From assembly GCA_963555985.3 (NCBI GenBank), contig OY820591.1, positions 384,001-448,000 of the forward strand: a stretch of 64,000 nucleotides of DNA, given 5' to 3'. This stretch comes from Dehalococcoidia bacterium. GTDB lineage: Bacteria > Chloroflexota > Dehalococcoidia > Bin125. Position 1 is the first letter of the stretch. Each line of letters starts with the position of its first letter. The position numbers and the translations under genes are program-made. Shown here in pieces: positions 1 to 64,000 of the stretch. The notes below the pieces were generated by a model. The model was not told the DNA's origin and did not search any database. It saw nothing but the letters and a program-made list of their open reading frames with translations.

Positions 1-551
1 AAGCCGTCGCGCTTGAGCAGGACGTGGTCGTCGAGCAGGTCATTGCGGAAGGTGACGGGGCCGCGCAGGTGATCGTGGACGATGGTCTCGCCGTCTCGGG
101 GCATGGCGAGCCGGACGACGTGCGGTTGGCCGGCGGGCTGGTCGGCGTCGCGGCAGCGGCGGTCGTAGCCGGGCGGCTGTTTGGCTTGCTGCTGGGACTT
201 GCGCAGTTGCGCCAGGCGCTCGGCGCTGCAAACGCAGCGGTAGGCGCGTCCCGACTCGAGCAAGCGGTCAGCCGCTGCGCGGTAGAGAGGCAGGCGCTCG
301 GACTGGCGGTAGGGGCCGTATGCGCCGCCGAGATCGGGGCCTTCGTCCCAGTCGAGTCCGAGCCAGCGGAGGGCGTCGAGGATCAGTTCTTCAGCACCCT
401 CGACGGCGCGGGACTGGTCGGTGTCTTCGATGCGGACGATGAAGTGTCCGCCGAAGCGTCGCGCGAGGAACCAGTCGAAGAGGGCGGTGCGGATGTTGCC
501 GACGTGGGGTTCGCCGGTGGGGGAGGGTCCGTAGCGGACTCGCACTTGCAT
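1..551 (-). CDS. gltX: Glutamate--tRNA ligase (5' part, runs off window)
   Basis: Manual translation from ATG 551: MQVRVRYGPSPTGEPHVGNIRTALFDW...RIEDTD...GPYRQSER; HIGH-like HVGN motif; absent from the ORF track. Confidence 0.95.
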   Translation of the reverse strand, partial: MQVRVRYGPSPTGEPHVGNIRTALFDWFLARRFGGHFIVRIEDTDQSRAVEGAEELILDALRWLGLDWDEGPDLGGAYGPYRQSERLPLYRAAADRLLESGRAYRCVCSAERLAQLRKSQQQAKQPPGYDRRCRDADQPAGQPHVVRLAMPRDGETIVHDHLRGPVTFRNDLLDDHVLLKRDG

Positions 552-815
552 TTACAGCCCCCGTCCGTGATTGGCGCGATCAGCGTAGGCCTGAGGCTTT
601 GCCGGGGTTGGATTGGGCGGGTGCGGGTGAATTTTGGGGCGCGCGCCGCGAATTTGCGGCTTTGCGGGGAGAATTGGACGACAGGTAGTCCAAATTTGGA
701 CAAATTTGTCCAAATTTGTCCAAATCTGTCCAGATGGCGACGGTGTTCTGCGCGGTAATGGGGGTGTGAGTCCAGGTTTGTCCAGGTGTGGGAGTGGGGT
801 GCGCGAGGTGGTCAT
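552..815 (-). CDS. Possible small Pro-rich ORF directly abutting gltX start
   Basis: ATG 815 to TAA 552, immediately followed by the gltX ATG; reads through the 10-bp repeat; no family recognised. Confidence 0.25.
   Translation of the reverse strand: MTTSRTPLPHLDKPGLTPPLPRRTPSPSGQIWTNLDKFVQIWTTCRPILPAKPQIRGARPKIHPHPPNPTPAKPQAYADRANHGRGL
688..733. repeat. 10-bp tandem repeat with overlapping palindromes
   Basis: CAAATTTGGA-CAAATTTGTC-CAAATTTGTC-CAAATCTGTC; GTCCAAATTTGGAC (688-701) and GGACAAATTTGTCC (698-711) are perfect palindromes. Confidence 0.85.
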
Positions 816-856
816 GAGGGTTCCGGAGGTTGCGGGCGCGGAGTTGCGCGTGGGCA

Positions 857-885
857 ATCGTATACGTATGTACGTTCTGTGTCGA
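857..885 (-). promoter_or_regulatory. Putative sigma70 promoter reading toward gltX
   Basis: Minus strand TCGACA-N17-TACGAT. Confidence 0.4.
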
Positions 886-935
886 GGGTTTGGATCGGGT
901 GAGTGAGGCTTGGGTGACATGTTGGACTGGAGCTT

Positions 936-1961
936 TTAGCGGATGCGTTGGGTGCGTCGGCGTTTGCGGTTGCGGCGGTTGTTTCGCCGGTGTGTTGGAT
1001 CTCGGGGCGAGGTTTGTTCGGGGCCGGTGAGGAGTTCGCCCTCTCGCAATGTGCTGAGGAGGCGGCGGATGTCGGTTGGCGGCTCGGCTTGGAGCGCGAT
1101 TCGCTCTCCGCTTCGGGGATGGTCGAAGGCCAATGAGCGGGCGTGCAGAGCTTGCCGTGCGATGAGCGGGGAATCGAAGCCGTAGATGGCGTCGCCCGCG
1201 ATTGGATGGCCGATTGCGGCGAGATGGACTCTGAGCTGGTGCGTTCGACCGGTGATCAGGTCGCATTCCAAGACGGAGGCGTCGGCGAAACGCTCTGCGA
1301 TTCGGTAGCCGGTTTGGGCGGAGCGTCCGCGTTCGACCACCGCCATTTTGCGAGGATCAGCGGGATCGCGACCGAGTGGGGCGTCGATCAGGCCAGCTTC
1401 GGGATCGGGGATGCCGGCCACGACTGCGAGATAGCGCTTCTCGACCGAGCGTTCGCGCAGTTGATCGCGCAGCGATTCGAGCGCCTCTGTGGTCTTCGCC
1501 ACCATGAGGAGGCCAGTGGTGTCGCGGTCGAGCCGGTGCGCCAAGCCCGGCCGGAGCGCGTCCGCTTCGCCTTCGGCCAGGGCAGCGATCTCCGGCCAAC
1601 GCGCGAGCAAGGCTCCGATCAGGGTGGCTTCGCGTTCTCCCGGCGCAGGGTGCACAGTGAGGCCGGCTGGCTTGTCGATCACGGCGAGTTGCGAGTCTTC
1701 GTAGACGACTTGCAGCTCGAGCTCGACTGCGGACTCCAGCGGCGCGGCGCGACGCTCGTGCACCGCCACGATCTCACCGAAGCGGAGGCGGTAGCCGGCG
1801 CGTTCGAGGCCGCCGTCCACGCGGGCGAGGCCGTCGTCGATCATGCGCCGCACCTGGCTGCGGCTGGCGTCGTCGAGGCGGCGGGTGAGGAACACGTCCA
1901 GGCGCTCGCCGTCGCGGTCGGCCATCAGCTCCAGGGCGGGCGGATCGGGGCTGTCGGGCAT
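936..1961 (-). CDS. RluA/RluD-family pseudouridine synthase
   Basis: S4-like N-terminus, DKPAGLTVHP, HRLDRDTTG, TGRTHQLRVH. Confidence 0.93.
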   Translation of the reverse strand: MPDSPDPPALELMADRDGERLDVFLTRRLDDASRSQVRRMIDDGLARVDGGLERAGYRLRFGEIVAVHERRAAPLESAVELELQVVYEDSQLAVIDKPAGLTVHPAPGEREATLIGALLARWPEIAALAEGEADALRPGLAHRLDRDTTGLLMVAKTTEALESLRDQLRERSVEKRYLAVVAGIPDPEAGLIDAPLGRDPADPRKMAVVERGRSAQTGYRIAERFADASVLECDLITGRTHQLRVHLAAIGHPIAGDAIYGFDSPLIARQALHARSLAFDHPRSGERIALQAEPPTDIRRLLSTLREGELLTGPEQTSPRDPTHRRNNRRNRKRRRTQRIR

Positions 1962-1965
1962 GGTG

Positions 1966-2529
1966 TCAACGCAGTTTTGGACGCGGGCGCAGGTTGTCGG
2001 CGAAGAGGATGGCGATCACGATTGCGGCGACGCCCACGTTGATTGCGGCGTCGGCGACATTGAAGGCGGGGAAGTGGATGAAGTCGATGAAGTCGGTGAC
2101 GTGTCCCTGATAGATGCGATCGAGCAGGTTGCCGATCGCGCCGCCCAGGATCAGGGCGAGTCCACTGCGCACCAGCCAATGATCGAGCGGGGGGAAGAGG
2201 TAGTAGATCGCGACGACGCCGATCGCGACTGCGGCGGATACGGCCAGGATTGTATTGGCGCCGCCGAAGAGCCCGAACGCGCCGCCGTCGTTGGCGACAT
2301 GGGAGAAGGCGAAGAACTGGGCCAGCCACTCGCGTTCGCCCAGTGCGAGGGTTTCGCGCAGGATCACTTTGGTGAGTTGGTCGAGCGCGATCACGGCGAC
2401 GGCCAGAGCTGCGAAGCGGAGATGCTGCCGCTTCGGTTTCGCCTGCTTGGGCGCAGGGGGGGCGGGTCCCCGCGTTCGCGGGGAACGGGGGAGCGGCGGC
2501 TCGGTCGCGGTCGTCGGGTCTTGGTTCAT
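1966..2529 (-). CDS. lspA: Signal peptidase II
   Basis: DQLTK, NDGGAFG, GAIGNLLDR, VTDFI, FNVAD. Confidence 0.95.
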   Translation of the reverse strand: MNQDPTTATEPPLPRSPRTRGPAPPAPKQAKPKRQHLRFAALAVAVIALDQLTKVILRETLALGEREWLAQFFAFSHVANDGGAFGLFGGANTILAVSAAVAIGVVAIYYLFPPLDHWLVRSGLALILGGAIGNLLDRIYQGHVTDFIDFIHFPAFNVADAAINVGVAAIVIAILFADNLRPRPKLR

Positions 2530-2578
2530 AGTTCGAGATTACACGCGCCGGTACCCGAGTTTCGGCTAGGCTGAGACT

Positions 2579-3277
2579 ATGGCGAGCCTGATTCAGAGGA
2601 TCTGGGGGAGTGATCGCGTGTCTGAAGAGCTCACTGCGCCGGCGGCTGATCCGGCGAACCCGAGTGGTCTGGTTGGCCCTCGCTTCAGCGAACTCCAGCG
2701 GCGGCGTAAGGAGACCGGGCACGACCGGCTGCCGCCGGGTCAGCGTCTGATCCAGCAATGGCCGGTGCTCACCTATGGCGGCACGCCCGTGATCAAGCCC
2801 GAGGACTGGAATCTCCAGGTCTGGGGCGCGGTGGCTAACGAGCGGGTCTTTGATTACCGGCAGTTCACCGAGATCGGGCTGAGCGAGAAGCTCAACGACA
2901 TTCACTGCGTCACGCATTGGTCGCGCTATGACAACACCTGGCAGGGGGTGCTGTTCTCGGATCTGTTTGCCCAGCTTGAGATCGACGCCAACGCCGACAC
3001 GGTGATGTTCCATTGCTACGGCGGCTACACCTCGAACGTGCTGATGTCGGACATTCTCGCCGACGATCACGCGATGTTGGCGGTCGCGCATGACGGCAAG
3101 CCGCTGGAGCCGATGCACGGCGGCCCGGTGCGGGTGGTGATTCCTTCGCTCTATTTCTGGAAAAGCGCGAAGTGGGTGGGGGGAATGGAGTTTCTGACCC
3201 GTAATCAGCCCGGCTTCTGGGAGATGTACGGCTATCACATGCACGGCGATCCGTGGCGCGAGGAGCGCTACGGGTAG
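2579..3277 (+). CDS. Sulfite-oxidase-like molybdopterin oxidoreductase (YuiH-like)
   Basis: LPPGQ, DIHCVTHWS, HGGPVR, YFWKSAKW, GFWE..GYH..GDPWREER. Confidence 0.9.
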   Translation: MASLIQRIWGSDRVSEELTAPAADPANPSGLVGPRFSELQRRRKETGHDRLPPGQRLIQQWPVLTYGGTPVIKPEDWNLQVWGAVANERVFDYRQFTEIGLSEKLNDIHCVTHWSRYDNTWQGVLFSDLFAQLEIDANADTVMFHCYGGYTSNVLMSDILADDHAMLAVAHDGKPLEPMHGGPVRVVIPSLYFWKSAKWVGGMEFLTRNQPGFWEMYGYHMHGDPWREERYG

Positions 3278-3294
3278 CGGGCCTGAGACGACGA

Positions 3295-3933
3295 ATGACG
3301 ACGCAGACCGAAGCCGCCGCCGCGCCGCCTGCGGGTGATGCAGTTGAGCGCGCCTTTGATGATCCGCAGCCGATCCGTCTGCCTCCCGATTGGGTGCTGA
3401 CCGACGAGCGTTTTCTCGAGATTGCGCAGCTCAACCCGGACCAACTGCTTGAGCGCACGGCCGACGGGAGGTTGCAGCCGATGGCTTGGCCTGAGTTTGC
3501 GAGCGAGCAGGTAACTGAGGCGATCTGCGCGCTGGTGCGCCTCTGGACGCGGGTTGCGGGCGGCGCCCAGCGCGGCCCGGTGGGCGGCTATATCTTCAGC
3601 GATGGCCCGGCGATGGCGCCGGATGTGTCCTGGGTTTCGCCGGAACAGCTCGATCGGGGGCGGATCGAGAGGGGGCAGTTTTATTTCGCGCCAGCGTTCG
3701 TGGTGGAAGTGCGCTCGCCGTCGCAGAGCATCCCGGAGCAACAAGAGCGGATGGAGGAGTGGATCGGCCGCGGCGTGCGCCTGGGCTGGCTCGTCGATCC
3801 GTATGAGCGCCGGGTCTGGGTCTACCGCGCTAGCGGGGAGGTGGAAGCGTTGGACAATCCCGCCGAGCTCTCCGGTGAAGACGTGTGCGTGGGCTTGACG
3901 ATTGAGCTGTCGACGGTGTGGGGCGACACATAA
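3295..3933 (+). CDS. Uma2 family endonuclease
   Basis: LERTADG, APDVSWVS, EVRSPS, GVRLGWLVDP; start set at ATG 3295. Confidence 0.88.
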   Translation: MTTQTEAAAAPPAGDAVERAFDDPQPIRLPPDWVLTDERFLEIAQLNPDQLLERTADGRLQPMAWPEFASEQVTEAICALVRLWTRVAGGAQRGPVGGYIFSDGPAMAPDVSWVSPEQLDRGRIERGQFYFAPAFVVEVRSPSQSIPEQQERMEEWIGRGVRLGWLVDPYERRVWVYRASGEVEALDNPAELSGEDVCVGLTIELSTVWGDT

Positions 3934-3976
3934 GCGGTTGTTCATTGCCCTATCGTGATCGCGGAGAGATGTCACT

Positions 3977-4609
3977 ATGGTCGCTCAGCGCCAGCCTGCG
4001 ATTGAATCGACTGAACTGACGGCGGTTCCCTACGACGATCCGCAGCCGATCCGTCTGCCTCCCGATTGGGCGCTGACCGACGAGCGTTTTCTCGAAATTG
4101 CACAGCTCAACCCGGATCAGCTGCTTGAGCGCACCGCTGACGGGAGGTTGCAGCTGATGGCTTGGCCAGAACGCCTGAGTGAGCGTACGACGACCCTGAT
4201 CAGCGCTTTCATCGCGTTGTGGCATCTGAGCGTCGGCGGTGAAGCCCGCGGTGAGGGCGGCGGCTACATCTTCAGCGACGGTCCGGCGATGGCTCCCGAT
4301 GCATCTTGGGTCTCGCCCGAGCAGCTGGAGCAGGGGCGGATTGAGAAGGGGCAGTTCTATTTCGCGCCGGCGTTCGTGGTGGAAGTGCGCTCGCCGTCGC
4401 AGAGCATTCCGGAGCAACAAACGCGGATGGAGGAGTGGATCGGCCGCGGCGTTCGCCTTGGTTGGCTGATCGATCCGTATGAGCGTCGAGTCTGGGTCTA
4501 CCGCGCTAGCGGGGAAGTGGAAGCGTTGGACAATCCCGCCGAGCTCTCCGGTGAAGATGTGTGCGTGGGCTTGATGATTGATATGTCTCGTGTCTGGGGC
4601 GACACGTAA
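3977..4609 (+). CDS. Uma2 family endonuclease (tandem paralog)
   Basis: Same motifs; long near-identical blocks shared with the previous gene. Confidence 0.88.
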   Translation: MVAQRQPAIESTELTAVPYDDPQPIRLPPDWALTDERFLEIAQLNPDQLLERTADGRLQLMAWPERLSERTTTLISAFIALWHLSVGGEARGEGGGYIFSDGPAMAPDASWVSPEQLEQGRIEKGQFYFAPAFVVEVRSPSQSIPEQQTRMEEWIGRGVRLGWLIDPYERRVWVYRASGEVEALDNPAELSGEDVCVGLMIDMSRVWGDT

Positions 4610-4672
4610 GCGGACAGCTCCGATCAGCGCGATGCGCAGCATTCGGGTTCTACTGTGATAGCCTGGGCGACG

Positions 4673-4750
4673 ATGAATCGCTTGCCACGAACACTGCTCG
4701 CAACGCCGATCATGGGCCGCATGGCGATGCCCGGGGCCCTGCCCCAGTAG
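4673..4750 (+). CDS. Candidate leader peptide MNRLPRTLLATPIMGRMAMPGALPQ
   Basis: 25 codons, enriched in Thr/Ile/Met, ends 71 nt before thrC. Confidence 0.45.
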   Translation: MNRLPRTLLATPIMGRMAMPGALPQ

Positions 4751-4816
4751 GCGCGCCGCGCGCCTGAGGGGTACGGGCCGGACTGACTTCCCCGACCTCT
4801 CAGCGAAAGCCCCTCG
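4733..4816 (+). promoter_or_regulatory. Alternative RNA hairpins in thrC leader (attenuator-like)
   Basis: AGGCGCG/CGCGCCT; CTGAGGGGT/ACCTCTCAG; GAGGGG/CCCCTC; GGCCCTGCCCC/GGGGTACGGGCC; several are mutually exclusive. Confidence 0.4.
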
Positions 4817-4821
4817 TCATC

Positions 4822-6057
4822 ATGTCCTACGCCACTTGTCTCGCCTGCCGCGAATGCGGCCGCGAGTTTCCGCTTGATCCGATCAACGTCTGCGACTTCT
4901 GTTTCGGGCCGCTCGAAGTCCAGTACGACCACGATGCGATCCAGTCGCGCATCTCGCGTGAACGGATCGAGAGCGGCCCGCGCTCGATCTGGCGCTACAA
5001 AGACCTGCTGCCGGTCGATGACGAGTTCATCGTCGATCTCAACGTCGGCTGGACACCGCTGCTACGGGCCGATCGGCTCGCCGAGCGGCTCGGCCTGCGC
5101 GAGCTTTGGATCAAGAACGACACCTGCAATCCTTCCTGGTCGTTCAAGGATCGGGTGGTGGCGGTCGCCTCGAGCCGAGCCAAGCAGCTTGGTTTTCAGA
5201 CGCTCGCCTGCGCTTCGACCGGCAATCTCGCCAATGCGGTCTCGGCGCACGCAGCTCGGGCGGGCATGAACGCGATCGTCTTCATCCCGCACGACCTCGA
5301 AGCGGGCAAGGTGCTCGGCTCCGCGATCTACAACCCCACGATCGTCGCCGTGAACGGCTCCTATGACGATGTGAATCGGCTCTGCTCCGAGCTAGCCGAT
5401 AATCGTCATTGGGCGTTTGTCAACATCAATGTTCGTCCGTACTACGCGGAGGGATCGCGGACGCTGGCCTATGAGGTTGCGGAACAGCTCGGCTGGCGTG
5501 CGCCGCGTCAGGTGGTCGCGCCGATGGCGTCGGGGTCGCTCTTCACCAAGATTCACAAGGGCTTTCAGGAGTTCCAGCGCTACGGGCTGATTGCGGAGAC
5601 GCCCGTGCGCATGATCGGCGCACAGGCGGACGGCTGCTCGCCGATTACAACGGCCTGGCAGAACAACACCACCAACATCCGCCCGGTCAAGCCGAAGACG
5701 ATCGCCAAGAGCCTCGCGATCGGCAATCCCGCCGACGGCTACTACGCGCTCAAGACGATGAAGCGCACCGAAGGCGGCGCTACCGCGGTCTCCGATGCGG
5801 AAGTGGTCGAGGGTATCCGCCTGCTCGCCGAGTGTGAGGGCGTCTTCGGCGAGACGGCCGGCGGGGTCACGATCGCCGGCCTGCGACAAGCCGTTGAGCA
5901 GGGTCAGATCGATCCGGACGAGTCCACGGTGGCCTTCATCACCGGCGGCGGTCTCAAGACTGCCGACGCGGTGGTCGACCACGTGACCCAACCGATTCCG
6001 GTCGAAGGTACGCTCAAGTCGTTTGAAGACGCATTCGCTGCCGCCGGCGCAGCCTGA
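4822..6057 (+). CDS. thrC: Threonine synthase-family PLP enzyme
   Basis: N-terminal CxxC...CxxC, NPSWSFKDR, ASTGN, KSLAIGNPADG, ITGGGLKT. Confidence 0.88.
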   Translation: MSYATCLACRECGREFPLDPINVCDFCFGPLEVQYDHDAIQSRISRERIESGPRSIWRYKDLLPVDDEFIVDLNVGWTPLLRADRLAERLGLRELWIKNDTCNPSWSFKDRVVAVASSRAKQLGFQTLACASTGNLANAVSAHAARAGMNAIVFIPHDLEAGKVLGSAIYNPTIVAVNGSYDDVNRLCSELADNRHWAFVNINVRPYYAEGSRTLAYEVAEQLGWRAPRQVVAPMASGSLFTKIHKGFQEFQRYGLIAETPVRMIGAQADGCSPITTAWQNNTTNIRPVKPKTIAKSLAIGNPADGYYALKTMKRTEGGATAVSDAEVVEGIRLLAECEGVFGETAGGVTIAGLRQAVEQGQIDPDESTVAFITGGGLKTADAVVDHVTQPIPVEGTLKSFEDAFAAAGAA

Positions 6058-6096
6058 CTTGTCTGCCGCGCTGCGGCTTGAAACCGGGAGAGCGCC

Positions 6097-6339
6097 ATGG
6101 CCAGCCGCCGCGTCCGTTTCACGTTTGAGGGCGACGCCGTCAAGGAACCCGTGATCTATCTCGTCGGGCACGAGTTCGATGTCGTCACCAATATCCGCAT
6201 GGCCGATGTGGAGCATGACTTCGGCTGGGTGATCCTCGAACTGGACGGCGAGCACGACGAGATTGATCGTGCACTGGCCTGGGTAGAGGCCAAGGGTGTG
6301 CGCGTCGATCCGGTGGCGGGCGACGTGGTGGAGGGATAG
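6097..6339 (+). CDS. NIL-domain protein
   Basis: EPVIY...FDVVTNIRMADV...GWVILELDG pattern; 80 aa. Confidence 0.8.
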   Translation: MASRRVRFTFEGDAVKEPVIYLVGHEFDVVTNIRMADVEHDFGWVILELDGEHDEIDRALAWVEAKGVRVDPVAGDVVEG

Positions 6340-6401
6340 GTGGCGTCGGGCCGGGATCGGCTAGGGTGAGGCTGTCTTCGGTACCCGAGGGGCTAGCAGC
6401 G

Positions 6402-6962
6402 ATGACAACCGAAACGACTCCGCAACTGCTGACCGCCGATGATCTGCTGGAGCTGTACAGCCAGGGCGTGCGTGGCGAGCTGATCCGAGGAGTACTCTGC
6501 GAAACCATGTCCACCGGGGTGAATCACGGCCAGATTGTGGTTGAATTCGCATCGGAAATTCGAGCGTTTGTCAAACCGAGACGCTTGGGCCGGGTGGTTG
6601 GATCCGATACCGGCATCCGCATCGAGCGCGACCCCGACACCGTGCGCGAGCCGGACATCGCCTACTTTTCCGCCGAACGGATGCCGCTCGATCAGCAGGT
6701 AAGCGGCTACGCCGAGGTCGCTCCCGAGTTGGTCGTCGAAGTGAAATCGCCGAACGACAGCCGCCAGACGGTGTACGACAAGGCTGAGATGTGGCTGCGC
6801 TACGGCGTGCGCCTGGCCTGGGCGGTCTATCCGGAGCGACGGACGGTAGAAGCGCATCACGTGGATCGGGGTGTCGTTGTCTACCAGGCTGATGACGAAC
6901 TGGACGGGATGGATGTGTTGCCGGGGTTTACATGCGCAGTCGGGCCGCTGTTCGAGGTCTAG
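6402..6962 (+). CDS. Uma2 family endonuclease
   Basis: ELIRG, VREPDIAY, PELVVEVKSP, GVRLAW. Confidence 0.9.
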   Translation: MTTETTPQLLTADDLLELYSQGVRGELIRGVLCETMSTGVNHGQIVVEFASEIRAFVKPRRLGRVVGSDTGIRIERDPDTVREPDIAYFSAERMPLDQQVSGYAEVAPELVVEVKSPNDSRQTVYDKAEMWLRYGVRLAWAVYPERRTVEAHHVDRGVVVYQADDELDGMDVLPGFTCAVGPLFEV

Positions 6963-6968
6963 TCAGCC

Positions 6969-8126
6969 ATGCCTCAGCCCTTTGCCATTGACGTTCCCGA
7001 CAGCGAGATCCGCGACCTCAAGCGCCGCCTGGCCAACACGCGCTGGCCCTCCGAAGTGACCGACTCCGGCTGGCGGTACGGCTCGAAACTTGGCTACATA
7101 CGCGAACTCTGCGACTACTGGCGCACAGAGTTCGACTGGTCGGCGCAGCAGGCACGGCTCAACTCGATGCCGCAATTCACGACCCAGGTTTCGGCCGATG
7201 GGGTCGAGGACTACACCGTCCACTACGTTCACCAGCAAGGCGTCGGGCCAAACCCGCTGCCGCTGATCTTCACGCATGGCTGGCCTGGATCGTTCTACGA
7301 GGTGAGCAAGATTCTGGGGCCGTTGACCGATCCGGGCGCTCACGGCGGTGATCCGGCGGACGCCTTCACGGTCGTTGCGCCGTCCTTGCCGGGCTACGGT
7401 TTCTCGGGGATTCCGGCGACGGGCGGGTTTGGGCACATGCGCGCGGCTCGCATCTGGGTCGCGCTGATGGCGAGTTTGGGCTACGAGCGTTACGGAGCGC
7501 AGGGCGGCGACATCGGCGCGCGGGTCTCGGCGCTGACCGCATACGAAGATCCGGAGCATTGCATCGGCGCGCAGATCAATATGCCAAACAGCCTGCCTCC
7601 GGCGGATCGTCCACGCGAATTCTTGAGCGCTGAAGAGCAGGCCATCATCGCCAGAATGACGGAATGGCAACGCAACGAAGCCGGTTATCAGTGGATCCAG
7701 GGCACGCGGCCCCAGACTCTGTCCTACGGTCTGACCGATTCGCCAGCGGGACTGGCAGCCTGGATTGCTGAGAAGTGGCGCTCCTGGTCCGACTGCGACG
7801 GCGAGATCGAGACTCGATTTAGCAAGGACGAACTGCTGACCAACATCTCGATCTACTGGTTCAGCAAGACGATCAACTCTTCGACTCGCTACTACTACGA
7901 GCGACGCCAGCACGACGCGGCGAATGCATTGCCTGGCTACCTGGAAACGCCGGCGGGCTTCTCGGTCTTCCCCAAGGAAATCTTCGGCCCGCCGCGCAAC
8001 TGGGTGGAGGCGGAGTACAACGTGACGCAATGGTCGGTACACGATCGCGGCGGTCACTTCGCGGCGATGGAGGAGCCGGAGTTGCTGGTCGGTGATATCC
8101 GCGAGTTCTTCCGTCCGTTGCGCTGA
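6969..8126 (+). CDS. Epoxide hydrolase (EHN/microsomal type) 1
   Basis: HGWPGS, GGDIG, DSPAGLAAWI, FPKE, GGHFAAME. Confidence 0.93.
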   Translation: MPQPFAIDVPDSEIRDLKRRLANTRWPSEVTDSGWRYGSKLGYIRELCDYWRTEFDWSAQQARLNSMPQFTTQVSADGVEDYTVHYVHQQGVGPNPLPLIFTHGWPGSFYEVSKILGPLTDPGAHGGDPADAFTVVAPSLPGYGFSGIPATGGFGHMRAARIWVALMASLGYERYGAQGGDIGARVSALTAYEDPEHCIGAQINMPNSLPPADRPREFLSAEEQAIIARMTEWQRNEAGYQWIQGTRPQTLSYGLTDSPAGLAAWIAEKWRSWSDCDGEIETRFSKDELLTNISIYWFSKTINSSTRYYYERRQHDAANALPGYLETPAGFSVFPKEIFGPPRNWVEAEYNVTQWSVHDRGGHFAAMEEPELLVGDIREFFRPLR

Positions 8127-8182
8127 GGGATCGTGCGATACTGACGCCGGAACACGATCCGCAGCGGAAGAGGACCTCCGAT

Positions 8183-9337
8183 ATGCCCGAGCCCTTCAAA
8201 ATTGACGTGCCCGACACCGACATCCGCGACCTCAAGCGCCGGCTGGCGCAGACTCGTTGGCCCTCGGAGGTGAACGACTCCGGTTGGCAGTACGGGTCGA
8301 ACCTGGCCTACATGCAGGAGCTCTGCGAGTACTGGCGGACGCAGTACGACTGGCGGGTGCAGGAGACGTATCTGAACCGGATCCCGCAGTTCACCACGCA
8401 GGTCTCGGCGGACGGGGTAGAGGACTACACGGTCCACTACGTGCATCAAGAGGGCGTCGGCCCCGATCCGCTGCCGCTGGTCTTCACCCACGGCTGGCCG
8501 GGCACGTTCTATGAGGTGAGCAAGATTTTGGGGCCGCTGACCGATCCGGCCGCGCACGGGGGCGATCCGGCCGACGCCTTCACGGTGATCGCGCCCTCGA
8601 TTCCGGGTTACGGCTTCTCGCAGATTCCGACCAGCGGCGGCTTCGGGCAGAAGCGCACGGCGCTGCTCTGGGGCGCGCTGATGGAGCAGTTGGGCTACGA
8701 GCGCTACGGCGCGCAGGGCGGCGACTGGGGCGCGATCGTGACGGCGCAGGTCGCCTATCAGCACCCGGACCACTGCATCGGCGCGCAGATCAATATGCCG
8801 ATCGGGCGTCCGCCGGAGACCGACCCTGCCACCTGGACCGATCACGAACGCGCCGTTGCCGCCAAGGCCCAGCACTGGCAGGCCCAGGAGACCGGCTACC
8901 AGGCGATCCAGGGCACCAAGCCGCAGACCCTCGCCTACGGGCTGACCGACTCGCCGGCCGGACTGGCCGCCTGGATCACCGAGAAGTGGCGCTCCTGGTC
9001 GGATTGCGACGGCGACATCGAGAAGCGCTTCAGCAAGGACGAGATTCTGACCAACATCTCGATCTACTGGTTCGGCCAGACGATCAACTCGTCTACCCGC
9101 TACTACTACGAGATGCGCCAGAACCAGGCGGAGAACTTCCTACCCGGGCGGCTGGAAACACCGACCGGATTCTCGGTCTTCCCCGGCGAGATCATCACCG
9201 CGCCGCGCAGCTGGTGCGAACCCGGCTACAACATCACCCACTGGTCCGAGCACGACCGCGGAGGCCACTTCGCCGCGCTCGAAGAGCCCGACCTCCTCGT
9301 CGGCGACATCCGCGACTTCTTCCGGCCCCTCCGCTAG
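8183..9337 (+). CDS. Epoxide hydrolase 2
   Basis: HGWPGT, GGDWG, FPGE, GGHFAALE. Confidence 0.93.
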   Translation: MPEPFKIDVPDTDIRDLKRRLAQTRWPSEVNDSGWQYGSNLAYMQELCEYWRTQYDWRVQETYLNRIPQFTTQVSADGVEDYTVHYVHQEGVGPDPLPLVFTHGWPGTFYEVSKILGPLTDPAAHGGDPADAFTVIAPSIPGYGFSQIPTSGGFGQKRTALLWGALMEQLGYERYGAQGGDWGAIVTAQVAYQHPDHCIGAQINMPIGRPPETDPATWTDHERAVAAKAQHWQAQETGYQAIQGTKPQTLAYGLTDSPAGLAAWITEKWRSWSDCDGDIEKRFSKDEILTNISIYWFGQTINSSTRYYYEMRQNQAENFLPGRLETPTGFSVFPGEIITAPRSWCEPGYNITHWSEHDRGGHFAALEEPDLLVGDIRDFFRPLR

Positions 9338-9340
9338 GTT

Positions 9341-9395
9341 CCCTCTCCACCCGCACTGCGGGGGGAGATGTCCCCGAGGGACAGAGGGGGGTCCG
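9341..9395 (+). repeat. REP-like palindrome family A, copy 1
   Basis: CCCTCTCCACCCGCACTGCGGGGGGAGATGTCCCCGAGGGACAGAGGGGGGTCCG; recurs at 20812, 23172 and 58754 (reverse). Confidence 0.9.
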
Positions 9396-9408
9396 CCTCA
9401 CCCGAAAC

Positions 9409-10599
9409 ATGCACCCCTTCCAGATCCACGTCCCCGACGCCGACCTCGCCGAGCTTCGCCAGCGCCTCGGTGACATTCGCTGGCTGCCCGAAGTGCCGGG
9501 CAGCGAGTGGCTCTACGGGGTTGAGCTCGCTTTTCTCCAGGAGCTCTGCGAGTACTGGGCTACCGAATTCGACTGGCGCGAGCTCGAATCCGGTCTCAAC
9601 GCCTTCCCGCAATACCGCACGACCTTGACCGCCTGGAACGGCGAAGCGCTTGAGATCCACCTGATCCATCGGCGCAGCTCTCGTCCCGATGCGCGTCCGC
9701 TGTTGATCCAGCACGGCTGGCCCTCGAGTGTCTACGAGTTCTACAAGATCATTGACGCGCTGGCGGAGCCGGATGATCCCGCCGCGCCTGCCTTCCATGT
9801 CGTCGCGCCGTCGCTGCCCGGTTACGGCTGGTCGGGCATTCCCCAACGTGCCGGCATTGGACCGGCTGCGATCGCGGATCTGTGGATCGACTTGATGGCG
9901 CAGCTGGGCTACGAGCGTTTCCGCTATCACGGCGGCGACTGGGGCGCGGCCGTGGGCGGGCAGCTGGCGCTGCGGCATCCGGAGCAGATCGAGCAGATTC
10001 ATCTGACCGCAGCGGCGCTCGCGCCGGCGGGAGATGCGGCGAACCCCCAGAGCGATGAGGAGGTTCGCTTCTTCCGCGACGAGCAGGCGCCCTACATCCG
10101 CGATGACGCCGCGCATCGGGGGATTCACGGAACCAAGTTCCAGACGCTTTCGTTCAGTCTCTCCGATTCGCCGGTCGGCTTGGCCGCCTGGATCGTGGAC
10201 AAGTGGTGGATGCTGTCGGACTGTATGCGCGCTGAGGAAGCGCCGCGCGGGGGCGATGTTTATCGGCGCTTTACCCGCGACGAGTTACTGGCGACGGTCT
10301 CGATCTACTGGTTCACGCAGACGATCAACCCGTCGATGCGCATCTACCACGAGGTCATGCGACCCGCCGCCGCAATCGAAGCCGAAGTCGGGGGGCAGGT
10401 AGCGCTGCGCGAAGGCCAGCGCACGACTGTGCCGGCCGGGTTCGGCAAGCTGGTACGTGGCACCCCGCATCCCCCGCGCAGCTGGTGCGAGCGCGCCTTC
10501 AGCGTTACGCACTGGACCGAGTTTCCCGAGGGCGGGCACTTCCCGGCGATGGAGATTCCCGAACTGCTACTCGCCGATCTGCGGACGTTCTTCGCATGA
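9409..10599 (+). CDS. Epoxide hydrolase 3 (divergent)
   Basis: Start MHPFQIHVPD at 9409; HGWPSS, GGDWG, GGHFPAME. Confidence 0.9.
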   Translation: MHPFQIHVPDADLAELRQRLGDIRWLPEVPGSEWLYGVELAFLQELCEYWATEFDWRELESGLNAFPQYRTTLTAWNGEALEIHLIHRRSSRPDARPLLIQHGWPSSVYEFYKIIDALAEPDDPAAPAFHVVAPSLPGYGWSGIPQRAGIGPAAIADLWIDLMAQLGYERFRYHGGDWGAAVGGQLALRHPEQIEQIHLTAAALAPAGDAANPQSDEEVRFFRDEQAPYIRDDAAHRGIHGTKFQTLSFSLSDSPVGLAAWIVDKWWMLSDCMRAEEAPRGGDVYRRFTRDELLATVSIYWFTQTINPSMRIYHEVMRPAAAIEAEVGGQVALREGQRTTVPAGFGKLVRGTPHPPRSWCERAFSVTHWTEFPEGGHFPAMEIPELLLADLRTFFA

Positions 10600-11663
10600 G
10601 CGCGGTCGCGCGACACACGCTGCGCTGTCTCGATTGCGGCGCTCACTCGAATCCGTCGCTGCGGTTGTCGTGCCCCAACTGCGGCGGTCTCTGGGAGATC
10701 GAATACCAGCGGCTCCCGCCCGGCGACATTCGCTTGCCGGCGACGCCACTTCCACTGGGGGAGGGCAGTACACCGACAATCGCGTTCGACTGGGCGGCGG
10801 CTCGCTCGGTGCGGCTCGATCTCAAGCTGGAATTCCTCTCGCCCACCGGTTCGTTCAAGGATCGGGGCGCATCGCTGTTGATCGGCGCGGCCTGGGGCTT
10901 TGGCGTGAGTGAGTTCGTTGAGGACTCCTCCGGCAACGCTGGAGCGGCGCTCGCGGCGTATGGTGCGGCTGCCCGCATGAAGGCTCACATCTTCCTGCCC
11001 GCCGACGCCGCTTCCGCCAAGTTCGCGCAGATTGAGGCGGTTGGCGCGACACCTCATCCGGTTGCAGGCCCGCGCAGCGCTGCCACCGAGGCCGCCGAAG
11101 CCTTTGCCCGCGAGCAGGGTTTGCCCTTCCTTTCGCATAACCGCAATCCCTACTTCAGCGAGGGCATGAAACCCGCCGCGGCCGAGATTGTTGCGTATGG
11201 TCTGCCCGATTCGATCGTGCTGCCGGTCGGCAACGGTTCGCTCCTGATCGGTCTGCATCGAGGTTTCGAGGAACTGCGCCAGATTGGGACAATCGAGCGC
11301 ATTCCGAGACTCCACGCCATCCAGGCCAGCGCCGTTTCGCCGCTTGCAGCGGCCTACCGGAATCACGCAGCGCCCCCGCCGGGCGCGACGATCGCGGAGG
11401 GGATCGCGGTCTCGGAGCCGCCGCGTCTGGCGCAGATGCTGTCGGCGATTCGAGAGACGGACGGGTCGGCGACGGCGGTCTCGGAGTTGGAGATCACGAA
11501 CGCGCATCGAGAGATTGGGCAGCGCGGTCTGTACGTGGAGCCGACGTCGGCGGTTCCATTTGCGGCGCTGCCGCGTCTGGTGGAGCGTGGGCTGATCGGT
11601 GAGGGCGAGCGGGTGTTGATTCCGGTGACTGGATCAGGATTGAAGAGTCCACAGATACGCTGA
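10596..11663 (+). CDS. Second threonine synthase-like PLP enzyme
   Basis: CxxC...CxxC, LGEGSTP, PTGSFKDRG, DSSGNAG, TGSGLK; ATGA overlap with previous gene. Confidence 0.85.
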   Translation: MSAVARHTLRCLDCGAHSNPSLRLSCPNCGGLWEIEYQRLPPGDIRLPATPLPLGEGSTPTIAFDWAAARSVRLDLKLEFLSPTGSFKDRGASLLIGAAWGFGVSEFVEDSSGNAGAALAAYGAAARMKAHIFLPADAASAKFAQIEAVGATPHPVAGPRSAATEAAEAFAREQGLPFLSHNRNPYFSEGMKPAAAEIVAYGLPDSIVLPVGNGSLLIGLHRGFEELRQIGTIERIPRLHAIQASAVSPLAAAYRNHAAPPPGATIAEGIAVSEPPRLAQMLSAIRETDGSATAVSELEITNAHREIGQRGLYVEPTSAVPFAALPRLVERGLIGEGERVLIPVTGSGLKSPQIR

Positions 11664-11668
11664 GTTCC

Positions 11669-13864
11669 ATGCGGCGTGATGCGTGGCCCGACCCTGCTTG
11701 GTGGATCTGGCGTCGGTTGACGTCGGTCAAGTGGGCGATCGGGCTGATTTTGGCGGCGGCGCTGTTTTCGGCGGTGGGGGTGGTGATCCCGCAGGTGCCG
11801 CCGCAGCTTGCCGATATCCCCGCGCAGGTCGAGGAGCACATCGAGGCCCAGCGCCCCACTTGGGGCTGGTTCACCGACGTGCTGGCCGACTTCCCCTGGT
11901 TCTACGAGACCAATGGCGGCATCTTCAATCTCTACAAGCAGCCCTACTGGTACGCGGTAGTGGCGCTGGTGGCGTTGGCGATCTCGGTCTGTACGGTTAG
12001 CCGCGCTCCCCCGATCTGGCGCACCGTGCGGCGGCCGCCCAAGCGCGTCAATGCGGCCTATTTCGAGCGGGCGCGGCATCGCTATGCGGTAGATGCGCCG
12101 CCCGGAACCGATCCGGTTGCCGCGCTCAGCGCCCGTCTGAAGGCTGCGCGCTATCGGGTCGAGTCGATTGCTTCGAACGATGGCGCGACGCTGCTCTTCG
12201 CCGACCGCTTCGGCTGGGCGCAGTTGGCGACGTTCATCACGCATCTGGCGCTGCTGATCCTGCTCGGCGCGACGCTCGTGACCAAGTTCGCGGGTGAGGA
12301 GTACCAGTTTTGGGTGGCTGAGGGCGAGAGTCACCCGCTCTTTGCGCCGGGCGCGGAACGGCCGCAGGTGCAGATCATCGTGGATGATGCGGTTGCCCGT
12401 TTCGCAGACGACGGCCAAGCGCTCGACTTCCGCAGTCTGGTGCGCGTGGCCGAGGGCGGAACTGAGGTCGCGGGGGGCGATGTGACGGTGAACGGGCCGC
12501 TCCACGCTGCCGGTTACCGCGTGCATCAGGCCGCCTACTGGGAGCACGGCGCGGAGTTGCAGGTCTTCGATCACGGCAGCGGACAGCTGATCTACTCCGA
12601 AACGCACTTCCTCGACCAGCAGATCGTCGGCCCCCGCGTCCGGATCGAGCGCGGCGGCGCGCTGGTTTCAGAGGAAGTGATCGGCCTGGAGCACATAGTC
12701 GCGTTGCCGGACGACGCCTCGGAGGAGACGCTGGCTCGCTACGAGGGCGCGGGCTACACGCTGATCCCGCTGGATGGGGAACGTTCGTTGGCGATCGCGC
12801 TCGTACCTGCGCCGGAGCAGGCGGGCGGGTTCGAGTTTTGGTATCGGGTGCTTTCGCTGCCGCCGGATACGAGCGGCCTCACGCCCGCCGATCTTGGCAT
12901 CAACGCTGCGCCGCCTGAGGAACAGTCCTATGTTCCCCGTGCGCGAGTCATCATCGACGACGAGATCGCCTTTGAGGGGACGCTCACGCTGGATCAAGAG
13001 GAAGGCGCGGCCCGATTCACGGCGCTGCCGCTACCGGAGGGCGGTCAGTTGGTCGTCGGTTTCGCCGATGTGGAGACCGGCGAGCAGTTTTTCTACTACT
13101 CGCTCGTGAGCGCCGAAGATCGGGGCGAACTCGCGCCCGGCGAGCAGATCACGATCGGCGGCCTGACTCTGATCTACGAGGGCGCGGAAGCTGCGAGTCC
13201 GCCCCAGGGCAGCCTTGAGGTTGGCGAGACGCGGACGGTGGGCGCGGTCGAGATCACCTGGCTAGGCGCGGAGTCGGTCTTCTACAGCGTGCTGCCCGAT
13301 GTTCCGGGCGCGGATGGCGATGCGCTGGTGGCGCTGGAACGGTTCGGTCAGGCGCGAACTGCTGCGGTCTTTGATGCTCAAGGCGGCGAAGACGTCGAGC
13401 TGGCCATCGGCGCGACCAACCAGTCCAGCGCCGGCGGACAGGTCGGACGTCCCTCGCGGTTAGTGCTCGGTTTGGGCGGCGGCGCGGGGCGGATTGAACT
13501 GGACGAAGGACAGGAGATCGTCCAGAGCGGCTACCGCTACCGCTACGCGGGCCCGCGCGAGTTCACGGGACTGAACGTGCGCCGCGATCCGGGCGGGATC
13601 GCCTTCTGGGTGGGGATTGGGTTGGGACTGTTGGGCATGTCGCTCACCTTCTTCATGCCCCGCCGCCGCCTCTGGGCGCGGATTGTGGATGGTCGGGTGC
13701 AGCTGGCGGGTCAGGCCGGACACGGGGTCGATTACACGCGCGAGCTGGAGCGGATCGCCGAGTCGCTCAACGCAGACGAGCCACCGCCGCGCGGCCGTCT
13801 AGAGTGGAAACGGCGAGGCGTGAGCCGCTTCGAGGGCGACTACCGGGTTGCGAGCGACGAGTGA
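11669..13864 (+). CDS. resB: Cytochrome c biogenesis protein ResB/CcsB-like (long)
   Basis: LTSVKWAI..., VIPQ, ITHLALL, VNGPL, TGLNVRRDPG, FFMPRRRLW. Confidence 0.8.
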   Translation: MRRDAWPDPAWWIWRRLTSVKWAIGLILAAALFSAVGVVIPQVPPQLADIPAQVEEHIEAQRPTWGWFTDVLADFPWFYETNGGIFNLYKQPYWYAVVALVALAISVCTVSRAPPIWRTVRRPPKRVNAAYFERARHRYAVDAPPGTDPVAALSARLKAARYRVESIASNDGATLLFADRFGWAQLATFITHLALLILLGATLVTKFAGEEYQFWVAEGESHPLFAPGAERPQVQIIVDDAVARFADDGQALDFRSLVRVAEGGTEVAGGDVTVNGPLHAAGYRVHQAAYWEHGAELQVFDHGSGQLIYSETHFLDQQIVGPRVRIERGGALVSEEVIGLEHIVALPDDASEETLARYEGAGYTLIPLDGERSLAIALVPAPEQAGGFEFWYRVLSLPPDTSGLTPADLGINAAPPEEQSYVPRARVIIDDEIAFEGTLTLDQEEGAARFTALPLPEGGQLVVGFADVETGEQFFYYSLVSAEDRGELAPGEQITIGGLTLIYEGAEAASPPQGSLEVGETRTVGAVEITWLGAESVFYSVLPDVPGADGDALVALERFGQARTAAVFDAQGGEDVELAIGATNQSSAGGQVGRPSRLVLGLGGGAGRIELDEGQEIVQSGYRYRYAGPREFTGLNVRRDPGGIAFWVGIGLGLLGMSLTFFMPRRRLWARIVDGRVQLAGQAGHGVDYTRELERIAESLNADEPPPRGRLEWKRRGVSRFEGDYRVASDE

Positions 13865-13869
13865 GCAGA

Positions 13870-15525
13870 ATGAGCGGCGCAGTCGATCAACTTCACGGCA
13901 AGCTGTTCTTCGGCGACAACCTGGAAGTGCTGCGGCGCGACTTTCCCCACGAGAGCGTGGACCTGATCTACCTCGATCCGCCGTTCAACTCGAACGCCAG
14001 CTACAACGTCCTCTTCCGGGATGAGAGCGGCAATGCCGCTCCAAGCCAAATCCGCGCCTTCGACGACACCTGGCACTGGGGTCCGGATGCGGTGGATGCG
14101 CTGCTCGATCTGAACGGAACGCCCGCCGGCAATCTCCTGCACTCACTCGCAGAGTCAATCGGCGAGAATCAGCTCACTGCCTATCTCTGCATGATGGGGG
14201 TGAGGCTGGTTGAGCTGCAGCGTGTGCTGAAACCGAGCGGCAACATCTACCTGCACTGCGACGACAACGCCGCTCATTACCTGCGAATCCTGATGGATGT
14301 GGTGTTTGGCCCCACCCAATATCGCAATGACATCATCTGGCGGCGCGCGATCGCTCACAGCGATGCAAGACGTTTCGGGCGCATCACTGACCACATCCTC
14401 TTTTACAGCAAGTCCGATCAGCGCTATTGGGATGGTCGGGCAGCGGCGACCCCAAGATCGGACGAAGAATTGCAGTCCGCCTATCCGTCGGAGGACGAGC
14501 GCGGTCGGTATCGCAATAGCGACCTGACGGCCCAAGGAGTCCGACAGGGAGAGTCTGGTCAAACGTGGCGCGATTACGAGGTCACTCGCCGCCGCCGGCA
14601 CTGGAGTCCGCCCAGAACCGGTGCGTACGCCGAGTACATTGAGCGCGAGTTCATTCCCGGCTACCGCAGCATTGCCGGCCTGCATGATCGCTTGGACGCG
14701 CTTGAAGCTGCCGGTCTGGTGCGACATGCAGAACAAGGCGCTTGGCCCGGACTGAAGCGTTACGCCGAGGCCGACATTGGTCATCTCCCCCAGAATCTGA
14801 TCCTGCAACCGACCGGCTTCACGAACTTCAATGTGGGACGCGGGGAGCATCTCGGGTTCCCCACTCAGAAACCACTGGCGCTGCTCGAACAGCTCATCCC
14901 CGTTGCCTGCCCGCCGGGCGGGCTCGTCTTTGATCCGTTCTGCGGTTGCGGGACTACCCTTGAAGCAGCCGAACGACTCGGCCGGCGCTGGGTGGGAATC
15001 GATATCACGCATCTTGCGATCGGACTGGTTGAGGAGCGTCTTCTGCGCGCCGGGGCCGAATCCCACGTGATTGGGGCGCCCCAGGACCTTGTTTCGGCTC
15101 AGGACCTCGCCCGCCGCGACCCGTTCCAATTTGAGGCTTGGGCGGTGCAACGGTTGCGCGGCTTCCGCGCGAATCAACGCCAGTGGGGCGATGGAGGCAT
15201 TGACGGGCGGATGCGCTTTCGCAAGACCGATCGCCGCCGCCCGGACGGGCTTGCCGTTGCACAGGTCAAGTCGGGTCGGGTCAATCCTGGTGATGTGCAG
15301 GCGTTTCGCGGTGCGCTGGACGACGCCAATGCCGATCTGGGCGTGTTCATCACGCTGGACGAGGTGAGCGCCGGCGTTCAAGCCGCCGCGCGGCGTGCAG
15401 GACGGGTCGCCATCGGCGACCGCCAATATCCCATCGTGCAACTCTGGTCGCTAGCTGACCACTTCGCCGGATGCCCGCCGGAGCTTCCGATCCCCGCCGC
15501 CTGGGAGCGCCAGCGCCTGCTTTAG
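13870..15525 (+). CDS. N4/N6 DNA methyltransferase fused to Mrr-like endonuclease domain
   Basis: YLDPPFNS, PTQKP, DPFCGCGTT; C-terminal DGGIDG...QVKSG. Confidence 0.88.
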   Translation: MSGAVDQLHGKLFFGDNLEVLRRDFPHESVDLIYLDPPFNSNASYNVLFRDESGNAAPSQIRAFDDTWHWGPDAVDALLDLNGTPAGNLLHSLAESIGENQLTAYLCMMGVRLVELQRVLKPSGNIYLHCDDNAAHYLRILMDVVFGPTQYRNDIIWRRAIAHSDARRFGRITDHILFYSKSDQRYWDGRAAATPRSDEELQSAYPSEDERGRYRNSDLTAQGVRQGESGQTWRDYEVTRRRRHWSPPRTGAYAEYIEREFIPGYRSIAGLHDRLDALEAAGLVRHAEQGAWPGLKRYAEADIGHLPQNLILQPTGFTNFNVGRGEHLGFPTQKPLALLEQLIPVACPPGGLVFDPFCGCGTTLEAAERLGRRWVGIDITHLAIGLVEERLLRAGAESHVIGAPQDLVSAQDLARRDPFQFEAWAVQRLRGFRANQRQWGDGGIDGRMRFRKTDRRRPDGLAVAQVKSGRVNPGDVQAFRGALDDANADLGVFITLDEVSAGVQAAARRAGRVAIGDRQYPIVQLWSLADHFAGCPPELPIPAAWERQRLL

Positions 15526-15548
15526 GCCGCTCACGATAGGCTCGTGGG

Positions 15549-16490
15549 GTGCAGCTCCTCCCACTGATCATCAACATCAACATCAATCCCGTCCTGATCG
15601 ACACGGGCGGCTTTGAACTGACCTGGCACGGACTCTTCACTGCTGTTGGCATTGCCTTCGGCGTTTGGCTCGCGATTCGGCTCGCCCGCCGCGCCGCGAT
15701 CTCCGAAGACGACGCGATGTCGATTGCGGTCGTTGCCGTGCTCTCCGGGATCATCGGCGCGCGTTTGCTCTGGGTGCTCGAGCACACCGACCAGATCCGC
15801 AGCGTGGGCGACATCTTCGCGCTCACCGACGGCGGCATCTCGATCTACGGCGCGATGATCGGCGGTGTCGTCGGCGGATTCATCTACGTCACCCTGTTCA
15901 AGCCCAATTTCCCCAAATGGATCGCCCTAGACGTGGCTGCGCCGGGAATGATCCTCGGTCAGGCGATCGGGCGTTTCGGCGACACGATCAACGGCGAGCA
16001 CTTCGCCAAGATGTCAGAGCTGCCCTGGGCCTTCCGCTACACCCATCCCCAGACCGACGGCCCCTGGGCGATCTGGGAGGGTGGCCAGCCGGGCGACTCC
16101 TGGTTTCGCGGATCACTCGGGCAAGAAGGCGAAGCGCCGGTGCCCGTGCATCCGGTCGCGGGCGGCTACGAGCTGCTGCTCGATTTCGCCATCCTCGGCG
16201 TGCTGCTGTTGTTGAGGCGCACCAAGATCGGCGCGGGTTGGGGGTTCACGTTCTATGTCTTCGCCTACGCCGCCGTGCGCGGCGGACTCTCGCTGCTGCG
16301 CACCGACGAGGCCGGGATCGCAGGGGCGCTCTCGGTACCGCAGTTGCTCGCGATCGTGACCGGCGCAGCCGCGATCTGGATGGCGCTGCATCTGCTGCGG
16401 CATCCACAGTCGCCGGTTCCGCAGATTGCAACTGGCACGAAGCGCACGCTGCACCGGGTCTCACGGCGCGGCGGCATGGGCCGGGGTTAG
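15549..16490 (+). CDS. lgt: Prolipoprotein diacylglyceryl transferase
   Basis: WHG, IGARL, GGISIYG, GQAIGRFGD.INGE, HP. Confidence 0.88.
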   Translation: MQLLPLIINININPVLIDTGGFELTWHGLFTAVGIAFGVWLAIRLARRAAISEDDAMSIAVVAVLSGIIGARLLWVLEHTDQIRSVGDIFALTDGGISIYGAMIGGVVGGFIYVTLFKPNFPKWIALDVAAPGMILGQAIGRFGDTINGEHFAKMSELPWAFRYTHPQTDGPWAIWEGGQPGDSWFRGSLGQEGEAPVPVHPVAGGYELLLDFAILGVLLLLRRTKIGAGWGFTFYVFAYAAVRGGLSLLRTDEAGIAGALSVPQLLAIVTGAAAIWMALHLLRHPQSPVPQIATGTKRTLHRVSRRGGMGRG

Positions 16491-16531
16491 GGCAGTTGGA
16501 ACGACAGCTATCATGAGCGCAGGAGCCGACG

Positions 16532-17035
16532 ATGGCGGTAACGGCCAAGAATCTTGAAGATGCCTTGACGGGGGCGGGGGTTGAGCCGGATCTGGCTGCG
16601 TCGATCGCCGTAGCGATGCAGCCGTTCATCGAGAACGGCGGTGTTGCACAGGCGGAAGCAGCGAGCAGGGAACGCAGCGATTCTGACGAGGTTCGTCTGG
16701 CCCGGCTTGAGCAGAAAGTGGACGACCTCCGCGACCTGGTGATGGTCGGGTTGCAGAATGTCGATCGTCGCTTTGACGACATGGAGAAGCGGATCGACCG
16801 TCGCTTCGAGGATGTGGATCGTCGCTTCGAGGATGTGGATCGTCGCTTTGCAGAGGCCGAGAGACGAGAAGATCGTCGCTTTGAAGGTGTCGATCGTCGC
16901 TTTGAGGATGTCGATCGTCGTTTCAGCGATCTCAACAAGCGGCTCGATCGTGAGCGAATGGAACGCTGGGCGTTTGTCGTCGCAGTTGGCGGGTCGATTA
17001 CGGCCGCTTTGCTGCGCTTGTTTGGCGCGATCTGA
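16532..17035 (+). CDS. Membrane-anchored coiled-coil repeat protein (DUF1640/CCDC90-like architecture)
   Basis: Heptad VDRRFED repeats (21-bp DNA repeats), C-terminal hydrophobic tail ending LLRLFGAI. Confidence 0.75.
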   Translation: MAVTAKNLEDALTGAGVEPDLAASIAVAMQPFIENGGVAQAEAASRERSDSDEVRLARLEQKVDDLRDLVMVGLQNVDRRFDDMEKRIDRRFEDVDRRFEDVDRRFAEAERREDRRFEGVDRRFEDVDRRFSDLNKRLDRERMERWAFVVAVGGSITAALLRLFGAI

Positions 17036-17041
17036 GTAGCT

Positions 17042-17284
17042 ATGTCGGCTGTTCAGTTGGTGCTCTGGGTCAAGCAGGACTGCGGAGTCTGCCACGAGGC
17101 AGAGGACTTGATGGCCTCGTTGTCGGCGGCGCTGGGCTTCGACTGGCGGGTGCGCGAGGGCGAGTACGGCGATCGCGTACCGGTAGTGACGACCGCGAGC
17201 GGCGAGGTGTTGGCGGAGGGGCCGATCATTCCCGGCGAATTGGCGCGGCGGATTCGCGCGCTTACCGTTGCGGCTCCAGATTGA
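17042..17284 (+). CDS. Glutaredoxin-like small protein
   Basis: CGVC motif, YGDRVPVV. Confidence 0.7.
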
Positions 17285-18020
17285 TCGCGTGCAGACCGCA
17301 CTCTTTCTGCGTCGCCTCTTCCCACCACCAACGACCAGCGCGCTCGTGTTCGCCCGGATGCGTCGCCCGCGTGCAGGGTTCGCAGCCGATTGACTTGAAG
17401 CCGCGATCGTGGAGCGGGTTGTAGGGCACGCCGTAGCTCATGATGTACTGCCAGACCTGGGCGCTGCTCCAATTGGCGAGCGGATTGAACTTGACCATCG
17501 GATCGGACTCGCGCCCGAAGCCCGGGTCGAGCTGCGCTACAGGCAAGTCTGAGCGCGTGCCCGGACTCTGATCCTTGCGCTGACCCGTCACATAGGCAGA
17601 GACGCCCGCCAACGCTCGTCCAAGCGGCTCCACCTTGCGAATGCCGCAGCATTCGCCGTGACCGTCGCGGCGGAACGAGAACAGGCCCTTCTCGCGTACC
17701 AGCGTCTCCACCGCCGCCGCCTGCGGAGCGAAGACTTCAATCACCACGCCGTACCGCTCCCGCACCTGTTCAATGAAGCCCAGCGTCTCGCCGTGCAGGC
17801 GGCCCGTGTCGAGCGTGAAGACGCGAAAGCTCGTATCGAGTTTGGCAGCCTCGCGGCTGGCCATGTCGACCAGCACGACATCCTCCGCGCCGCTGAACGA
17901 GATCGTGAGGTTGGGGAAGTGCGCCAGAGCTTCGGCGATGATGTCCGAGGGGTGCGCGCGTTCCAGTTGCTCCGCCGCCTCTGTCACATTGAATGCAGTT
18001 GTGGCGGCGGATGTGCTCAT
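17262..18020 (-). CDS. cysH: APS/PAPS reductase (Fe-S type)
   Basis: [33 protein letters not shown]; start set at MSTSAA (18020). Confidence 0.93.
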
Positions 18021-18060
18021 TGCGGGCGTTCCTCGCTGTTGCCGAGTGGGTGATGCTAGG

Positions 18061-18087
18061 TGAAATGCTACTATTTCAGTCAAGATT
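18061..18087. promoter_or_regulatory. Putative Rrf2 operator in the divergent cysH/Rrf2 intergenic region
   Basis: TGAAAT-N6-ATTTCA inverted repeat; ACTATTTCAGTCAAG resembles IscR-type sites; overlaps minus-strand TTGACT. Confidence 0.5.
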
Positions 18088-18143
18088 ATCCGCATCGCGC
18101 GGAAATCGGGCGAGCGTGGCGCGCAGAGAGACCTGTTCCGGCC

Positions 18144-18614
18144 ATGATGAAGCTCTCCAGCATCAGCGACTACGGCATTCGCGCCTTGGTCGATCTCGCT
18201 CAGCGCGACGGCGGCGATCCCACACCCGCAACCGAGATCGCGCAGCGCCAGGGCATCCCCAACTCTCTGGTCGGACAGGTGCTCGCGCGTCTGCGCGCGG
18301 CGGGGTTCATCGCCTCCGTGCGCGGCGCTCAGGGCGGACACCGACTCGCGCAGCCGGCAGACGAAATCCGGCTTGACGCGGTGGTGGTGGCGCTCGAAGG
18401 CCCGCTCGCAATCGCCACTTGCCTCGAACGCGGACAGAACGCCGATGGCCAGGGCAAGGCCTCCGAGCGCTGTACCGGGGCGGCCGCGCAAGTCCCGCTC
18501 TGGGACGATGTGCGCGCCGCCATGCTGGAAGTCCTGGCCGCTCGCAGCATCGCCGACCTGGCCCAGGACGCGGCCCAACTCAGCGCTCCCGCCGGTGGCC
18601 GCTACCAAATCTGA
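18144..18614 (+). CDS. Rrf2 family regulator (CymR/IscR-like)
   Basis: [27 protein letters not shown]. Confidence 0.9.
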
Positions 18615-18674
18615 TGATCCCATCCACTCCGCGATCCGCACCGAACACCAACCCGCCAGCCAACGAGTAACCCC

Positions 18675-19628
18675 GTGAGCGTGCTCCGCCCCGCCCTCGC
18701 CGACTCCGTGCTCGACCTGATCGGCGCGACCCCGATGGTGCGCCTGCACCGGGTCGTGCCCGAAGACTGCGCCGAGATCGTGGCCAAGCTCGAATCGCTC
18801 AACCCGGGCGGCTCGGTCAAAGACCGGATCGCCCGCTCGATGATCGAGGACGCCGAGTGCCAAGGCGCGCTCAAGCCGGGCGACACGATCGTCGAACCGA
18901 CCAGCGGCAATACCGGCGTCGGACTCGCGCTTGTGGCTGCGGTCAAGGGCTACCGCCTGGTCCTGACCATGCCCGAGGACATGTCGCACGAGCGCCGCCG
19001 TCTGCTCCAACGCTTCGGCGCGGAGGTCGTGCTCACACCCGCGATCGAAGGCATGACCGGCGCGGTCTTCGCTGCCGAAGAGCTCGCCTCCGCCCCGCGT
19101 CATTTCATGCCCCAGCAGTTCGCCAACCCCGCCAACCCGGAGATTCACCGCCGCACCACCGCCCTCGAAATCTGGGCTGCGCTCGAACCGCAATTGATGC
19201 CCGACGGCGAGCGCCTGCACGCCTTCGTCACCGGCGTCGGTACCGGCGGCACGATCACCGGCGTGGGCGAATGGCTGCGCGAACGCCAGCCCGACCTCGC
19301 GATCACCGCTGTTGAGCCGCAGCGCTCGCCTGTCTTGCAAGGCGGACGCTTCGCCGTTCACGCGATCCAGGGGATCGGCGCGTCCTTCGTGCCGGGCGTG
19401 CTCAACCGCGAGATTTACGACGATGTGATCGGCGTCTCCGACGCCGACGCTGAAGCGATGACCGCCAGGCTCACGCGCGAAGAGGGCATCCTCTGCGGCA
19501 TCTCCTCCGGCGCAAACGTCCACGCCGCCCTGACCGTCGCCCAGCGCCTCGGACCCGGCCATCGCGTCGTCACCACCATCTGCGACACCGGCGAGCGCTA
19601 TCTCAGCCTGCCCCTCGGAGACAGCTAG
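18675..19628 (+). CDS. cysK: Cysteine synthase A
   Basis: [39 protein letters not shown]. Confidence 0.93.
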
Positions 19629-19699
19629 ACGACAAACTCGAACAAGGCCGAACAGAACCGAACGCGGCCGCACAGCCCGCACACCACAAGGAGCTCCAC

Positions 19700-20803
19700 A
19701 TGAGCGTCAAGGTCTACATCCCGACACCGTTCCGCAAGATCACCGGCAACCGCATCTTCGTCGACGCCGATGGGATCGACGTCAACGGCGTCCTGCGCGA
19801 CCTCGAACAGCGTTTCCCCGGTTTTGGCGAGATGGTCTTCGACGGCGAACAGGAACTGTTCGAGCACGTCAACGTCTACGTCAACAACCAAGAGATCCAC
19901 TCGCTCGAAGGCGCAAGCACGCCCGTCTCCGACGGCGACGAAGTCGCGGTAATTCCCGCCATCGCCGGCGGCGCGGCGATGACCCCCGAGCAGGTCGAGC
20001 GCTACTCGCGCCACCTGATCATGGACCAGGTCGGCCCGCTCGGACAGCGCAAGCTGATCGACGGCAAGGTGTTGGCGGTCGGCGCAGGCGGACTCGGTTC
20101 GCCGGTGCTCGTCTATCTCGCCGCCGCCGGCATCGGCACGATCGGGATCGTCGACTTCGATGTGGTCGATCGCTCCAATCTCCAGCGCCAGATCATCCAC
20201 GGCACCTCCGACATCGGCCGCCCCAAAGTCGAATCCGCCCGCGACCGCATCCACGACATGAACCCCAACGTCACGGTCGTCAGCCACACCGAGCCGCTCA
20301 CGTCCGAAAACGCGATGGAGATCATTCCCGAGTACGACGTGATCATCAACGGGGCCGACAACTTCGCCACCCGCTACCTCGTCAACGACGCCGCCTTCCT
20401 CTCCGAGAAGATCCTGGTCGACGGCTCGATCTTCCTCTTCGAGGGTCAGGTCACGACCTTCTATCCGGGCGAGGGCTGCTACCGCTGCCTCTATCCGTCG
20501 CCGCCGCCTCCGGGCATGGTGCCGAGCTGTGCGGAAGCCGGTGTGTTGGGCGTGCTGCCGGGGACGGTCGGCGCGATCCAGGCGACCGAAGCGATCAAGG
20601 TGCTGCTGGAGCTGGGCGAGCCGCTCAAGAACCGGCTGCTGCTCTATGACGCGCTGGCGATGGACTTCCGCACCGTCAAGATTCGCCGCGACCCCGCCTG
20701 CCCGCTCTGCGGCGACGCCCCCAGCGTCATCGAACTCATCGACTACGAAGAGTTCTGCGGCTCTCCCTTCCACGAGGGCCCCGCAGTCGCCGCCGGAGGC
20801 TAG
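19700..20803 (+). CDS. moeB: MoaD/ThiS ubiquitin-like domain fused to MoeB/ThiF E1-like adenylyltransferase
   Basis: Ubl ending IPAIAGG, then ERYSRH, GAGGLGS, SNLQRQ, CYRC, CPLC; no rhodanese domain. Confidence 0.92.
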
Positions 20804-20811
20804 GCAAGGAA

Positions 20812-20865
20812 CCCTCTCCCCCCGCACCGCGGGGGGAGATGTCGCGCAGCGACAGAGGGGGTCCG
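20812..20865 (+). repeat. REP-like family A, copy 2
   Basis: CCCTCTCCCCCCGCACCGCGGGGGGAGATGTCGCGCAGCGACAGAGGGGGTCCG. Confidence 0.9.
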
Positions 20866-20947
20866 GTCACCGACCGCAGTCCTCAAACCGCCGAGGTGAC
20901 CCCGGACGCAAGCGACACAAAACAAAAAGAGCGAGAGGATCCACCGC

Positions 20948-21247
20948 ATGGCAGTCGAAGTCCGAGTCCCTTCCATGCTGCAAAAGTTCACCGACGGCGA
21001 GAAGCTCGTCCAAGTCGAGTCTGAGAGCGTCGGTCAACTGCTCCACTCGCTCGAAGCCAACTACCCGGGCATCGGTCATCAGCTGCTCGAAGACGGCCAA
21101 CTGCGGCGCTTCGTCAACATCTACCTCAACGACGAAGACATCCGCTTCCTCGACGGCATGGACACCTCACTCGCCGACGGCGACGTGCTCGCGATCCTGC
21201 CGGCCCTCGCCGGAGGCGATCACAGTAATCCGGGGGGAGCCCGCTAG
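20948..21247 (+). CDS. MoaD/CysO-like sulfur carrier with C-terminal extension
   Basis: LRRFVNIYLNDEDIRF...ILPALAGG followed by DHSNPGGAR. Confidence 0.9.
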   Translation: MAVEVRVPSMLQKFTDGEKLVQVESESVGQLLHSLEANYPGIGHQLLEDGQLRRFVNIYLNDEDIRFLDGMDTSLADGDVLAILPALAGGDHSNPGGAR

Positions 21248-22206
21248 TGGTCACCGCCGCGCCCGTTCGCTATCAGTCGCTGCTCGACACCATCGGCGAT
21301 ACACCCCTGGTTCGGCTCCAGCGGATGTCGCCCAGCCCCGACGTCTCGATCTGGGTCAAGCTCGAAGGCCAGAACCCCACCGGCTCGGTCAAGGACCGGA
21401 TCGCCAAAGCAATGATCGACGCGGCTCACGCCGATGGCTCGCTCCAACCGGGGCAGACGATCCTCGAACCGACCAGCGGCAACACCGGACTCGCCATCGC
21501 CCTGATCGGACGCCTTTCCGGTCACCCCGTGCGCTGTGTGATGCCGGAGTCAGTCTCAGTCGAGCGCCGCGACCTGCTCCGGTTCTTCGGCGCAGAGGTG
21601 ATCCTCTCCCCCGGCGAGACCGGTTCCAACGGCGCGGTGCGCATGGCTAAGGAGATCTACGCCCAGGATCCCTCGGTCTTCATGCCGATGCAGTACGAAA
21701 ACGCCGCCAACCCCGGCGCGCACTACGAGACCACCGGCCCCGAAATCCTGCGCGACTGCCCCGAACTCACCCACTTCGTCGCCGGCCTCGGCACCGGCGG
21801 CACCCTCACCGGCGTGGGCCGCTACCTCAAGGAGCAGCGCCCCGACGTGCGCATCGTCGCCGCCGCCCCGCACCCAGGCGATCTCGTGCAGGGCCTGCGC
21901 TCGCTCGACGAGGGCTACATCCCCCCCGTGCTGGACGAGTCGGTACTGGACGCGCGGATCATGGTCGACAGCCGCACTTCGTTTGCAGTCGTCAAGCAGC
22001 TGCTGGAGGACGAGGGCATCTTCGCCGGCATCAGCTGCGGCGCCGCCGTCCGCGCCGCCCTGCGCATGGCCGAACGCCTGGAGTCGGGACACATCGTCGT
22101 GCTCCTGGCGGACGGCGGTTGGAAATACCTCAGCACCGGTCTCTGGAGCCGCGACTACGAGGACATCGCCGGAGACGAAGAGATCGAAGGCAAAATCTGG
22201 TGGTAA
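21247..22206 (+). CDS. cysM: CysM-type (sulfur-carrier-dependent) cysteine synthase
   Basis: NPTGSVKDR, GLRSLDEGYIP, ADGGWKYLSTG, C-terminal EGKIWW similar to actinobacterial CysM. Confidence 0.85.
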   Translation: MVTAAPVRYQSLLDTIGDTPLVRLQRMSPSPDVSIWVKLEGQNPTGSVKDRIAKAMIDAAHADGSLQPGQTILEPTSGNTGLAIALIGRLSGHPVRCVMPESVSVERRDLLRFFGAEVILSPGETGSNGAVRMAKEIYAQDPSVFMPMQYENAANPGAHYETTGPEILRDCPELTHFVAGLGTGGTLTGVGRYLKEQRPDVRIVAAAPHPGDLVQGLRSLDEGYIPPVLDESVLDARIMVDSRTSFAVVKQLLEDEGIFAGISCGAAVRAALRMAERLESGHIVVLLADGGWKYLSTGLWSRDYEDIAGDEEIEGKIWW

Positions 22207-22242
22207 CCCGCACTTCGTTCCTGGAGGCAGTACCGGGCTATT

Positions 22243-22263
22243 CCCTCTCCCAGAGGAAGAGGG
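22243..22263. repeat. Short hairpin CCCTCTCCCAGAGGAAGAGGG
   Basis: Imperfect inverted repeat related to the family A core. Confidence 0.5.
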
Positions 22264-22315
22264 GACCAAATCTTGACCTCACTCACACCCACAGTCCCCA
22301 GAAAGGACACCCCCA

Positions 22316-23161
22316 ATGGCCGAATACGCACACCCCGAAAAGCTGGTCTCGACCGATTGGGTCGCCGATAACCTCGACGACCCTGGCGTCGTCCTAATCG
22401 AGGTCGACGTCGACACCTCCGCCTACGACGAGGGCCACCCGCCCGGCGCAGTCGCCTGGAACTGGACTTCGCAGCTCCAGGATCAGGTCACCCGCGACGT
22501 CGCTTCGCGCGAGACCGTCGCCGAACTGCTCCAGCGCGCCGGCGCGAGCGACGACTCCCAGATCGTCCTCTTCGGCGACAACAACAACTGGTTCGCCGCC
22601 TACGCGCTCTGGATGCTCGAGCTCTACGGCGTCACCAACACCGCCCTGATGAACGGCGGCCGCGCCAAGTGGGAGGCTGAGGGTCGCGAAATGACGACCG
22701 ACGCCCCCTCGCCGCTGGCCGGCAGCATCGCCGTCGCCGAGCGCGACGAGACCCTCCGCGCTCGGATCACCGATGTGCTCGCTCACGTCGAGGCCGGCGG
22801 TCAACTGGTCGACGTCCGCTCCCCGGACGAGTTCAACGGCGTAATCATGGCTCCGCCGGGTCTGCCCGAGACCGCTCAGCGCAAGGGCCACGTGCCGGGT
22901 GCCTCGAACATCCCCTGGGTCACGGCGGTGGCCGAAGACGGCACCTTCAAGTCCGCCGACGAACTCAGCGAGATCTACCAGTCCAGAGGCATCACCGGCG
23001 ACGAACCCGTGATCGCCTACTGCCGCATCGGTGAGCGCTCCAGCCACAGCTGGTTCGCCCTCCGCTACCTCCTGGGGATCGACAACACGACCAACTACGA
23101 CGGCAGCTGGACCGAATACGGTTCGGTCGTGGGCGTGCCGATCAGCAACCCCAGCGCCTAG
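22316..23161 (+). CDS. Tandem-domain rhodanese / thiosulfate sulfurtransferase
   Basis: YAHPE, DNNNWFAAY, YCRIGERSS, YDGSWTEYG. Confidence 0.93.
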   Translation: MAEYAHPEKLVSTDWVADNLDDPGVVLIEVDVDTSAYDEGHPPGAVAWNWTSQLQDQVTRDVASRETVAELLQRAGASDDSQIVLFGDNNNWFAAYALWMLELYGVTNTALMNGGRAKWEAEGREMTTDAPSPLAGSIAVAERDETLRARITDVLAHVEAGGQLVDVRSPDEFNGVIMAPPGLPETAQRKGHVPGASNIPWVTAVAEDGTFKSADELSEIYQSRGITGDEPVIAYCRIGERSSHSWFALRYLLGIDNTTNYDGSWTEYGSVVGVPISNPSA

Positions 23162-23171
23162 GAAAATCCCT

Positions 23172-23245
23172 CCTCTCCCCCCGCACTGCGGGGGGAGATG
23201 CCGAAAGCCTGCCCCAGGCCTGAACTGGGGGCAGAGGGGGGTCCG
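23172..23245 (+). repeat. REP-like family A, copy 3, with nested insert
   Basis: Family A arms with AGCCTGCCCCAGGCCTGAACTGGG in the second loop. Confidence 0.85.
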
Positions 23246-23266
23246 ACCCGAAGCCGTAAACGACCC

Positions 23267-23647
23267 ATGAGCCAAGACCGAGTCTGGCGTCGAACCGTCG
23301 CCCGCGCGCTGAGCGCGAGCGATCCGGCGGCGTTGCCCATCTTCTTCCACGCCGCCGTCCTGAGCGACTACATCGAACGCGGCGCGAGAGTCTTGCGCAG
23401 CGACTCGGTCGGACGCCTGATCCAGCCCGGACGGGCGGTGGTCGATTTCGGCATCGTCGCAGAGACCCAAATCCACCTCCGCTGGGGAGATTTCCTCAAC
23501 CTCATCCCCGAAGCCGAGCGCGCCCACTGGCTCGATCATCTCGCGCCCCCGGATGCGAGCCGGGTCTATCTGCAAATGACCTTGCAGCCGGGCGCCTGCC
23601 ACGACGACGGCCCCCTCCGCGACTGGACTCTCGAGGCGTCCGCTTGA
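23267..23647 (+). CDS. Hypothetical protein
   Basis: ATG 23267; 126 aa; overlaps next start; C-terminal PGACHDDG. Confidence 0.7.
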   Translation: MSQDRVWRRTVARALSASDPAALPIFFHAAVLSDYIERGARVLRSDSVGRLIQPGRAVVDFGIVAETQIHLRWGDFLNLIPEAERAHWLDHLAPPDASRVYLQMTLQPGACHDDGPLRDWTLEASA

Positions 23648-24246
23648 CTGAGTTTCCGAAGCTGCCCGACGACCAGTACGCGATCATCTACGCCGATCCG
23701 CCCTGGGACTACAAGGGACAGCTCCAACACGCCGGCCCGGGCAGCGGCGACACCGGCGGCGCAGTGCGCCACTACGACACGGTGAAGCTCTCTGACCTCA
23801 AACAACTCGATGTCGCCCGGATCGCCGCCGCCGACGCGCTGCTCTTCCTCTGGGCCACATCGCCCCACCTCGATCAGGCGATTGAACTGGGCAAAGCCTG
23901 GGGATTTCAGTGGGCGACGGTCGCGTTCGTCTGGGACAAGCAGCGAGTCAACCCGGGCCACTACACGCTCTCGCAGTGCGAACTCTGCCTCGTCTTCAAG
24001 CGCGGGCGGATACCAACTCCGCGCGGCAGCCGCAGCGTCCGCCAGTTGGTGTCCGTCGAGCGCGGACGCCACTCGCAGAAACCCGAGGAAGTCAGGCGTA
24101 GAATCGACGCCATGTTCCCCGCACAGCGCAAGCTCGAACTCTTCGCCCGGCCGAACACCGCACTCCCCGACGGCTGGGACACCTGGGGCGAAGAGCTTCC
24201 ACACCCACAGACCGAGCGCACGTTCTGGCAGGCTGCCTCGCCATGA
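23644..24246 (+). CDS. MT-A70 family adenine methyltransferase
   Basis: IIYADPPW, LFLWAT, AWGF, WDK, HSQKPEE, LELFAR, GWDTWG. Confidence 0.92.
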   Translation: MTEFPKLPDDQYAIIYADPPWDYKGQLQHAGPGSGDTGGAVRHYDTVKLSDLKQLDVARIAAADALLFLWATSPHLDQAIELGKAWGFQWATVAFVWDKQRVNPGHYTLSQCELCLVFKRGRIPTPRGSRSVRQLVSVERGRHSQKPEEVRRRIDAMFPAQRKLELFARPNTALPDGWDTWGEELPHPQTERTFWQAASP

Positions 24247-24752
24247 CCCTCGAATTACCCCAGTCCCTGATCGACGAGATGGTCGCGCACGCCCGCGACG
24301 ACCTGCCCAACGAGTGCTGCGGCGTGATCTCCCGCGACGCCGACGGGACGCTCAGCCTCTACCGCGCCACCAACTCCGAAGCCTCGCCCTGGCGCTTCAA
24401 CATTCCCCCGCAACAACTCCTGCACCTCTACAACGCCATCGACGCCGCCGACGGCGATCTGCTCGTGATCTACCACTCCCACGTCGCCTCCGAAGCGCGA
24501 CCCTCCCCAACCGACCTCAACATCGCGCGTCTGCACAAGGGCGGGCAGGAGTGGCCCTACTGGGTGCTAGTCTCACTCGCCTACGACCCGCCCCACGTTC
24601 GCGCTTGGCGAATCGACGACGGCGAGCAACCCGATACGGTCGCGCCTGCCGAGATCGATCTCACTGTCTCCAACGACGATGGCGCGCGCCGGCTGCGACT
24701 CGAGCTGATCGAAGTCGATGGTCGCCCGCGCGTCCGCGAAACCGCCCTCTAA
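24243..24752 (+). CDS. JAB/M67 metallopeptidase (Mec-like)
   Basis: PNECCG, YHSH, PSPTD JAMM motif. Confidence 0.92.
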   Translation: MTLELPQSLIDEMVAHARDDLPNECCGVISRDADGTLSLYRATNSEASPWRFNIPPQQLLHLYNAIDAADGDLLVIYHSHVASEARPSPTDLNIARLHKGGQEWPYWVLVSLAYDPPHVRAWRIDDGEQPDTVAPAEIDLTVSNDDGARRLRLELIEVDGRPRVRETAL

Positions 24753-24756
24753 CACC

Positions 24757-25566
24757 ATGACGGCCCCACTCTTCACCTGGGGCGAGCGCACCTGGATCGT
24801 CGGCATCCTCAATCTCTCGCCCGATTCCTTCAGCGGCGACGGTCTCAGTGATCCCGATGCGGCGCTCGCTCGCGCCACGCAGATGCTCCGCGACGGCGCC
24901 GACGCGCTCGACATCGGCGGTGAATCGACCCGTCCCGGGTTCACCCCGATCAGCGCCGAGGAAGAGCTGCGGCGCATCGTTCCGGCGATCGCCCGCATCG
25001 CCCGCGAACTCCCCCGCCTGCCTCTGAGCATCGACACCACCAAACCCGAGGTTGCCAAAGCCGCCTTCGACTCCGGCGCGAGCATCCTGAACGATATCCA
25101 CGGACTGCGAGGCGATCCGGCCCTGGCCGTAGTCGCATCCAACTACCGCGCAACCGTGATTGCGATGCATAACCAGCGCGGCCGCCCGCTTGCCGACGAT
25201 CCCGTCTGCGCCGCGCTTGACGGATTCCGAACCTCGCTCTGCATCGCGGCCGAAGCGGGCATCGCCGAAGAGCGGATCATCCTCGATCCGGGCTTCGGCT
25301 TCGCCTGGACGTTGCGCGAAAACGCGGCCATCCTCCGCCGCCTGCGCGAACTGCGCGTGCTGGGCCGACCGATCTTGGTAGGGATGTCGCGCAAGCGCAT
25401 GACCGGCGCCCAGCATGGCTGGGGCGTTGAGCGGCGGCTCGAAGGATCAGCTGCTGCGACTGCAATCGCGATCGCCAACGGCGCAGATCTCGTGCGCGTC
25501 CACGATGTCGCCGAGATGTCGCGGGTCGCGCGGATCACCGACGACATTATCCGGAGCGGCGCATGA
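24757..25566 (+). CDS. folP: Dihydropteroate synthase
   Basis: GILNLSPDSFSGDG, GGESTRPG, DPGFGF, SRK, VRVHDV. Confidence 0.95.
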   Translation: MTAPLFTWGERTWIVGILNLSPDSFSGDGLSDPDAALARATQMLRDGADALDIGGESTRPGFTPISAEEELRRIVPAIARIARELPRLPLSIDTTKPEVAKAAFDSGASILNDIHGLRGDPALAVVASNYRATVIAMHNQRGRPLADDPVCAALDGFRTSLCIAAEAGIAEERIILDPGFGFAWTLRENAAILRRLRELRVLGRPILVGMSRKRMTGAQHGWGVERRLEGSAAATAIAIANGADLVRVHDVAEMSRVARITDDIIRSGA

Positions 25567-26084
25567 CTGCCCCCGAAGCAGTGGCCGTCTTCCTCGGCCT
25601 GGGCGGTAATCTCGGCGACCGCCGCGCCAACCTCCGCGCCGCCGTGCGAGAACTGCGCGCACTCTTGGACGACCTGCGAGTCTCCGCGCTCTACGAAACC
25701 GCGCCCTGGGGCGACACCGACCAGCCCGCATTCCTCAACGCCGTCGCGCGCGGCCTCACGACACGCGCACCCCTCGATCTGCTGGACGCCACCCAGGAGA
25801 TCGAGCGCCAACTCGGACGCCAACGCAACAAGCGGCGCTGGGGCCCTCGACCAATCGACATCGACGTCCTGCTCTACGGTCAGCAGATCATCACTCACCC
25901 ACGCCTAATCGTTCCCCATCAGCACATGCAAGAGCGCGGTTTCGTACTCCGCCCGCTCGCCGATCTCGCCCCCGGTCGAACCTTGCCCAACGGCGCGCTG
26001 GTGGGAGAGTTGCTGACGATCGTCAACACCGACGACGTGCGCCGGATCGAGGGCCCGCAGTGGGCCGACGGCGACAATTGCTGA
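25563..26084 (+). CDS. folK: HPPK
   Basis: GLGGNLG, QPAFLN, WGPRPIDIDVL, PH...RGFVL.PL. Confidence 0.95.
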   Translation: MTAPEAVAVFLGLGGNLGDRRANLRAAVRELRALLDDLRVSALYETAPWGDTDQPAFLNAVARGLTTRAPLDLLDATQEIERQLGRQRNKRRWGPRPIDIDVLLYGQQIITHPRLIVPHQHMQERGFVLRPLADLAPGRTLPNGALVGELLTIVNTDDVRRIEGPQWADGDNC

Positions 26085-26093
26085 ACCAGACCT

Positions 26094-26324
26094 CTAGATA
26101 TCGTCCAACGGCTCCGGCGCGAACTCCAGACCCTCCAGATCGTCCTCCATCTCCGCCACTGTCCAGCCCGTCCAGAAGATCAAGCCTGTGATCGCCAGCA
26201 TCAACACCGCCGCCGGCAACGCCACCGCCGCATAGCTCTGCCGCCGCAAACCGAGCGCAAACCAGAGCGCCTGCAACAGCGCCAAACCCATCAAGACCAA
26301 ACCGGTCAGCCGTGTCCGCTCCAT
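26094..26324 (-). CDS. Small two-TM membrane protein
   Basis: Two hydrophobic helices plus acidic tail; start uncertain (26324 or 26336). Confidence 0.6.
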   Translation of the reverse strand: MERTRLTGLVLMGLALLQALWFALGLRRQSYAAVALPAAVLMLAITGLIFWTGWTVAEMEDDLEGLEFAPEPLDDI

Positions 26325-26362
26325 GCCCACGAGCATATCCGCCGCGTTGATAGACTCGCCCC

Positions 26363-27061
26363 ATGTCCGACGCCGCCACCGATCCCGCCCCCGAAGCGCT
26401 GCGCGAGACCGCCGAAGCGACTGAGCATCCGGCCCAAGAACGCAGCTTCGAGCCGCGCACGGCGGTTGCCGAACCACTCGCTCCACGCTCACTCTTCCTA
26501 CACCGCCGCGTCGTTCGGATCAGCCCCGAGCGGATTGAGATCCGGCCTCCGCGTTCCGCAGTCGTGTTTCCCACGATCGGCGTGGCGGTCACGGCTGGAC
26601 TGCTCGCCCTGCTCGGTACCTCGGTCGATTCGTTGCCCTTCTGGACCCTGCCCCTGCTCCTGCTGGTCGCCGTGCTGCTCTTGCCGCTTTCGGGAATCTC
26701 CCTCGTCTACGCCCTCATGGGGGCGCAGATCGTCGCTGACAAGGGCGGACAGAATGTCTCGCTCAAGCAGCGTTTTCTCGGTCTCGGAATCGGCACCAAC
26801 GAACTGATTCCCTTCTGGAAAATCCGCGAACTGCTGGTGGAGGATGAAGGCCGCGCTGTTGCCCGTGCGACGGGCGAGCTTCCCCGCGAAGAGATCGCCC
26901 AGTGGCAGCTGGTGCTGGTCAAGAAGAGCGGTACCCGGCACGTGCTGGGGCAAGTCAGCGTTCCGCGCGAACACGAGGAAGACGGCCTCGATCAGATCTT
27001 CGAGGTCGCTGACGCCTTCGCCGCACTCACCGGCGCAGAGATTCGAGGTCCGATCTGGTGA
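26363..27061 (+). CDS. Hypothetical membrane protein (2 TM + soluble domain)
   Basis: Long ORF coupled to next gene by GTGA overlap. Confidence 0.7.
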   Translation: MSDAATDPAPEALRETAEATEHPAQERSFEPRTAVAEPLAPRSLFLHRRVVRISPERIEIRPPRSAVVFPTIGVAVTAGLLALLGTSVDSLPFWTLPLLLLVAVLLLPLSGISLVYALMGAQIVADKGGQNVSLKQRFLGLGIGTNELIPFWKIRELLVEDEGRAVARATGELPREEIAQWQLVLVKKSGTRHVLGQVSVPREHEEDGLDQIFEVADAFAALTGAEIRGPIW

Positions 27062-27510
27062 CTGAGCACAATGAAGCAACCGCTTGGCAAGTCCAAATCG
27101 ACGCCGACGCCCGCGCCGCACTGGACAAGATGGGCACGATCGCCGTGATCGGCCTCTCCCCAAGACCGGAACGCGACTCGCACCGCGTCTCCGCCTACAT
27201 GCAACAGCACGGCTACCGCATCATCCCCGTCAACCCCGCCGCCGTCGGTACGGAAATCCTGGGAGAGACGGTCTACGCCGCGCTCGAAGACATCCCCCAC
27301 GAGTTCGACACTGTCAACGTCTTCCGCCGCTCGCATCAAACTGACGAGCCAATTGACGACGCCATCGCCGCCCGCGCGCAGGGAGTGCGCCAGGTCTGGC
27401 TCCAACTCGGCATCGTCAACCCGGACGGTCTCCGCCGCGCCCGCGCCGCCGGTCTGCGCGCGATTGAGGATCGCTGTCTGATGGTGGAGCATCGGCGGCT
27501 CGCTCAATAA
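27058..27510 (+). CDS. CoA-binding protein (YccU-like)
   Basis: IAVIGLS, GYRIIPVNP, VFRRS, VWLQLG, DRC. Confidence 0.9.
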   Translation: MTEHNEATAWQVQIDADARAALDKMGTIAVIGLSPRPERDSHRVSAYMQQHGYRIIPVNPAAVGTEILGETVYAALEDIPHEFDTVNVFRRSHQTDEPIDDAIAARAQGVRQVWLQLGIVNPDGLRRARAAGLRAIEDRCLMVEHRRLAQ

Positions 27511-27607
27511 CCTGCTCCGCCTATGTCAGCCTGCGCCGCGTTGGTATCAGCGCCCTGGCTGCGCTACATTGCAGTCCCAGTAATCCCGCCTGTTCGTCGA
27601 GGGGGGG

Positions 27608-29275
27608 TTGCAAATGATCACCCCAGCGGTTTCGAGCGAGCGCGTGCATCAGCCGATCAACGCGGCCCACTCTGCCCACGGTTGCGCTCCCGCCCCGCCC
27701 CAGCATCCCCGTTCCCCGGCGCTTGACGACGCTCCGCACGAGGCCTGCGGCGTCTTCGGTATCTGGTCGAGTGCGGTCGACGTCGCCCGCGCTACTTTCT
27801 ACGGCCTCTACGCGCTCCAGCATCGCGGACAGGAGAGCGCCGGCATCTGCACCACCGACCGCGAGCAGCTCCGTGTCACGACCGGGATGGGGCTGGTTTC
27901 GCAGGTCTTCACCGAAGAGCAGGTCGAGCAACTCGACGGAGCCGCTGCTATTGGTCATAACCGTTATTCGACCACCGGCTCCAGCCGCTACCGCAACGCC
28001 CAGCCGATCAAACTGACCGATCCCTACAGCGGCGAGGAAGTCGCGATCGCGCACAACGGCAATGTCGTCAACGCGGTCCAGGTCAAGGCGGAACAGCTCG
28101 AAGCCGGCCACCGCTTCGAGACCCAGACCGACACTGAGGTGCTGGCCAAATACATGCTCGATCAACCGGGCGACTGGCTCGCCCGCACGACCGCGCTGAT
28201 GCGCCACATCCCCGTCGCCTACTCGTTGGTGCTGCTGACCAACGACCGCCTGATGGCGATCCGCGACCCCTACGGTGTGCGTCCGCTCTGCATCGGTGAG
28301 ATTGACGGCGGCTACGTGATCGCCTCCGAGACCTGCGCGCTCAGCAACATCGGCGCGACCTATCTCCGCGAGGTACGCCCGGGTGAACTGGTGACAATCG
28401 ACGACGACGGGCTGCGCAGCGCTCAGGCGCTCGAACCCGAACAGCCCGCAGGCTGTGTCTTCGAGCACATCTACTTCGCTCGCCCCGACTCCCAGCTCGA
28501 CGGGCGCGCCGCCGCCGAATCGCGCGATCGCTTGGGCGCAGAGCTCGCCCGCGAACAGCCTGCCGAAGCCGATGTCGTGATCGGCGTACCCGACTCCGCC
28601 ACCACGCACGCGCTCGCCTACGCGCGGGAATCGGGCCTCCCCTACGCCGAGGGACTGGTCAAGAATCGTTACGTCGGACGCACCTTCATCTCCCCGGATC
28701 AGCGCCTGCGCGACCTTGGCGCCCATCTCAAGTACAACACCGTCGATCAGTTCCTGGCCGGCAAGCGCGTGGTCGTGGTCGATGACACGATCGTGCGCGG
28801 CACCACCACGCCCCGGATCGTGCGCCTGTTGCGCGAAGCGGGCGCGACCGAAGTCCATATGCGCGTCGCCGCGCCCCCGATCCAGATGCCCTGCCACTAC
28901 GGCGTCGATATGGCTTCGCGCTCCGAACTGCTCGCGGCCACGCACTCCGCAGAGGAGATCCGGCGACATATCGAGGCCGACTCGATTGGCTACCTCAGCA
29001 TCGAAGGGCTGAACCGCGCCCTTCAGCTCGGTAAAACGACCTGTCTCGCCTGTTTCAGCGGCAACTATCCCGTCGCCGTCCAAGCCGACTTCGAGGAAGC
29101 CCGCGCGATTGATCACAGCGACCTCGCAGCCGCGGCTCCCCTGTATGTCAACGGCGCAGGTCGCAACGGACATACGCCGCACGAACCGTCCAACAACGGC
29201 CGCGGCGGTTGCCCCCGCTGCGATTTCAACGCGCACACCGACCGTTCATTGGCGGTGGCAGCGCCCGGACTATGA
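27608..29275 (+). CDS. purF: Amidophosphoribosyltransferase
   Basis: HEACGVFG, LQHRGQE, HNRYST, CVFEHIYFARPDS, VVVDDTIVRGTT; exact start uncertain. Confidence 0.95.
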   Translation: MQMITPAVSSERVHQPINAAHSAHGCAPAPPQHPRSPALDDAPHEACGVFGIWSSAVDVARATFYGLYALQHRGQESAGICTTDREQLRVTTGMGLVSQVFTEEQVEQLDGAAAIGHNRYSTTGSSRYRNAQPIKLTDPYSGEEVAIAHNGNVVNAVQVKAEQLEAGHRFETQTDTEVLAKYMLDQPGDWLARTTALMRHIPVAYSLVLLTNDRLMAIRDPYGVRPLCIGEIDGGYVIASETCALSNIGATYLREVRPGELVTIDDDGLRSAQALEPEQPAGCVFEHIYFARPDSQLDGRAAAESRDRLGAELAREQPAEADVVIGVPDSATTHALAYARESGLPYAEGLVKNRYVGRTFISPDQRLRDLGAHLKYNTVDQFLAGKRVVVVDDTIVRGTTTPRIVRLLREAGATEVHMRVAAPPIQMPCHYGVDMASRSELLAATHSAEEIRRHIEADSIGYLSIEGLNRALQLGKTTCLACFSGNYPVAVQADFEEARAIDHSDLAAAAPLYVNGAGRNGHTPHEPSNNGRGGCPRCDFNAHTDRSLAVAAPGL

Positions 29276-30393
29276 CTGAGCCACAGACGCCGTTCGCATC
29301 ACCCAGCGCGCCCCAATACGCCGCCGCCGGCGTCGATGTCGACGCCAACGACCGCCTGATCCCGCGCTACCGCCAACTCGCCCAGTCCGCAGTGCGACCC
29401 GAGCAACTTGGCGGCGTCGGACCGTTCAGCGGCCTCTTCGATCTCTCGCGCTGGCGCAATCCTGTCCTCGTCGCTTCGACCGACGGAGTAGGCACCAAAG
29501 TCATGCTCGCCACACTCGCGGGACGGCTTGATGGGGTTGGACGAGATCTCGTCAACCACTGCATCAACGACATCCTCACCGCCGGCGCGGAGCCGCTCTT
29601 CTTCCTCGACTACCTGGCCGCGCACGAACTCTCCGAAGACGACAAGGTGGCTGTCGTTTCCGGCGTCGCCGCCGCCTGCCGCGAGAGCGGCGTCGCCCTG
29701 CTCGGCGGCGAGACCGCCGATATGCCCGATCTCTATCCGTCAGGAGCGTTTGATCTCGCCGGCACGATCATCGGCGTAGTCGAACGCGGTACTCAGGTCA
29801 CCGGCGAAGCAATCGTGCCCGGCGACGTGCTGATTGGGCTGCCGAGCAACGGGTTACACACCAACGGCTACACGCTCGCCCGCGCCGCGCTCGGCTTGCG
29901 CCCCGCCGACGGATCGGAAGCGGAGCGCCGTTCGCGCCTGCTCGCACATGAACCTGAGCTCGGCGAAGCATTGGCCGACGCGCTGCTCCGCCCGCATTTG
30001 CCCTATTGGAGCGCTTTGCGTCCGCTCTTGGCGCAAGTCAAGGGCATCGCCCACATCACCGGCGGCGGCATCGCGGGCAATCTGGAGCGTATCCTGCCGC
30101 CCGAAACGGCAGCCGAGGTGACGCGCGGAAGCTGGCCCGAACCGACAATCTTCAGCCTGATTCAGCAGCGCGGCGTGATCTCCGACGAGGAAATGTTCCG
30201 AGTCTTCAACATGGGCATCGGCCTGATCATCGCCGTATCCGCAACCGACGCCTCCGCTACGCTCAGACAGTTGGGTGCGCATGGCGCAACCCAGATAGGA
30301 GCGATCACAGCTCGCGCCGGTGGCGCTGCCCCGCCGGTACGGATCGCGGGCCTCTCCGGATCGAGCAATGCGGCAGCCGCATCACAGGGGTGA
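29272..30393 (+). CDS. purM: AIR synthase
   Basis: YAAAGVD, TDGVGTK, GGETA, SNGLHTNGY, HITGGG, FNMGIG. Confidence 0.95.
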   Translation: MTEPQTPFASPSAPQYAAAGVDVDANDRLIPRYRQLAQSAVRPEQLGGVGPFSGLFDLSRWRNPVLVASTDGVGTKVMLATLAGRLDGVGRDLVNHCINDILTAGAEPLFFLDYLAAHELSEDDKVAVVSGVAAACRESGVALLGGETADMPDLYPSGAFDLAGTIIGVVERGTQVTGEAIVPGDVLIGLPSNGLHTNGYTLARAALGLRPADGSEAERRSRLLAHEPELGEALADALLRPHLPYWSALRPLLAQVKGIAHITGGGIAGNLERILPPETAAEVTRGSWPEPTIFSLIQQRGVISDEEMFRVFNMGIGLIIAVSATDASATLRQLGAHGATQIGAITARAGGAAPPVRIAGLSGSSNAAAASQG

Positions 30394-30395
30394 TC

Positions 30396-30424
30396 TTGAC
30401 CGAGTATCAGCGCCGCCTTACATT
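30396..30424 (+). promoter_or_regulatory. Putative sigma70 promoter of the cytochrome b operon
   Basis: TTGACC-N17-TACATT. Confidence 0.6.
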
Positions 30425-30491
30425 TTCTGAGCGCCCGTATCGAGCACGGCGGCGGGCGATTGGCCAACACCCATTGGGGGAGAGGTAGCCG

Positions 30492-30623
30492 GTGGACCTG
30501 CTCGTATCCGCCCTTGTCACGATTCCTTTCCGCTCCGAGATCATGGAGCTGCCGCTCGTCGGGCTGACGATGCTCTTCTGCTTCGGTGCGCTCGTCATCC
30601 TCGGACGCTGGTGGGAGCGCTAA
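30492..30623 (+). CDS. 43-aa membrane microprotein
   Basis: GGAGAGG RBS, GTG start, ...LPLVGLTMLFCFGALVILGRWWER; ends 6 nt before cytochrome b. Confidence 0.6.
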   Translation: MDLLVSALVTIPFRSEIMELPLVGLTMLFCFGALVILGRWWER

Positions 30624-30629
30624 CCGACC

Positions 30630-31385
30630 ATGGCCAATCTCGAACGCGCACCGCGCAAGTCCATGAACGAGCAGCTCTACGACCTGCTCTTCAAAAACTA
30701 CGTCTGGCAGTCGATCTTCCGCACCGGTTACCCGAACACGCCGCGTAATCAGATGCTCGCGGTGGCGACCAACGTCTTCCTCCATCTCCACCCCACGCGG
30801 ATCCACCGCACCCACGTCAAGATCACCCACACCTACTGCCTCGGCGGTCTCTCCTTCTTCATGTTCCTCGGCCTCACCGTCACCGGGGTGCTCTTGATGT
30901 TCTACTACGTCCCCTCGGTCGAACGCGCCTATCAGGACATCCAGGCGCTCGAAACCAACGTCCGCTTCGGACAGCTCCTGCGCAACATGCACCGCTGGAT
31001 GGCGCACGCGATGATCATCCTCGTGCTCTTGCACATGATGCGCGTCTTCTACACCGGCGCCTACAAGCCCCCGCGCGAGTTCAACTGGGTCGTCGGCGTC
31101 GTCCTCTTCATCCTCACCCTGCTGCTCAGCTTCACCGGCTACCTCCTCCCCTGGGATCAGCTCGCGTTCTGGGCCGTCACCGTCGGTACCACGATGGTCG
31201 GTTCGGCCCCGGTGCTCGGCGACGAGAGCAAGTTCCTGCTCCTGGGCGGCTTCTCGGTCGGCCCCGGCGCACTGATCCGCTTCTACACCCTGCATGTGAT
31301 CGGGCTGCCGCTCGTGATCTCGATCTTCATGGCCGTCCACTTCTGGAGAGTGCGCCGCGACGGCGGACTCGCCCGGCCGCTGTAG
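30630..31385 (+). CDS. Cytochrome b6-like (N-terminal cytochrome b)
   Basis: YCLGG, HRW..H...[14 protein letters not shown]...HFW; four heme His residues. Confidence 0.93.
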
Positions 31386-31403
31386 CGCTGCGGAGCAGGC
31401 ATC

Positions 31404-32303
31404 ATGGTCAGTCGCGCCGCTGCCGCCATTCGCACCCGCCCGCGCCGAGAGCGCGAGGCCGAAGTCTTGGTCTGGCCCGACCTCGTCTTCATCGAGTTCA
31501 TCTCCGCCCTGATCTTCTCCGTCGCCCTGATGGTGCTCTCGGCGATGGTCAACGCGCCCTTGCTCAACCGCGCCGACCCCGACACCACGCCCAACCCTTC
31601 CAAAGCGCCCTGGTACTTCCTCAACCTCCAGGAACTGCTCCTTCACATGGAGCCCGCCTGGGCCGGTGTGATCGTGCCCACCATCGTCCTCGTCTTGCTC
31701 GCCGCCATCCCCTACTGGGATCGCGACACCGAAGGTCAGGGCGTCTGGTTCGGCACCAAGTTCGCCGGACGCCTCGCCGTCTTCGGTTTCACCGCCTCGG
31801 TCATGATCACCAGCCTGCTGATCATCTACGACGGCTCGCTCCACGTGATCTGGACCGAGAACATCATCCGCGGCCTTGGCCTCAACTCCGACTTCAGCTG
31901 GCCGGGAGGCCTCGACTGGTTCCGCAACCTGCGCGGACTTGATACCGGCATCCCTTGGGAGTCGATCGGTTTCACGATCGGCGACTTCAAGATGTTCGAG
32001 GACTGGCGAGCCATTCCCTTAGGCATCCCCGGCACCACCACCGATCCGTGGCTGCTCAACCTCAACTTCCCCTCCTTCCTCTCACAACAGCTCGTGCCTG
32101 TCGCCACCATGGTCGGCCTGCCCGTCCTCTTCGTGCTCTTCTGCAAGCTGCTCGGCTGGATTCAGACCCGCCGCGACATCGCCCTGCTCATCTTCTCGGC
32201 CTTCATCGGCGTCTACCTCACGACCACCATCGTCGGTACTGCCTTCCGCGGTCAGGGCCAGGACCTCAAGCCGCCCTGGGACATCGTGGTGTTGGAGGAG
32301 TAA
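31404..32303 (+). CDS. Cytochrome b subunit IV-like protein, extended
   Basis: VWPDL, ADPDTTPNPSKAPWYF, IPYWDR. Confidence 0.85.
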   Translation: MVSRAAAAIRTRPRREREAEVLVWPDLVFIEFISALIFSVALMVLSAMVNAPLLNRADPDTTPNPSKAPWYFLNLQELLLHMEPAWAGVIVPTIVLVLLAAIPYWDRDTEGQGVWFGTKFAGRLAVFGFTASVMITSLLIIYDGSLHVIWTENIIRGLGLNSDFSWPGGLDWFRNLRGLDTGIPWESIGFTIGDFKMFEDWRAIPLGIPGTTTDPWLLNLNFPSFLSQQLVPVATMVGLPVLFVLFCKLLGWIQTRRDIALLIFSAFIGVYLTTTIVGTAFRGQGQDLKPPWDIVVLEE

Positions 32304-32306
32304 CAG

Positions 32307-33038
32307 GTGGCCAACGGATCAGATCAGTCCACGGGTGAAGGCGGACGCCAGCGCCGCCTGCCGGCCGCATCGGAGCCCTCCGGCGGCTCGCGCCCGCAAC
32401 GCGCTCCGCATCTCGCCTCCACCGCCCGCCGCGGCGTGGTCGAAGCAGGCGCAGGCGAACGCGCGATCGTCACGCGCGCCCAGCGTCGTCGCGCCCGCCA
32501 GGGACAGGTCAGCCGGCGCCAACTCCTGCGCGTCTCCTTCTGGGGCTTCTTCACCTTCGGCCTCACCGGTGGACTCGGCGCCTTCCTCTCCAACTTCTGG
32601 CCACGCAACGTCACCGGCTTCGGCGGCAAGATCTCCGTCGCCGCCTCCGATGTCCCCGCCGCCGGCGACAACCCCGAACCGATCCAGATCGGCAAGTTCT
32701 ACCTCGCCCACCTCCGCGCCGGCGAAGGTACCCACGCCGGCTTCGGCGAAGAAGGCGACGAGGGCCTGCTCGCGCTCTGGTGGAAGTGCCCCCATCTCGG
32801 TTGCACCATCCCCTGGCGGCCGGGCTTCCCCTTCGAGGGCGTCACCGGCTGGTTCCGCTGCCCCTGTCACGGCTCCACCTACACCCGCGGCGGCATCCGC
32901 GTCTTCGGACCCGCCCCGCGACCGATGGACACGATGGACATCACCGTCAACAACGACGGCTCGCTCAGCGTCGACACCGGCAAAATCACCAAGGGCGGCC
33001 AGGACAACCCCAAGCGCACCACGAGCTACAACGTCTGA
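32307..33038 (+). CDS. Rieske iron-sulfur protein
   Basis: Tat-like SRRQLL + TM; CPHLGC, CPCHGS, GPAPRP. Confidence 0.93.
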   Translation: MANGSDQSTGEGGRQRRLPAASEPSGGSRPQRAPHLASTARRGVVEAGAGERAIVTRAQRRRARQGQVSRRQLLRVSFWGFFTFGLTGGLGAFLSNFWPRNVTGFGGKISVAASDVPAAGDNPEPIQIGKFYLAHLRAGEGTHAGFGEEGDEGLLALWWKCPHLGCTIPWRPGFPFEGVTGWFRCPCHGSTYTRGGIRVFGPAPRPMDTMDITVNNDGSLSVDTGKITKGGQDNPKRTTSYNV

Positions 33039-33101
33039 TCCGGCGCAACTGCCGGAACCAACCCAACCGCCAGCGACAGCAAAGGCAGTGGACATTCAGC
33101 C

Positions 33102-34166
33102 ATGACCGGACAGAACACCGAAAAGCAGATTCTTGCGATGGTGATCCTGCTCGTATTGTCCGTCGCCTCCCTGGGCGCATATACCTGGTTCGACAACGGA
33201 CGCCGCACCGAAGCCATCTCCGAGGTCTACGAGCGCGACGCCGAGCGCGGCGCCCACATCTTCGCCCGCAACTGCCGCGTCTGCCACGGCAACGACGGCC
33301 GCGGCTCCGAATCCGACTCCTCCCTCGTCGGCCTCGCCCTCAACAAGCCCTCCAACACCTACGCCTGGCGCACTGACAACGAGGGTCAGCTCCTCACCAT
33401 CCAGAACCGCTTCCGCTACACCATCGCCTGCGGTCGCAACGGCACGCCGATGCCGCCCTGGTCGCTCGAACAGGGCGGCTCGCTCGACGACTTCAAGATC
33501 GACAACCTCGTCACCCTGATCACGACCAACGCCGGCGACGCCTGGCACGTCGCGATCGAAGCCGCCAAGCACGAGGACGAAATCAACATCGACAACCTCC
33601 ACATCGCCCTCGACGCCGCGACCGAGACGATGAACAAGTCCGGGTTCTTCCCCTCCGCCCGCGACGCCGAGGATGCCGTCAGAGTCTTCGAGGCGCGCGA
33701 CGATGAGCTCAACGCTCTCCGCGTCGCCGTCGCTGAGGCGGAAGAGTCGGGCGAAGGCCTGGAAGAGGCGGAAGCAGCTCTCGCTGAATACGAGAAGCAG
33801 TACGGCGACCTCGTGCTCGCCGCAGTCGCCGTACGCACCTCATCCGCTCTCTCAGAACGCAACGCCGCCCAGACCCTGCTCAATTCCGCCTCCCGCGTCC
33901 AGCGCGACGTCGCCGAGAAGCGCGCCTGGCTCAAGATCGCCGGTGAGTTCGAAACCGCCCGCAGCAACGTCGAAACCGCCGAAGAACGATTCGCCCAGGG
34001 CCTCCCGATCGACCAGCCCCCCGCCCAAGTCACCGCCTCCACCTGCGGACAAGTCCACGACTTCAGCCAGTTCGACCTCTCCGACATCCCCGAACTCTCG
34101 ACCGGTCAGGTCGGCGCAAACATCGGTGCGTGGCTGACCACCCTGCCTGAAGGCGACGACAGCTAG
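33102..34166 (+). CDS. Membrane-anchored monoheme cytochrome c with long helical extension
   Basis: N-terminal TM, CRVCH, GTPMPPW. Confidence 0.88.
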   Translation: MTGQNTEKQILAMVILLVLSVASLGAYTWFDNGRRTEAISEVYERDAERGAHIFARNCRVCHGNDGRGSESDSSLVGLALNKPSNTYAWRTDNEGQLLTIQNRFRYTIACGRNGTPMPPWSLEQGGSLDDFKIDNLVTLITTNAGDAWHVAIEAAKHEDEINIDNLHIALDAATETMNKSGFFPSARDAEDAVRVFEARDDELNALRVAVAEAEESGEGLEEAEAALAEYEKQYGDLVLAAVAVRTSSALSERNAAQTLLNSASRVQRDVAEKRAWLKIAGEFETARSNVETAEERFAQGLPIDQPPAQVTASTCGQVHDFSQFDLSDIPELSTGQVGANIGAWLTTLPEGDDS

Positions 34167-34259
34167 ACGACCCAGCCCCGCTCGCAAGTCTGCCTTACCC
34201 CTAACCCACCGTTCACGTATTCTGAGCGTCTAGGCCCGCTCAGTGAGGAGATATCCAAG

Positions 34260-34379
34260 ATGGCAGCCCAAACCGGCAAGCGTTACTTCTGTCCCAGCTG
34301 CGGCGCGGAGTTCATCGTCACCCGCGGCGGCGAGGCCGACCTCAAGTGCGGCGACACCCCCCTCGAACAAAAGAAGTAA
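34260..34379 (+). CDS. 39-aa Cys-containing microprotein (desulforedoxin-like pattern)
   Basis: GAGGAG RBS; MAAQTGKRYFCPSCGAEFIVTRGGEADLKCGDTPLEQKK. Confidence 0.75.
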   Translation: MAAQTGKRYFCPSCGAEFIVTRGGEADLKCGDTPLEQKK

Positions 34380-34425
34380 CCACGCCCGGACCGAACCACG
34401 CTCCCAAGCTTCCAGGAGACCCCAG

Positions 34426-34569
34426 ATGGCAGTCCAACTCGGCAAGCGCTACCGCGACGAACAAACCGGCATCGAAGTCCTCTGCATCAAGCCCGGCGAG
34501 TGCGACCTCAAGGTCGACGAGCGCGAGATGGAACTGATGCAGCCCAAAGTCCTCCCCTCCGCCGACTAG
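34426..34569 (+). CDS. 47-aa paralogous microprotein
   Basis: AGGAG RBS; MAVQLGKRYRDEQTGIEVLCIKPGECDLKVDEREMELMQPKVLPSAD. Confidence 0.75.
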   Translation: MAVQLGKRYRDEQTGIEVLCIKPGECDLKVDEREMELMQPKVLPSAD

Positions 34570-34605
34570 CTGCGATCCGCCCACAGCCCTAGCCGGCCGC
34601 CGCTC

Positions 34606-35082
34606 ATGCCCGACACGCTTCGAGACCGCCTCCGCAACGACCTCCGCGACGCCATGCGCGCGCGCGACGCTCTGCGCCGCAACACCATCCGGATGCTCGA
34701 AGCCGCGATCAAGAACGCCGAAATCGAACGCCGCCAGAAGAACACCGATCTCGCCGAAGCCGACGTCCTCGCCATCCTCCAACGCCAGGTCAAACAGCGC
34801 CGCGACTCAATCGAGCAGTTCGAGCAGGGCGGACGCGACGACCTTGCCGAGAAGGAACGCGCCGAGATCGCCGTGATCGAGACCTACCTGCCCCAACAAC
34901 TCTCGCGCGAGCAGGTGCTCGAGCGCGCCCGCGCCGTCGCCGAACAGGTCGGCGCGAGCGGCCCCGGCGATCGTGGCAAGGTCATGGGCCCGCTCATGCG
35001 CGAACTGCGCGGAATCGCCGATGGCGCAATGGTCAACGCGGTCGTCGGCGAGTTGCTGGCCGAACTCGCTCAGGCGGAATGA
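34606..35082 (+). CDS. GatB/YqeY domain protein
   Basis: DAMRARD, VKQRRDSIEQF, YLPQQL, GKVMG. Confidence 0.93.
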   Translation: MPDTLRDRLRNDLRDAMRARDALRRNTIRMLEAAIKNAEIERRQKNTDLAEADVLAILQRQVKQRRDSIEQFEQGGRDDLAEKERAEIAVIETYLPQQLSREQVLERARAVAEQVGASGPGDRGKVMGPLMRELRGIADGAMVNAVVGELLAELAQAE

Positions 35083-35192
35083 CGCGCCGCGCAGCCAGAC
35101 CCGCCTCCTATCTGGTCTGTATGATGAATTCTGCCTGAACGCGCCTGCTCGCGTGCCCAAACGATCCCCGCACGCGAGCCGACCCAGGCGGA

Positions 35193-37424
35193 ATGACCAT
35201 GGTCCGACCGACATACTTCACCGCCTGGCGAGTCGGTATCTTCGCAATTGCCCTCGCGATCGGGATCGTCCTCGCGCTCACGCCCTTCCGCCGCGCCGAA
35301 CAGTTCCCCGCGTTCGGAGCCGAGGCCGAGCGCGATGTCGTCGCCGGACACGACGTCACCTTTCGCAGCCCCACCCTGACCGAAGAAGCGCGCACTGAGG
35401 CGCGGGAGCGCGCCGAACCCCAATTCGCCTACGACACCGGCGTCCGTTCCTCCCAACTCGAAGCCTTGCGGCGCTATCTCACCGATGTCATCGCCGCCCG
35501 CGCCGCCCTAGAATCCACGCTCGCAGCCGAATCGGGCGCGACCGCAGAACCGGACGCCGCCGCTGAGACGGACACGTCCGAAACCCAGGCCGCAACCGAT
35601 ACCGCGACCCCGGCCGCTGCTCCGCCTGCCCCGCTCGCCAACTCCCGCCTCTCGATCCGCGACGAGCAACAACTCATCGCAATCGAGCGCCCCCGCTTCG
35701 TCGTCATCCACGAAGAATCGCTGCGTACCCTCGACCTCCTGCTCCAGCGGGAGCTCTATCCGCTCGATGTCGAGAGCCTGCGCCTGCGCCTCAACGACCA
35801 ACTCAGCCCGCAACTTCCCTTCACCGAGTCAGCCCTGGTCGCCACGTTGGTCGGAGCCTACCTGCGCCCGACCATGGCCGAAGACGCGATCCTCACCGAG
35901 GCTGCCCGCGATCGCGCCGCCGACGCGGTTCCCTCGGTCTCGCGCAGCTTGGTGGAGGGCGAGCTTGTCGTCGAACGCGGTCAGATCGTCGATCCGCTCG
36001 CAGCCGAGGCGCTCGCAGCGTTAACCCCAGACAGCGGCGGGATCGAGCTAGAGTCGCTCGGCGCAGTCGTCATCCTCGGACTCGCCGCCGCAACCGCCTT
36101 CGGTCTCTATCTCTATCTCGGCCGCCCCCAGGCCGTGGCCAGCGATCGACGCTTGATCCTGCTCGCCTTCCTCGTCCTCCTCTCCGTCATCGCCGCTCGC
36201 GCCTGGTTCGAGTTCGCCCTCCCCGACGGACGTGGGCAGTCGCTCGATCTGATGATCCCGCTGGCGGCCGGAGCCGTCTTGGTCGCCGCCCTGCTCAGTA
36301 CCGCACTCGGCGTCATGACCGGCGTGCTGATCGCCGCCCTCGCCGGTTTCGCCGCCATCGCGCTCCCCAACTACCCTCTGGATCCCATCGGACCGCAAGC
36401 CCTCCGCCCCTTCGCCTTCTTCCTCGTCAGCAGCCTCGGCGGCGTCCTCGTCGCCGCCCGCGCTCAGGCCCTCGCTCAGTACGGACTGGCCGGCCTCGCC
36501 GCCGGGACCACCGGGTTTCTCGTCGGCGCCGCCTTCTGGCTGCTCGATCCCGACCGCGCCACCGACCAGCTCGGTTGGCTCGCTCTGGCCGCGATCGTCA
36601 CCGCCGCCGGAGCAGCCGTGATCATCATCGGAGCCTTCTCCCTGCTCGGAGCGCTCTTCGGCATCACGACCCCGATGCGCCTGCTCGAACTCGCGCAGCT
36701 GCAACGACCGCTCCTGCGCCGGCTGCAAGATGAAGCGCCCGGCACCTTCCACCATTCCCTCCTGGTCGCCACGCTCGCCGAGCGCGCCGCCGCCCAGATC
36801 GGCGCCGACGCGCTCCTCGTCCGCGTCGGCGCCTACTACCACGACATCGGCAAGCTCCACCATCCCGCCATGTTCATCGAAAACCAGGGCGAGAGCGGCA
36901 ATCCCCACGAAGACCTGAACCCCAGAGACAGCGCGCAGGTGATCATCGCCCATGTCCACGAGGGCGACATGCTCGCCAGGCGCGGCCGCCTCCCGCTCGC
37001 AATCCGCGACTTCATCAACGAACACCACGGCTCCCGCCGCGTCACCTACTTCTACCGCAAGGCCGCCCTGGCCGATCCACGCACCGATCCCACCTGGTAC
37101 ACCTACGCCGGACCGCCCCCCCAGTCCCGCGAAACCGCCATCGTCATGCTCGCCGACAGCTGCGAAGCCGTCGTCCGCGCCAGCCGCGAACAAGACCCCC
37201 AAACCATCAGCCTGCTCGTAGACAGCGTGATCGACGAGCGCCTGCGCGAACGCCAACTCGACGAATGCGACCTCACCCTCCGAGAACTCCAACAAATCAG
37301 CGCCAGCTTCAAACAAACCCTCAACGGAGTCCACCACCAGAGAATCGAATACCCCCCAGCCAGCGAAGCCGAGCGCCGCGAACAAACCACCCGAGCCGCC
37401 CCCGCCCCCACGCCCCCGTCATAA
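35193..37424 (+). CDS. 7TM-HD (HDIG) phosphohydrolase, PgpH-like
   Basis: Extracellular domain + multiple TMs + APGTFHHS, YYHDIGK, FIENQ, EHHG, MLADSCEA. Confidence 0.9.
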   Translation: MTMVRPTYFTAWRVGIFAIALAIGIVLALTPFRRAEQFPAFGAEAERDVVAGHDVTFRSPTLTEEARTEARERAEPQFAYDTGVRSSQLEALRRYLTDVIAARAALESTLAAESGATAEPDAAAETDTSETQAATDTATPAAAPPAPLANSRLSIRDEQQLIAIERPRFVVIHEESLRTLDLLLQRELYPLDVESLRLRLNDQLSPQLPFTESALVATLVGAYLRPTMAEDAILTEAARDRAADAVPSVSRSLVEGELVVERGQIVDPLAAEALAALTPDSGGIELESLGAVVILGLAAATAFGLYLYLGRPQAVASDRRLILLAFLVLLSVIAARAWFEFALPDGRGQSLDLMIPLAAGAVLVAALLSTALGVMTGVLIAALAGFAAIALPNYPLDPIGPQALRPFAFFLVSSLGGVLVAARAQALAQYGLAGLAAGTTGFLVGAAFWLLDPDRATDQLGWLALAAIVTAAGAAVIIIGAFSLLGALFGITTPMRLLELAQLQRPLLRRLQDEAPGTFHHSLLVATLAERAAAQIGADALLVRVGAYYHDIGKLHHPAMFIENQGESGNPHEDLNPRDSAQVIIAHVHEGDMLARRGRLPLAIRDFINEHHGSRRVTYFYRKAALADPRTDPTWYTYAGPPPQSRETAIVMLADSCEAVVRASREQDPQTISLLVDSVIDERLRERQLDECDLTLRELQQISASFKQTLNGVHHQRIEYPPASEAERREQTTRAAPAPTPPS

Positions 37425-37477
37425 CCCACCCGTCATCCCCACTCCCAACCAGCTCCGTCATACCTGCACCCAGAAAT

Positions 37478-37510
37478 CCGTCATACCCGCGCTCCGCCGC
37501 GGGTATCTCG
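37478..37510 (+). repeat. REP-like family B half element
   Basis: CCGTCATACCCGCGCTCCGCCGCGGGTATCTCG; extra CCGTCAT starts at 37416, 37430, 37455. Confidence 0.8.
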
Positions 37511-37647
37511 ATGTGAGCACTACCAACCTCCAACCCTCACCCCACCTCCCCAAAATCTCCCCCTCAAGGGGGAGATGCCCCAGAGGGGCAGAGGGGGTGA
37601 AACGCCACATCAAACCCCCAACGACAACCACAACACACCCAACCAGT

Positions 37648-37677
37648 TTGCAACCCGAACATCAGAACATATAAACT
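37648..37677 (+). promoter_or_regulatory. Putative cassette promoter
   Basis: TTGCAA-N18-TAAACT; copy 2 has TTGCAA-N18-TAAGCT at 60168-60139. Confidence 0.55.
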
Positions 37678-37720
37678 CACCTATCCAAAACACAGGTTCC
37701 CAAGAAAGGAACGCCCCGCC

Positions 37721-38089
37721 ATGCCCTTCGACTACACCTACCAATCCTCCATGACCGGCGTCGGCCAACTCGCACACTCCAACGAAGCCGGCCACGTCCG
37801 CATCAAAGCGCTCGCCATCCTCATCCGCGAACTCTCCCCCTCCAACTCCAAGACCCGAGAGATCCACCACGCGCTCGACCTCGAACCCCACCCCGAACCC
37901 GCGCCCAAGCCCAAACCCAACCACTCCCCCCGCCTGCCCGAAGCCCCGCTCACTCCCGAGCAGAAGAAGGACTTCCACCTCCACCCGATGTTCGAGATCT
38001 ACGACGAAGTCGTCGCCTTCATGCGCGGCGAAGACGTCCCTTTGAGCGAGGACGAGCAAAGCGCCGAAGAAGAGGAAGAGCCGCAGTAA
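37721..38089 (+). CDS. Hypothetical protein (cassette ORFan)
   Basis: AAGGA RBS; paralog at 59745-60101 keeps frame across an indel. Confidence 0.7.
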   Translation: MPFDYTYQSSMTGVGQLAHSNEAGHVRIKALAILIRELSPSNSKTREIHHALDLEPHPEPAPKPKPNHSPRLPEAPLTPEQKKDFHLHPMFEIYDEVVAFMRGEDVPLSEDEQSAEEEEEPQ

Positions 38090-38097
38090 TCCCCCGA

Positions 38098-38125
38098 CCG
38101 CAAGCGGCGACCCCCTCGTTTTTTT
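38098..38125 (+). terminator. Weak terminator-like hairpin + T7 run
   Basis: CCGC-AA-GCGG then T7; conserved in both cassette copies; stem is short and offset from the T run. Confidence 0.3.
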
Positions 38126-38254
38126 CTCACAGCCCCCGTCAGGCCGCGAACCGCGACCGTCCAGTCCCTACCGTGCCCGCACCCCCAATCAGCCCCTGAC
38201 ACAATGCTCCGATAGCATCTAATCGAGACCCCAACGACCAAGCCGGAGTCCCCC

Positions 38255-38917
38255 GTGCGCTTCGCTGTCCTCGTCTTCCCCGGCACCTGGAGCGACCACG
38301 ACTGCGTCCACGCCCTCCAAGACCTCGGCCAAACCGCCGAGCGCGTCTGGCACCGCGAATCCAACCTCGACCGCTACGACGGCGTCATCCTCCCTGGAGG
38401 CTTCTCCTACGGCGACCACCTCCGCTGTGGAGCCATCGCCCGCTTCTCCCCCGTCATGCTCGCCCTCGAACGCTTCGCCCAATCAGGACGCCCCGTCTTC
38501 GGCTCCTGCAACGGCTTCCAAATCCTCTGCGAAGCCGGACTCCTCCCCGGCGCGCTCATCCGCAACGCCTCCCTCCAGTTCCGCTGCCAACCGCAAATGC
38601 TCCGTGTCGAACACGCCGACAGCGGCTTCACCAGCGCCTGCGAAGACGGACAACTCCTCCAACTCCCCATCTCCCACGGCGAGGGCCAATACCACGCAAC
38701 ACCCGAAGTCCTCGACGAACTCGAAGACGCCGGCCGCGTCCTCTTCCGCTACCACGGCGAGAACCCCAACGGCTCCCTCCGCGACATCGCCGGCATCCTC
38801 AACCCCCAGGGCAACATCCTCGGCATGATGCCCCACCCCGAACGAGCCTCCGACTCCCTCCTCGGCGGTACCGACGGCAACTACATCTGGCGCTCCATGA
38901 TCGAACGCTGGAGCTAA
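38255..38917 (+). CDS. purQ: FGAM synthase glutaminase subunit
   Basis: FPG, PGGFSYGD, CNGFQILCEAGLLPG, HGEG, NPNGS, MMPHPER. Confidence 0.96.
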   Translation: MRFAVLVFPGTWSDHDCVHALQDLGQTAERVWHRESNLDRYDGVILPGGFSYGDHLRCGAIARFSPVMLALERFAQSGRPVFGSCNGFQILCEAGLLPGALIRNASLQFRCQPQMLRVEHADSGFTSACEDGQLLQLPISHGEGQYHATPEVLDELEDAGRVLFRYHGENPNGSLRDIAGILNPQGNILGMMPHPERASDSLLGGTDGNYIWRSMIERWS

Positions 38918-38919
38918 AT

Positions 38920-38948
38920 CCGTCATTCCCGCGAAGGCGGGAATCTCG
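38920..38948 (+). repeat. REP-like family B variant
   Basis: CCGTCATTCCCGCGAAGGCGGGAATCTCG (ATTCCC-N8-GGGAAT). Confidence 0.8.
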
Positions 38949-39030
38949 AACCTCCCACTTCGCTCACGGCACAACCTGCGACGTACTCCTCAGCTCAGTT
39001 TGCACACACCCCGCACGAAACTACCCCGCC

Positions 39031-41292
39031 ATGCCCACCTACCCACCCCCTACGCACGCCCCGCCAGCACCCATCGACGACGGCATCCTCGCCCAGATCG
39101 CCCTCAGCCCCGACGAGTACGCCCGCGCCCGCAACATGCTCGGACGCGAACCGTCCGAGGTCGAACTTGGCATGATCGGCGCGCTCTGGAGCGAGCACTG
39201 CGGCTACAAACACTCCCGCCCTCTCTTCCACCACTTCCCCACCGAAGACGAACGCATCCTCACCAGCCTCGGCGAAGAGAACGCCGGAGCCATCGCCATC
39301 AGCGAGGGCTGGGTCGCGGTGATGAAGATCGAATCCCACAATCACCCCTCCGCAATCGAACCCTATGAAGGCGCAGCCACTGGCGTCGGCGGCATCGTCC
39401 GCGACATCTTCGCCATGGGCGCGCAACCGATCGCCCTGCTCGATTCGCTCCGCTTCGGCCCGCTCGATGATCCCGACGGAGGCCCCCGCAACCGCCGCCT
39501 CTGCACCGGCGTCGTCGCCGGCATCGGCGGCTACGGCAACTGCCTCGGCATCCCCACTATCGGCGGCGAACTCGTCTTCGGCGACTCCTACAGCGGCAAC
39601 CCTCTGGTTAACGCCATGTGCCTCGGCGTCGCCCCGCGCGGACAACTGATCTCCGCCACCGCTGGCCCGCCCGGTACCCGCCTCATGATCGTCGGCGCAG
39701 ACACCGGCCGCGACGGGCTGCACGGCGCCACCTTCGCCTCAGTCGAACTGGACGAATCCTCCGCCGAGCGCCGCCCAGCCGTCCAGGTGGGCAACCCCTT
39801 CCTCGAAAAGCTGCTCATGGACGCCTGCGTCGGACTCGTCCGCGACCACCGCGACTGGATCGAGGGACTCCAGGACTGCGGCGCAGCCGGCATTACCTCG
39901 TCCACCGTCGAAATGGCCGAGCGCGCCGGCGCGGGCATTCGCATCCAGACCGCCAACGTCCCCCGCCGCGAGACCGGCATGACCCCCTACGACGTAATGC
40001 TCTCCGAGTCGCAGGAGCGCATGATCGTCGCCGTCAAGCCCAATCACGTCCCCGATGTCGCCGAGTGGTTCGCCTACTGGGACCTCCACGCCGACGAGAT
40101 CGGCGAGGTCACCGACGACGGCATTGCCCGAGTCTTCGACGGCGACGCCGAAGTCGCCGCCATCCCGGTCGAACTCCTCACCACCCCGCCCGCCTATACG
40201 CCCGAAGCAATCCGCGACCCCGGTACCGCCCAACGAGCCGCCTTCGATCCAGCAACTCTCCCCGACCTCGAACCTGCCGAAGCGAACGACGCCCTGCTCC
40301 AACTCCTCGCCTCGCCCAACATCGCCTCCAAACGCTGGGTCTACCGCCAGTACGACCACCAGGTCGGTACCAACACCGTGATCACCCCCGGCTCCGACGC
40401 CGCCGTCCTGCGCCTGCGCGGACTCCAACAAGGACTCGCCCTCTGCACCGACGGCCCCGGTCGCGCCGTCGAGCTCGACCCCTACGCCGGTACCGCCCGC
40501 GCCGTCGCCGAAGCCGCTCGCAACGTCGCTTGCACCGGCGCACGCCCCGCCGCCGTCACCGACTGCCTCAACTTCGCCAACCCCGAACGTCCGCACATCT
40601 ACTACCAGCTGAGCCAGGCCATCCAGGGCATGGCCGACGCCTGCCGAGCCCTCGCTACCCCCGTCGTCAGCGGCAACGCCAGCCTCTACAACGAGTCCGA
40701 AGACGGCCCCGTCGCCCCAACCCCCGTCGTCGGAATGCTCGGCATCCTCAAAGATGTGCGCCAGGCACTCCCAATGGCTTTCCAGTCCGAAGGCGACGAA
40801 ATCTGGCTGCTAGGCGCAGACCTGGAGCAGCCAGCCGCAACGCTAGGCGGCAGCGAGTATCTGGCAGTCAGGCACGGTCTCGCAGCGGGGCCGATCACAG
40901 TCGATCTGAACGCCGAGCGAGCGCTGGTCGACACCCTCGTCGAAGCAGCCGAAGCCAACCTCCTCAAGTCAGCCCACGACTGCGCCGACGGAGGTCTGGC
41001 CGTCGCAATCGCCGAGTCCGCGATCGCAAGCGGAATCGGCGCAGAAGTGAAAGCAATCACCGGTCGTCTCGACGCAGCTCTCTTCGGCGAAGCCGGAGCG
41101 CGAGCAGTTGTGACTCTGGCGGCGGATCAAAGCGAAGCTCTGCGCCGGCTCGCAGCGCGGCATGGGCTAGGAGCCACACCGATCGGAACAGTTGGCGGAG
41201 ATCGTCTGCTGCTCGAAGGTTCGATCGACCTTCCCATCAACGCGATTGCAGAAGAATGGCAATCAGCTCTACCCAGACTGCTCGACGCCTAG
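39031..41292 (+). CDS. purL: FGAM synthase subunit PurL
   Basis: WSEHC, KIESHNHPS, GAATGVGG, SESQERM, DCLNF, SGNASLYNE. Confidence 0.96.
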   Translation: MPTYPPPTHAPPAPIDDGILAQIALSPDEYARARNMLGREPSEVELGMIGALWSEHCGYKHSRPLFHHFPTEDERILTSLGEENAGAIAISEGWVAVMKIESHNHPSAIEPYEGAATGVGGIVRDIFAMGAQPIALLDSLRFGPLDDPDGGPRNRRLCTGVVAGIGGYGNCLGIPTIGGELVFGDSYSGNPLVNAMCLGVAPRGQLISATAGPPGTRLMIVGADTGRDGLHGATFASVELDESSAERRPAVQVGNPFLEKLLMDACVGLVRDHRDWIEGLQDCGAAGITSSTVEMAERAGAGIRIQTANVPRRETGMTPYDVMLSESQERMIVAVKPNHVPDVAEWFAYWDLHADEIGEVTDDGIARVFDGDAEVAAIPVELLTTPPAYTPEAIRDPGTAQRAAFDPATLPDLEPAEANDALLQLLASPNIASKRWVYRQYDHQVGTNTVITPGSDAAVLRLRGLQQGLALCTDGPGRAVELDPYAGTARAVAEAARNVACTGARPAAVTDCLNFANPERPHIYYQLSQAIQGMADACRALATPVVSGNASLYNESEDGPVAPTPVVGMLGILKDVRQALPMAFQSEGDEIWLLGADLEQPAATLGGSEYLAVRHGLAAGPITVDLNAERALVDTLVEAAEANLLKSAHDCADGGLAVAIAESAIASGIGAEVKAITGRLDAALFGEAGARAVVTLAADQSEALRRLAARHGLGATPIGTVGGDRLLLEGSIDLPINAIAEEWQSALPRLLDA

Positions 41293-41333
41293 CGGCCTGG
41301 CTAGACTGGCTGCACTGACACGGAGAGGCACAG

Positions 41334-42254
41334 ATGGTCGCCGCACGGCGTGACTTTGAAGAACTCTTGCTGGAGCACGGCTTCTCGCCCGAACGCGCCC
41401 ACTACTGGGCATCCGCGCTCGAACGCGCTGCTCATGCGGTCACGCAGGAGGAGTTCGAGGCTGGTCTCGAGCGGGCGATTGAGCGAATGACTGCGGTCAT
41501 GCGCGAGGAGTTCGCCAAGCGTGATGTCGAAATTGCTGCGCTCAGGACCCAACTCCAATACCTCATCGATCAGCGTCAGGAGGACCTCGATCGCCTACAA
41601 GCCCAGCGTCATGAAGACCTGGAGCGCGGGCGCGCCGAGCGTCAGGAACTCATCGATCGCCTAAATGCGGAACGCCAGGAAGACCTGGAACGCTCGCAGG
41701 CTGAGCACCAGGAATTCATCGATCGCCTAAATGCGGAGCGCCAGGAAGACCTTGAGCACTCGCAGGCCGATAGCGAGCGCTTGCGCGCGGAGCGCCAGGA
41801 GGACCTCGAGCGCTCGCAGGCCGATAGCGAGCGCTTGCGCGCGGAACGTCAGGAAGACCTCGAGCGCTTGCGCGCGGAACGCCAGGAAGACCTCGAGCGC
41901 TTGCAGGCCGATAGCGAGCGCTTGCGCGCGGAGCGCCAGGAGGACCTCGAGCGCTCACAGGCCGATAGCGAGCGCTTGCGCGCGGAGCGCCAGGAGGACC
42001 TGGAGCGCTCACAGGCCGATAGCGAGCACTTGCGCGCGGAGCGCCAGGAAGACGTCGAGCGCTTGCGCGCGGAGCGCCAGGAAGACCTGGAACGCCTACG
42101 CATTCAACGCCAGGAAGACCTCGAACGTCTGCGTATCCAGCGCCAGGAAGACCTTGAGCGGGAGCGTGCCGCTCGCCAAGAGCGCCGCGCCATTGCTCTC
42201 GCCTTGGGCGGCACGCTGATCGCGCTACTCCTGAGAGTCTTCGGCGCGATCTAG
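41334..42254 (+). CDS. Membrane-anchored coiled-coil repeat protein
   Basis: ERQEDLERLRA (11 aa) and 18-aa repeats; tail LLRVFGAI like that of 16532-17035. Confidence 0.8.
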   Translation: MVAARRDFEELLLEHGFSPERAHYWASALERAAHAVTQEEFEAGLERAIERMTAVMREEFAKRDVEIAALRTQLQYLIDQRQEDLDRLQAQRHEDLERGRAERQELIDRLNAERQEDLERSQAEHQEFIDRLNAERQEDLEHSQADSERLRAERQEDLERSQADSERLRAERQEDLERLRAERQEDLERLQADSERLRAERQEDLERSQADSERLRAERQEDLERSQADSEHLRAERQEDVERLRAERQEDLERLRIQRQEDLERLRIQRQEDLERERAARQERRAIALALGGTLIALLLRVFGAI

Positions 42255-42262
42255 TGAGACAA

Positions 42263-43486
42263 TCAGTCCCCAGCCGCGGCCGAACCCTGACTCCGCACTG
42301 CCGTCACGCCCGAATCGTGCAGACGCTCGATGTCGGCCCAGTCGTAGCCCAGATCGAGCAGCGTCAACTCGGTGTCCTGACCCAGCTCTGGCGCGGCGCG
42401 TTTCACCTCAGTGTGCGTCTCCGAGAACGACACCGGGATACCCACGACCTTGTGATGCTCGAAGTGCGGGTGCTCCGCCTCTTGCAGGTAGCCGTTCAGC
42501 CAGAAATGCTCGTCTTCGTCGACTCCCTGGTAGTCGTAGACGGGGCCGCAGGGGATGCGCTGGGCGATCAGCCGCTCCAGCCACTCGTCGCGCCCGCGCG
42601 TGAGGAAGGTCGCCTCCAGTTCGCTGCGCAGCCACTCCTCGTTGTCGCGCCGCGCGAACGGATCGGTCGTGCGCTCGTCAGCCAGCAGGTCGGGACGTTC
42701 CAGGGCCTTGCACAGACCCGGCCAAGACTTCGGGTCCAACAGTCCCATCGTCAGCCACTCGCCGTCGCCGGCCTGATACCACGAGAAGGTCGCGCTGAAC
42801 GAGCGTCCCGGCTTGAGTACGAACTGGTGCTGATTGTGCAGATACGCCTGCAACGACAGCGCTTGCAAGGTCAGCATCGCCCCAAGCTGCGAGACGTCGA
42901 TCTTCTGGCCGACTCCGAAGCGCTCTCGCGCCAGCAAGGCCGTCATGATCCCGTAGGCGAACATGATCGAACCGGTCTGGTCTGCCAGACCCCATGGAGC
43001 AGTGATCGGCCGTTCGCCCGGCCCGCCGCCGAGTGCGACCATCGCGCCCGACATCCCCTGCGCGACGACGTCGAACGAACCGCGCGTCGCCCACTCGCCC
43101 TTTGGCCCGAAGCCGGAGTTGGTCGCATAGATCAGGCGCGGATTGACTTGGCGCAGGTCTTCGTAGCCCAACCCAATCGAGTCGAGATAGCCGGGCCGGA
43201 AGTTCTCGGTGAGCACGTCCGCATCGGCGATCAGCTTGTGCACGACCTCGATCGCGCCGTCGGCGCGCAGATCAAGCGTCATCGAGCGCTTGCCTCGGTT
43301 CAGCGCCTCGAAGTAGGAGCAGAAGCCGTCCGGGCCAACTCCCAGTTGGCGGCCCGGATCGCCGTTACCGGGCATCTCCACCTTGAGCACCTCCGCGCCC
43401 ATGTCGGCCAGCATCGCCGTGGCGTGGGGGCCGTTCTGGTAGCGGGTCAGATCAACTACGCGAATACCTTCGAGTGGCGCGGGCAT
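42263..43486 (-). CDS. Family III CoA transferase (CaiB/BaiF)
   Basis: PLEGIRVVDL, ADMGAEV, NRGKRS, ENFRPG, APELGQDT. Confidence 0.94.
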   Translation of the reverse strand: MPAPLEGIRVVDLTRYQNGPHATAMLADMGAEVLKVEMPGNGDPGRQLGVGPDGFCSYFEALNRGKRSMTLDLRADGAIEVVHKLIADADVLTENFRPGYLDSIGLGYEDLRQVNPRLIYATNSGFGPKGEWATRGSFDVVAQGMSGAMVALGGGPGERPITAPWGLADQTGSIMFAYGIMTALLARERFGVGQKIDVSQLGAMLTLQALSLQAYLHNQHQFVLKPGRSFSATFSWYQAGDGEWLTMGLLDPKSWPGLCKALERPDLLADERTTDPFARRDNEEWLRSELEATFLTRGRDEWLERLIAQRIPCGPVYDYQGVDEDEHFWLNGYLQEAEHPHFEHHKVVGIPVSFSETHTEVKRAAPELGQDTELTLLDLGYDWADIERLHDSGVTAVRSQGSAAAGD

Positions 43487-43553
43487 GATGTTCCTCCTCC
43501 AGGAGCAGATAGAACGAGAATATCCGATTCTCCGTCCCTATTACTCTCTCTCC

Positions 43554-44246
43554 ATGCTCGCCGAAGTCTTCGAGACCCCCGACGCCGCCGTCGCCGATAT
43601 CCCCAACGGCTCCTCGATCCTCGTCGGCGGCTTCGTCTCTGCCGGTACGCCCTCGAACCTGATCCGCGCGCTTACCCGCACCGGCCAGACCAGTCTCACC
43701 GCAATCGCCAACAACATCGGCCTCGGCGACCTGCTCGACGAGCTTTGCGAACAGCGACAGCTTGCCAAAGTGATCGCCACCTTTGCCATCCGCGCCTCCG
43801 GCGCCCGCCGCTCGCGCTTCGAGACGCTCTACCACAACGGCGAGGTCGAACTCGAACTGGTGCCGCAGGGCACCCTGATCGAGCGTATCCGCGCGGGCGG
43901 CGCAGGACTCGGCGGCGTCCTCACCCAAACCGGACTTGGCACGATGATCGCGGAAGGCAAGCAGACTGTGGAGATTGATGGGCAGACCTGGCTGCTCGAA
44001 CGTCCGCTGCGAGCTGACATCGCCTTGCTCAAAGCGTGGCGCGGCGACCGCCACGGCAACCTCCAATTCCAGCTTGCCGGACGCAACTTCAATCCAGTCA
44101 TGGCGACCGCTGCCGACCTTGTGATCGCTGAAGTCGAGCAGCTCGTCGAGCCGGGCGAGATCGATCCAGCCGATGTCCACGTCCCCGCCGTCTACGTCGA
44201 CCGGATCGTCCGCTGCGATCCGATTCCCGTGCGCTGGGAGGGCTGA
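43554..44246 (+). CDS. 3-oxoacid CoA-transferase subunit A
   Basis: VGGF...GTP, PQGTLIERIRAGG, NFNPVMA; start at ATG 43554. Confidence 0.92.
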   Translation: MLAEVFETPDAAVADIPNGSSILVGGFVSAGTPSNLIRALTRTGQTSLTAIANNIGLGDLLDELCEQRQLAKVIATFAIRASGARRSRFETLYHNGEVELELVPQGTLIERIRAGGAGLGGVLTQTGLGTMIAEGKQTVEIDGQTWLLERPLRADIALLKAWRGDRHGNLQFQLAGRNFNPVMATAADLVIAEVEQLVEPGEIDPADVHVPAVYVDRIVRCDPIPVRWEG

Positions 44247-44249
44247 GCG

Positions 44250-44912
44250 ATGCCGCCGATTGGGCTCAGCCGCGAACTGATCGCTCTGCGCGCTGCCCGC
44301 GAGCTCAAGCCCGGCTCGGTCGTCAATCTCGGTATCGGCCTGCCCACGCTAGTCGCGGGCTTCGTCGAACCGGAGGACAATATCCTCTTTCAGGCCGAAA
44401 ATGGCATCCTGGGCTATGCCGGGATCTCCGCTTCCGACTACCAACCCGATCTGATCAACGCCGGCGGACAGCCCGTCGATCTCGTGCCCGGCGCGAGCTT
44501 CTTCGACACTGCCGACTCCTTCGCCATGATTCGAGGCGGGCACATCGACACCGCCATCCTCGGCGGACTTCAGGTCTCGGCGCAGGGCGATCTCGCCAAC
44601 TGGTATGTCCCCGCGCGCGGTGGCGGCAGCGTCGGCGGTGCGATGGACCTGGCCATCGGCGCGAAACAACTGATCATTGCGATGGCCCACACCACCCGCG
44701 AGGGCGATCCGCGCATCGTCGAAGTCTGCGACTATCCGCTCACCGCACCCCGCTGTGTTGACGTGATCATCACCGACCTTGCCACAATCGATGTCACCGC
44801 CGACGGACTGGTCTTACGTGAGACTGCGCCCGGTATAGACGCCTCCGAGGTGCAGCGCTTCACTGACGCGCCGCTCGCGATTCCGGCAAACCTTCCCGAA
44901 ATGAGCCTGTGA
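44250..44912 (+). CDS. 3-oxoacid CoA-transferase subunit B
   Basis: VNLGIGLPT, AENG, GGAMDL. Confidence 0.93.
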   Translation: MPPIGLSRELIALRAARELKPGSVVNLGIGLPTLVAGFVEPEDNILFQAENGILGYAGISASDYQPDLINAGGQPVDLVPGASFFDTADSFAMIRGGHIDTAILGGLQVSAQGDLANWYVPARGGGSVGGAMDLAIGAKQLIIAMAHTTREGDPRIVEVCDYPLTAPRCVDVIITDLATIDVTADGLVLRETAPGIDASEVQRFTDAPLAIPANLPEMSL

Positions 44913-44992
44913 CCCAGACCGACGCGCTGGCGGGTGCGCTATCCTATCTGGCGGTGGCTAATCACAGGCCACATGTGGAAGGGATCGGGGAC

Positions 44993-45538
44993 ATGCGCGG
45001 TGTATTCAAGGTCATCGGACGTGGAGCTCAGGTGCTCAGTCGCGGACCCGTCACTGTTCATTACCCCTACGAGAAGAAACAGCTGCCCAAGCGCGCCCGT
45101 ACCTTCCCCTACCTGATCTGGAATCACGAGCTCGAAGAGCCGAACTGCACTGGCTGCGGCAAGTGCGCCGCCGCCTGTCCGGTCGACTGCATGACCACCA
45201 CCTTGATGAAGAATCCCGCCCACGCCGCCGGCAAGAGCAATCACAAGTCGGTCATCGACGATTTCTACATCGACTTCGGCCGTTGCATGCGCTGCAACAT
45301 CTGCGTCGAGGTCTGCCCCTTCGACGCCATCGCCATGCTCCCGCTCTGGGAGGGTCACGAGCAGACCAAGTACGACCGCCGCGAGCTGGTGATGGACCTC
45401 GACGACCTGCTCGCGCCAAGCCGAGCCGACGTCAATCTGCCCTTCTGGATTCCGGAGACGATCCTCGAGAAGACCGAGAAGGAGCGGGTGAACCGCAAAG
45501 AGTTTGCCGCGCAGCTCGCCTCTGGCGAGGAAGAGTAG
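44993..45538 (+). CDS. Stand-alone NuoI-like 2[4Fe-4S] protein
   Basis: VTVHYPYEK, CTGCGKCAAACP, FYIDFGRCMRCNICVEVCPFDAI. Confidence 0.85.
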   Translation: MRGVFKVIGRGAQVLSRGPVTVHYPYEKKQLPKRARTFPYLIWNHELEEPNCTGCGKCAAACPVDCMTTTLMKNPAHAAGKSNHKSVIDDFYIDFGRCMRCNICVEVCPFDAIAMLPLWEGHEQTKYDRRELVMDLDDLLAPSRADVNLPFWIPETILEKTEKERVNRKEFAAQLASGEEE

Positions 45539-45550
45539 TCCGGGCCTCAG

Positions 45551-46426
45551 CTAGACCAGTTCGCCTGCCTCGCGTCGCCGGGCCAAATCGGCAAAGTCGA
45601 GTTGCGCCGGAGCGCCTCGGGAGAGGATTCTGTCGACCCGGTCCCTCACGATCTCGTCGAAACCTGGGTGCGGCAGGATGTAGAACGTGTCGTTGACGAT
45701 GGCGTCCCAAACGAGCGAGGCGACGTTGCCCGGATCCATAGCGGTGTGCCACCCCATCTCGGCAGCAAAGCCCTCTTGCGTGGGCTCGGCGGGCCCGCCG
45801 AACTGATCGGGCCGATTGCGCTCGGCGTTGAGCAGATTCGTATTCACAAGGCCGGGACAGAGCACGCTGGCGGAGATATTCGAATCGATTGCGCGAAGGT
45901 CGAGATAGAGGCCCTCGCTGAGCGACAGGACGCCATGCTTGGAGACGCTGTAGGCCCCGGAACCGGCAACGATCCCGCCCACCGAGGAGGTGTTGACTAC
46001 GTGCCCCGGCTCGCCGTGTTCAATCATGTGCGGCAGGAATGTCTGGATCCCGTAGAGCACGCCGTAGAAGTTGACGCCCAACACCCAGCCCCAGGTCGCG
46101 TCGGGGATGTCCCATAGATGGCGAGTCCCGCCGTCCTCGCTACTGGTCACGCCGGCGTTGTTGCAGAGCACGTGGATGTTGCCAAAGCGGTCGATCGCCT
46201 GGTCGCGCAGCGATTCAATTGATTCGCGCTGGATCGTGTTGACTTCGATGCCGACGACGCTGCGCTCCTCTTGCTCCAGTCGCGTGACGGCCGCTTTGAG
46301 CGCGTCGGTCTCGATATCGGCGAGGACCACGTTCATGCCCTCGGCGGCGAAGCGCTCGGCGAAGGCGAAGCCCATGCCCGAGGCGGCGCCCGTGACGACC
46401 GCGGTGGCGTTGCTGAAATCGCGCAT
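45551..46426 (-). CDS. SDR oxidoreductase (array member 5)
   Basis: TGAASGMG, NNAG, YSVSK. Confidence 0.93.
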   Translation of the reverse strand: MRDFSNATAVVTGAASGMGFAFAERFAAEGMNVVLADIETDALKAAVTRLEQEERSVVGIEVNTIQRESIESLRDQAIDRFGNIHVLCNNAGVTSSEDGGTRHLWDIPDATWGWVLGVNFYGVLYGIQTFLPHMIEHGEPGHVVNTSSVGGIVAGSGAYSVSKHGVLSLSEGLYLDLRAIDSNISASVLCPGLVNTNLLNAERNRPDQFGGPAEPTQEGFAAEMGWHTAMDPGNVASLVWDAIVNDTFYILPHPGFDEIVRDRVDRILSRGAPAQLDFADLARRREAGELV

Positions 46427-46438
46427 GTTGCTGCTCCC

Positions 46439-47335
46439 CTAGACGATCTCGCCCTGTGCCCGGCGTTGCATCATCTTCTCGAAATCGACCTCGACCGGCT
46501 GTTGGCCGTCCAGGATCGCCTCGACTCGCTCGCGGACGATATCTCGCCAGCCGTCGTGGGGCAGGATGTAGAGCTGATCGTTGACCATCGCCTGCCAGAC
46601 CAATTCAGCGACATCGGACGGATCCATGCCTCCACCCAGGAAGATCCGAGAGGCGGCGCGCTGTGCTTCGTTGGCCTCGATCGATTCGCCAAATTCGCTG
46701 GGGCGATTACGTTCCGCCTCGGTGATCTGCGTGTTGACAAATCCCGGGCAGAGGACCGACGCGGAGATATTGGAGTTCGCGGTTCGCAGATGATGCCAGA
46801 GACCCTCGGTCAACGTCAGCACACCGTGCTTCGAGACGCTGTATGCAGATGCACCGGGGATCAGTCCGGCGACTGAGGCCGTGTTGACGATGTGGCCTTC
46901 CTCGCCGTGCTCAAGCATGTGCGGGACGAACACTTGCAAGCCGTAGAGCACGCCCCAGAAGTTGACGCCCATCACCCAGTCCCAGGTCGAATCGGGCACT
47001 TCCCAGACCGGAACCGCGCCGGTTCCGGGACCGAGGCCGCCGTCCCGGCGCGAAGTCACGCCGGCGTTGTTGCAGATCACGTGGATCTTGCCAAAGCGCT
47101 CGATCGCCTGATCGCGGAGGTTCTCAAGCGTCTCGCGGCGCATCGTATTGACCTCGACCCCGATGACGTTGCGCTCCTGCTGTTCGAGCCGGGTGACGGC
47201 GGCATTGAGCGCGTCGGTTTCGATATCGGCCAGGACCACGTTCATGCCCTCGGCGGCGAAGCGCTCGGCGAAGGCGTAGCCCATGCCGCTTGCTGCACCG
47301 GTGATGACTGCCGTCCCGCCGGAAAATTCGCGCAT
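46439..47335 (-). CDS. SDR oxidoreductase (array member 4)
   Basis: TGAASGMG, NNAG, YSVSK. Confidence 0.93.
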   Translation of the reverse strand: MREFSGGTAVITGAASGMGYAFAERFAAEGMNVVLADIETDALNAAVTRLEQQERNVIGVEVNTMRRETLENLRDQAIERFGKIHVICNNAGVTSRRDGGLGPGTGAVPVWEVPDSTWDWVMGVNFWGVLYGLQVFVPHMLEHGEEGHIVNTASVAGLIPGASAYSVSKHGVLTLTEGLWHHLRTANSNISASVLCPGFVNTQITEAERNRPSEFGESIEANEAQRAASRIFLGGGMDPSDVAELVWQAMVNDQLYILPHDGWRDIVRERVEAILDGQQPVEVDFEKMMQRRAQGEIV

Positions 47336-47398
47336 GGTCCATCCTCTCAGAGTGTTCTGAGGTGTCGTTCGACGATGGGTGCAGTCTACGAGTGGCTC

Positions 47399-48292
47399 TT
47401 AGCTCTGTCCGCCGCCGGTCTGGCGGCTCGTGAGTTCAACGGGCAATCGCGCTGCCGGGACTGTCCGGGCAATGATGTTCTCGACTCGCTGACGTACGAA
47501 ATCGTCCCACTCGGGATGCGGTAGCACGTAGCAGCGTTCTTCGATGATCGCTTGCAGCACCTGCTCCGCGACGTTGGCCGGATCCATGCCGGATGCGAGG
47601 AAGGCGTCAAAGGCTGCCGCTTCGCCTGCGGACCGTTCGCCGACGCCGCCGTACTGATCGGGACGATTGCGGTCGGCGTTCATGATCTGGGTTTGCACTG
47701 CACCCGGACAGAGCACGGATGCGCCGATCTTCGAGCCGATCCGCTCGAGGTTCTGGTGCAGGCCTTCGGTCAGCGTGAGGACGCCATGCTTCGAGACGCT
47801 GTAAGCGCTGCCGCCCGGGGTGATGCCGGCGACCGAGGAGGTGTTGACGACGTGTCCCTCCTCGCCGTGAGCGACCATATGCGGGAGGAAGGTCTGCACG
47901 CCGTACAGCACGCCCCAGAAGTTCACTCCGATCACCCACTCCCAGATGCTGTCTTCCACATCCCAGATATTGATCGCATCATCGCCAATGCTCATCGCGT
48001 CCTGAAAGCTGAACACGCCGGCATTGTTGCAGAGGATGTGGATGTTGCCGAAGCGCTCGATGATCTCGTCGCGGGCGCGTTCCAGCGATTCGCGCTGCAT
48101 CGTGTTCACGGCGACGCCCATCACAGAGCGCTCTTCCTGTTCCAGCCGCTGGACCTGGGCCTGGAGCGCGTCTTCCTGGATGTCGGCGAGCACGACGTTC
48201 ATGCCCTCCGAGGCGAAACGCTCGACCATCGCCAGCCCGATCCCGCTGGCGCCGCCGGTGACGACTGCGGTCTTGCCTGCAAACTCGCGCAC
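47399..48292 (-). CDS. SDR oxidoreductase (array member 3)
   Basis: TGGASGIG, NNAG, YSVSK; GTG start. Confidence 0.93.
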   Translation of the reverse strand: MREFAGKTAVVTGGASGIGLAMVERFASEGMNVVLADIQEDALQAQVQRLEQEERSVMGVAVNTMQRESLERARDEIIERFGNIHILCNNAGVFSFQDAMSIGDDAINIWDVEDSIWEWVIGVNFWGVLYGVQTFLPHMVAHGEEGHVVNTSSVAGITPGGSAYSVSKHGVLTLTEGLHQNLERIGSKIGASVLCPGAVQTQIMNADRNRPDQYGGVGERSAGEAAAFDAFLASGMDPANVAEQVLQAIIEERCYVLPHPEWDDFVRQRVENIIARTVPAARLPVELTSRQTGGGQS

Positions 48293-48312
48293 GTTGGAAT
48301 CCTCTCCGGTGA

Positions 48313-49209
48313 TCAGACTTCTTGGCCCGCCGCCCGGCGGCGGAGCATCTCTTCCATGTCAACCGAGATTGGCGCTTCTCTGGCGAGCACGTGCTCAACC
48401 CGGCCGCGCACGACATCGTCCCAGGCGGGATGCGGCAAGATGTAGCAGCGCTGCTCGACGATCGAGTCGAAGACGATATCCGCGACCCGATCCGGATCCA
48501 TTCCGCCGCCGAGCATCATCGTGATCGCCTGTTCCTGTTCCGCGGTCCGCTCTGTCGTCCCGCCGAACTCCTCGGGCCGGTTGCGATCGGCGTGACCGAT
48601 ATTGGTGTTGACGAAGCCGGGACAGAGCACGGATGCGCTCAGGTTGGCGTTCATCGCCTGGAACTGCTGGTAGAGACCTTCGGTCAGCGTCAGTACCGCG
48701 TGCTTGGACACGCTGTAGGCGCCGCCGCCCGGCATCAGCCCGGCCAGAGAGGCCGTGTTGACGATGTGCCCGTCCTCGCCGTGTTCGAGCATGTGCGGCA
48801 CGAAGACCTGGATGCCGTACAGGACGCCCCAGAAGTTGACGCCCATGACCCACTCCCAGGTCTCGTCCGGCACCTGCCACGAGCCCTGAACGGTGCCGTC
48901 GGGGAAGACGCCCGCATCCTCTCCGCCGGCGACGCCGGCGTTGTTGGCCAGGATGTGGATGTTGCCGTACTGCTCGATCGTCTGGTCGCGGAGATTCTCA
49001 AGCGCTTCGCGCCGCATCGTGTTGACGATCACGCCGAGCACGTTGCGCTCTTCCTGCTCGAGTCGGGTCACCTGCGCGTTGAGCGCGTCCTCCTCGATGT
49101 CGGCGAGAACGACGTTCATGCCCTCCGCCGCAAAGCGTCGGGCGAATGCCAATCCCATGCCGCTGGCCGCACCGGTGACGACTGCGGTCTTGCCTTCGAA
49201 TTCGCGCAT
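48313..49209 (-). CDS. SDR oxidoreductase (array member 2)
   Basis: TGAASGMG, NNAG, YSVSK. Confidence 0.93.
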   Translation of the reverse strand: MREFEGKTAVVTGAASGMGLAFARRFAAEGMNVVLADIEEDALNAQVTRLEQEERNVLGVIVNTMRREALENLRDQTIEQYGNIHILANNAGVAGGEDAGVFPDGTVQGSWQVPDETWEWVMGVNFWGVLYGIQVFVPHMLEHGEDGHIVNTASLAGLMPGGGAYSVSKHAVLTLTEGLYQQFQAMNANLSASVLCPGFVNTNIGHADRNRPEEFGGTTERTAEQEQAITMMLGGGMDPDRVADIVFDSIVEQRCYILPHPAWDDVVRGRVEHVLAREAPISVDMEEMLRRRAAGQEV

Positions 49210-49229
49210 GTTTTGATCCCTTCCGACTG

Positions 49230-50126
49230 TCAGACCTGCTCGCCGGCTGCGCGGCGGCGCATCAGTTCCTCGAAGTCCAGCGTGATCGGCGCGCCGCGCG
49301 CTAGCACGTTCTCAACGCGGCCGCGAACGATGTCGTCCCAGCCCGGGTGCGGCAGGATGTAGCAGCGCTGCTCGACGATCGAGTCGAAGACGATGTCCGC
49401 CACCTGGCTGGGGTCCATGCCGCCGCCGAGCATGGCGATGATGCCCTGTTCGGCCTCCGGCGTGATCTCAATCTGGTCGCCGAACTCTTCGGGCCGATTA
49501 CGTTCGGCGTGGCCGATATTGGTGTTCACGAGTCCGGGGCAGAGCGCGGAAGCGCTGAGGTTGGCGCCCATCGCCTCGAAACTCTGGTACAGCCCCTCGG
49601 TCAGCGCGAGCACGCCGTGCTTGGAGACGCTGTAGGCGCCACCGCCCGGGATCAGACCAGCCAGTGAGGCGGTGTTGACGATGTGGCCCTCTTCGCCGTG
49701 TTCGAGCATGTGCGGGATGAACACCTGGCAGCCGTAGAGCACGCCCCAGAAGTTCACGCCCATCACCCATTCCCAGGTGCGGTCGGGCACGTCCCAGGGG
49801 CCGCGGATCTCCCCTTCTGCGTCAAATCCGCTGTCGTCCAGCCCGGCCACACCGGCGTTGTTGCAGAGGATGTGGATGTTGCCGAACTCTGCAATTGTCT
49901 GGTCGCGCAGGTTCTCCAACGTCTCGCGGCGCATGGTGTTGACGACCACGCCGAGCACATTGCACTCTTCCTGTTCGAGTTGGGTCACCTGTGCGTTGAG
50001 GGCGTCTTCTTCGATATCCGCGAGGACGACGTTCATGCCTTCGGCGGCGAAGCGCCGGGCGAAGGCGAGTCCCATCCCGCTCGCGGCGCCGGTGACGACT
50101 GCCGTCTTGCCTGCGAATTCGCGCAT
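49230..50126 (-). CDS. SDR oxidoreductase (array member 1)
   Basis: TGAASGMG, NNAG, YSVSK. Confidence 0.93.
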   Translation of the reverse strand: MREFAGKTAVVTGAASGMGLAFARRFAAEGMNVVLADIEEDALNAQVTQLEQEECNVLGVVVNTMRRETLENLRDQTIAEFGNIHILCNNAGVAGLDDSGFDAEGEIRGPWDVPDRTWEWVMGVNFWGVLYGCQVFIPHMLEHGEEGHIVNTASLAGLIPGGGAYSVSKHGVLALTEGLYQSFEAMGANLSASALCPGLVNTNIGHAERNRPEEFGDQIEITPEAEQGIIAMLGGGMDPSQVADIVFDSIVEQRCYILPHPGWDDIVRGRVENVLARGAPITLDFEELMRRRAAGEQV

Positions 50127-50186
50127 GATCGTCCGCCTTTCTCAGTCTGTGCGATTCATCTCCGGGTTCGCGCAGCAGTCTAGGGG

Positions 50187-50645
50187 CTACTGTTGTTCGT
50201 CGGACTCGCTCTCTCGCCAGCGGATCCTCGCTCCGTACACGAATGTCGCGGCCAGGCCAACGACGGTGCTGACGACGATCCCAGCTCCCTCTGCTGGATG
50301 TCCCAGGAAGGCCATATACGCGCCAACGGCGACGACCGCCAGTGCCACAAATGCACCCAGATAGAGGCCGCGATTCGTTCTTCGGTAATCAGATCGGACT
50401 TCGAGCGTCTCCAGCTCCAGAGATCCGCGTTCCATGTCGTGGCGATGACTGGTCTCTCGCTCGACCCTCGCCAGAATTCGCTCTGCTGAGTCTGGGAGCG
50501 CTGACTCGTACTCCCTCAGTGCCCTCGGCGACGGTAACGGGCCGCGATACGTTTCAATCTGCGTCGCCGAACGGAGCCGGAGTTCGCTCCTGTTGTCGTC
50601 ATCGGATTCGCTCTCAACGATCGCGCTTTCCTCGTGCTCGTCCAC
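50187..50645 (-). CDS. DUF2335-type membrane protein
   Basis: YRGPLPSP..L..YE..LP..AERI....E.E..HRH plus two C-terminal TMs. Confidence 0.82.
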   Translation of the reverse strand: MDEHEESAIVESESDDDNRSELRLRSATQIETYRGPLPSPRALREYESALPDSAERILARVERETSHRHDMERGSLELETLEVRSDYRRTNRGLYLGAFVALAVVAVGAYMAFLGHPAEGAGIVVSTVVGLAATFVYGARIRWRESESDEQQ

Positions 50646-50657
50646 AATTGCCCACCT

Positions 50658-50966
50658 CTATTCGAAGGCCTCGTCCTCGTCGAGCGGAGGGAGTATCCGC
50701 GCCACATCTCCAGCAAGTGCGTCCCAATCGGCAGCAAGCGCGTCAGCATCCGACCGGGTCAGCATCTCCCGATTGACTCGAACTCGAGGAGTCAGCGCAC
50801 CGCCGAAGTCCCACAAACTCGCAAGACCCAAGAGGAACGATGGGCGTGGAACACTGACGGTCACGTAATCCTGGATCCATGCCCTGCTGTCACGCCGAGT
50901 TGGAATCCCAGCCGGCGCCCGCTTGAGCGCCGGCGTGAACTTGTTCGCCGTTTCCCCGATCGACAT
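50658..50966 (-). CDS. Hypothetical protein upstream of DUF2335
   Basis: PSFLLGLASLWDFGG...DADALAADW; start uncertain. Confidence 0.6.
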   Translation of the reverse strand: MSIGETANKFTPALKRAPAGIPTRRDSRAWIQDYVTVSVPRPSFLLGLASLWDFGGALTPRVRVNREMLTRSDADALAADWDALAGDVARILPPLDEDEAFE

Positions 50967-51049
50967 GTCAGCGTTCCGTTCCCTGCTCGTGAGCGGCCAG
51001 TCTAGTCATTTCTCACGGTACGCCCAATCGTCCATGCCGACCGCGAGCA

Positions 51050-51838
51050 CTACAGCGGGCGTTCGCCGAAGAACTCGAAGAGGGGCGGGTACTTGTTGAT
51101 GTCTGCGCCGCCGTTGAGTTGGACGGTTTGGCCTGTCATCAGGGATGAGGCGTCGGAGGCGAGCCAGAGGGCGAGCTGGGCTACATCTTCGGGCTCGCCG
51201 ACGCGGCCGAGCGGGGCTTCGGCGGCGAAGGCGTCTTCCAGGCCCGGCACGTCGCGGATGCCCTGGGTGAGCGGCGTGCGGATGAGGCCGGGCCCGATGC
51301 TGTTGACGCGGATGTTGTGCCGTCCCAGCTCGAGTGCGGAGACTTTGGTCAGCATGGCCACTCCCGCTTTCGCGGAGCAGTAGGCGGACAGACCCTCCGT
51401 CGCTTGGATGCTGTTCAACGAGGCCGTGTTGATGATCGAGCCGCCCGAGCCTTGCTCGATTAGATGCTTGGCCTCGTGCTTGATGCAGAGGAAGACGCCG
51501 GTGAGGCAGACGTCGATCACGCGCTGGAACTGCGAGAGCGGATAATCCTGGATTGGCGACCAGCCGCCGATGCCGGCGTTGTTGAAGGCGATGTCGAGGC
51601 GGCCAAAGCGTTCGACGCAGGTTGCAACCATGTTGGCAACGTCGTTCTCGTTGGTGACGTCGGCGCTGATTGCGATGGCCTGGGAGCCGAGCTCGCGGGC
51701 GGTCTCGGCTGCGCCGTCGGCGTTGCGGTCGGCGATGGCGACCTGCGCGCCCTCCTCGGCGAAGCGTTTCGCGGCTGCGAGTCCGATGCCGGATGCGGCG
51801 CCGGTGATCAGGGCGGCTTTGCCGTCGAGTTGTCCCAT
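51050..51838 (-). CDS. SDR oxidoreductase
   Basis: TGAASGIG, NNAG, YCSAK, PLGRVG. Confidence 0.93.
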   Translation of the reverse strand: MGQLDGKAALITGAASGIGLAAAKRFAEEGAQVAIADRNADGAAETARELGSQAIAISADVTNENDVANMVATCVERFGRLDIAFNNAGIGGWSPIQDYPLSQFQRVIDVCLTGVFLCIKHEAKHLIEQGSGGSIINTASLNSIQATEGLSAYCSAKAGVAMLTKVSALELGRHNIRVNSIGPGLIRTPLTQGIRDVPGLEDAFAAEAPLGRVGEPEDVAQLALWLASDASSLMTGQTVQLNGGADINKYPPLFEFFGERPL

Positions 51839-51859
51839 CGTTTGCTCCAATCCGTTTGG

Positions 51860-52663
51860 CTACTCGCTTCGCGGCCGCCTCAACTCGGATTCCAGCACGT
51901 TGAATCCGGGCGGCAGCTCGCTGACTGTGATTCCGCCGTCGACGTAGAAGAGTTGGCCCGATACCCAGGGGCTGGCGTCGCTGGCCAGGTAGAGCGCCAT
52001 TTGGGCGATGTCGTCGGGTTCGCCGAGGCGGCCCAATGGTGTTGCGCCGATCATTGCTTCGTCGAAGCCGGCTACGTTGCGGGCACGGGCGGTGAGCGGG
52101 GTCTTGGTGTGACCCGGGCCGATTGCGTTGACGCGGATGCCGTATTCGCCCAGCTCGAGCGCGGAGACTTTGGTCAGCATGGCTACGCCCGCTTTGGCGG
52201 AGCAATAGGCGCTGAGGCCTTTGGTCGCCTGAGTTGCGTTGATGCTGGCGGTATTGATTAAGGAGCCGCCCTCGCCTTGCGCGAGCAGTTGTTTCGACTC
52301 GTGCTTGAGGGAGAGGAAGACGCCGGTCAGGCAGACGTCGACAGTGCGCTGGAACTGCTCCAGTGGATGATCGTGGATCGGCGCTGCGCCGGCGATGCCG
52401 GCGTTGTTGAAGCCGATGTCGAGGCGGCCGAAGCGATCTACGCAGGCCGCGACCATGGCGGCTACGTCGTCTTCGCTGGTGACGTCTCCGGTGATGGCCA
52501 GGGCGCTCGCTCCAAGTTCTCGTGCGGTCTCGTTCACGAGGTCGGCGTTGCGGTCGACCATTGTTACTTGAGCGCCTTGTTCGACGAACAGTTGCGCGGT
52601 GGCCAACCCGATTCCTGAGGCTGCGCCGGTGATCAGCGCGACTTTGCCGTCGAGTGCTGCCAT
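51860..52663 (-). CDS. SDR oxidoreductase (paralog)
   Basis: TGAASGIG, NNAG, YCSAK. Confidence 0.93.
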   Translation of the reverse strand: MAALDGKVALITGAASGIGLATAQLFVEQGAQVTMVDRNADLVNETARELGASALAITGDVTSEDDVAAMVAACVDRFGRLDIGFNNAGIAGAAPIHDHPLEQFQRTVDVCLTGVFLSLKHESKQLLAQGEGGSLINTASINATQATKGLSAYCSAKAGVAMLTKVSALELGEYGIRVNAIGPGHTKTPLTARARNVAGFDEAMIGATPLGRLGEPDDIAQMALYLASDASPWVSGQLFYVDGGITVSELPPGFNVLESELRRPRSE

Positions 52664-52791
52664 GCTGTCCGCTCCTTGCGCCGAATCTGTTCGCTGCTGT
52701 GGGTGAGCAGGATACGTGTCGTTACGGACGCGGATTCATCGATCTAGATTGTCTCTAGTCGAGAGCGCAGAGGCGAATCGGAGGGATAGCC

Positions 52792-53547
52792 ATGGATGTA
52801 CCTCAGAGACTCCGCGAATGTTGGGACGACACCGGCTGGCGGGCGGCGACCATCGCTGCTGTGTTGATCTTCTTGCTTGAGACGTTCATGGAGATCGGCA
52901 ACGGTTCGGTCGGCGACTCGGTTGGCTGGACGGCGATGCTGGTCTCGCTTGTCGTGATCGGCCGCGTGCTCACGCTGCGGCCGCTGCGGGGCGATCTGTC
53001 CTCGATCGAGAACCGCAGTCTCGTCCTTGGCATCGTTCTGATCCTGCTTGGCGAGATCGTCGTGAGCTGGACGTCGATCGGCGGAACCTTCGCGGCCGAG
53101 CCGATCTTCTGGCCGTTTTCACTGGTTTTCATGGCTCTGGTCTTCGCGGCTCGCGGCGTCGCGCCGTATCTCGAGAGCGCGCTCGACCATTGGCTGCTGC
53201 TGTTCGGCTTCGTGGTCTTCTGGCTCCAGGTGGGGATGTGGGCGGGCAATGTGGTACCGCCCGCGCCTCCGCTGACCTGGGGGGTGATGCTGATCGGGGC
53301 GGCGGTGATCGTTCGCGGGATCATTGGCCGCGGCTTCAGTGGGCCACTCTTGAGTCCACTCAACGTCGCCGTCGCGATCTACGCCTTTCTCTTGCTCTGG
53401 CTCGAGTACGGCGCGGAGATCTCCGGAGCGGGCGGCGTCTGGGTGCGGCAGGAGCTCTACTGGCCGTGGATGTTGTGGGCGCTTGGACTTGCGGCGGGGG
53501 CGAGAGTGGTTGCACCGATGGTCGCGCGGCGATTCGGGTCAGACTGA
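52792..53547 (+). CDS. Hypothetical polytopic membrane protein
   Basis: About 8 hydrophobic segments; GGAGG RBS. Confidence 0.75.
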   Translation: MDVPQRLRECWDDTGWRAATIAAVLIFLLETFMEIGNGSVGDSVGWTAMLVSLVVIGRVLTLRPLRGDLSSIENRSLVLGIVLILLGEIVVSWTSIGGTFAAEPIFWPFSLVFMALVFAARGVAPYLESALDHWLLLFGFVVFWLQVGMWAGNVVPPAPPLTWGVMLIGAAVIVRGIIGRGFSGPLLSPLNVAVAIYAFLLLWLEYGAEISGAGGVWVRQELYWPWMLWALGLAAGARVVAPMVARRFGSD

Positions 53548-53608
53548 GCGCGCCTCGTCCCGTCCCGCTACGATCGTCCGCACAGCGAGAGTACGACCGG
53601 AGGAGATC

Positions 53609-54823
53609 ATGCCCAGCGCTAATCCGACCGTCCATGAGAACCCGATGCTGAACGCGATCCAGGGGATCGACGTGATCGACTGCGACTCGCACGTGACCGA
53701 GCCGCCCGATCTGTGGACCTCGCGCGCCCCGGCAGGGCTGCGCGAGCGGATGCCGCAGCTGCGCAAGGTCGACGGCGAGGACTTCTGGTTTGTCGACGGC
53801 GATGTGCCGTTGGGACCGGTGGGTCTCTCGGTCGTGGAGAGCAGCGGCGACAAGGTGCTCGGCGTGCTCGGTGTGCATGACTTCGACCGTCTTGATGCGG
53901 CGGCCTACGAAGTTCCGGCGCGGCTGGAGCTGATGGAGCGGCTGGGGTTGTACGCGCAGATCGTCTATCCCAACATCTCCGGTTTCGCCTCGGCGCGATT
54001 CCTCGACATTCCCGATCCCGAGCTGCGCAACGCCTGCGTTTACGGCTACAACGACGCGATGGGCGAGTGGCAGTCGGAGTCGGGCGGGCGGCTCTATCCG
54101 CAGGCGCTGCTGCCATTCTGGGACCTCGACGCGACGCTTGCTGAGATGCGGCGCACGGTCGAGGAGTACGGCACGCGCGGCTTCACGATCTGCGACACGC
54201 CCGAGAAGTTCGACCTGCCCGACTACGGTACCTCGCACTGGGATCCGTTCTTCGAGCTGGCGCAGGACCTCGATGTGGTGCTCAACTTCCACATCGGCTC
54301 CGGCGGGGCCAAGGGCGCTCCGTCGCCGTTCGTCTCGTCACCCTGGGAGTCGATGGGGCCCGAGCGGAAGCTGGCGATTGGCGCGGCGAATATCTACATC
54401 GACAACGCGCGGATGATCTCGAATCTGCTCTACAGCGACGTGCTGGAGCGGTTCCCGCGGCTCAAGTTCGTCTCGGTCGAGAGCGGGATCGGCTGGATTC
54501 CGTTCCTGCTCGAGGCCTGCGAGTACCAGTGGGACGAGATGGTGCCGACCGAGGTGAAGCATCACGAGCTGCGTCCGACTGAGAAGTTCCGGCGCAACAT
54601 CTGGGCCTGCTTCTGGTTCGAGGATTTCGGTCCGCGCAAGGTGATCGAGCAGATCGGGGTGAAGAACGTGTTGTTTGAGACGGACTTCCCGCATCCGACG
54701 TGTCTCTATCCCCGGAGCCAGGAGCACATTGCGAATGTGTTGGGCGATCTGGATCCGGAGGTGCGGACGGCGGTGTTGCAGCAGAATGCGTCGGAGTTGT
54801 ACCGGATACCGGTCGGAAGCTGA
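53609..54823 (+). CDS. Amidohydrolase_2 family protein
   Basis: DCDSHVTEP, NFHIG, VESGIGWIP, ETDFPH. Confidence 0.9.
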   Translation: MPSANPTVHENPMLNAIQGIDVIDCDSHVTEPPDLWTSRAPAGLRERMPQLRKVDGEDFWFVDGDVPLGPVGLSVVESSGDKVLGVLGVHDFDRLDAAAYEVPARLELMERLGLYAQIVYPNISGFASARFLDIPDPELRNACVYGYNDAMGEWQSESGGRLYPQALLPFWDLDATLAEMRRTVEEYGTRGFTICDTPEKFDLPDYGTSHWDPFFELAQDLDVVLNFHIGSGGAKGAPSPFVSSPWESMGPERKLAIGAANIYIDNARMISNLLYSDVLERFPRLKFVSVESGIGWIPFLLEACEYQWDEMVPTEVKHHELRPTEKFRRNIWACFWFEDFGPRKVIEQIGVKNVLFETDFPHPTCLYPRSQEHIANVLGDLDPEVRTAVLQQNASELYRIPVGS

Positions 54824-54840
54824 CCCGCTAAGCTGAGGCC

Positions 54841-55107
54841 ATGACGACAAGTCTCTCGCTCGACGATGACGTCGCCGTCGCTCTCGCCGATGAGGCGGAG
54901 CGGCGCGGTGTCTCGGCGGATCAACTCGCCAACGAAGAGCTCCGCGCCAAGTTCTGCCAAGAACAATCAGGGTCTCGAAAGCCATTCGTGGTCAAGACGT
55001 TCAGCACCGGCTTTCAGCCAGGGATCGATCCTGAGCGACTCAAGGAGTATCTATACGAAGAGGACGACGAGCGTCTTCGTCGGCTCAGCCAGCAGTCCGA
55101 AGAGTGA
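54841..55107 (+). CDS. vapB: VapB-type antitoxin
   Basis: MTTSLSLDDDV ribbon-helix-like start; GTGA overlap with PIN gene. Confidence 0.78.
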   Translation: MTTSLSLDDDVAVALADEAERRGVSADQLANEELRAKFCQEQSGSRKPFVVKTFSTGFQPGIDPERLKEYLYEEDDERLRRLSQQSEE

Positions 55108-55541
55108 TCGTTCCTGACACGAACCTGCTCGTCTACGCGCATAGCGAACAGGCCCCGCAACACACTCGTTGTCGCGCATGGTGGCAAGCCTTGATGGAGG
55201 GTCCGGGGCTCATTGGCCTACCTTGGGAAGTCATCATCAGCTTTGTGCGCCTCATGACCAAGCCTCAGGTAGTCACGAATCCGCAGCCGCCTCGGGAGGT
55301 TGTCGCCATTGTCGAGAGCTGGATCAGGATGGACCATACCGTTGTCTTGGAACCAGGACCGCGCCATTTGGCCCTGGTCTCTGACCTGCTTACGGCAGCC
55401 GGGGCAGGCGACAAGCTCGTCCCTGACGCCCACATCGCTGCACTCGCGATCGCGCACGATGCCGAAGTCCATACCAACGACCGAGACTTCGCTCGATTTC
55501 CTGGACTGCGTTGGAGCAATCCGTTGACTGGAACCGCCTAG
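55104..55541 (+). CDS. vapC: VapC PIN-domain toxin
   Basis: PDTNLLVYA, DAHIAALA, TNDRDFARFPGL. Confidence 0.92.
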   Translation: MIVPDTNLLVYAHSEQAPQHTRCRAWWQALMEGPGLIGLPWEVIISFVRLMTKPQVVTNPQPPREVVAIVESWIRMDHTVVLEPGPRHLALVSDLLTAAGAGDKLVPDAHIAALAIAHDAEVHTNDRDFARFPGLRWSNPLTGTA

Positions 55542-56524
55542 TTCCCCCGAGCGCCCGACGCGACCGCTGCGCGATTCTCATGGGTGGTTTGGGGGGGGAT
55601 TGAGCAGCCTCCGGTGACGAAGATGCGCGTGTTGCCGACGCTTGCGGCTTCGGCTGCCTGCGCTCGAATCTCGTCGGCTCCCAACTCTCCGAGGCCGGTG
55701 CGGCTGACGCCGCCCATCACCGCCTTGTCGGTTTGCTTCCAGACCTCCGACAAGCTGGAGTTCGTCGGATCGCGGTCGTCCCAGTTGAAGGCTTGGACGG
55801 GGTAGTCGAGGACGTCGGCGAGCATGTTTTGGTGGTGGCAGACGTGGAGGATGTTGAATTCGGCGTCGCGGATGGCGTCGAGCACCTGGAGGTCGTAGGG
55901 GCGGCCGAACTCGCGGTAGAAGTCGGGGGTGGAGTTGGCGTGGGAAGCCCACTGGAGGGGGGCGTAGAAGACGCCCGATGCGCCGGCGTTGAGGTTGGCG
56001 CGGCTGTAGTTGATGATCGTCTGGGTGATTCGTCCGATTGCGCCGTGCAGGGCGGCCGGGGCTTCGCGGGCGGCCTGCTTGAGCGCGCGCGGATGACCGA
56101 ACATCAGCCCGACCACCGACATTGGCGAGAAGACGGTCTGGACGACGTCGACTGCGCCGTTGGTGCGTTCGATTACGCGGCGGGTTGACTCGACGTGCTC
56201 GCCGAAGACGCCGCGCTCGGCGTGAACGGGCACGACTTCGTGGAGTTGTTCGAGCTCTTCGAGCGCCGGTCGGATCAGGGTTTGGTTGGTTTGTTCCTGC
56301 GGCGGGGTATAGATCGCGCCCCAGGCTTCGGGGAACATCGACCAGCGGGGATTGATCTTGATGAAGTCCCAGTCGTAGGCCTCGTACTGCTCGCAGGTGG
56401 CGCCGACCAGATCGTCCAGGCTCCACTCGCGGAGGAAGTCGTGTCCCCAGAGCGAGGCAGGGGCCTGATCGACGGGTTCTCCGGCGATTGCGGCTCGTAC
56501 TCGTTCGCGCTTCGTCATGGTCAT
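55538..56524 (-). CDS. Uroporphyrinogen decarboxylase-family protein
   Basis: RERVRAAI.GEPVD, TVFSP, ILHVC, GGCSIP; lacks the HemE MRQAGR motif. Confidence 0.8.
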   Translation of the reverse strand: MTMTKRERVRAAIAGEPVDQAPASLWGHDFLREWSLDDLVGATCEQYEAYDWDFIKINPRWSMFPEAWGAIYTPPQEQTNQTLIRPALEELEQLHEVVPVHAERGVFGEHVESTRRVIERTNGAVDVVQTVFSPMSVVGLMFGHPRALKQAAREAPAALHGAIGRITQTIINYSRANLNAGASGVFYAPLQWASHANSTPDFYREFGRPYDLQVLDAIRDAEFNILHVCHHQNMLADVLDYPVQAFNWDDRDPTNSSLSEVWKQTDKAVMGGVSRTGLGELGADEIRAQAAEAASVGNTRIFVTGGCSIPPQTTHENRAAVASGARGN

Positions 56525-56562
56525 GTCGTGTTCCTTTCTAGCGCAGGCGCAGCGGGTGCGGT

Positions 56563-57909
56563 TCAGCGCCATTTGAGGGCAAACAGGTGGACGGGTTCTT
56601 CGAAGCCGCGCAGGACATGCACGCCGCGATCGTCGAAGCGGTAGCCGCGGCCCTCGACGAGGCCGCGCACGAGATCGGAGACCAGGATCTCGCCGCCGCC
56701 GGCTGTGCCCATGATCCGGGCGGCGCGGTTGACGGTTGCGCCGTAGAGGTCGCCGGCCTCGGCGATCGGTTCGCCGGCGTTGATCCCGATTCGCACGCGG
56801 ACATCAAGGTTGGCGCTGATCGCGCGCTCGATCTGGACGGCGGCGTCTAGCGCAGCGGAGGCCATCGTGAACCAGGCCATGCTGCCGTCTCCCATCGTCT
56901 TGACCTCGGTGCCGCCATGCGACTGGAGGGCGGAGCGGGTGATGTTCTCAACCTCGCGAGTGATTTCACGAGCGACGGCGTCGCCAAGCCGATCGACGAG
57001 GTCGGTGGAGCCTTCCATGTCGGTGAAGACGACGGTGCGAGTGGCGCTGACGGGAGCTTGGCGAGGGGCGGCGACGCCCTGGATGAACCTCTGGACGAGG
57101 TTGGCGAGTTCGTGTACTGAGCGGGCGTCTGGCGCGAGCAGGGCGGCTTCGGACTGCAGGAGCGCGAGTTGCGCGCTGGGGATGACCTGGGCCCAGGCGC
57201 GGCCCAGTCCGGCGTCACCGCGGGTGACGGAGATCAAGGTGGGCAGATCGACCTCGCGCAGTTCCTGGGTGAAGTTGAGTGAACGCAGTTCGGGGATCAG
57301 TTGGAGCACGCGCTCAACACTGGGATAGGTGTGGAGGGCGTCGGCGATCTGATCGATGGTCTCGTGGTCGGTGTCGGGCAGCGCGATGGTCATCAGGGCA
57401 CGGCGCGCGGTTTCGCTGTCGTAGCGCCAGCCCAGCCGCAGCAGGCGGTCGACCACTTCGTCGAACAGTTCGTTCTGCGCCTGATCGTCTTTCGAAAGCG
57501 GCTGGCCGAACCCCATTGGCACCGGATGGTGCAGGATCAGGTGGGAGTAACGTTCGGGTTCGTTGAGCACGCTGATCACGGCGGCCGGGGTGCCGATGTA
57601 GTAACCGAGCAGGGCGACTCGGGGAGCGCCGATCGCGTTGACGACGGCGGTGATGTCGGTCGCTTCGTCCTGGAAGGAACCCCAGACGCCGTGGCGATCG
57701 GAGAGGCCGCATCCGCGCGGGTCGAAGCGCACGACCTGAAAGGACGTACTCAGGCGTTCCCAGAGTCCATCTTCGACCCAGCCGAAGTCGAGCGGCATCA
57801 TCGGGCCGGTGGAGACGACCAGGGGCGGGCCTTCTCCGTAGACGGTGTAGGCGATCCCGACGCCGTCCTCGGTCTGCGTGTAGCGCACGGGGGGAGCCAG
57901 CATGGTCAT
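56563..57909 (-). CDS. Alpha/beta-hydrolase fold + class III adenylate cyclase (LipJ-like)
   Basis: GIAY..G.GPPL, FDPRGCGLSD; FTDMEGST, KTMGDG, DLYGATVNRAAR. Confidence 0.9.
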   Translation of the reverse strand: MTMLAPPVRYTQTEDGVGIAYTVYGEGPPLVVSTGPMMPLDFGWVEDGLWERLSTSFQVVRFDPRGCGLSDRHGVWGSFQDEATDITAVVNAIGAPRVALLGYYIGTPAAVISVLNEPERYSHLILHHPVPMGFGQPLSKDDQAQNELFDEVVDRLLRLGWRYDSETARRALMTIALPDTDHETIDQIADALHTYPSVERVLQLIPELRSLNFTQELREVDLPTLISVTRGDAGLGRAWAQVIPSAQLALLQSEAALLAPDARSVHELANLVQRFIQGVAAPRQAPVSATRTVVFTDMEGSTDLVDRLGDAVAREITREVENITRSALQSHGGTEVKTMGDGSMAWFTMASAALDAAVQIERAISANLDVRVRIGINAGEPIAEAGDLYGATVNRAARIMGTAGGGEILVSDLVRGLVEGRGYRFDDRGVHVLRGFEEPVHLFALKWR

Positions 57910-57963
57910 GACGATCAACCTTTCGCGCTGGCCCTCCGGCGGCCGGGGCTGAGCATGGTTGGC

Positions 57964-58713
57964 TCAGATGCCTTGGGTCATGCCGCCGTCGATGATGAAT
58001 TCGACGCCGTTCATGTATTCGGAGTCGTCGGAGGCGAGGAAGAGGGCGAGTTTGGCGACTTCTTCGGCTTCGGCGAGGCGTCCGTAGGGGACGCGGCGCA
58101 CGAGCTGGTCGCCCATGCCCTGCTCGATCATGGGGTGCTGCTCCAGCATCGGGGTTTCGATCAGGCCGGGATGGATCGAGTTGACGCGCACGCCGGCAGG
58201 CGCGAACTCGTTCATCGCGGTCTTGGTCATGCCGCGCACGGCCCACTTGCTCGCCGTGTAGGCGACCATGTTGGCTGGGCCGCGTAGACCGGCGACCGAG
58301 GAGATGTTGACGATCGAGCCGGAGCCGGCTGCCGCCATCATCGGCCCGACGTGCTTCAAGCCGAGGAATACACCGAGCTGGTTGATCTCGATGATGCGCA
58401 TGTACTCCTCAACCGTCGTGTCGGCGATGGAGCTCGACCTGAAGATACCCGCGTTGTTGAGCAACGCGTCGACCTTGCCGTAGTCCTCAAGCACTTCGGC
58501 GACGATTGTCTGCCACTCGGATTCCTGGGTCACATCGTGATGCAGATAGCGCGCGCCCTCGATCGAGGCTGCGGTCGTTTTCCCTTCGGCGTCCAGCACG
58601 TCGGTGAGGATGACGTGAGCGCCTTCGGCGGCGAACAGGCGACCTTCGGCTGCGCCTTGTCCTCGCGCCCCGCCGGTGATCAATGCCACCTTGCCGTCGA
58701 GCCGTCCTGCCAT
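57964..58713 (-). CDS. SDR (3alpha,20beta-HSD-like)
   Basis: TGGARGQG, YTASKWAVRGMTK, NSIHPG. Confidence 0.93.
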   Translation of the reverse strand: MAGRLDGKVALITGGARGQGAAEGRLFAAEGAHVILTDVLDAEGKTTAASIEGARYLHHDVTQESEWQTIVAEVLEDYGKVDALLNNAGIFRSSSIADTTVEEYMRIIEINQLGVFLGLKHVGPMMAAAGSGSIVNISSVAGLRGPANMVAYTASKWAVRGMTKTAMNEFAPAGVRVNSIHPGLIETPMLEQHPMIEQGMGDQLVRRVPYGRLAEAEEVAKLALFLASDDSEYMNGVEFIIDGGMTQGI

Positions 58714-58753
58714 CGTCGCTTGCCTGCTTCCGTTCTCGGTCTGTGTAACTAGC

Positions 58754-58806
58754 CGGACCCCCCTCTGTCACTTCGTGACATCTCCCCCCGCGATGCGGGG
58801 GGAGAG
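58754..58806 (-). repeat. REP-like family A, copy 4
   Basis: Reverse complement CTCTCCCCCCGCATCGCGGGGGGAGATGTCACGAAGTGACAGAGGGGGGTCCG. Confidence 0.9.
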
Positions 58807-58820
58807 TGTGCCGAGCTTTC

Positions 58821-59570
58821 TTAGATTCCCTGAGTCATGCCTCCGTCGATGATGAACTCGACGCCGTTCATGTACTCGGAGTCGTCGGAGGCGAGGAAGA
58901 GGGCGAGTTTGGCGACTTCTTCGGCTTCGGCGATGCGTCCGTAGGGGATGCGGCGGACGAGTTGGTCGGTCATGCCCTGTTCGATCACGGGCAGCTGGTG
59001 CAGCATCGGGGTTTCGATCAGGCCGGGATGGATCGAGTTGACGCGCACGCCGGAGGGTGCGAACTCGCTCATGGCGACTTTGGTCATGCCGCGCACGGCC
59101 CACTTGCTGGCGGAGTAGGCGACCGATCCCGCGCCGCCGCGCATTCCGGCGATCGAGGAGATATTGATGATCGATCCCGACCCAGCCGCAACCATCACCG
59201 GCCCGACATGCTTCAGACCGAGGAAGACGCCGATCTGATTGATGTCGATCACGAAGCGATAGTCCTCAAGCGTGGTCTGATTAATTGGGCTGCTGCGGAA
59301 GACGCCCGCATTGTTCACGAACGCATCGATCTTGCCGAAGTCTTCCATCACCTCCGCGACTACGGCTTCCCACTCCGACTCTTGGGTCACGTCGTGGTGC
59401 AGATAGCGCGCGCCTTCGATTGAGGCCGCGGTCTCGTTGCCCTCGGAGTCGAGCACGTCAGTGAGCACGACCTGCGCGCCTTCGGCGGCGAAGACTCGTC
59501 CCTCCGCCGCGCCTTGTCCGCGTGCGCCGCCAGTGATCAGCGCCACTTTGCCGTCAAGCCGTCCCGCCAT
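58821..59570 (-). CDS. SDR (tandem paralog)
   Basis: MAGRLDGK start at 59570; C-terminus nearly identical to 57964-58713. Confidence 0.93.
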   Translation of the reverse strand: MAGRLDGKVALITGGARGQGAAEGRVFAAEGAQVVLTDVLDSEGNETAASIEGARYLHHDVTQESEWEAVVAEVMEDFGKIDAFVNNAGVFRSSPINQTTLEDYRFVIDINQIGVFLGLKHVGPVMVAAGSGSIINISSIAGMRGGAGSVAYSASKWAVRGMTKVAMSEFAPSGVRVNSIHPGLIETPMLHQLPVIEQGMTDQLVRRIPYGRIAEAEEVAKLALFLASDDSEYMNGVEFIIDGGMTQGI

Positions 59571-59654
59571 GGTCGCCTGCCTTTCTGATCCGTCGGAAGA
59601 CAGGGGCAGGGTAGCTGCACGCAATCGGAGATTCCTATGGGGGTGGGAGGAGCG

Positions 59655-60410
59655 GGGCACGGTAGGGACTGGGCGGTCGCGATTCGCGGCCTCGCGGGGC
59701 TGTGAGAAAAAAACGAGGTGGGGTCGCCGCTTGCGGTCGGGGGATTACGGCGGCTCTTCCTCTTCCTCGAGGCTGTCGTCGTCGTCCGGCAGAGGGACGT
59801 CTTCGCCGCGCATGAGGGCGACGGCGATGGCGTGGGGATGGAGGTGGAGTTCCTTCTTCTGCTCAGGGGTGAGCGGAGCTTCGGGCAGGCGGGGGGAGTG
59901 GTTGGCTCGGGGTTTGGGCGCGGGTTCGGGATGGGGTTGGAGGTCGAGCGCGTGGTGGATCTCGCGGGTCTTGGCGTTGGAGGGGGAGAGTTCGCGGATG
60001 AGGAGGGCGAGCGCTTTGATGCGGACGTGGCCGGCTTCGTCGGAGTGGGCGAGTTGGCCGACGCCGGTCATGGTGGATTGGTAGGTGTGGGGGAAGGGCA
60101 TGGCGGGTGTTCCTTTCTTGGGGAATGCAGGACTCTTGAGCTTATCTGGATGGATGTTCGGATTGCAAGTTGGTTGGGTGTGTTGTGGTTATCGGAAGGT
60201 TGGGTGCTTGATGTGGCGTTTCACCCCCTCTGCCCCGTTGGGGCATCTCCCCCTTGAGGGGGAGAGGGGAGCTGGAGTTGGGGTGTCTGTGCTGTGATGT
60301 GGCGTTTCACCCCCTCTGCCCCCCCGCCTTCGCGGGGGCAGGCTCTTCGGGGCATCTCCCTCCCCGCCTGCGCGGGGACAGGCTCTTGAAGGGGAGATTT
60401 TGGGGAGGTG
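59655..60410 (-). repeat. ORFan cassette copy 2 (with duplicated, nested REP)
   Basis: Inverted homolog of 37545-38180. Confidence 0.85.
59745..60101 (-). CDS. Hypothetical protein (cassette ORFan paralog)
   Basis: MPFPHTYQSTMTGVGQLAHS...; close paralog of 37721-38089. Confidence 0.7.
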   Translation of the reverse strand: MPFPHTYQSTMTGVGQLAHSDEAGHVRIKALALLIRELSPSNAKTREIHHALDLQPHPEPAPKPRANHSPRLPEAPLTPEQKKELHLHPHAIAVALMRGEDVPLPDDDDSLEEEEEPP

Positions 60411-60428
60411 AGATGAGGTGTTGGTGGC

Positions 60429-60848
60429 TCACTCTGGGGGCAGGATGACGTAGGTGCCGTTGCCGTGGCCGATGTGGCGGCCGGATTGGTCGTAGAGGTC
60501 TACTGCGCAGTGGCTGAGGGTTCTTCCGCGCCGGATGACTTCTGCTCGGGCTCGGATGATGTCTCCGTCGAGGCCTCGGAGCCAGCGGAATTCGGATTGG
60601 GCGGTGATGACTCGCTCGCCTTCTGCCTGGACGGTGCCGAGGGCGCCGCCCATCGCTGAATCGGCGACGAGGAGCCAGACGCCGCCGTGGACGATGCCGT
60701 AGAGGTTGTGGGTCTTAGGGGTGGCTTTGAGGGTGATCTCGCACCAACCGTCACCGGCGTCGGTGAAGCGGTAGCCGAGCTCCTGGAAGAGGGCGACCGC
60801 TTCCATCTCGCGGAGGGGCGGGTAGCGTTCGAAGATGTCGTCGGACAT
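60429..60848 (-). CDS. PaaI family thioesterase
   Basis: N.YGIVHGG...DSAMG, RRGRT hotdog motifs. Confidence 0.9.
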   Translation of the reverse strand: MSDDIFERYPPLREMEAVALFQELGYRFTDAGDGWCEITLKATPKTHNLYGIVHGGVWLLVADSAMGGALGTVQAEGERVITAQSEFRWLRGLDGDIIRARAEVIRRGRTLSHCAVDLYDQSGRHIGHGNGTYVILPPE

Positions 60849-60863
60849 CGCGTCGCCGGCGGT

Positions 60864-61340
60864 CTAGTCGCGGCGCATTTCGGCAGCGTGTTCGGCCAGG
60901 TGGTCGCCCAGGAAGCCGAAGGCCCCGCCGACGGTGATGGGCGTGCCGAGGAATTCGGCCCCATTGCCCCACTCGTCGTCGGCGACCGTGTCGACCAGGG
61001 CGAGCGTTTTGCCGTAGCCCTGGTCGAAGAAGGCGAGCACCGACTCCGGGGTCGCTCCGCGCGAGCGGATGCGGACCATCCAGAGGCTCATGAAGTTGAA
61101 CACGGCCATGAGCGGCGCCGGCGGGTTCATGCCCTTGTTCTGGCGCAACCTCGACACGGTGCGGTCGCCGGCTCCCGCCCCGAAGGCGATGTGCCAGCAC
61201 AGCTGCCCGTTGGTCCAGCCGGCGTTGTCGCTCTTGCGGCTCCACTCGTCCTCGGAGAGCCCGAGGACCAACTCGCGGAAGCCTTCACGCGCTTCCACCA
61301 TCGCGGTTCGCGCCTCATCGGCGTTGGTGATCTCGGCCAT
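60864..61340 (-). CDS. DinB/maleylpyruvate-isomerase-like protein
   Basis: W...S..GWT..QL.WH, H..EH metal triad. Confidence 0.8.
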   Translation of the reverse strand: MAEITNADEARTAMVEAREGFRELVLGLSEDEWSRKSDNAGWTNGQLCWHIAFGAGAGDRTVSRLRQNKGMNPPAPLMAVFNFMSLWMVRIRSRGATPESVLAFFDQGYGKTLALVDTVADDEWGNGAEFLGTPITVGGAFGFLGDHLAEHAAEMRRD

Positions 61341-61383
61341 GGTTCAGTCCTATTCGTTGCCCGCAGCGGCGGCCTGGAGCGTG

Positions 61384-61532
61384 TTCACATGGGCCGGAAC
61401 TTCCAACCAGATTCCGTCATTGCCGCGGCAATCTCGCCGTGTGCTGCACGGACGCTCTTGCCGTATGCAGCGAGATACCCGCGGCAAGCGCGGGTATGAC
61501 GGAATTCCGGGTCGGAATATGGCCCATGTGAA
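61384..61532. mobile_element. MITE-like element containing a family B REP doublet
   Basis: Outer 12-bp IR TTCACATGGGCC/GGCCCATGTGAA; inner ATTCCGTCAT...ATGACGGAAT. Confidence 0.6.
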
Positions 61533-61537
61533 ATACC

Positions 61538-62014
61538 CTAGTTGCGCCGCATCTCGGCCGCGTGCTCACTGACGTGTTCGCGCAGGAATCCGAATGAGTT
61601 GCCAACGGTCATCGGCTCGCCCAGAAAGACGCCGCTGTTGCTCCACTCGTCGTCGGCGACCGTATCGATCATCCCGCGCGTCATCGCCAAGCGCTCCTCG
61701 AAGAAGGCCAGCACCGAATCGGGCGTCGCGCCGCGCGAGCGGATACGCACTAACCAGAGGCTGAGTAGGTTGAGGACCCCCATCAGCGGAGCGGGCGGCT
61801 TCATATCCTTGTTCTGGCGCAGTCGCGCCACCCTCAGCGTGCCCCCGCTCGCGGTGAAGGCGATGTGCCAGCAGAGCTGGCCGTTCGTCCAAGCGGCGTT
61901 GTTGCTCGTTCGGTTCCATTCCTCGCCGGACAGTCCCAGCACGAGTTCGCGGAACTGCTCGCGCGCCTGGTCTAACTCGGCGTGCGCCTCGTCGGCGTTG
62001 GTGATCTCCGCCAT
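61538..62014 (-). CDS. DinB-like protein (paralog)
   Basis: Clear paralog of 60864-61340. Confidence 0.8.
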   Translation of the reverse strand: MAEITNADEAHAELDQAREQFRELVLGLSGEEWNRTSNNAAWTNGQLCWHIAFTASGGTLRVARLRQNKDMKPPAPLMGVLNLLSLWLVRIRSRGATPDSVLAFFEERLAMTRGMIDTVADDEWSNSGVFLGEPMTVGNSFGFLREHVSEHAAEMRRN

Positions 62015-62043
62015 CGTGTCGTTCCCTTGCTAACTGTTCGGTC

Positions 62044-62934
62044 TCAGATGGCTGAGTACCACTCGCGGATCGCCTCACCGATCTCGTGGGGCGAATCTTC
62101 CTGGACGAAGTGAATGCCGGGCACCGTCACCTCGGTCTGATTGGGCCATGCGCGGCAGAATTCGAGTTGAGCGCCGTTGAGGATGGCGCCGGGTTCGGCG
62201 TTGATCAGCAGCTTGGCGATGTGTGCGGAGTCGTCTGAGGACAGGAAATCGGCATAGGTTTGCACGATCTCGACGACATCGGGAGGTTCGCCGTTGAGCG
62301 GGATCTCGCGCGGCCAGGTGAGCGTCGGTCGGCGCGACTCGCCCGGCTCGCGGTAGGGGAGGCGGTAGACCTCCATTTCCTCGTCAGTGAGGCCGCGGAT
62401 GACACTGCCCGGGAGGACGCGCTCGACGAAGACGTTCTTTTCGAGCACCATTTCCTCGCCCGCTTCGGAGCGGAAGCCCTGGAAGACGCGGGCGGCGGCG
62501 GCGGGCCATTCGTCCCAGCTGACGGGGCGGACGATCGCCTCCATGTAGGCGAGTCCCTTGACCTGCTCCGGATGGCGGCGGGCGTAATGGAAGCCCAGCG
62601 CCGAGCCCCAGTCGTGGATCACGAACGTCAGATTCTCGTTCAGGCCCATGCCCTCAAGCCAGGCGTCGAGCCAGGCGGCATGGTCGACGAAGCGGTAGGA
62701 GCCGCTCGGTGAGGACCCGGACTGTCCCATGCCGATCAGGTCGGGGGCGAGGCAGCGTCCCGACTCGAAGCAATGGGGCATGATGTTGCGCCAGAGGTAG
62801 GAGGAGGTGGGATTGCCGTGGAGGAAGATGATCGGGTCGCCGTCGGGGTCGCCCTGGTCGACGTAGGCCATGGTGGTTTCGCCGATGGTGAGTCGTTTGC
62901 GGGGGAACGGGTCGTCGGCGGAGATGTCGGGCAT
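62044..62934 (-). CDS. Haloalkane dehalogenase (LinB/DhaA-like)
   Basis: [36 protein letters not shown]. Confidence 0.92.
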
Positions 62935-63000
62935 GGTTCAGCGTTTCGTCAAGCGTGCGGCGTTGGCGGGAGGATATCAGGCGGCGTCACCCGCCGATTG

Positions 63001-63144
63001 GAGAGTCGCGCGTACATCAAAGCTCCGTCATACCCGCGCTTGCCGCGGGTATCTCGCCGTTGTCTGCACCGTCGTTGCCCACCCCGCGAGATTGCCGCGA
63101 CGGAGCGCGGCAATGACGGAGCAATTGGCTTACGCAAAGGTCTC
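63001..63144. mobile_element. MITE-like element containing a family B REP doublet
   Basis: Inner GCTCCGTCAT...ATGACGGAGC; imperfect ends GAGAGTCGCGCGTA / GAGACCTTTGCGTA. Confidence 0.5.
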
Positions 63145-63198
63145 CTTCAGTTCGCATCCATTCCGACGGAGATGGCGCAGCAGTACGCCACGCTTCAC
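63130..63198 (-). pseudogene. hicA: Truncated HicA-like toxin
   Basis: MKRGVLLRHLRRNGCELK, then stops inside the repeat element. Confidence 0.65.
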
Positions 63199-63344
63199 TT
63201 CACAATCACCGTTGCGATCTCGGCGTCAGCCGACACGTCGCTCAGAGCTTCGGCGCGACGATCCAGCAGCGCCAAATCGATGGAATCCGCGAGATTCTCC
63301 AGCACTTCGTCGCGTGTGACCCAGGCGTGGAATGTCTGCTTCAT
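63195..63344 (-). pseudogene. hicB: Internally deleted HicB-like antitoxin
   Basis: MKQTFHAWV-TRDEVLENLADSIDLALLDRR...; central segment missing; GTGA overlap with hicA. Confidence 0.6.
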
Positions 63345-63448
63345 CTGGGATCCCTCGGGACTTCTTGCTCATGGGCCTGATGCGCTCGATCCTACGCCAC
63401 TGGACTCGCGGCTAACATGAGGAGCAGGCGAAGATTCGGAGGCTGACG

Positions 63449-63871
63449 ATGCCTGTGACCGGAATGGACCATGTGGCGATTCCCGCCGGGGATCCGGAGG
63501 CGCTGATGGGGTTCTATCGCGCGCTGGGCTTCACCATCCTGCATGAGGCGGAGTGGCGCGCCGGCGACTTCCCCGCCTTCGCGATCTCCTGCGGCGACCA
63601 GAAGATCAACGTCCACGATCCGAAGCTCTGGCAGAACTCCAAGTTCACCTTGCGCGGCCCCACCGCCGAGCCCGGTTGCGGCGACTTCTGCTTCGTCTGG
63701 GAGGGCACGCCTGAGACGGCCGCAGCCGCCATCGAAGCCGCCGGAGCCGAGGTCATCGAGGGCCCGGCCCCGCGCCAGGGCGGCCGCGCCGGCGGACTCA
63801 CCGAAGGCATCAGCGTCTACACCCGCGATCCCGACGGCAACCTGGTCGAACTGATCTCATACGGCGGCTAA
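63449..63871 (+). CDS. VOC/glyoxalase family protein
   Basis: DHVAIP, FYRALGF, QKINVH, DFCFVW, RDPDGNLVEL. Confidence 0.92.
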   Translation: MPVTGMDHVAIPAGDPEALMGFYRALGFTILHEAEWRAGDFPAFAISCGDQKINVHDPKLWQNSKFTLRGPTAEPGCGDFCFVWEGTPETAAAAIEAAGAEVIEGPAPRQGGRAGGLTEGISVYTRDPDGNLVELISYGG

Positions 63872-63891
63872 ATCGAATTGGAGCGAATCAC

Positions 63892-64000
63892 ATGGACTTC
63901 TGGGATGTCGTCAGCACCGCCCGCGCGATGCGGCGGTACAAGCCGGATCCGATTCCCGAGGAGACTTTGCGCCAGCTGATCGAGGCGGCGCATCTGGGGC
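63892..64000 (+). CDS. Nitroreductase family protein (5' part)
   Basis: MDFWDVVSTARAMRRYKPDPIPEETLRQLIEAA. Confidence 0.85.
   Translation, partial: MDFWDVVSTARAMRRYKPDPIPEETLRQLIEAAHLG

Follow-up and report, generated by a model that had tools for sequence, protein, structure and literature searches.

What is an MT-A70-family N6-adenine methyltransferase doing within an operon whose other genes point to cysteine synthesis? The question is raised by a 64,000-nucleotide stretch of DNA from a Dehalococcoidia bacterium (contig OY820591.1; termed here the window), for which a first-pass annotation had offered two answers: either the methylase belongs to a sulfur-relay-coupled system of nucleic-acid modification, in which a small cysteine-containing protein encoded just upstream (termed here the Cys protein) serves as its sulfur acceptor, or it is an orphan insertion. 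Comparison of the locus with 24 relatives from the same family and 16 from other families (41 genomes, including the window's own) upholds the second answer and not the first. Very probably, the locus consists of an operon of known type into which two accessory modules have been placed--a rhodanese with the Cys protein, and an orphan MT-A70 derived from a MunI-type system--with the methylase standing outside sulfur transfer.

Genes were defined by combining open reading frames with Pfam and NCBIfam profile searches of the window. Divergent from the operon lies a CysH-like PAPS/APS reductase gene (17262..18020, reverse strand; PF01507 PAPS_reduct, E = 1e-46), whose place is kept in relatives. 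The operon itself, all of it on the forward strand, is headed by an Rrf2-family transcription regulator (18150..18614; PF02082, E = 1.9e-31; syntenic in relatives), the start codon of which was picked from the alignment range, and by a CysK-like PLP-dependent cysteine synthase (18675..19628; PF00291, E = 2e-74), which is 72-85% identical in relatives. Next comes a fusion of a ubiquitin-like (Ubl) domain to an E1 (19700..20803), in which a ThiS-fold part (residues 5-91, E = 1.7e-14) ends in AIAGG and is joined directly to a ThiF/MoeB-type adenylyltransferase (ThiF, residues 102-335, E = 6e-80); this junction is kept in all eight genomes in which it was read. The best NCBIfam rows for the fusion, MoeB and MoeZ, span its E1 part only, and neither Pfam nor NCBIfam finds a rhodanese domain in it. 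A free, CysO-like sulfur carrier of the ThiS/MoaD family follows (20948..21247; PF02597, E = 8.9e-16), with Gly-Gly at residues 89-90 and then a 9-residue tail (0-20 residues in relatives), and after it a CysM-like cysteine synthase (21247..22206; PF00291 (PALP), E = 4.7e-72; TIGR01136 cysKM, 356.6 bits, cut-off 344), which is 73-92% identical across the same-family loci compared by tblastn.

Downstream of CysM are a two-domain rhodanese of the SseA type, that is, a 3-mercaptopyruvate or thiosulfate sulfurtransferase (22316..23161; PF00581 in two stretches; PRK11493, E = 6.8e-40, under the model's cut-off), the Cys protein (23267..23647), the MT-A70 methyltransferase with its DPPW motif (23644..24246; PF05063, E = 3.3e-20), and a JAB/JAMM metallopeptidase of the Prok-JAB, Mec+-like type (24243..24752; PF14464, E = 2.9e-21), whose translation contains E23 and the motif H-S-H-x7-S-x2-D and which is present in 39 of the 41 genomes. 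FolP and FolK (24757..26084, with the FolP start at 24757; PF00809 and PF01288) are conserved downstream neighbours outside the sulfur relay, the order JAB-FolP-FolK being retained in relatives. The seven genes from the Ubl-E1 fusion to JAB all lie where they were first annotated, and the 4-nucleotide start/stop overlaps reported on either side of MT-A70 were read directly, as TTGA at 23644-23647 and ATGA at 24243-24246. With such an overlap on each side, MT-A70 is not a loose insert, and it is probably translated together with the Cys protein and JAB.

Synteny was examined by searching 16 window proteins with tblastn against 18 loci and then against 19 further loci. The core of the operon (i.e., Rrf2, CysK, the Ubl-E1 fusion, the second Ubl, CysM and JAB) is syntenic across the family, and it is of a known type: operons combining ThiS/MoaD, an E1-like enzyme, JAB and cysteine synthase are listed by Iyer, Burroughs and Aravind (2006) in row 4c of their Table 1, where Chloroflexus already appears among the organisms (PMC1779556), and CysO-CysM-Mec+-MoeZ of Mycobacterium tuberculosis is the studied case (PMC3227635). 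With these the window operon shares, in one gene string, a ThiS/MoaD-fold carrier ending in Gly-Gly, a ThiF/MoeB-type E1, a CysM-type PLP enzyme and a JAMM peptidase. It differs from them in that its E1 bears an N-terminal Ubl domain and no fused rhodanese domain, in that a separate two-domain rhodanese and a small Cys protein are present (in some lineages only), in the tail of the free Ubl beyond Gly-Gly, and in lacking ClpS. Judging from the families represented, the E1 would adenylate the free Ubl at its C-terminal Gly-Gly, which sulfane sulfur would convert to a thiocarboxylate; CysM would then join this thiocarboxylate to activated serine, and the JAB peptidase would free the cysteine. 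Removal of the 9-residue Ubl tail is probably a further task of this JAB, which may also cleave the Ubl-E1 fusion behind AIAGG.

What lies between CysM and JAB, by contrast with this core, is a variable slot holding two accessory modules. Rhodanese, Cys protein and MT-A70 occupy it together in 10 of the 24 same-family relatives; it is empty in seven, where CysM directly adjoins JAB; a peroxiredoxin precedes JAB in three and rhodanese with the Cys protein in another three; and in the remaining relative (G021) it is broken by contig ends. The slots of G002 and G011 additionally carry N6_N4_Mtase-HNH fusions, that of G018 has an HNH protein between rhodanese and the Cys protein, and inserted genes part MT-A70 from the Cys protein in G002, G011, G019 and G024. 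None of the six other-family loci inspected has MT-A70 in the slot, and a search of the other-family genomes found a homologue in one of the 16 only, a distant one (33% identical). Hence the methylase is missing from the cluster in most relatives. The gene order that includes it is no chance arrangement, since it recurs in 10 related genomes.

The Cys protein, moreover, belongs with the rhodanese and not with the methylase. The most likely start of its gene is the ATG at 23267, which gives a product of 126 residues and corrects the 23198 start of the long open reading frame (23198-23647), because the alignments with relatives begin only near residue 24 of that frame and because a 126-residue entry in the protein collection (P0001) is 100% identical to it. 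It matches nothing in Pfam, NCBIfam or PADLOC and has no known fold (its AF2 model has a pLDDT of 91); it represents an unnamed Chloroflexota family. The PGACHDDG motif singled out in the first-pass annotation is real: the one invariant cysteine, C111 in C-x-D-D-G, is kept in 23 of 23 aligned homologues and in seven of seven homologues from other classes. Among the 19 relatives with the Cys protein, 18 have it adjoining the rhodanese (the 19th is cut by the contig start), and so do four of seven more distant genomes from other classes; a genome search finds it without MT-A70 in nine of the 19 (one of them, G021, being doubtful, as a contig ends there) and in all seven distant genomes. Rhodanese and Cys protein thus form a two-gene unit that also occurs alone in other classes of the phylum, and the loop of the rhodanese, C236-R-I-G-E-R-S (CRIGERS), is unchanged across 17 sequences. 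As read from gene neighbourhood, this module is most likely the source of sulfur for the E1, which has no rhodanese domain of its own, and Cys111 may act as persulfide acceptor or as adaptor; should the small protein indeed accept sulfur, the rhodanese is the partner with which it does so. In Actinobacteria, the rhodanese SseA/CysA2 has a small downstream partner, SseC (DUF1416). The arrangement here appears analogous, a CRIGERS-type two-domain rhodanese again preceding a small conserved protein of unassigned role; a difference is that the Chloroflexota protein matches no Pfam family.

No support was seen for MT-A70 as a component of the sulfur relay: the Cys protein is found in its absence, and G020 has MT-A70 but no Cys protein, the methylase lying there outside the cluster, after PurM. 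Residues 5-192 of MT-A70 match the PADLOC profile MTase_II (PDLC03262, E = 3.9e-56), and in G019 a 178-residue open reading frame directly upstream of it is a MunI-family restriction enzyme (RestrictionMunI PF11407, E = 2.4e-14; REase_II, E = 1.5e-13), the one restriction partner seen among the 11 family relatives holding MT-A70. Phage homologues (37-43% identical among the matches listed) carry DNA-methylase or MunI-like methylase annotations, and more distant MT-A70s of the phylum, at 19 loci scanned, adjoin BglII-family enzymes in six, DndB-like proteins in five and an Eco57I-type methylase in one. The 10 genomes with MT-A70 in the cluster form, with the window, one clade of the CysM+E1 tree, which separates g1, g3, g7 and g8 (with MT-A70) from g4, g6, g9 and g10 with SH-aLRT support of 99 for both sides; the MT-A70 tree agrees with it except for the copy in G020 (g9), which groups with g1/g7 (support 94). 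This distribution fits a single insertion.

The window MT-A70 is thus best read as an orphan, predicted DNA adenine methylase. It would be a SAM-dependent N6-adenine enzyme derived from a Type II restriction-modification cassette of MunI type, an origin for which the evidence is G019 together with the profile matches; the nuclease may be a later gain in G019. Its arrival in the slot would date to one event in the ancestor of four genera, with its restriction partner lost from, or never present in, all sampled genomes but one; it would then have been coupled translationally to its neighbours and retained as a solitary methylase, acting on DNA and taking no part in sulfur transfer. That the gene is functional and under purifying selection is indicated by the DPPW motif, retained in 11 of 11 sequences, and by dN/dS of 0.05-0.20, compared with 0.14-0.36 for FolP (rough values, as dS is near saturation in many pairs). 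With identities of 71-80% in relatives, it is conserved as much as its housekeeping neighbours or more, which suggests that the host uses it for some purpose; such strong conservation is unusual for a restriction-system remnant. As a small MT-A70-family methyltransferase with DPPW it resembles MunI-type systems and the orphan methylases Dam and CcrM (PMC4738411, PMC7544214), to which are added its Type II methylase profile match, the nuclease upstream in G019 and the absence of a nuclease partner in the window, which makes it an orphan. It differs from all of these in being set into a biosynthetic operon by overlapping stop and start codons, and in its vertical inheritance over four genera under strong constraint.

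Could the methylase and the Cys protein instead be the two subunits of one DNA or RNA methylase, the latter conferring specificity, and might such a pair modify rRNA or tRNA, possibly in connection with thiolation by the Ubl system? Their adjacent, overlapping genes suggest so, as does the origin of the solved MT-A70 enzymes closest in sequence and fold, which come from the METTL3-METTL14 and MTA1c complexes. There is also a precedent, in that the phage MT-A70 M.EcoPA8orf6770P is reported to depend on a small protein, PNB-2, whose gene lies just upstream, and to have 16S rRNA as its target (PMC10810198); the window's bacterial-type MT-A70 likewise has a small gene immediately upstream. Unlike that pair, however, the two window proteins do not co-occur across genomes (each is found alone, and genes come between them in the four relatives named above), the steady neighbour of the Cys protein is the rhodanese, and nothing seen for the window MT-A70 indicates an RNA target. 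A two-subunit enzyme is accordingly very improbable.

A role as domesticated epigenetic regulator, of the kind established for orphan methylases (PMC7544214), is less improbable, but still unlikely: transcribed from an Rrf2-controlled cysteine operon, MT-A70 would vary in level with cysteine, and hence with SAM supply, so that methylation, as with Dam or CcrM, would be tied to sulfur status. The purifying selection, the DPPW motif invariant over four genera and the overlaps with both neighbours favour this, as does a search of the window's own genome with PF11407, which returned no match; against it, the copies in the cluster all go back to a single insertion, so that the position may be a historical accident, the same methylase occupies another locus in G020, and other genes part it from the Cys protein in four relatives. 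A search of RNA runs for this stretch returned none that contains it. The same negative search, though positive in G019, weighs against a restriction-modification system that is still active, its nuclease being encoded elsewhere or belonging to an unrecognised family. None of the other 40 genomes, moreover, contains a homologue of the G019 nuclease, and no unassigned open reading frame adjoins MT-A70 in the window. For an active system speak the genome's wealth of methylase and nuclease genes, its strong avoidance of several 6-bp palindromes (observed/expected 0.14 for ACGCGT and 0.18 for CTGCAG), and an assembly 96% complete, from which a nuclease gene could be missing; we give this explanation very little credence. 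CAATTG, at 0.96 of expectation, is not depleted in the genome, which speaks neither for nor against a MunI-type site.

The genome's roughly 45 DNA-methylase domain matches comprise 33 N6_N4_Mtase, three Dam-type, seven N6_Mtase, one C5 and one MT-A70; the window also contains one methylase-Mrr fusion, 8 kb upstream. A pattern search also revealed REP-like GC hairpins in two spacers of the operon, one separating the Ubl-E1 fusion from the second Ubl (20819..20835) and the other the rhodanese from the Cys protein (23178..23194); the longer, 23-nucleotide form of this palindrome has 95 matches per strand genome-wide, as against 0 for a control pattern.

The genes considered here belong to a tight plus-strand string that spans 18150-26084, as delimited by ORF calls and annotated with Pfam and NCBIfam. 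It opens with an Rrf2 regulator and a CysK-like synthase and continues with a ThiS-ThiF fusion, that is, a ubiquitin-like (Ubl) domain joined to an E1 domain (19700-20803), a free ThiS/MoaD-type Ubl (20948-21247), a CysM-like synthase (21247-22206), a two-domain rhodanese (22316-23161), a long ORF without a family (called at 23198-23647; termed here the Cys protein), an MT-A70 methylase (23644-24246), a Prok-JAB protein (24243-24752) and, at its end, FolP and FolK; a PAPS reductase gene lies upstream of the string and is divergent. The seven-gene run from the fusion to JAB, with its overlaps, is thus as the first-pass annotation described it: the 4-nt overlaps can be read directly as TTGA (Cys protein/MT-A70) and ATGA (MT-A70/JAB). 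The Cys protein most likely starts at 23267, which gives 126 aa, because relatives align only from there and because a 126-aa, 100%-identical entry (P0001 of our protein collection) exists.

Judged by its families, the core of this string is a known kind of operon with small variations. Operons combining ThiS/MoaD, an E1, a JAB protein and a cysteine synthase have been listed already, with Chloroflexus among the hosts, and ThiF proteins with an N-terminal Ubl domain adjoining free ThiS genes have been noted in the same survey (Iyer et al. 2006, PMC1779556). The free Ubl matches PF02597 (E 8.9e-16) and has its GG at residues 89-90, within a C-terminus that reads ALAGG and runs on for 9 more residues in the window. 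The length of this extension past the GG varies by genus (our genera are labelled g1 to g10): it is 0 residues in g4, g5, g6 and g10, 2 residues in both g7 and g8, and 6-20 residues in g3 and g9, a variation that would imply a lineage-specific need for C-terminal processing. The E1 is of the ThiF/MoeB type (PF00899, E 6e-80), with GAGGLGS and two CxxC pairs in its translation, and the Ubl domain fused to it ends in AIAGG and runs straight into the E1 in all eight genomes read. Unlike the E1 in row 4c of Iyer et al. (2006, PMC1779556), which has a C-terminal rhodanese domain, the E1 of the window ends 32 residues past its ThiF domain, and only positions 5-284 of the 392 in the MoeZ model are matched, with a score below the cut-off; a separate rhodanese gene is present in the operon. 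Because this E1 lacks the rhodanese domain of MoeZ-type enzymes, sulfur would have to reach it in trans, and the obvious donor, where present, would be the rhodanese module (that is, the rhodanese together with the Cys protein). The CysM-like synthase, which begins at the stop codon of the carrier, matches TIGR01136 at 356.6 bits (cut-off 344), and family membership suggests that the carrier thiocarboxylate would serve as its sulfur donor for cysteine. The JAB protein matches PF14464 (E 2.9e-21) and shows the JAMM pattern E...HxHx7Sx2D, with NECCG and HSHVASEARPSPTD in its translation. Such a peptidase would expose the GG of the Ubl and later free cysteine from a Ubl-cysteine adduct, a dual role that would explain why JAB, found in 39 of 41 genomes, is the one invariant partner.

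Forty relatives were searched with MT-A70, the Cys protein and JAB, and 16 window proteins were mapped by tblastn both on 18 regions, each some 19 kb long, and on a further 19 loci of shorter length. One gene order recurs through the family, namely Lgt, CysH, Rrf2, CysK, Ubl-E1, Ubl and CysM, followed after an interval by JAB, FolP, FolK, a 232-aa ORF, a CoA-binding protein and PurF. The core operon is conserved, and the interval between CysM and JAB (termed here the slot) is variable. Among the 24 same-family relatives, the slot is empty in 7 (genera g5 and g9), holds a 1-Cys peroxiredoxin in 3 (g2), the rhodanese and the Cys protein in 3 (genomes G003, G005 and G009), and these two genes together with MT-A70 in 10 (g3, g7 and g8); in the remaining genome (G021) it falls at a contig break. 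Loci were also inspected in 6 of the 16 other-family relatives: none of the six has MT-A70 in the slot, and two (G030 and G034) have the rhodanese, the Cys protein, JAB and FolP. Other restriction-type genes enter the slot as well: G002 and G011 have N6_N4 methylase-HNH fusions, G024 has a PaREP1 protein, and in G018 an HNH protein lies between the rhodanese and the Cys protein. The peroxiredoxin is found in all three g2 genomes (loci L056 of G010, L060 of G016 and L061 of G001), so that a redox enzyme sits there where other lineages keep the rhodanese module; in G001 its gene has a stop at a Gln position.

The MT-A70 protein matches PF05063 at 73.2 bits (cut-off 23.9) and contains D18-P-P-W21, which is invariant in 22 sequences (DPPW is kept in 11 of 11 relatives). 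The PADLOC Type II methyltransferase model covers nearly all of it (E 3.9e-56). Its AF2 model (pLDDT 78.5) has the METTL3/MTA1 catalytic fold: METTL3 is the best Foldseek match (E 1.1e-13), and the catalytic domains of METTL3 and Tetrahymena MTA1 are both matched at E about 1e-13 and TM 0.66-0.68. The eukaryotic MT-A70 clade is itself nested in a prokaryotic radiation of restriction-modification (R-M) methylases (Iyer et al., PMC4738411). Homologues occur in 21 of 300 sampled other genomes of the phylum, all at most 46% identical, and the phage homologues among the matches listed (37-43% identical) carry annotations as DNA or MunI-like methylases. Of 19 distant loci (L079 and the unpublished L096 being left out), 6 have a BglII-family nuclease as the neighbour, 5 have a DndB-like protein, 1 has an Eco57I-type methylase and 7 have nothing recognisable; none of the conclusions drawn here depends on the unpublished genome G182. 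At L084, L087, L089, L090 and L091, MT-A70 (29-33% identical) is flanked by a DndB-like (PF14072) protein of 460-490 aa, and this pair looks like a recurrent two-gene methylase module, distinct from the BglII-type pairs.

A candidate cognate nuclease is found beside the embedded gene in a single genome of 41. In G019, a 178-aa ORF between the Cys protein and MT-A70 belongs to the MunI family (PF11407, E 2.4e-14; also REase_II, E 1.5e-13); the other 40 genomes hold no homologue of it, the window has no nuclease adjoining MT-A70 among its ORF calls, and PF11407 finds no match in the genome to which the window belongs, in a search that does detect the G019 protein. A complete MunI-type R-M system was rejected on these grounds, and MT-A70 is filed as an orphan because the nuclease is absent. 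The depletion of CAATTG in the genome (0.96, that is, none, with other palindromes strongly depleted) is uninformative as to the site of the enzyme.

How the gene came to lie in the slot is indicated by two trees. In a quick maximum-likelihood tree of CysM and E1 (15 rows, 683 columns), the genera with an embedded MT-A70 (g1, g3, g7 and g8) stand apart from those without it (g4, g6, g9 and g10), with an SH-aLRT of 99 on each side, and an MT-A70 tree (13 rows) groups g3, g8 and g1+g7 in the same way. Both point to one insertion followed by vertical descent; given the split, the ten occurrences of MT-A70 count as one event and do not furnish independent evidence of a functional linkage. The exception is G020, a g9 genome with neither rhodanese nor Cys protein in the cluster, where MT-A70 lies 6 kb downstream of the cluster, between PurM and a cytochrome b gene. 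This copy clusters with those of g1/g7 (support 94), a placement that suggests acquisition by transfer, although the long branch on which it sits makes this uncertain.

A methylase among housekeeping genes is, moreover, a common sight in this genome (11 contigs totalling 3.33 Mb, with a completeness of 96% and a contamination of 7.5%, its closest database proteins being named after Chloroflexota metagenome-assembled genomes), as its methylase load and its avoided palindromes indicate. It yields about 45 DNA-methylase domain matches, or roughly 1 per 74 kb: 33 to N6_N4_Mtase (an unusually high load for 3.3 Mb), 7 to N6_Mtase, 3 to MethyltransfD12 (Dam type), 1 to a C5 methylase and 1 to MT-A70. 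A 573-aa fusion of an N6_N4 methylase to an Mrr-type nuclease domain lies between ResB and Lgt (13804-15525, plus strand), and several 6-bp palindromes are strongly avoided (observed/expected 0.14 for ACGCGT and 0.18 for CTGCAG).

The first-pass annotation had offered two readings of the embedded gene, a sulfur-relay-coupled modification system and the insertion of an orphan methylase, and it is the latter that fits a single insertion, a variable slot, a Type II profile and the lack of a nuclease. The best explanation, which taken as a whole is judged highly probable, treats this MT-A70 as a DNA methylase of Type II kind that has been orphaned. What argues most against a plain junk insertion is the maintenance of the gene: within genera, its dN/dS (NG86; rough values, many dS being near saturation) is 0.05-0.20, as compared with 0.05-0.27 for JAB, 0.09-0.36 for the Cys protein, 0.14-0.36 for FolP and 0.02-0.16 for CysM, so that by this measure the gene is clearly not decaying. 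For this reason a regulatory orphan methylase, of the well-known sort exemplified by Dam and CcrM (PMC7544214), is kept as the first rival.

The coupled system is not supported, since the Cys protein and MT-A70 occur apart: in genome searches, the Cys protein is found without MT-A70 in 9 of the 19 relatives that have it (one of these, G021, being doubtful) and in 7 of 7 distant genomes, and MT-A70 is found without the Cys protein in G020. The same failure of co-occurrence argues against the Cys protein as a specificity partner like PNB-2, with which a phage MT-A70 is reported to form a partner-dependent enzyme (PMC10810198). Two bolder proposals go further. Long fixed between the Cys protein and JAB, MT-A70 might be co-translated with them from a cysteine-responsive operon and have become a methylase gated by sulfur or SAM status, or else it might use the Cys protein as a subunit and in this way tie nucleic-acid methylation to Ubl-type sulfur transfer; these are considered very improbable. 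What the results chiefly remove is a false lead, namely that a methylase in a sulfur-relay operon resembles a new modification system: comparative genomics points instead to a single insertion of long standing, at a place where other methylase-nuclease genes gather as well. Returning to the orphan methylase, a restriction-type MT-A70 has been tightly constrained over four genera. Of the 11 family relatives holding the gene, 10 have no nuclease partner for it, and this long constraint without a nuclease marks the gene as a candidate for a conserved orphan methylase of Chloroflexota.

The Cys protein belongs to an unnamed family with a steady partner. When 23 homologues are aligned, 15 positions prove invariant; these include the start Met as well as R44, G49, R50, D60-F-G62, H70, W88, S98, C111 and D113-D-G115. 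Of seven homologues from other classes, all keep the Cys and six the DDG, and D60 is replaced by N in the three members of family f52. The family is small: among 1.84 billion representatives, no more than 87 proteins reached E <=0.001 in a profile search. Pfam, NCBIfam and PADLOC gave no profile match, and Pfam at E up to 10 gave nothing consistent over 23 members. The AF2 model is confident (pLDDT 91) and has no clear relative in the fold searches (Foldseek against PDB, best E 0.17; VIA-align against 48,161 chains, best Z 4.8; BFVD, viral, best E 0.038), a missing match not being the same as a new fold. An Imm40-like identity was set aside, as the nearest ESM Atlas clusters score 0.82, no better than chance according to the figures supplied with the tool.

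Of the 40 relatives, 19 have the protein, as do 7 of 300 other genomes sampled from the phylum. It adjoins an SseA-type rhodanese in 18 of the 19 relatives (the 19th is cut by a contig start) and, in reversed order, in 4 of the 7 distant genomes; no homologue of the window's Ubl, E1 or JAB was found within the 1.5-kb flanks of those four loci. From this gene neighbourhood we infer that the rhodanese and the Cys protein form a mobile two-gene sulfur-supply module, in which Cys111 may carry a persulfide. A tentative proposal, more modest and likelier than a sulfur-gated or subunit-linked methylase, is that the Cys protein has a new fold and serves SseA-type rhodaneses as a persulfide carrier or adaptor. 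With its confident model, its steady rhodanese partner and no recognisable relative in the fold searches, the protein is a tractable target for studying sulfur delivery to E1 enzymes that have no rhodanese domain. Co-folding of the rhodanese with the Cys protein (alignments A2 and A1; score 0.00, mark 0.32) speaks neither for nor against binding. Two apparent fusions of the pair (collection entries P0116 and P0129) proved to be frame-shifted ORF calls and were discarded as Rosetta-stone evidence.

Three distant genomes have a Cys protein with no adjoining rhodanese, and in one of them (locus L101, G168:C30, ~1480-2760) the next gene belongs to the FdhD/NarQ family; FdhD proteins take part in delivering sulfur to the molybdenum cofactor that formate dehydrogenase uses. 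The rhodanese of the window matches PF00581 in two stretches, with the Cys loop in the second, and C236-RIGERS is invariant in 17 sequences; since the PRK11493 equivalog reaches 136.9 bits against a cut-off of 250, its substrate is left unassigned. In G003 (locus L036, G003:C2, 10008-10850, minus strand), an in-frame stop in the rhodanese stands in place of Trp246, a residue that is otherwise invariant and lies just past the CRIGERS loop; the stop may reflect a pseudogene, a recoded codon or an error of sequencing.

Scans of 17000-27500 for promoters and terminators gave nothing above shuffles, and the sole Rfam match in 17000-27000 is a chance-level miRNA on the hairpin of a REP-like palindrome. 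A pattern search places such palindromes at 9348-9364, 20819-20835, 23178-23194 and 58785-58801. For their core, CCCCCGC-NNN-GCGGGGG, the window has 4 copies where 0.11 would be expected, and a longer form, CTCCCCCCGC-NNN-GCGGGGGGAG, has 95 matches per strand in the genome, its reversed control having 0. Of the four copies in the window, three have in common a longer flank with a second small hairpin, and two sit in operon spacers.

Follow-up and report, generated by a model that had tools for sequence, protein, structure and literature searches.

A dispersed small-gene unit derived from a terminase-like cassette without virus-particle genes in one family of Dehalococcoidia

The window analysed here, the whole stretch of DNA under study, comprises 64,000 nt of the forward strand of contig OY820591.1 (positions 384,001-448,000; assembly GCA_963555985.3), from a 3.33 Mb, 96%-complete MAG of a Dehalococcoidia bacterium. 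It contains an inverted pair of units of ~640 bases, at 37478-38178 (+) and 59656-60418 (-), which share ~85% identity and lie 21.5 kb apart. A repeat search resolved the pair into six collinear inverted arm pairs, 37535-38178 versus 59655-60418 (290 nt at 90% identity, 121 nt at 83%, 67 nt at 94%, 58 nt at 83%, 61 nt at 74% and 45 nt at 91%), and the unit similarity is far above chance (E = 0 to 1e-205). The repeat search and the sequence reading thus bear out the two inverted copies located by an earlier note on this DNA. Sequence reading also agrees with the anatomy given there, namely REP hairpins, promoter boxes, an RBS, a His/Pro-rich ORF with an acidic end and a T7-containing tail.

Directly upstream of copy 1 lies a REP1 hairpin with its tail (CCGTCATACCCGCG...CGCGGGTATCTCG..GTGAGCA...CCAACC; 37478-37528, +), separated from the core by a REP2 hairpin (CTCCCCCTCAAGGGGGAGATGCCCC...GGGGCAGAGGGGGTGAAACGCCAC; 37545-37615, +) that is optional and missing in many copies. 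Contigs in three runs join 37528 to 37622 via nine other letters, which corresponds to the REP2-less form seen in other copies. The 5' core (37620-37720, +), with the left core CGACAACCACAACACAC, carries a -35-like TTGCAA (37648-37653), an 18-nt spacer, a -10-like TAAACT (37672-37677) and the RBS AAAGGA (37705-37710), all on the plus strand. It is followed by a small ORF of 122 aa (P0002; 37721-38089, +) and by what is left of a decayed TerL-like gene, a stretch corresponding to its first ~45 codons (38090-38178, +), which forms the sharp right end of the unit. Copy 2, on the minus strand, is organised likewise: an array of REP2- and REP3-type hairpins (60199-60418), the 5' core CGATAACCACAACACAC (60102-60194) with TTGCAA (60168-60163), an 18-nt spacer, TAAGCT (60144-60139) and AAAGGA, a small ORF of 118 aa (P0001; 59745-60101) of C-terminal variant 'a' (HAIAVAL), and the TerL-remnant tail as its right end (59656-59744). 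The two ORFs differ in length by 12 nt, in frame, and a tail of ~90 nt with T7 follows each of them. The neighbouring genes are unrelated, as had been noted before: a 7TM-HD gene and a PurQ-like amidotransferase gene (38255-38917, +; Pfam GATase_5, 3.6e-39) for copy 1, a 4HBT thioesterase gene and an SDR gene (58821-59570, -; Pfam adh_short_C2, 1e-62) for copy 2. Both downstream genes are co-oriented with the unit, the former starting 77 nt past the end of copy 1 and the latter, with its ATG at 59570, 86 nt past that of copy 2.

The unit is present twice only if the window is taken alone. A DNA search combined with tblastn identified 28 copies of the small gene in the genome, and a wider profile brought the number to 30 (28 of a main lineage and two of a diverged one), which makes it a discrete multicopy unit. 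Five of these copies are still translationally coupled to an intact gene for a 473-aa TerL-like protein; the other 25 are solo units that retain no more of TerL than its first 45-70 codons. Unit sizes range from 0.55 to 1.9 kb. The description as a self-contained ORFan therefore does not hold, as the unit corresponds to the 5' portion of a cassette with two genes, the second of which encodes a TerL-like ATPase-nuclease. Similarly, alignment with the five full cassettes identified what had been taken for a conserved 3' tail as the decayed 5' end of the TerL-like gene. In copy 1 this remnant has lost the start codon and undergone an internal deletion; its T7 represents F-F-P codons and its end, ...ACCGTGCC, T-V-P codons. 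A spurious alignment is unlikely because of a read-through copy at 759471. The solo units fall into three TerL truncation classes, and ~20 copies have in common a sharp right boundary inside the former TerL coding sequence, beside unrelated unique DNA. These data show that the unit derives from a TerL-containing cassette, that truncation occurred at no fewer than three independent points, and that one class was copied to ~20 sites with an identical right end.

The full cassette, of ~1.9 kb, consists of one or more REP hairpins, a promoter-like region, the gene for the ~120-aa protein and the TerL-like gene, whose start overlaps the last codons of the small gene; the same overlap was found at 10 of the 11 loci examined in relatives. 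The TerL-like proteins of the five cassettes are 87-100% identical to one another. They match Pfam Terminase_6N (4.9e-8) and Terminase_3 (1e-7), both past the cut-offs, and PHROG_2 TerL (1.6e-26 over residues 51-440), and their best fold matches are the phage TerL structures of D6E (4e-13), P74-26, Sf6, HK97 and T4. Among 40 homologues, the Walker A, Walker B and S-N-P motifs and three acidic nuclease motifs show no variation, and the five paralogs have dN/dS values of 0.10-0.28 with dS of 0.12-0.31. No virion gene adjoins any copy, and a genome-wide search for portal and capsid genes with four Pfam families, the control for one of which remained silent, found none; nor was another terminase family found in the genome. 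The cassette is a phage-derived terminase gene pair kept without virus-particle genes. It was present in five of six other genomes of the same family versus none of 144 from other families, and is thus specific to one Dehalococcoidia family. Literature searches retrieved no description of such a cassette or unit.

Comparison with relatives shows that both window copies are insertions relative to the relatives' gene order. The 7TM-HD and PurQ-like genes are 82-300 nt apart in seven genomes of the same family versus ~830 nt here, and the thioesterase-SDR gap is 21-331 nt in six genomes versus ~863 nt, so that the search for empty sites suggested earlier found the flanking genes close together without the unit at both sites. 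No insertion polymorphism was seen: in the sole strain comparison, contig C9 carries the unit at this very position, and the one possible empty-site joint, 37273 to 38256, comes from a single short contig of one run. The window alone, with just two inverted copies 21.5 kb apart, might evoke an independent two-copy ORFan mobile element, unrelated to known genes, that would chiefly serve to invert the 21 kb between its copies. This scenario is scarcely credible, since the genome contains 30 copies and the unit stems from a TerL-containing cassette. The proposed inversion itself finds no support, as the four flanking genes have the same order and orientation in the unit-free relative G017 (G017:C45 21465-22900 and 40178-41549).

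In both window copies the small ORF encodes a protein that is rich in His and Pro in its middle part and ends in an acidic tail. P0002 comprises an N-terminal three-helix domain, a Pro/His-rich linker, a short helix (variant 'b', MFEIYDEVVAF) and the acidic tail ...EEEEEPQ; its AF2 model places helices at residues 7-18, 24-38 and 43-51 with pLDDT of 82-95, the remainder being of low confidence. The ORF has no match in Pfam, NCBIfam or PHROG and the genome has no Y1 transposase, which argues against a fragment of a known transposase, and the unit indeed contains no transposase, as first described. Homology of the protein to small terminases (TerS families) was not demonstrable by the searches made; its putative role as a partner of TerL is suggested by gene position and translational coupling. 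In the main lineage 27 of 28 ORFs are open and every length variant is in frame, dN/dS is ~0.40, the GC content is 0.73, 0.42 and 0.85 at the first, second and third codon position, and a neutral simulation gave a probability of 0.01 for all 17 type-A copies remaining open. The frame is thus shown to be under moderate purifying selection, in line with the selection proposed earlier, for which a dN/dS test had been suggested. Pairwise ORF identity among type-A units is 0.84-0.96, and the best-conserved segment of the unit is the non-coding TerL-remnant tail (mean identity 0.94). The segments are mosaic, and 11 of 15 character pairs display all four gametes. Contig C9, which comes from a second strain, is 99-100% identical to the window in the flanks and promoter, but in the ORF body only 30-47 bases match in each block of 50. 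These observations show that segments are reshuffled by ectopic gene conversion, visible between two strains at the window's own copy.

As for expression signals, the TTGCAA-N18-TAARCT pattern claimed as a promoter is found in 24 of 28 copies, and all 28 have the RBS, but a sigma-70 consensus scan of the window copies returned no promoter-like site, the boxes falling below its threshold. The hairpins attributed to the 3' tail did not stand up to folding, its stability being no better than that of shuffled sequence (z +1.5 and +0.2). On their own strand, neither window unit contains a terminator-like site. The single terminator match, found in copy 1, lies on the other strand, and copy 2 has none. 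For 20 of 26 copies the downstream gene is co-oriented, as is the upstream gene for 13 of 26; the units are located right after a REP hairpin and mostly directly before a co-oriented host gene.

How did the solo units multiply? We give an even chance to the idea that, as truncated and amplified derivatives of a capsid-less, 'terminase-only' cassette, they are mobilised in trans. In its behaviour the unit resembles a small selfish or semi-domesticated repeat, and the solo units would most likely be non-autonomous selfish derivatives whose copies reach intergenic sites with a REP through a break-and-copy, that is recombination-dependent, process. The TerL-like nuclease/ATPase and the small protein would probably start this process in trans, the latter acting as a DNA-recognition or adaptor subunit of the former. 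The small gene and the conserved tail would probably be retained because they carry cis and trans functions for copying, and the units would be tolerated because they have no terminator and allow read-out into the downstream gene. Because no terminal inverted repeats (TIR) or target-site duplications (TSD) were found at the unit ends, and no transposase or recombinase with the units, strict transposition is without support and the mobilisation mechanism can only be inferred; to our knowledge, no terminase mobilises DNA within a genome. Furthermore, the copies are not young, as indicated by ORF identity and by the dS between TerL paralogs, and the low dN/dS of all TerL paralogs is easier to reconcile with host-level or cis selection than with free decay of selfish copies. 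MITEs are non-coding, non-autonomous derivatives of insertion sequences (IS), and Tobes and Pareja are said to have described, in 2006, IS elements that target REP. The units resemble these elements in that a short multicopy derivative with discrete ends outnumbers its full-length parent and is strictly tied to intergenic REP hairpins. They differ in having no transposase, TIR or TSD, in keeping a protein-coding gene under selection, unlike MITEs, and in a parent enzyme that is a terminase-type ATPase-nuclease.

Alternatively, the units might have spread passively, by REP-mediated ectopic recombination or small segmental duplications, without involvement of the terminase, the host keeping them as portable promoter/leader modules that serve the downstream gene, or using the small protein as a regulator. 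REPs are indeed abundant: the strict REP1 hairpin pattern CCGTCATNCCCGCG-N5-9-CGCGGGNATNNCG has 112 matches genome-wide, and contig C1 has 319 of a shorter REP1 core motif and 109 of the REP2 motif. A longer motif, REP1 with its tail, occurs 40 times, in 22 cases with the unit left core within 160 nt downstream, and a REP directly precedes all 28 main-lineage copies. The absence of detectable TIR and TSD, the prevalence of units that point, without a terminator on their own strand, into a nearby co-oriented gene (20 of 26) and demonstrable gene conversion between copies also agree with passive spread. Nevertheless, we consider it rather unlikely. Recombination between REPs fails to account for the exact right end common to ~20 units inside former TerL coding sequence, beside unrelated DNA, as a REP is missing there in most units, and a mere promoter module would not need the conserved open frame. 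In addition, two sister genera also have the cassette, and there too small genes exceed TerL in number. In genus g7 there are up to 20 small-ORF matches per genome, and at most four TerL matches (E <= 1e-30) in the four genomes searched. One genome with such an excess, G187, has 19 small ORFs and no REP1 pattern, while G184 has 829 REP1 patterns and a single small ORF; REP1 and the cassette co-occur at the genus level only (g1, g7 and g8), and their copy numbers do not track each other. In REP/RAYT (REPIN) systems, REPs flank RAYT genes. Here too dispersed REP hairpins, often in inverted pairs, flank the cassette, but the genome, 96% complete, encodes no Y1 (RAYT/IS200-type) transposase and REP1 numbers do not follow cassette numbers across genomes.

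The conservation of the TerL-like protein raises the question of DNA packaging. In pac-type tailed phages with terS-terL packaging modules such as P22, SPP1 and Sf6, pac sites lie inside the terS genes. As in those modules, the small gene of the cassette is directly upstream of, and translationally coupled to, a large-terminase gene, whose product has the Pfam and PHROG matches, the fold and the invariant ATPase and nuclease motifs of phage TerL. In contrast with them, no portal, capsid or other virion gene was detected beside the copies or genome-wide, several copies of the cassette are dispersed in each genome, the small protein matches no TerS family, and the small gene is both longer-lived and more numerous than TerL (25 solo units versus five full cassettes). 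The small protein might recognise a pac-like site in its own gene or tail and, with the TerL-like motors, direct headful packaging of chromosomal DNA into capsids of infecting phages or of an unrecognised module; if so, the ~30 units would constitute a chromosome-wide system of gene transfer, hijacking or interference. Purifying selection on the ATPase and nuclease motifs, although no portal, capsid or other terminase was found, is in keeping with this proposal, as are the unusually low dS in the 5' half of the small gene (0.10-0.17 versus ~0.5 farther along) and the strong conservation of the non-coding tail, both expected of cis-acting DNA sites. However, we regard it as distinctly improbable: capsid and portal genes went undetected in the four-family search, with its silent control, we know of no helper phage, and packaging would account for transfer between cells, not for the arrival of units at new sites within a genome. 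SaPI/PICI satellites are chromosomal elements of 5-15 kb, in one or few copies, with integrase, regulators and replication genes; they encode their own TerS-like protein, have no capsid genes and rely on foreign capsids. By analogy, the unit may be viewed as a chromosomal element with a TerS-like protein and no capsid genes of its own that would need foreign capsids, but at 0.55-1.9 kb, with one or two genes, no integrase and ~30 copies, it differs from them.

The gene transfer agent RcGTA provides a precedent for a cell retaining a streamlined small subunit. According to Sherlock et al. (2019, PMC6854486), its small TerS, gp1, binds DNA only weakly and binds the ATPase domain of TerL via its C-terminus. 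The RcGTA terminase is, like the cassette, host-resident and phage-derived, but it is single-copy and lies in a head-tail structural cluster, whereas the cassette has five full copies, no structural cluster and, unlike RcGTA, 25 truncated copies with a promoter-like region each.

Finally, the varied small proteins might serve as decoys for the small terminase subunit, binding the packaging motors of invading phages and leading them astray, with unit number and mosaic variability reflecting an arms race. Such a role appears highly improbable: a PADLOC search gave no match, no consistent defence-gene neighbours were found, the flanks being unrelated housekeeping genes, the overall dN/dS of 0.4 gives no sign of pervasive positive selection, and the retention of intact TerL-like copies would be left unexplained. 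In its favour are the promoter-like region of each copy, the dN/dS of 1.38 of the N-terminal domain between subfamilies, the mosaic and variable C-terminal segments and visible allelic replacement between strains.

The unit found twice in the window derives, by truncation, from an orphan terminase-type cassette, an origin that we regard as firmly established. The full cassette comprises one or more REP hairpins, a promoter-like region, a small gene of about 120 codons and an overlapping gene whose product resembles the large subunit of phage terminases (TerL), and solo units consist of the small gene and a TerL stub. As the earlier note described, two collinear copies lie in inverted orientation at 37535-38178 (+; copy 1) and 59655-60418 (-; copy 2), and sequence reading combined with a repeat search recovers them as six arm pairs that are 74-94% complementary. 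REP hairpins are located upstream of both, followed by TTGCAA-N18-TAAACT in copy 1 or TAAGCT in copy 2 and then by an AAAGGA ribosome-binding site. The ORFs encode 122 residues in copy 1 and 118 in copy 2, the difference being an in-frame block of 12 nt, and each is followed by a tail of about 90 nt with a T7 run. Unrelated genes surround the units, encoding a 7TM-HD protein and PurQ/PurL-like proteins around copy 1, and a 4HBT thioesterase plus an SDR around copy 2.

The source assembly (3.33 Mb in 11 contigs, 65% GC, 96% complete), assigned to the Dehalococcoidia through its named relatives, contains 28 long DNA matches to the unit (74-100% identity) and many others that cover only its REP part. 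Searches by tblastn found 28 copies of the ORF, 27 of them open (108-126 residues) and one degraded. Antisense ORFs overlap the unit (e.g. at 37610-38059 on the minus strand); the plus frame is the one that is open in 27 of 28 copies and has a coding-type GC3 pattern. Subfamilies A and B of the small ORF comprise 19 and 8 copies, respectively, and a wider profile adds two copies of a diverged lineage, at 905.7 and 775.6 kb of the main contig C1, each followed by a TerL stub. These two copies, which lie outside the window at G000:C1:905300-906500 and 775300-776300, have a small ORF with the sequence ...NPPLPFSPKAVVAKLQHQANNGPPYIQ..., similar to the type of genus g7, one of the cassette-bearing genera, and their TerL is truncated at the Walker A lysine or just before it. 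That the two copies in the window might result from misassembly, an objection raised at the outset, can be dismissed, because the copies are non-identical (75-93% identity), their flanks are unique to each, and the locus is also present in a contig from a second strain. The reads were Logan contigs from four runs, mostly of a few hundred bases over the stretch of the window, none of which bridges the unit. Their summed depth over the unit is approximately 10-50 times that of the flanks, as expected of a repeat, and a joint from 37273 to 38256 occurs in one contig of one run, which is too weak for an empty-site call. As for the proposed inversion of the 21-kb segment between the copies, none is evident, with gene order and orientation being the same as in the relative G017.

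The earlier note described the tail as a conserved 3' part of the unit with hairpins. Alignment downstream of the small-ORF stop codon reveals the decayed start of the TerL-like gene, which has lost its start codon and has a deletion of 25-40 nt, and in which the T7 run represents F-F-P codons. The right end of the unit, ...ACCGTGCC, corresponds to T-V-P codons of the same gene. Truncation occurred at three or more points: all A-type solo units and copy 2387637 are cut after T-V-P, copy 2481430 after G-Y-G, and copy 759471 after the Walker A motif. In the T-V-P class, one exact right end is common to about 20 different loci. The predicted RNA fold of the tail is no better than those of shuffled sequences, and an Rfam search gave just two sub-threshold chance matches. 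A scan for terminators found none on the unit's own strand in either copy (one opposite-strand match in copy 1, none in copy 2), and a promoter scan of both units found no promoter-like site.

In the five subfamily-B copies that form full cassettes, the small ORF overlaps the start of a 473-residue TerL-like ORF. Residues 52-259 of its product match the Pfam families Terminase_6N (33.3 bits, cut-off 22) and Terminase_3 (32.1 bits, cut-off 23.2), and this N-terminal part has the Walker A, Walker B and coupling motifs of the ASCE ATPase domain of TerL. Across an alignment of 40 TerL-like homologues, GGAMGGGKT (Walker A), D155-E156 (Walker B) and S186-N187-P188 are invariant, as are three acidic motifs of a putative C-terminal RNase H-like nuclease domain, D285, D351 and D430/433/435. 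The Pfam scan of the protein gave no nuclease-domain match; PHROG_2, 'terminase large subunit', matches residues 51-440 at 1.6e-26, and other TerL PHROGs cover residues 256-289 and 349-439. The AF2 model has an N-terminal domain with pLDDT values of 70-92, and values mostly below 50 for residues 234-473. With this model, the best Foldseek matches are phage large terminases, led by D6E TerL (4e-13) and the P74-26 ATPase domain (1e-10), then Sf6, HK97 and T4. The protein scores 38.5 bits against NCBIfam TIGR01547 (PBSX-family TerL), whose trusted cut-off is 105; it is a distant relative and not a member of that equivalog family. All five paralogs are intact, with DNA identities of 86-96% and pairwise dN/dS values of 0.10-0.28. 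Because they are complete and purifying selection acts on them, they do not represent decaying fragments, and a prophage remnant was rejected on these grounds and because no virion genes were found among the families tested.

The small protein is called 'TerS-like', after the small terminase subunit, a label based on where its gene lies, on its size and on its coupling, with no basis in homology. In all five full cassettes, the small ORF overlaps the TerL-like start, which is the position of TerS, and an upstream ORF of the same plan does so in 10 of the 11 relatives' loci examined. The relatives' small ORFs have a helical N-terminus and a common motif (...GPAYV...A.KALA...GL or ...RLRA.ELLG...G.F), and most have an acidic tail ending in DEPP or DEPQ. 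The small proteins of the window have no matches in Pfam, NCBIfam or PHROGs, no terminase family is among the matches of the 27-member set scanned against families, and sequence and profile searches of the PDB gave none either. A profile search of 1.84 billion representatives yielded 85 proteins at E <= 0.001, including 81 not previously found; of the latter, 76 are small and have no Pfam family, and five are long HEAT/ARM-repeat proteins that match the helical hairpin. AF2 predicts three helices with confidence, all of them N-terminal (residues 7-51), the rest of the chain being mostly disordered. Fold searches returned nothing significant, with TerS appearing only among weak, non-significant matches: the SPP1-like TerS oligomerisation domain 3zqp_E (E = 6, rmsd 1.7 over 58 columns), BFVD TerS entries (E 0.5-2), and NV1 TerS (Z 3.9) and 3zqm (Z 3.4) amid many unrelated helical matches. 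A complex prediction for the TerL-like protein and the window's small protein scored 0.01, which bears neither way on their association.

It is firmly established that the unit keeps an expressed-looking gene under moderate constraint. The GC content of the small ORF at codon positions 1, 2 and 3 is 0.73, 0.42 and 0.85, its length variants are all in frame, and its dN/dS within subfamilies is 0.40 (A) and 0.41 (B), and between them 0.57. For the N-terminal 55 codons, the A-versus-B value is 1.38, with a low dS. In a neutral simulation, the probability that all 17 type-A copies analysed remain open is 0.01. Conservation among A-type copies decreases from 0.94 in the tail to 0.90 in the ORF and 0.81 in the 100 nt upstream. 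Equally firm is that the unit recombines with its paralogs. The copies are mosaics with respect to promoter type, N-terminal type, C-terminal helix variant (a-d) and type of acidic tail, with all four gametes in 11 of 15 character pairs. Furthermore, contigs C2-C11 of the source genome are second-strain versions of C1 regions, mostly 94-99% identical, which explains the 7.5% 'contamination' and provides allelic comparisons. Contig C9, equivalent to 26072-43052 of the window, holds the copy 1 locus from the second strain. Compared with copy 1, this locus shows 99-100% identity in the flanks and promoter but only 30-47 matching bases per 50-base block in the ORF body, and it has a different C-terminal variant; the divergent ORF body is a conversion tract. 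One might read so varied a set as a decoy repertoire, which we consider very improbable; PADLOC assigned no family to the TerL-like protein or to the two window proteins.

It is also firmly established that copying of the unit, as a discrete segment, has placed it at many intergenic sites next to REPs. The genes that flank copy 1, approximately 830 nt apart here, are separated by 82-300 nt in the relatives G010, G017, G018, G019, G009, G026 and G022, and those that flank copy 2, approximately 863 nt apart here, by 21-331 nt in G015, G006, G011, G010, G017 and G018. None of the same-family relatives compared has a DNA match to the unit core. A REP hairpin lies directly upstream, in a single orientation, in all 28 copies, and 22 of 40 motifs of REP1 with its tail, REP1 being one of the upstream hairpin repeats, are followed by the left core of the unit. 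By a simple GC3-filtered ORF call, the downstream gene is co-oriented with the unit in 20 of 26 cases (one-sided binomial probability of about 0.005) and the upstream gene in 13 of 26; in about 15 of those 20 co-oriented units, the called start of the downstream gene is at most about 80 nt from the unit end. Passive REP-mediated spread combined with host use is an explanation to which we give a low probability. REP1 is a general REPIN-like repeat of the source genome, and the notion that it is a strict requirement for, or a product of, the cassette was dropped as a rule, since copy numbers do not track. At the genus level, the REP1 hairpin has a spread equal to that of the small gene, i.e. 10 of 13 genomes in g7, 8 of 9 in g8 and 0 of 18 in others, with numbers that do not follow those of the small gene. 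For contig C1, GC skew gave no clear origin or terminus. Upstream of copy 1, the REP array (37401-37488) differs by about 63 nt of REP from that of C9 in surroundings that are 98-100% identical, which indicates that REP arrays turn over faster than the position of the unit. Elsewhere in the window, a REP1-variant hairpin (TCCGTCATTCCCGCGAAGGCGGGAATCTCG) is found at 38918-38950 between the purQ-like and purL-like genes. The bin containing it has a summed contig depth of approximately 29,600 in run X1 versus approximately 16 in its flanks, and short matches to it recur in the relatives G018, G026, G033 and G010.

As for the distribution of the cassette, the TerL-like gene is present in five of six other same-family genomes versus none of 144 from other families in a class-wide sample. 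With a broader profile, small-gene matches occur in 13 of 13 g7 genomes (1-20 each), in 6 of 9 g8 genomes (1-2 each) and in 0 of 18 genomes of seven other genera. Database searches with the TerL-like protein gave 199 relatives at E <= 1e-5, the best 120 of which are 55-97% identical to it. Where names are given among these 120, they denote Chloroflexota/Chloroflexi MAG proteins, for which 'phage terminase large subunit' is the usual annotation; several come from contigs of equal length, which suggests more than one copy per genome. With such annotations, the genes may be mistaken for prophage markers in MAG studies. Several of the TerL-like homologues in G001-G004, G010, G017 and G022 match as two pieces (residues ~1-305 and 312-470) within one longer open frame of 490-730 codons, which means an insertion between the ATPase and putative nuclease halves.

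The cassettes are not embedded in a virion morphogenesis module; REP arrays and unrelated genes flank them. Among the families tested across this 96% complete genome, Phage_portal, SPP1_portal, Phage_capsid and TerL_ATPase (PF03354) are absent; Head-tail_con was also negative, with a control that was silent everywhere. Terminase_6N matches the five cassette copies only. In contrast to insertion sequences or MITEs, which are defined by a transposase or by terminal inverted repeats plus target-site duplication, inspection of the unit ends revealed no inverted repeats, and the flanks share no consistent direct repeat, the longest common strings being 5-12 nt at inconsistent positions. As to whether the small ORF is a fragment of a known transposase, no transposase family was detected in it, nor in the TerL-like ORF. 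An IS200-type TnpA/RAYT reading was likewise rejected, as there is no family match and no Y1_Tnp in the genome. The genome differs from a REP/RAYT system in having no Y1 transposase flanked by REPs: PF01797 is absent from it, with a control that was positive in 6 of 14 reference genomes. Phage satellites of the PICI type are 5-15-kb islands at an att site with integrase, regulatory and replication genes, whereas the units measure 0.55-1.9 kb and carry one or two genes.

To our knowledge, terminases occur solely in virions, gene transfer agents and capsid-using satellites. Here, several copies of a complete-looking terminase pair have long persisted under purifying selection in genomes in which the searches found no head genes, and, through amplification, the small gene of the pair now exists as dozens of expressed-looking, mutually recombining copies. 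We favour a mechanism in which copying of the units would be initiated by the putative TerL-like nuclease and depend on recombination, the TerL-like protein and its putative small partner acting in trans on the units; we hold this statement as a whole with about even confidence. A more far-reaching proposal, which we consider doubtful, is that a capsid-less terminase is the engine of a new class of mobile elements: the putative partner would direct the TerL-like protein to a cis site within the small gene or tail, and the resulting break would copy the cassette and, in trans, the approximately 25 solo units to REP-adjacent intergenic sites. Solo units would then be non-autonomous elements obliged to keep an expressed gene. 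If the terminase does move the units, this would represent a new transposase-free mechanism of mobilisation. In a twin version of the engine proposal, the same units would be packaging start sites distributed over the chromosome, and if so, they would provide a new chromosome-wide route of gene transfer in an uncultured, ecologically important group. As a separate explanation, that the units are packaging beacons seems to us quite unlikely. Full-text searches of the openly accessible literature gave no description of orphan, stand-alone or multicopy terminase cassettes. Among the publications consulted, the nearest analogue is the small terminase of RcGTA (PMC6854486).

Two other features lie between the units. 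Nine adh_short (short-chain dehydrogenase) paralogs, all on the minus strand, occupy 45551-50126, 51050-52663 and 57964-59570; five are tandem genes for proteins of about 298 residues, with a period of about 910 nt and 65-76% DNA identity, and the others form two further pairs, making this a striking local expansion. Finally, a 306-residue ORF without a Pfam match at 41334-42254 (+) contains an array of repeats with periods of 33, 54 and 87 nt at 41556-42172, and as the array encodes E/R/Q/D/L-rich repeats, the protein looks coiled-coil-like.
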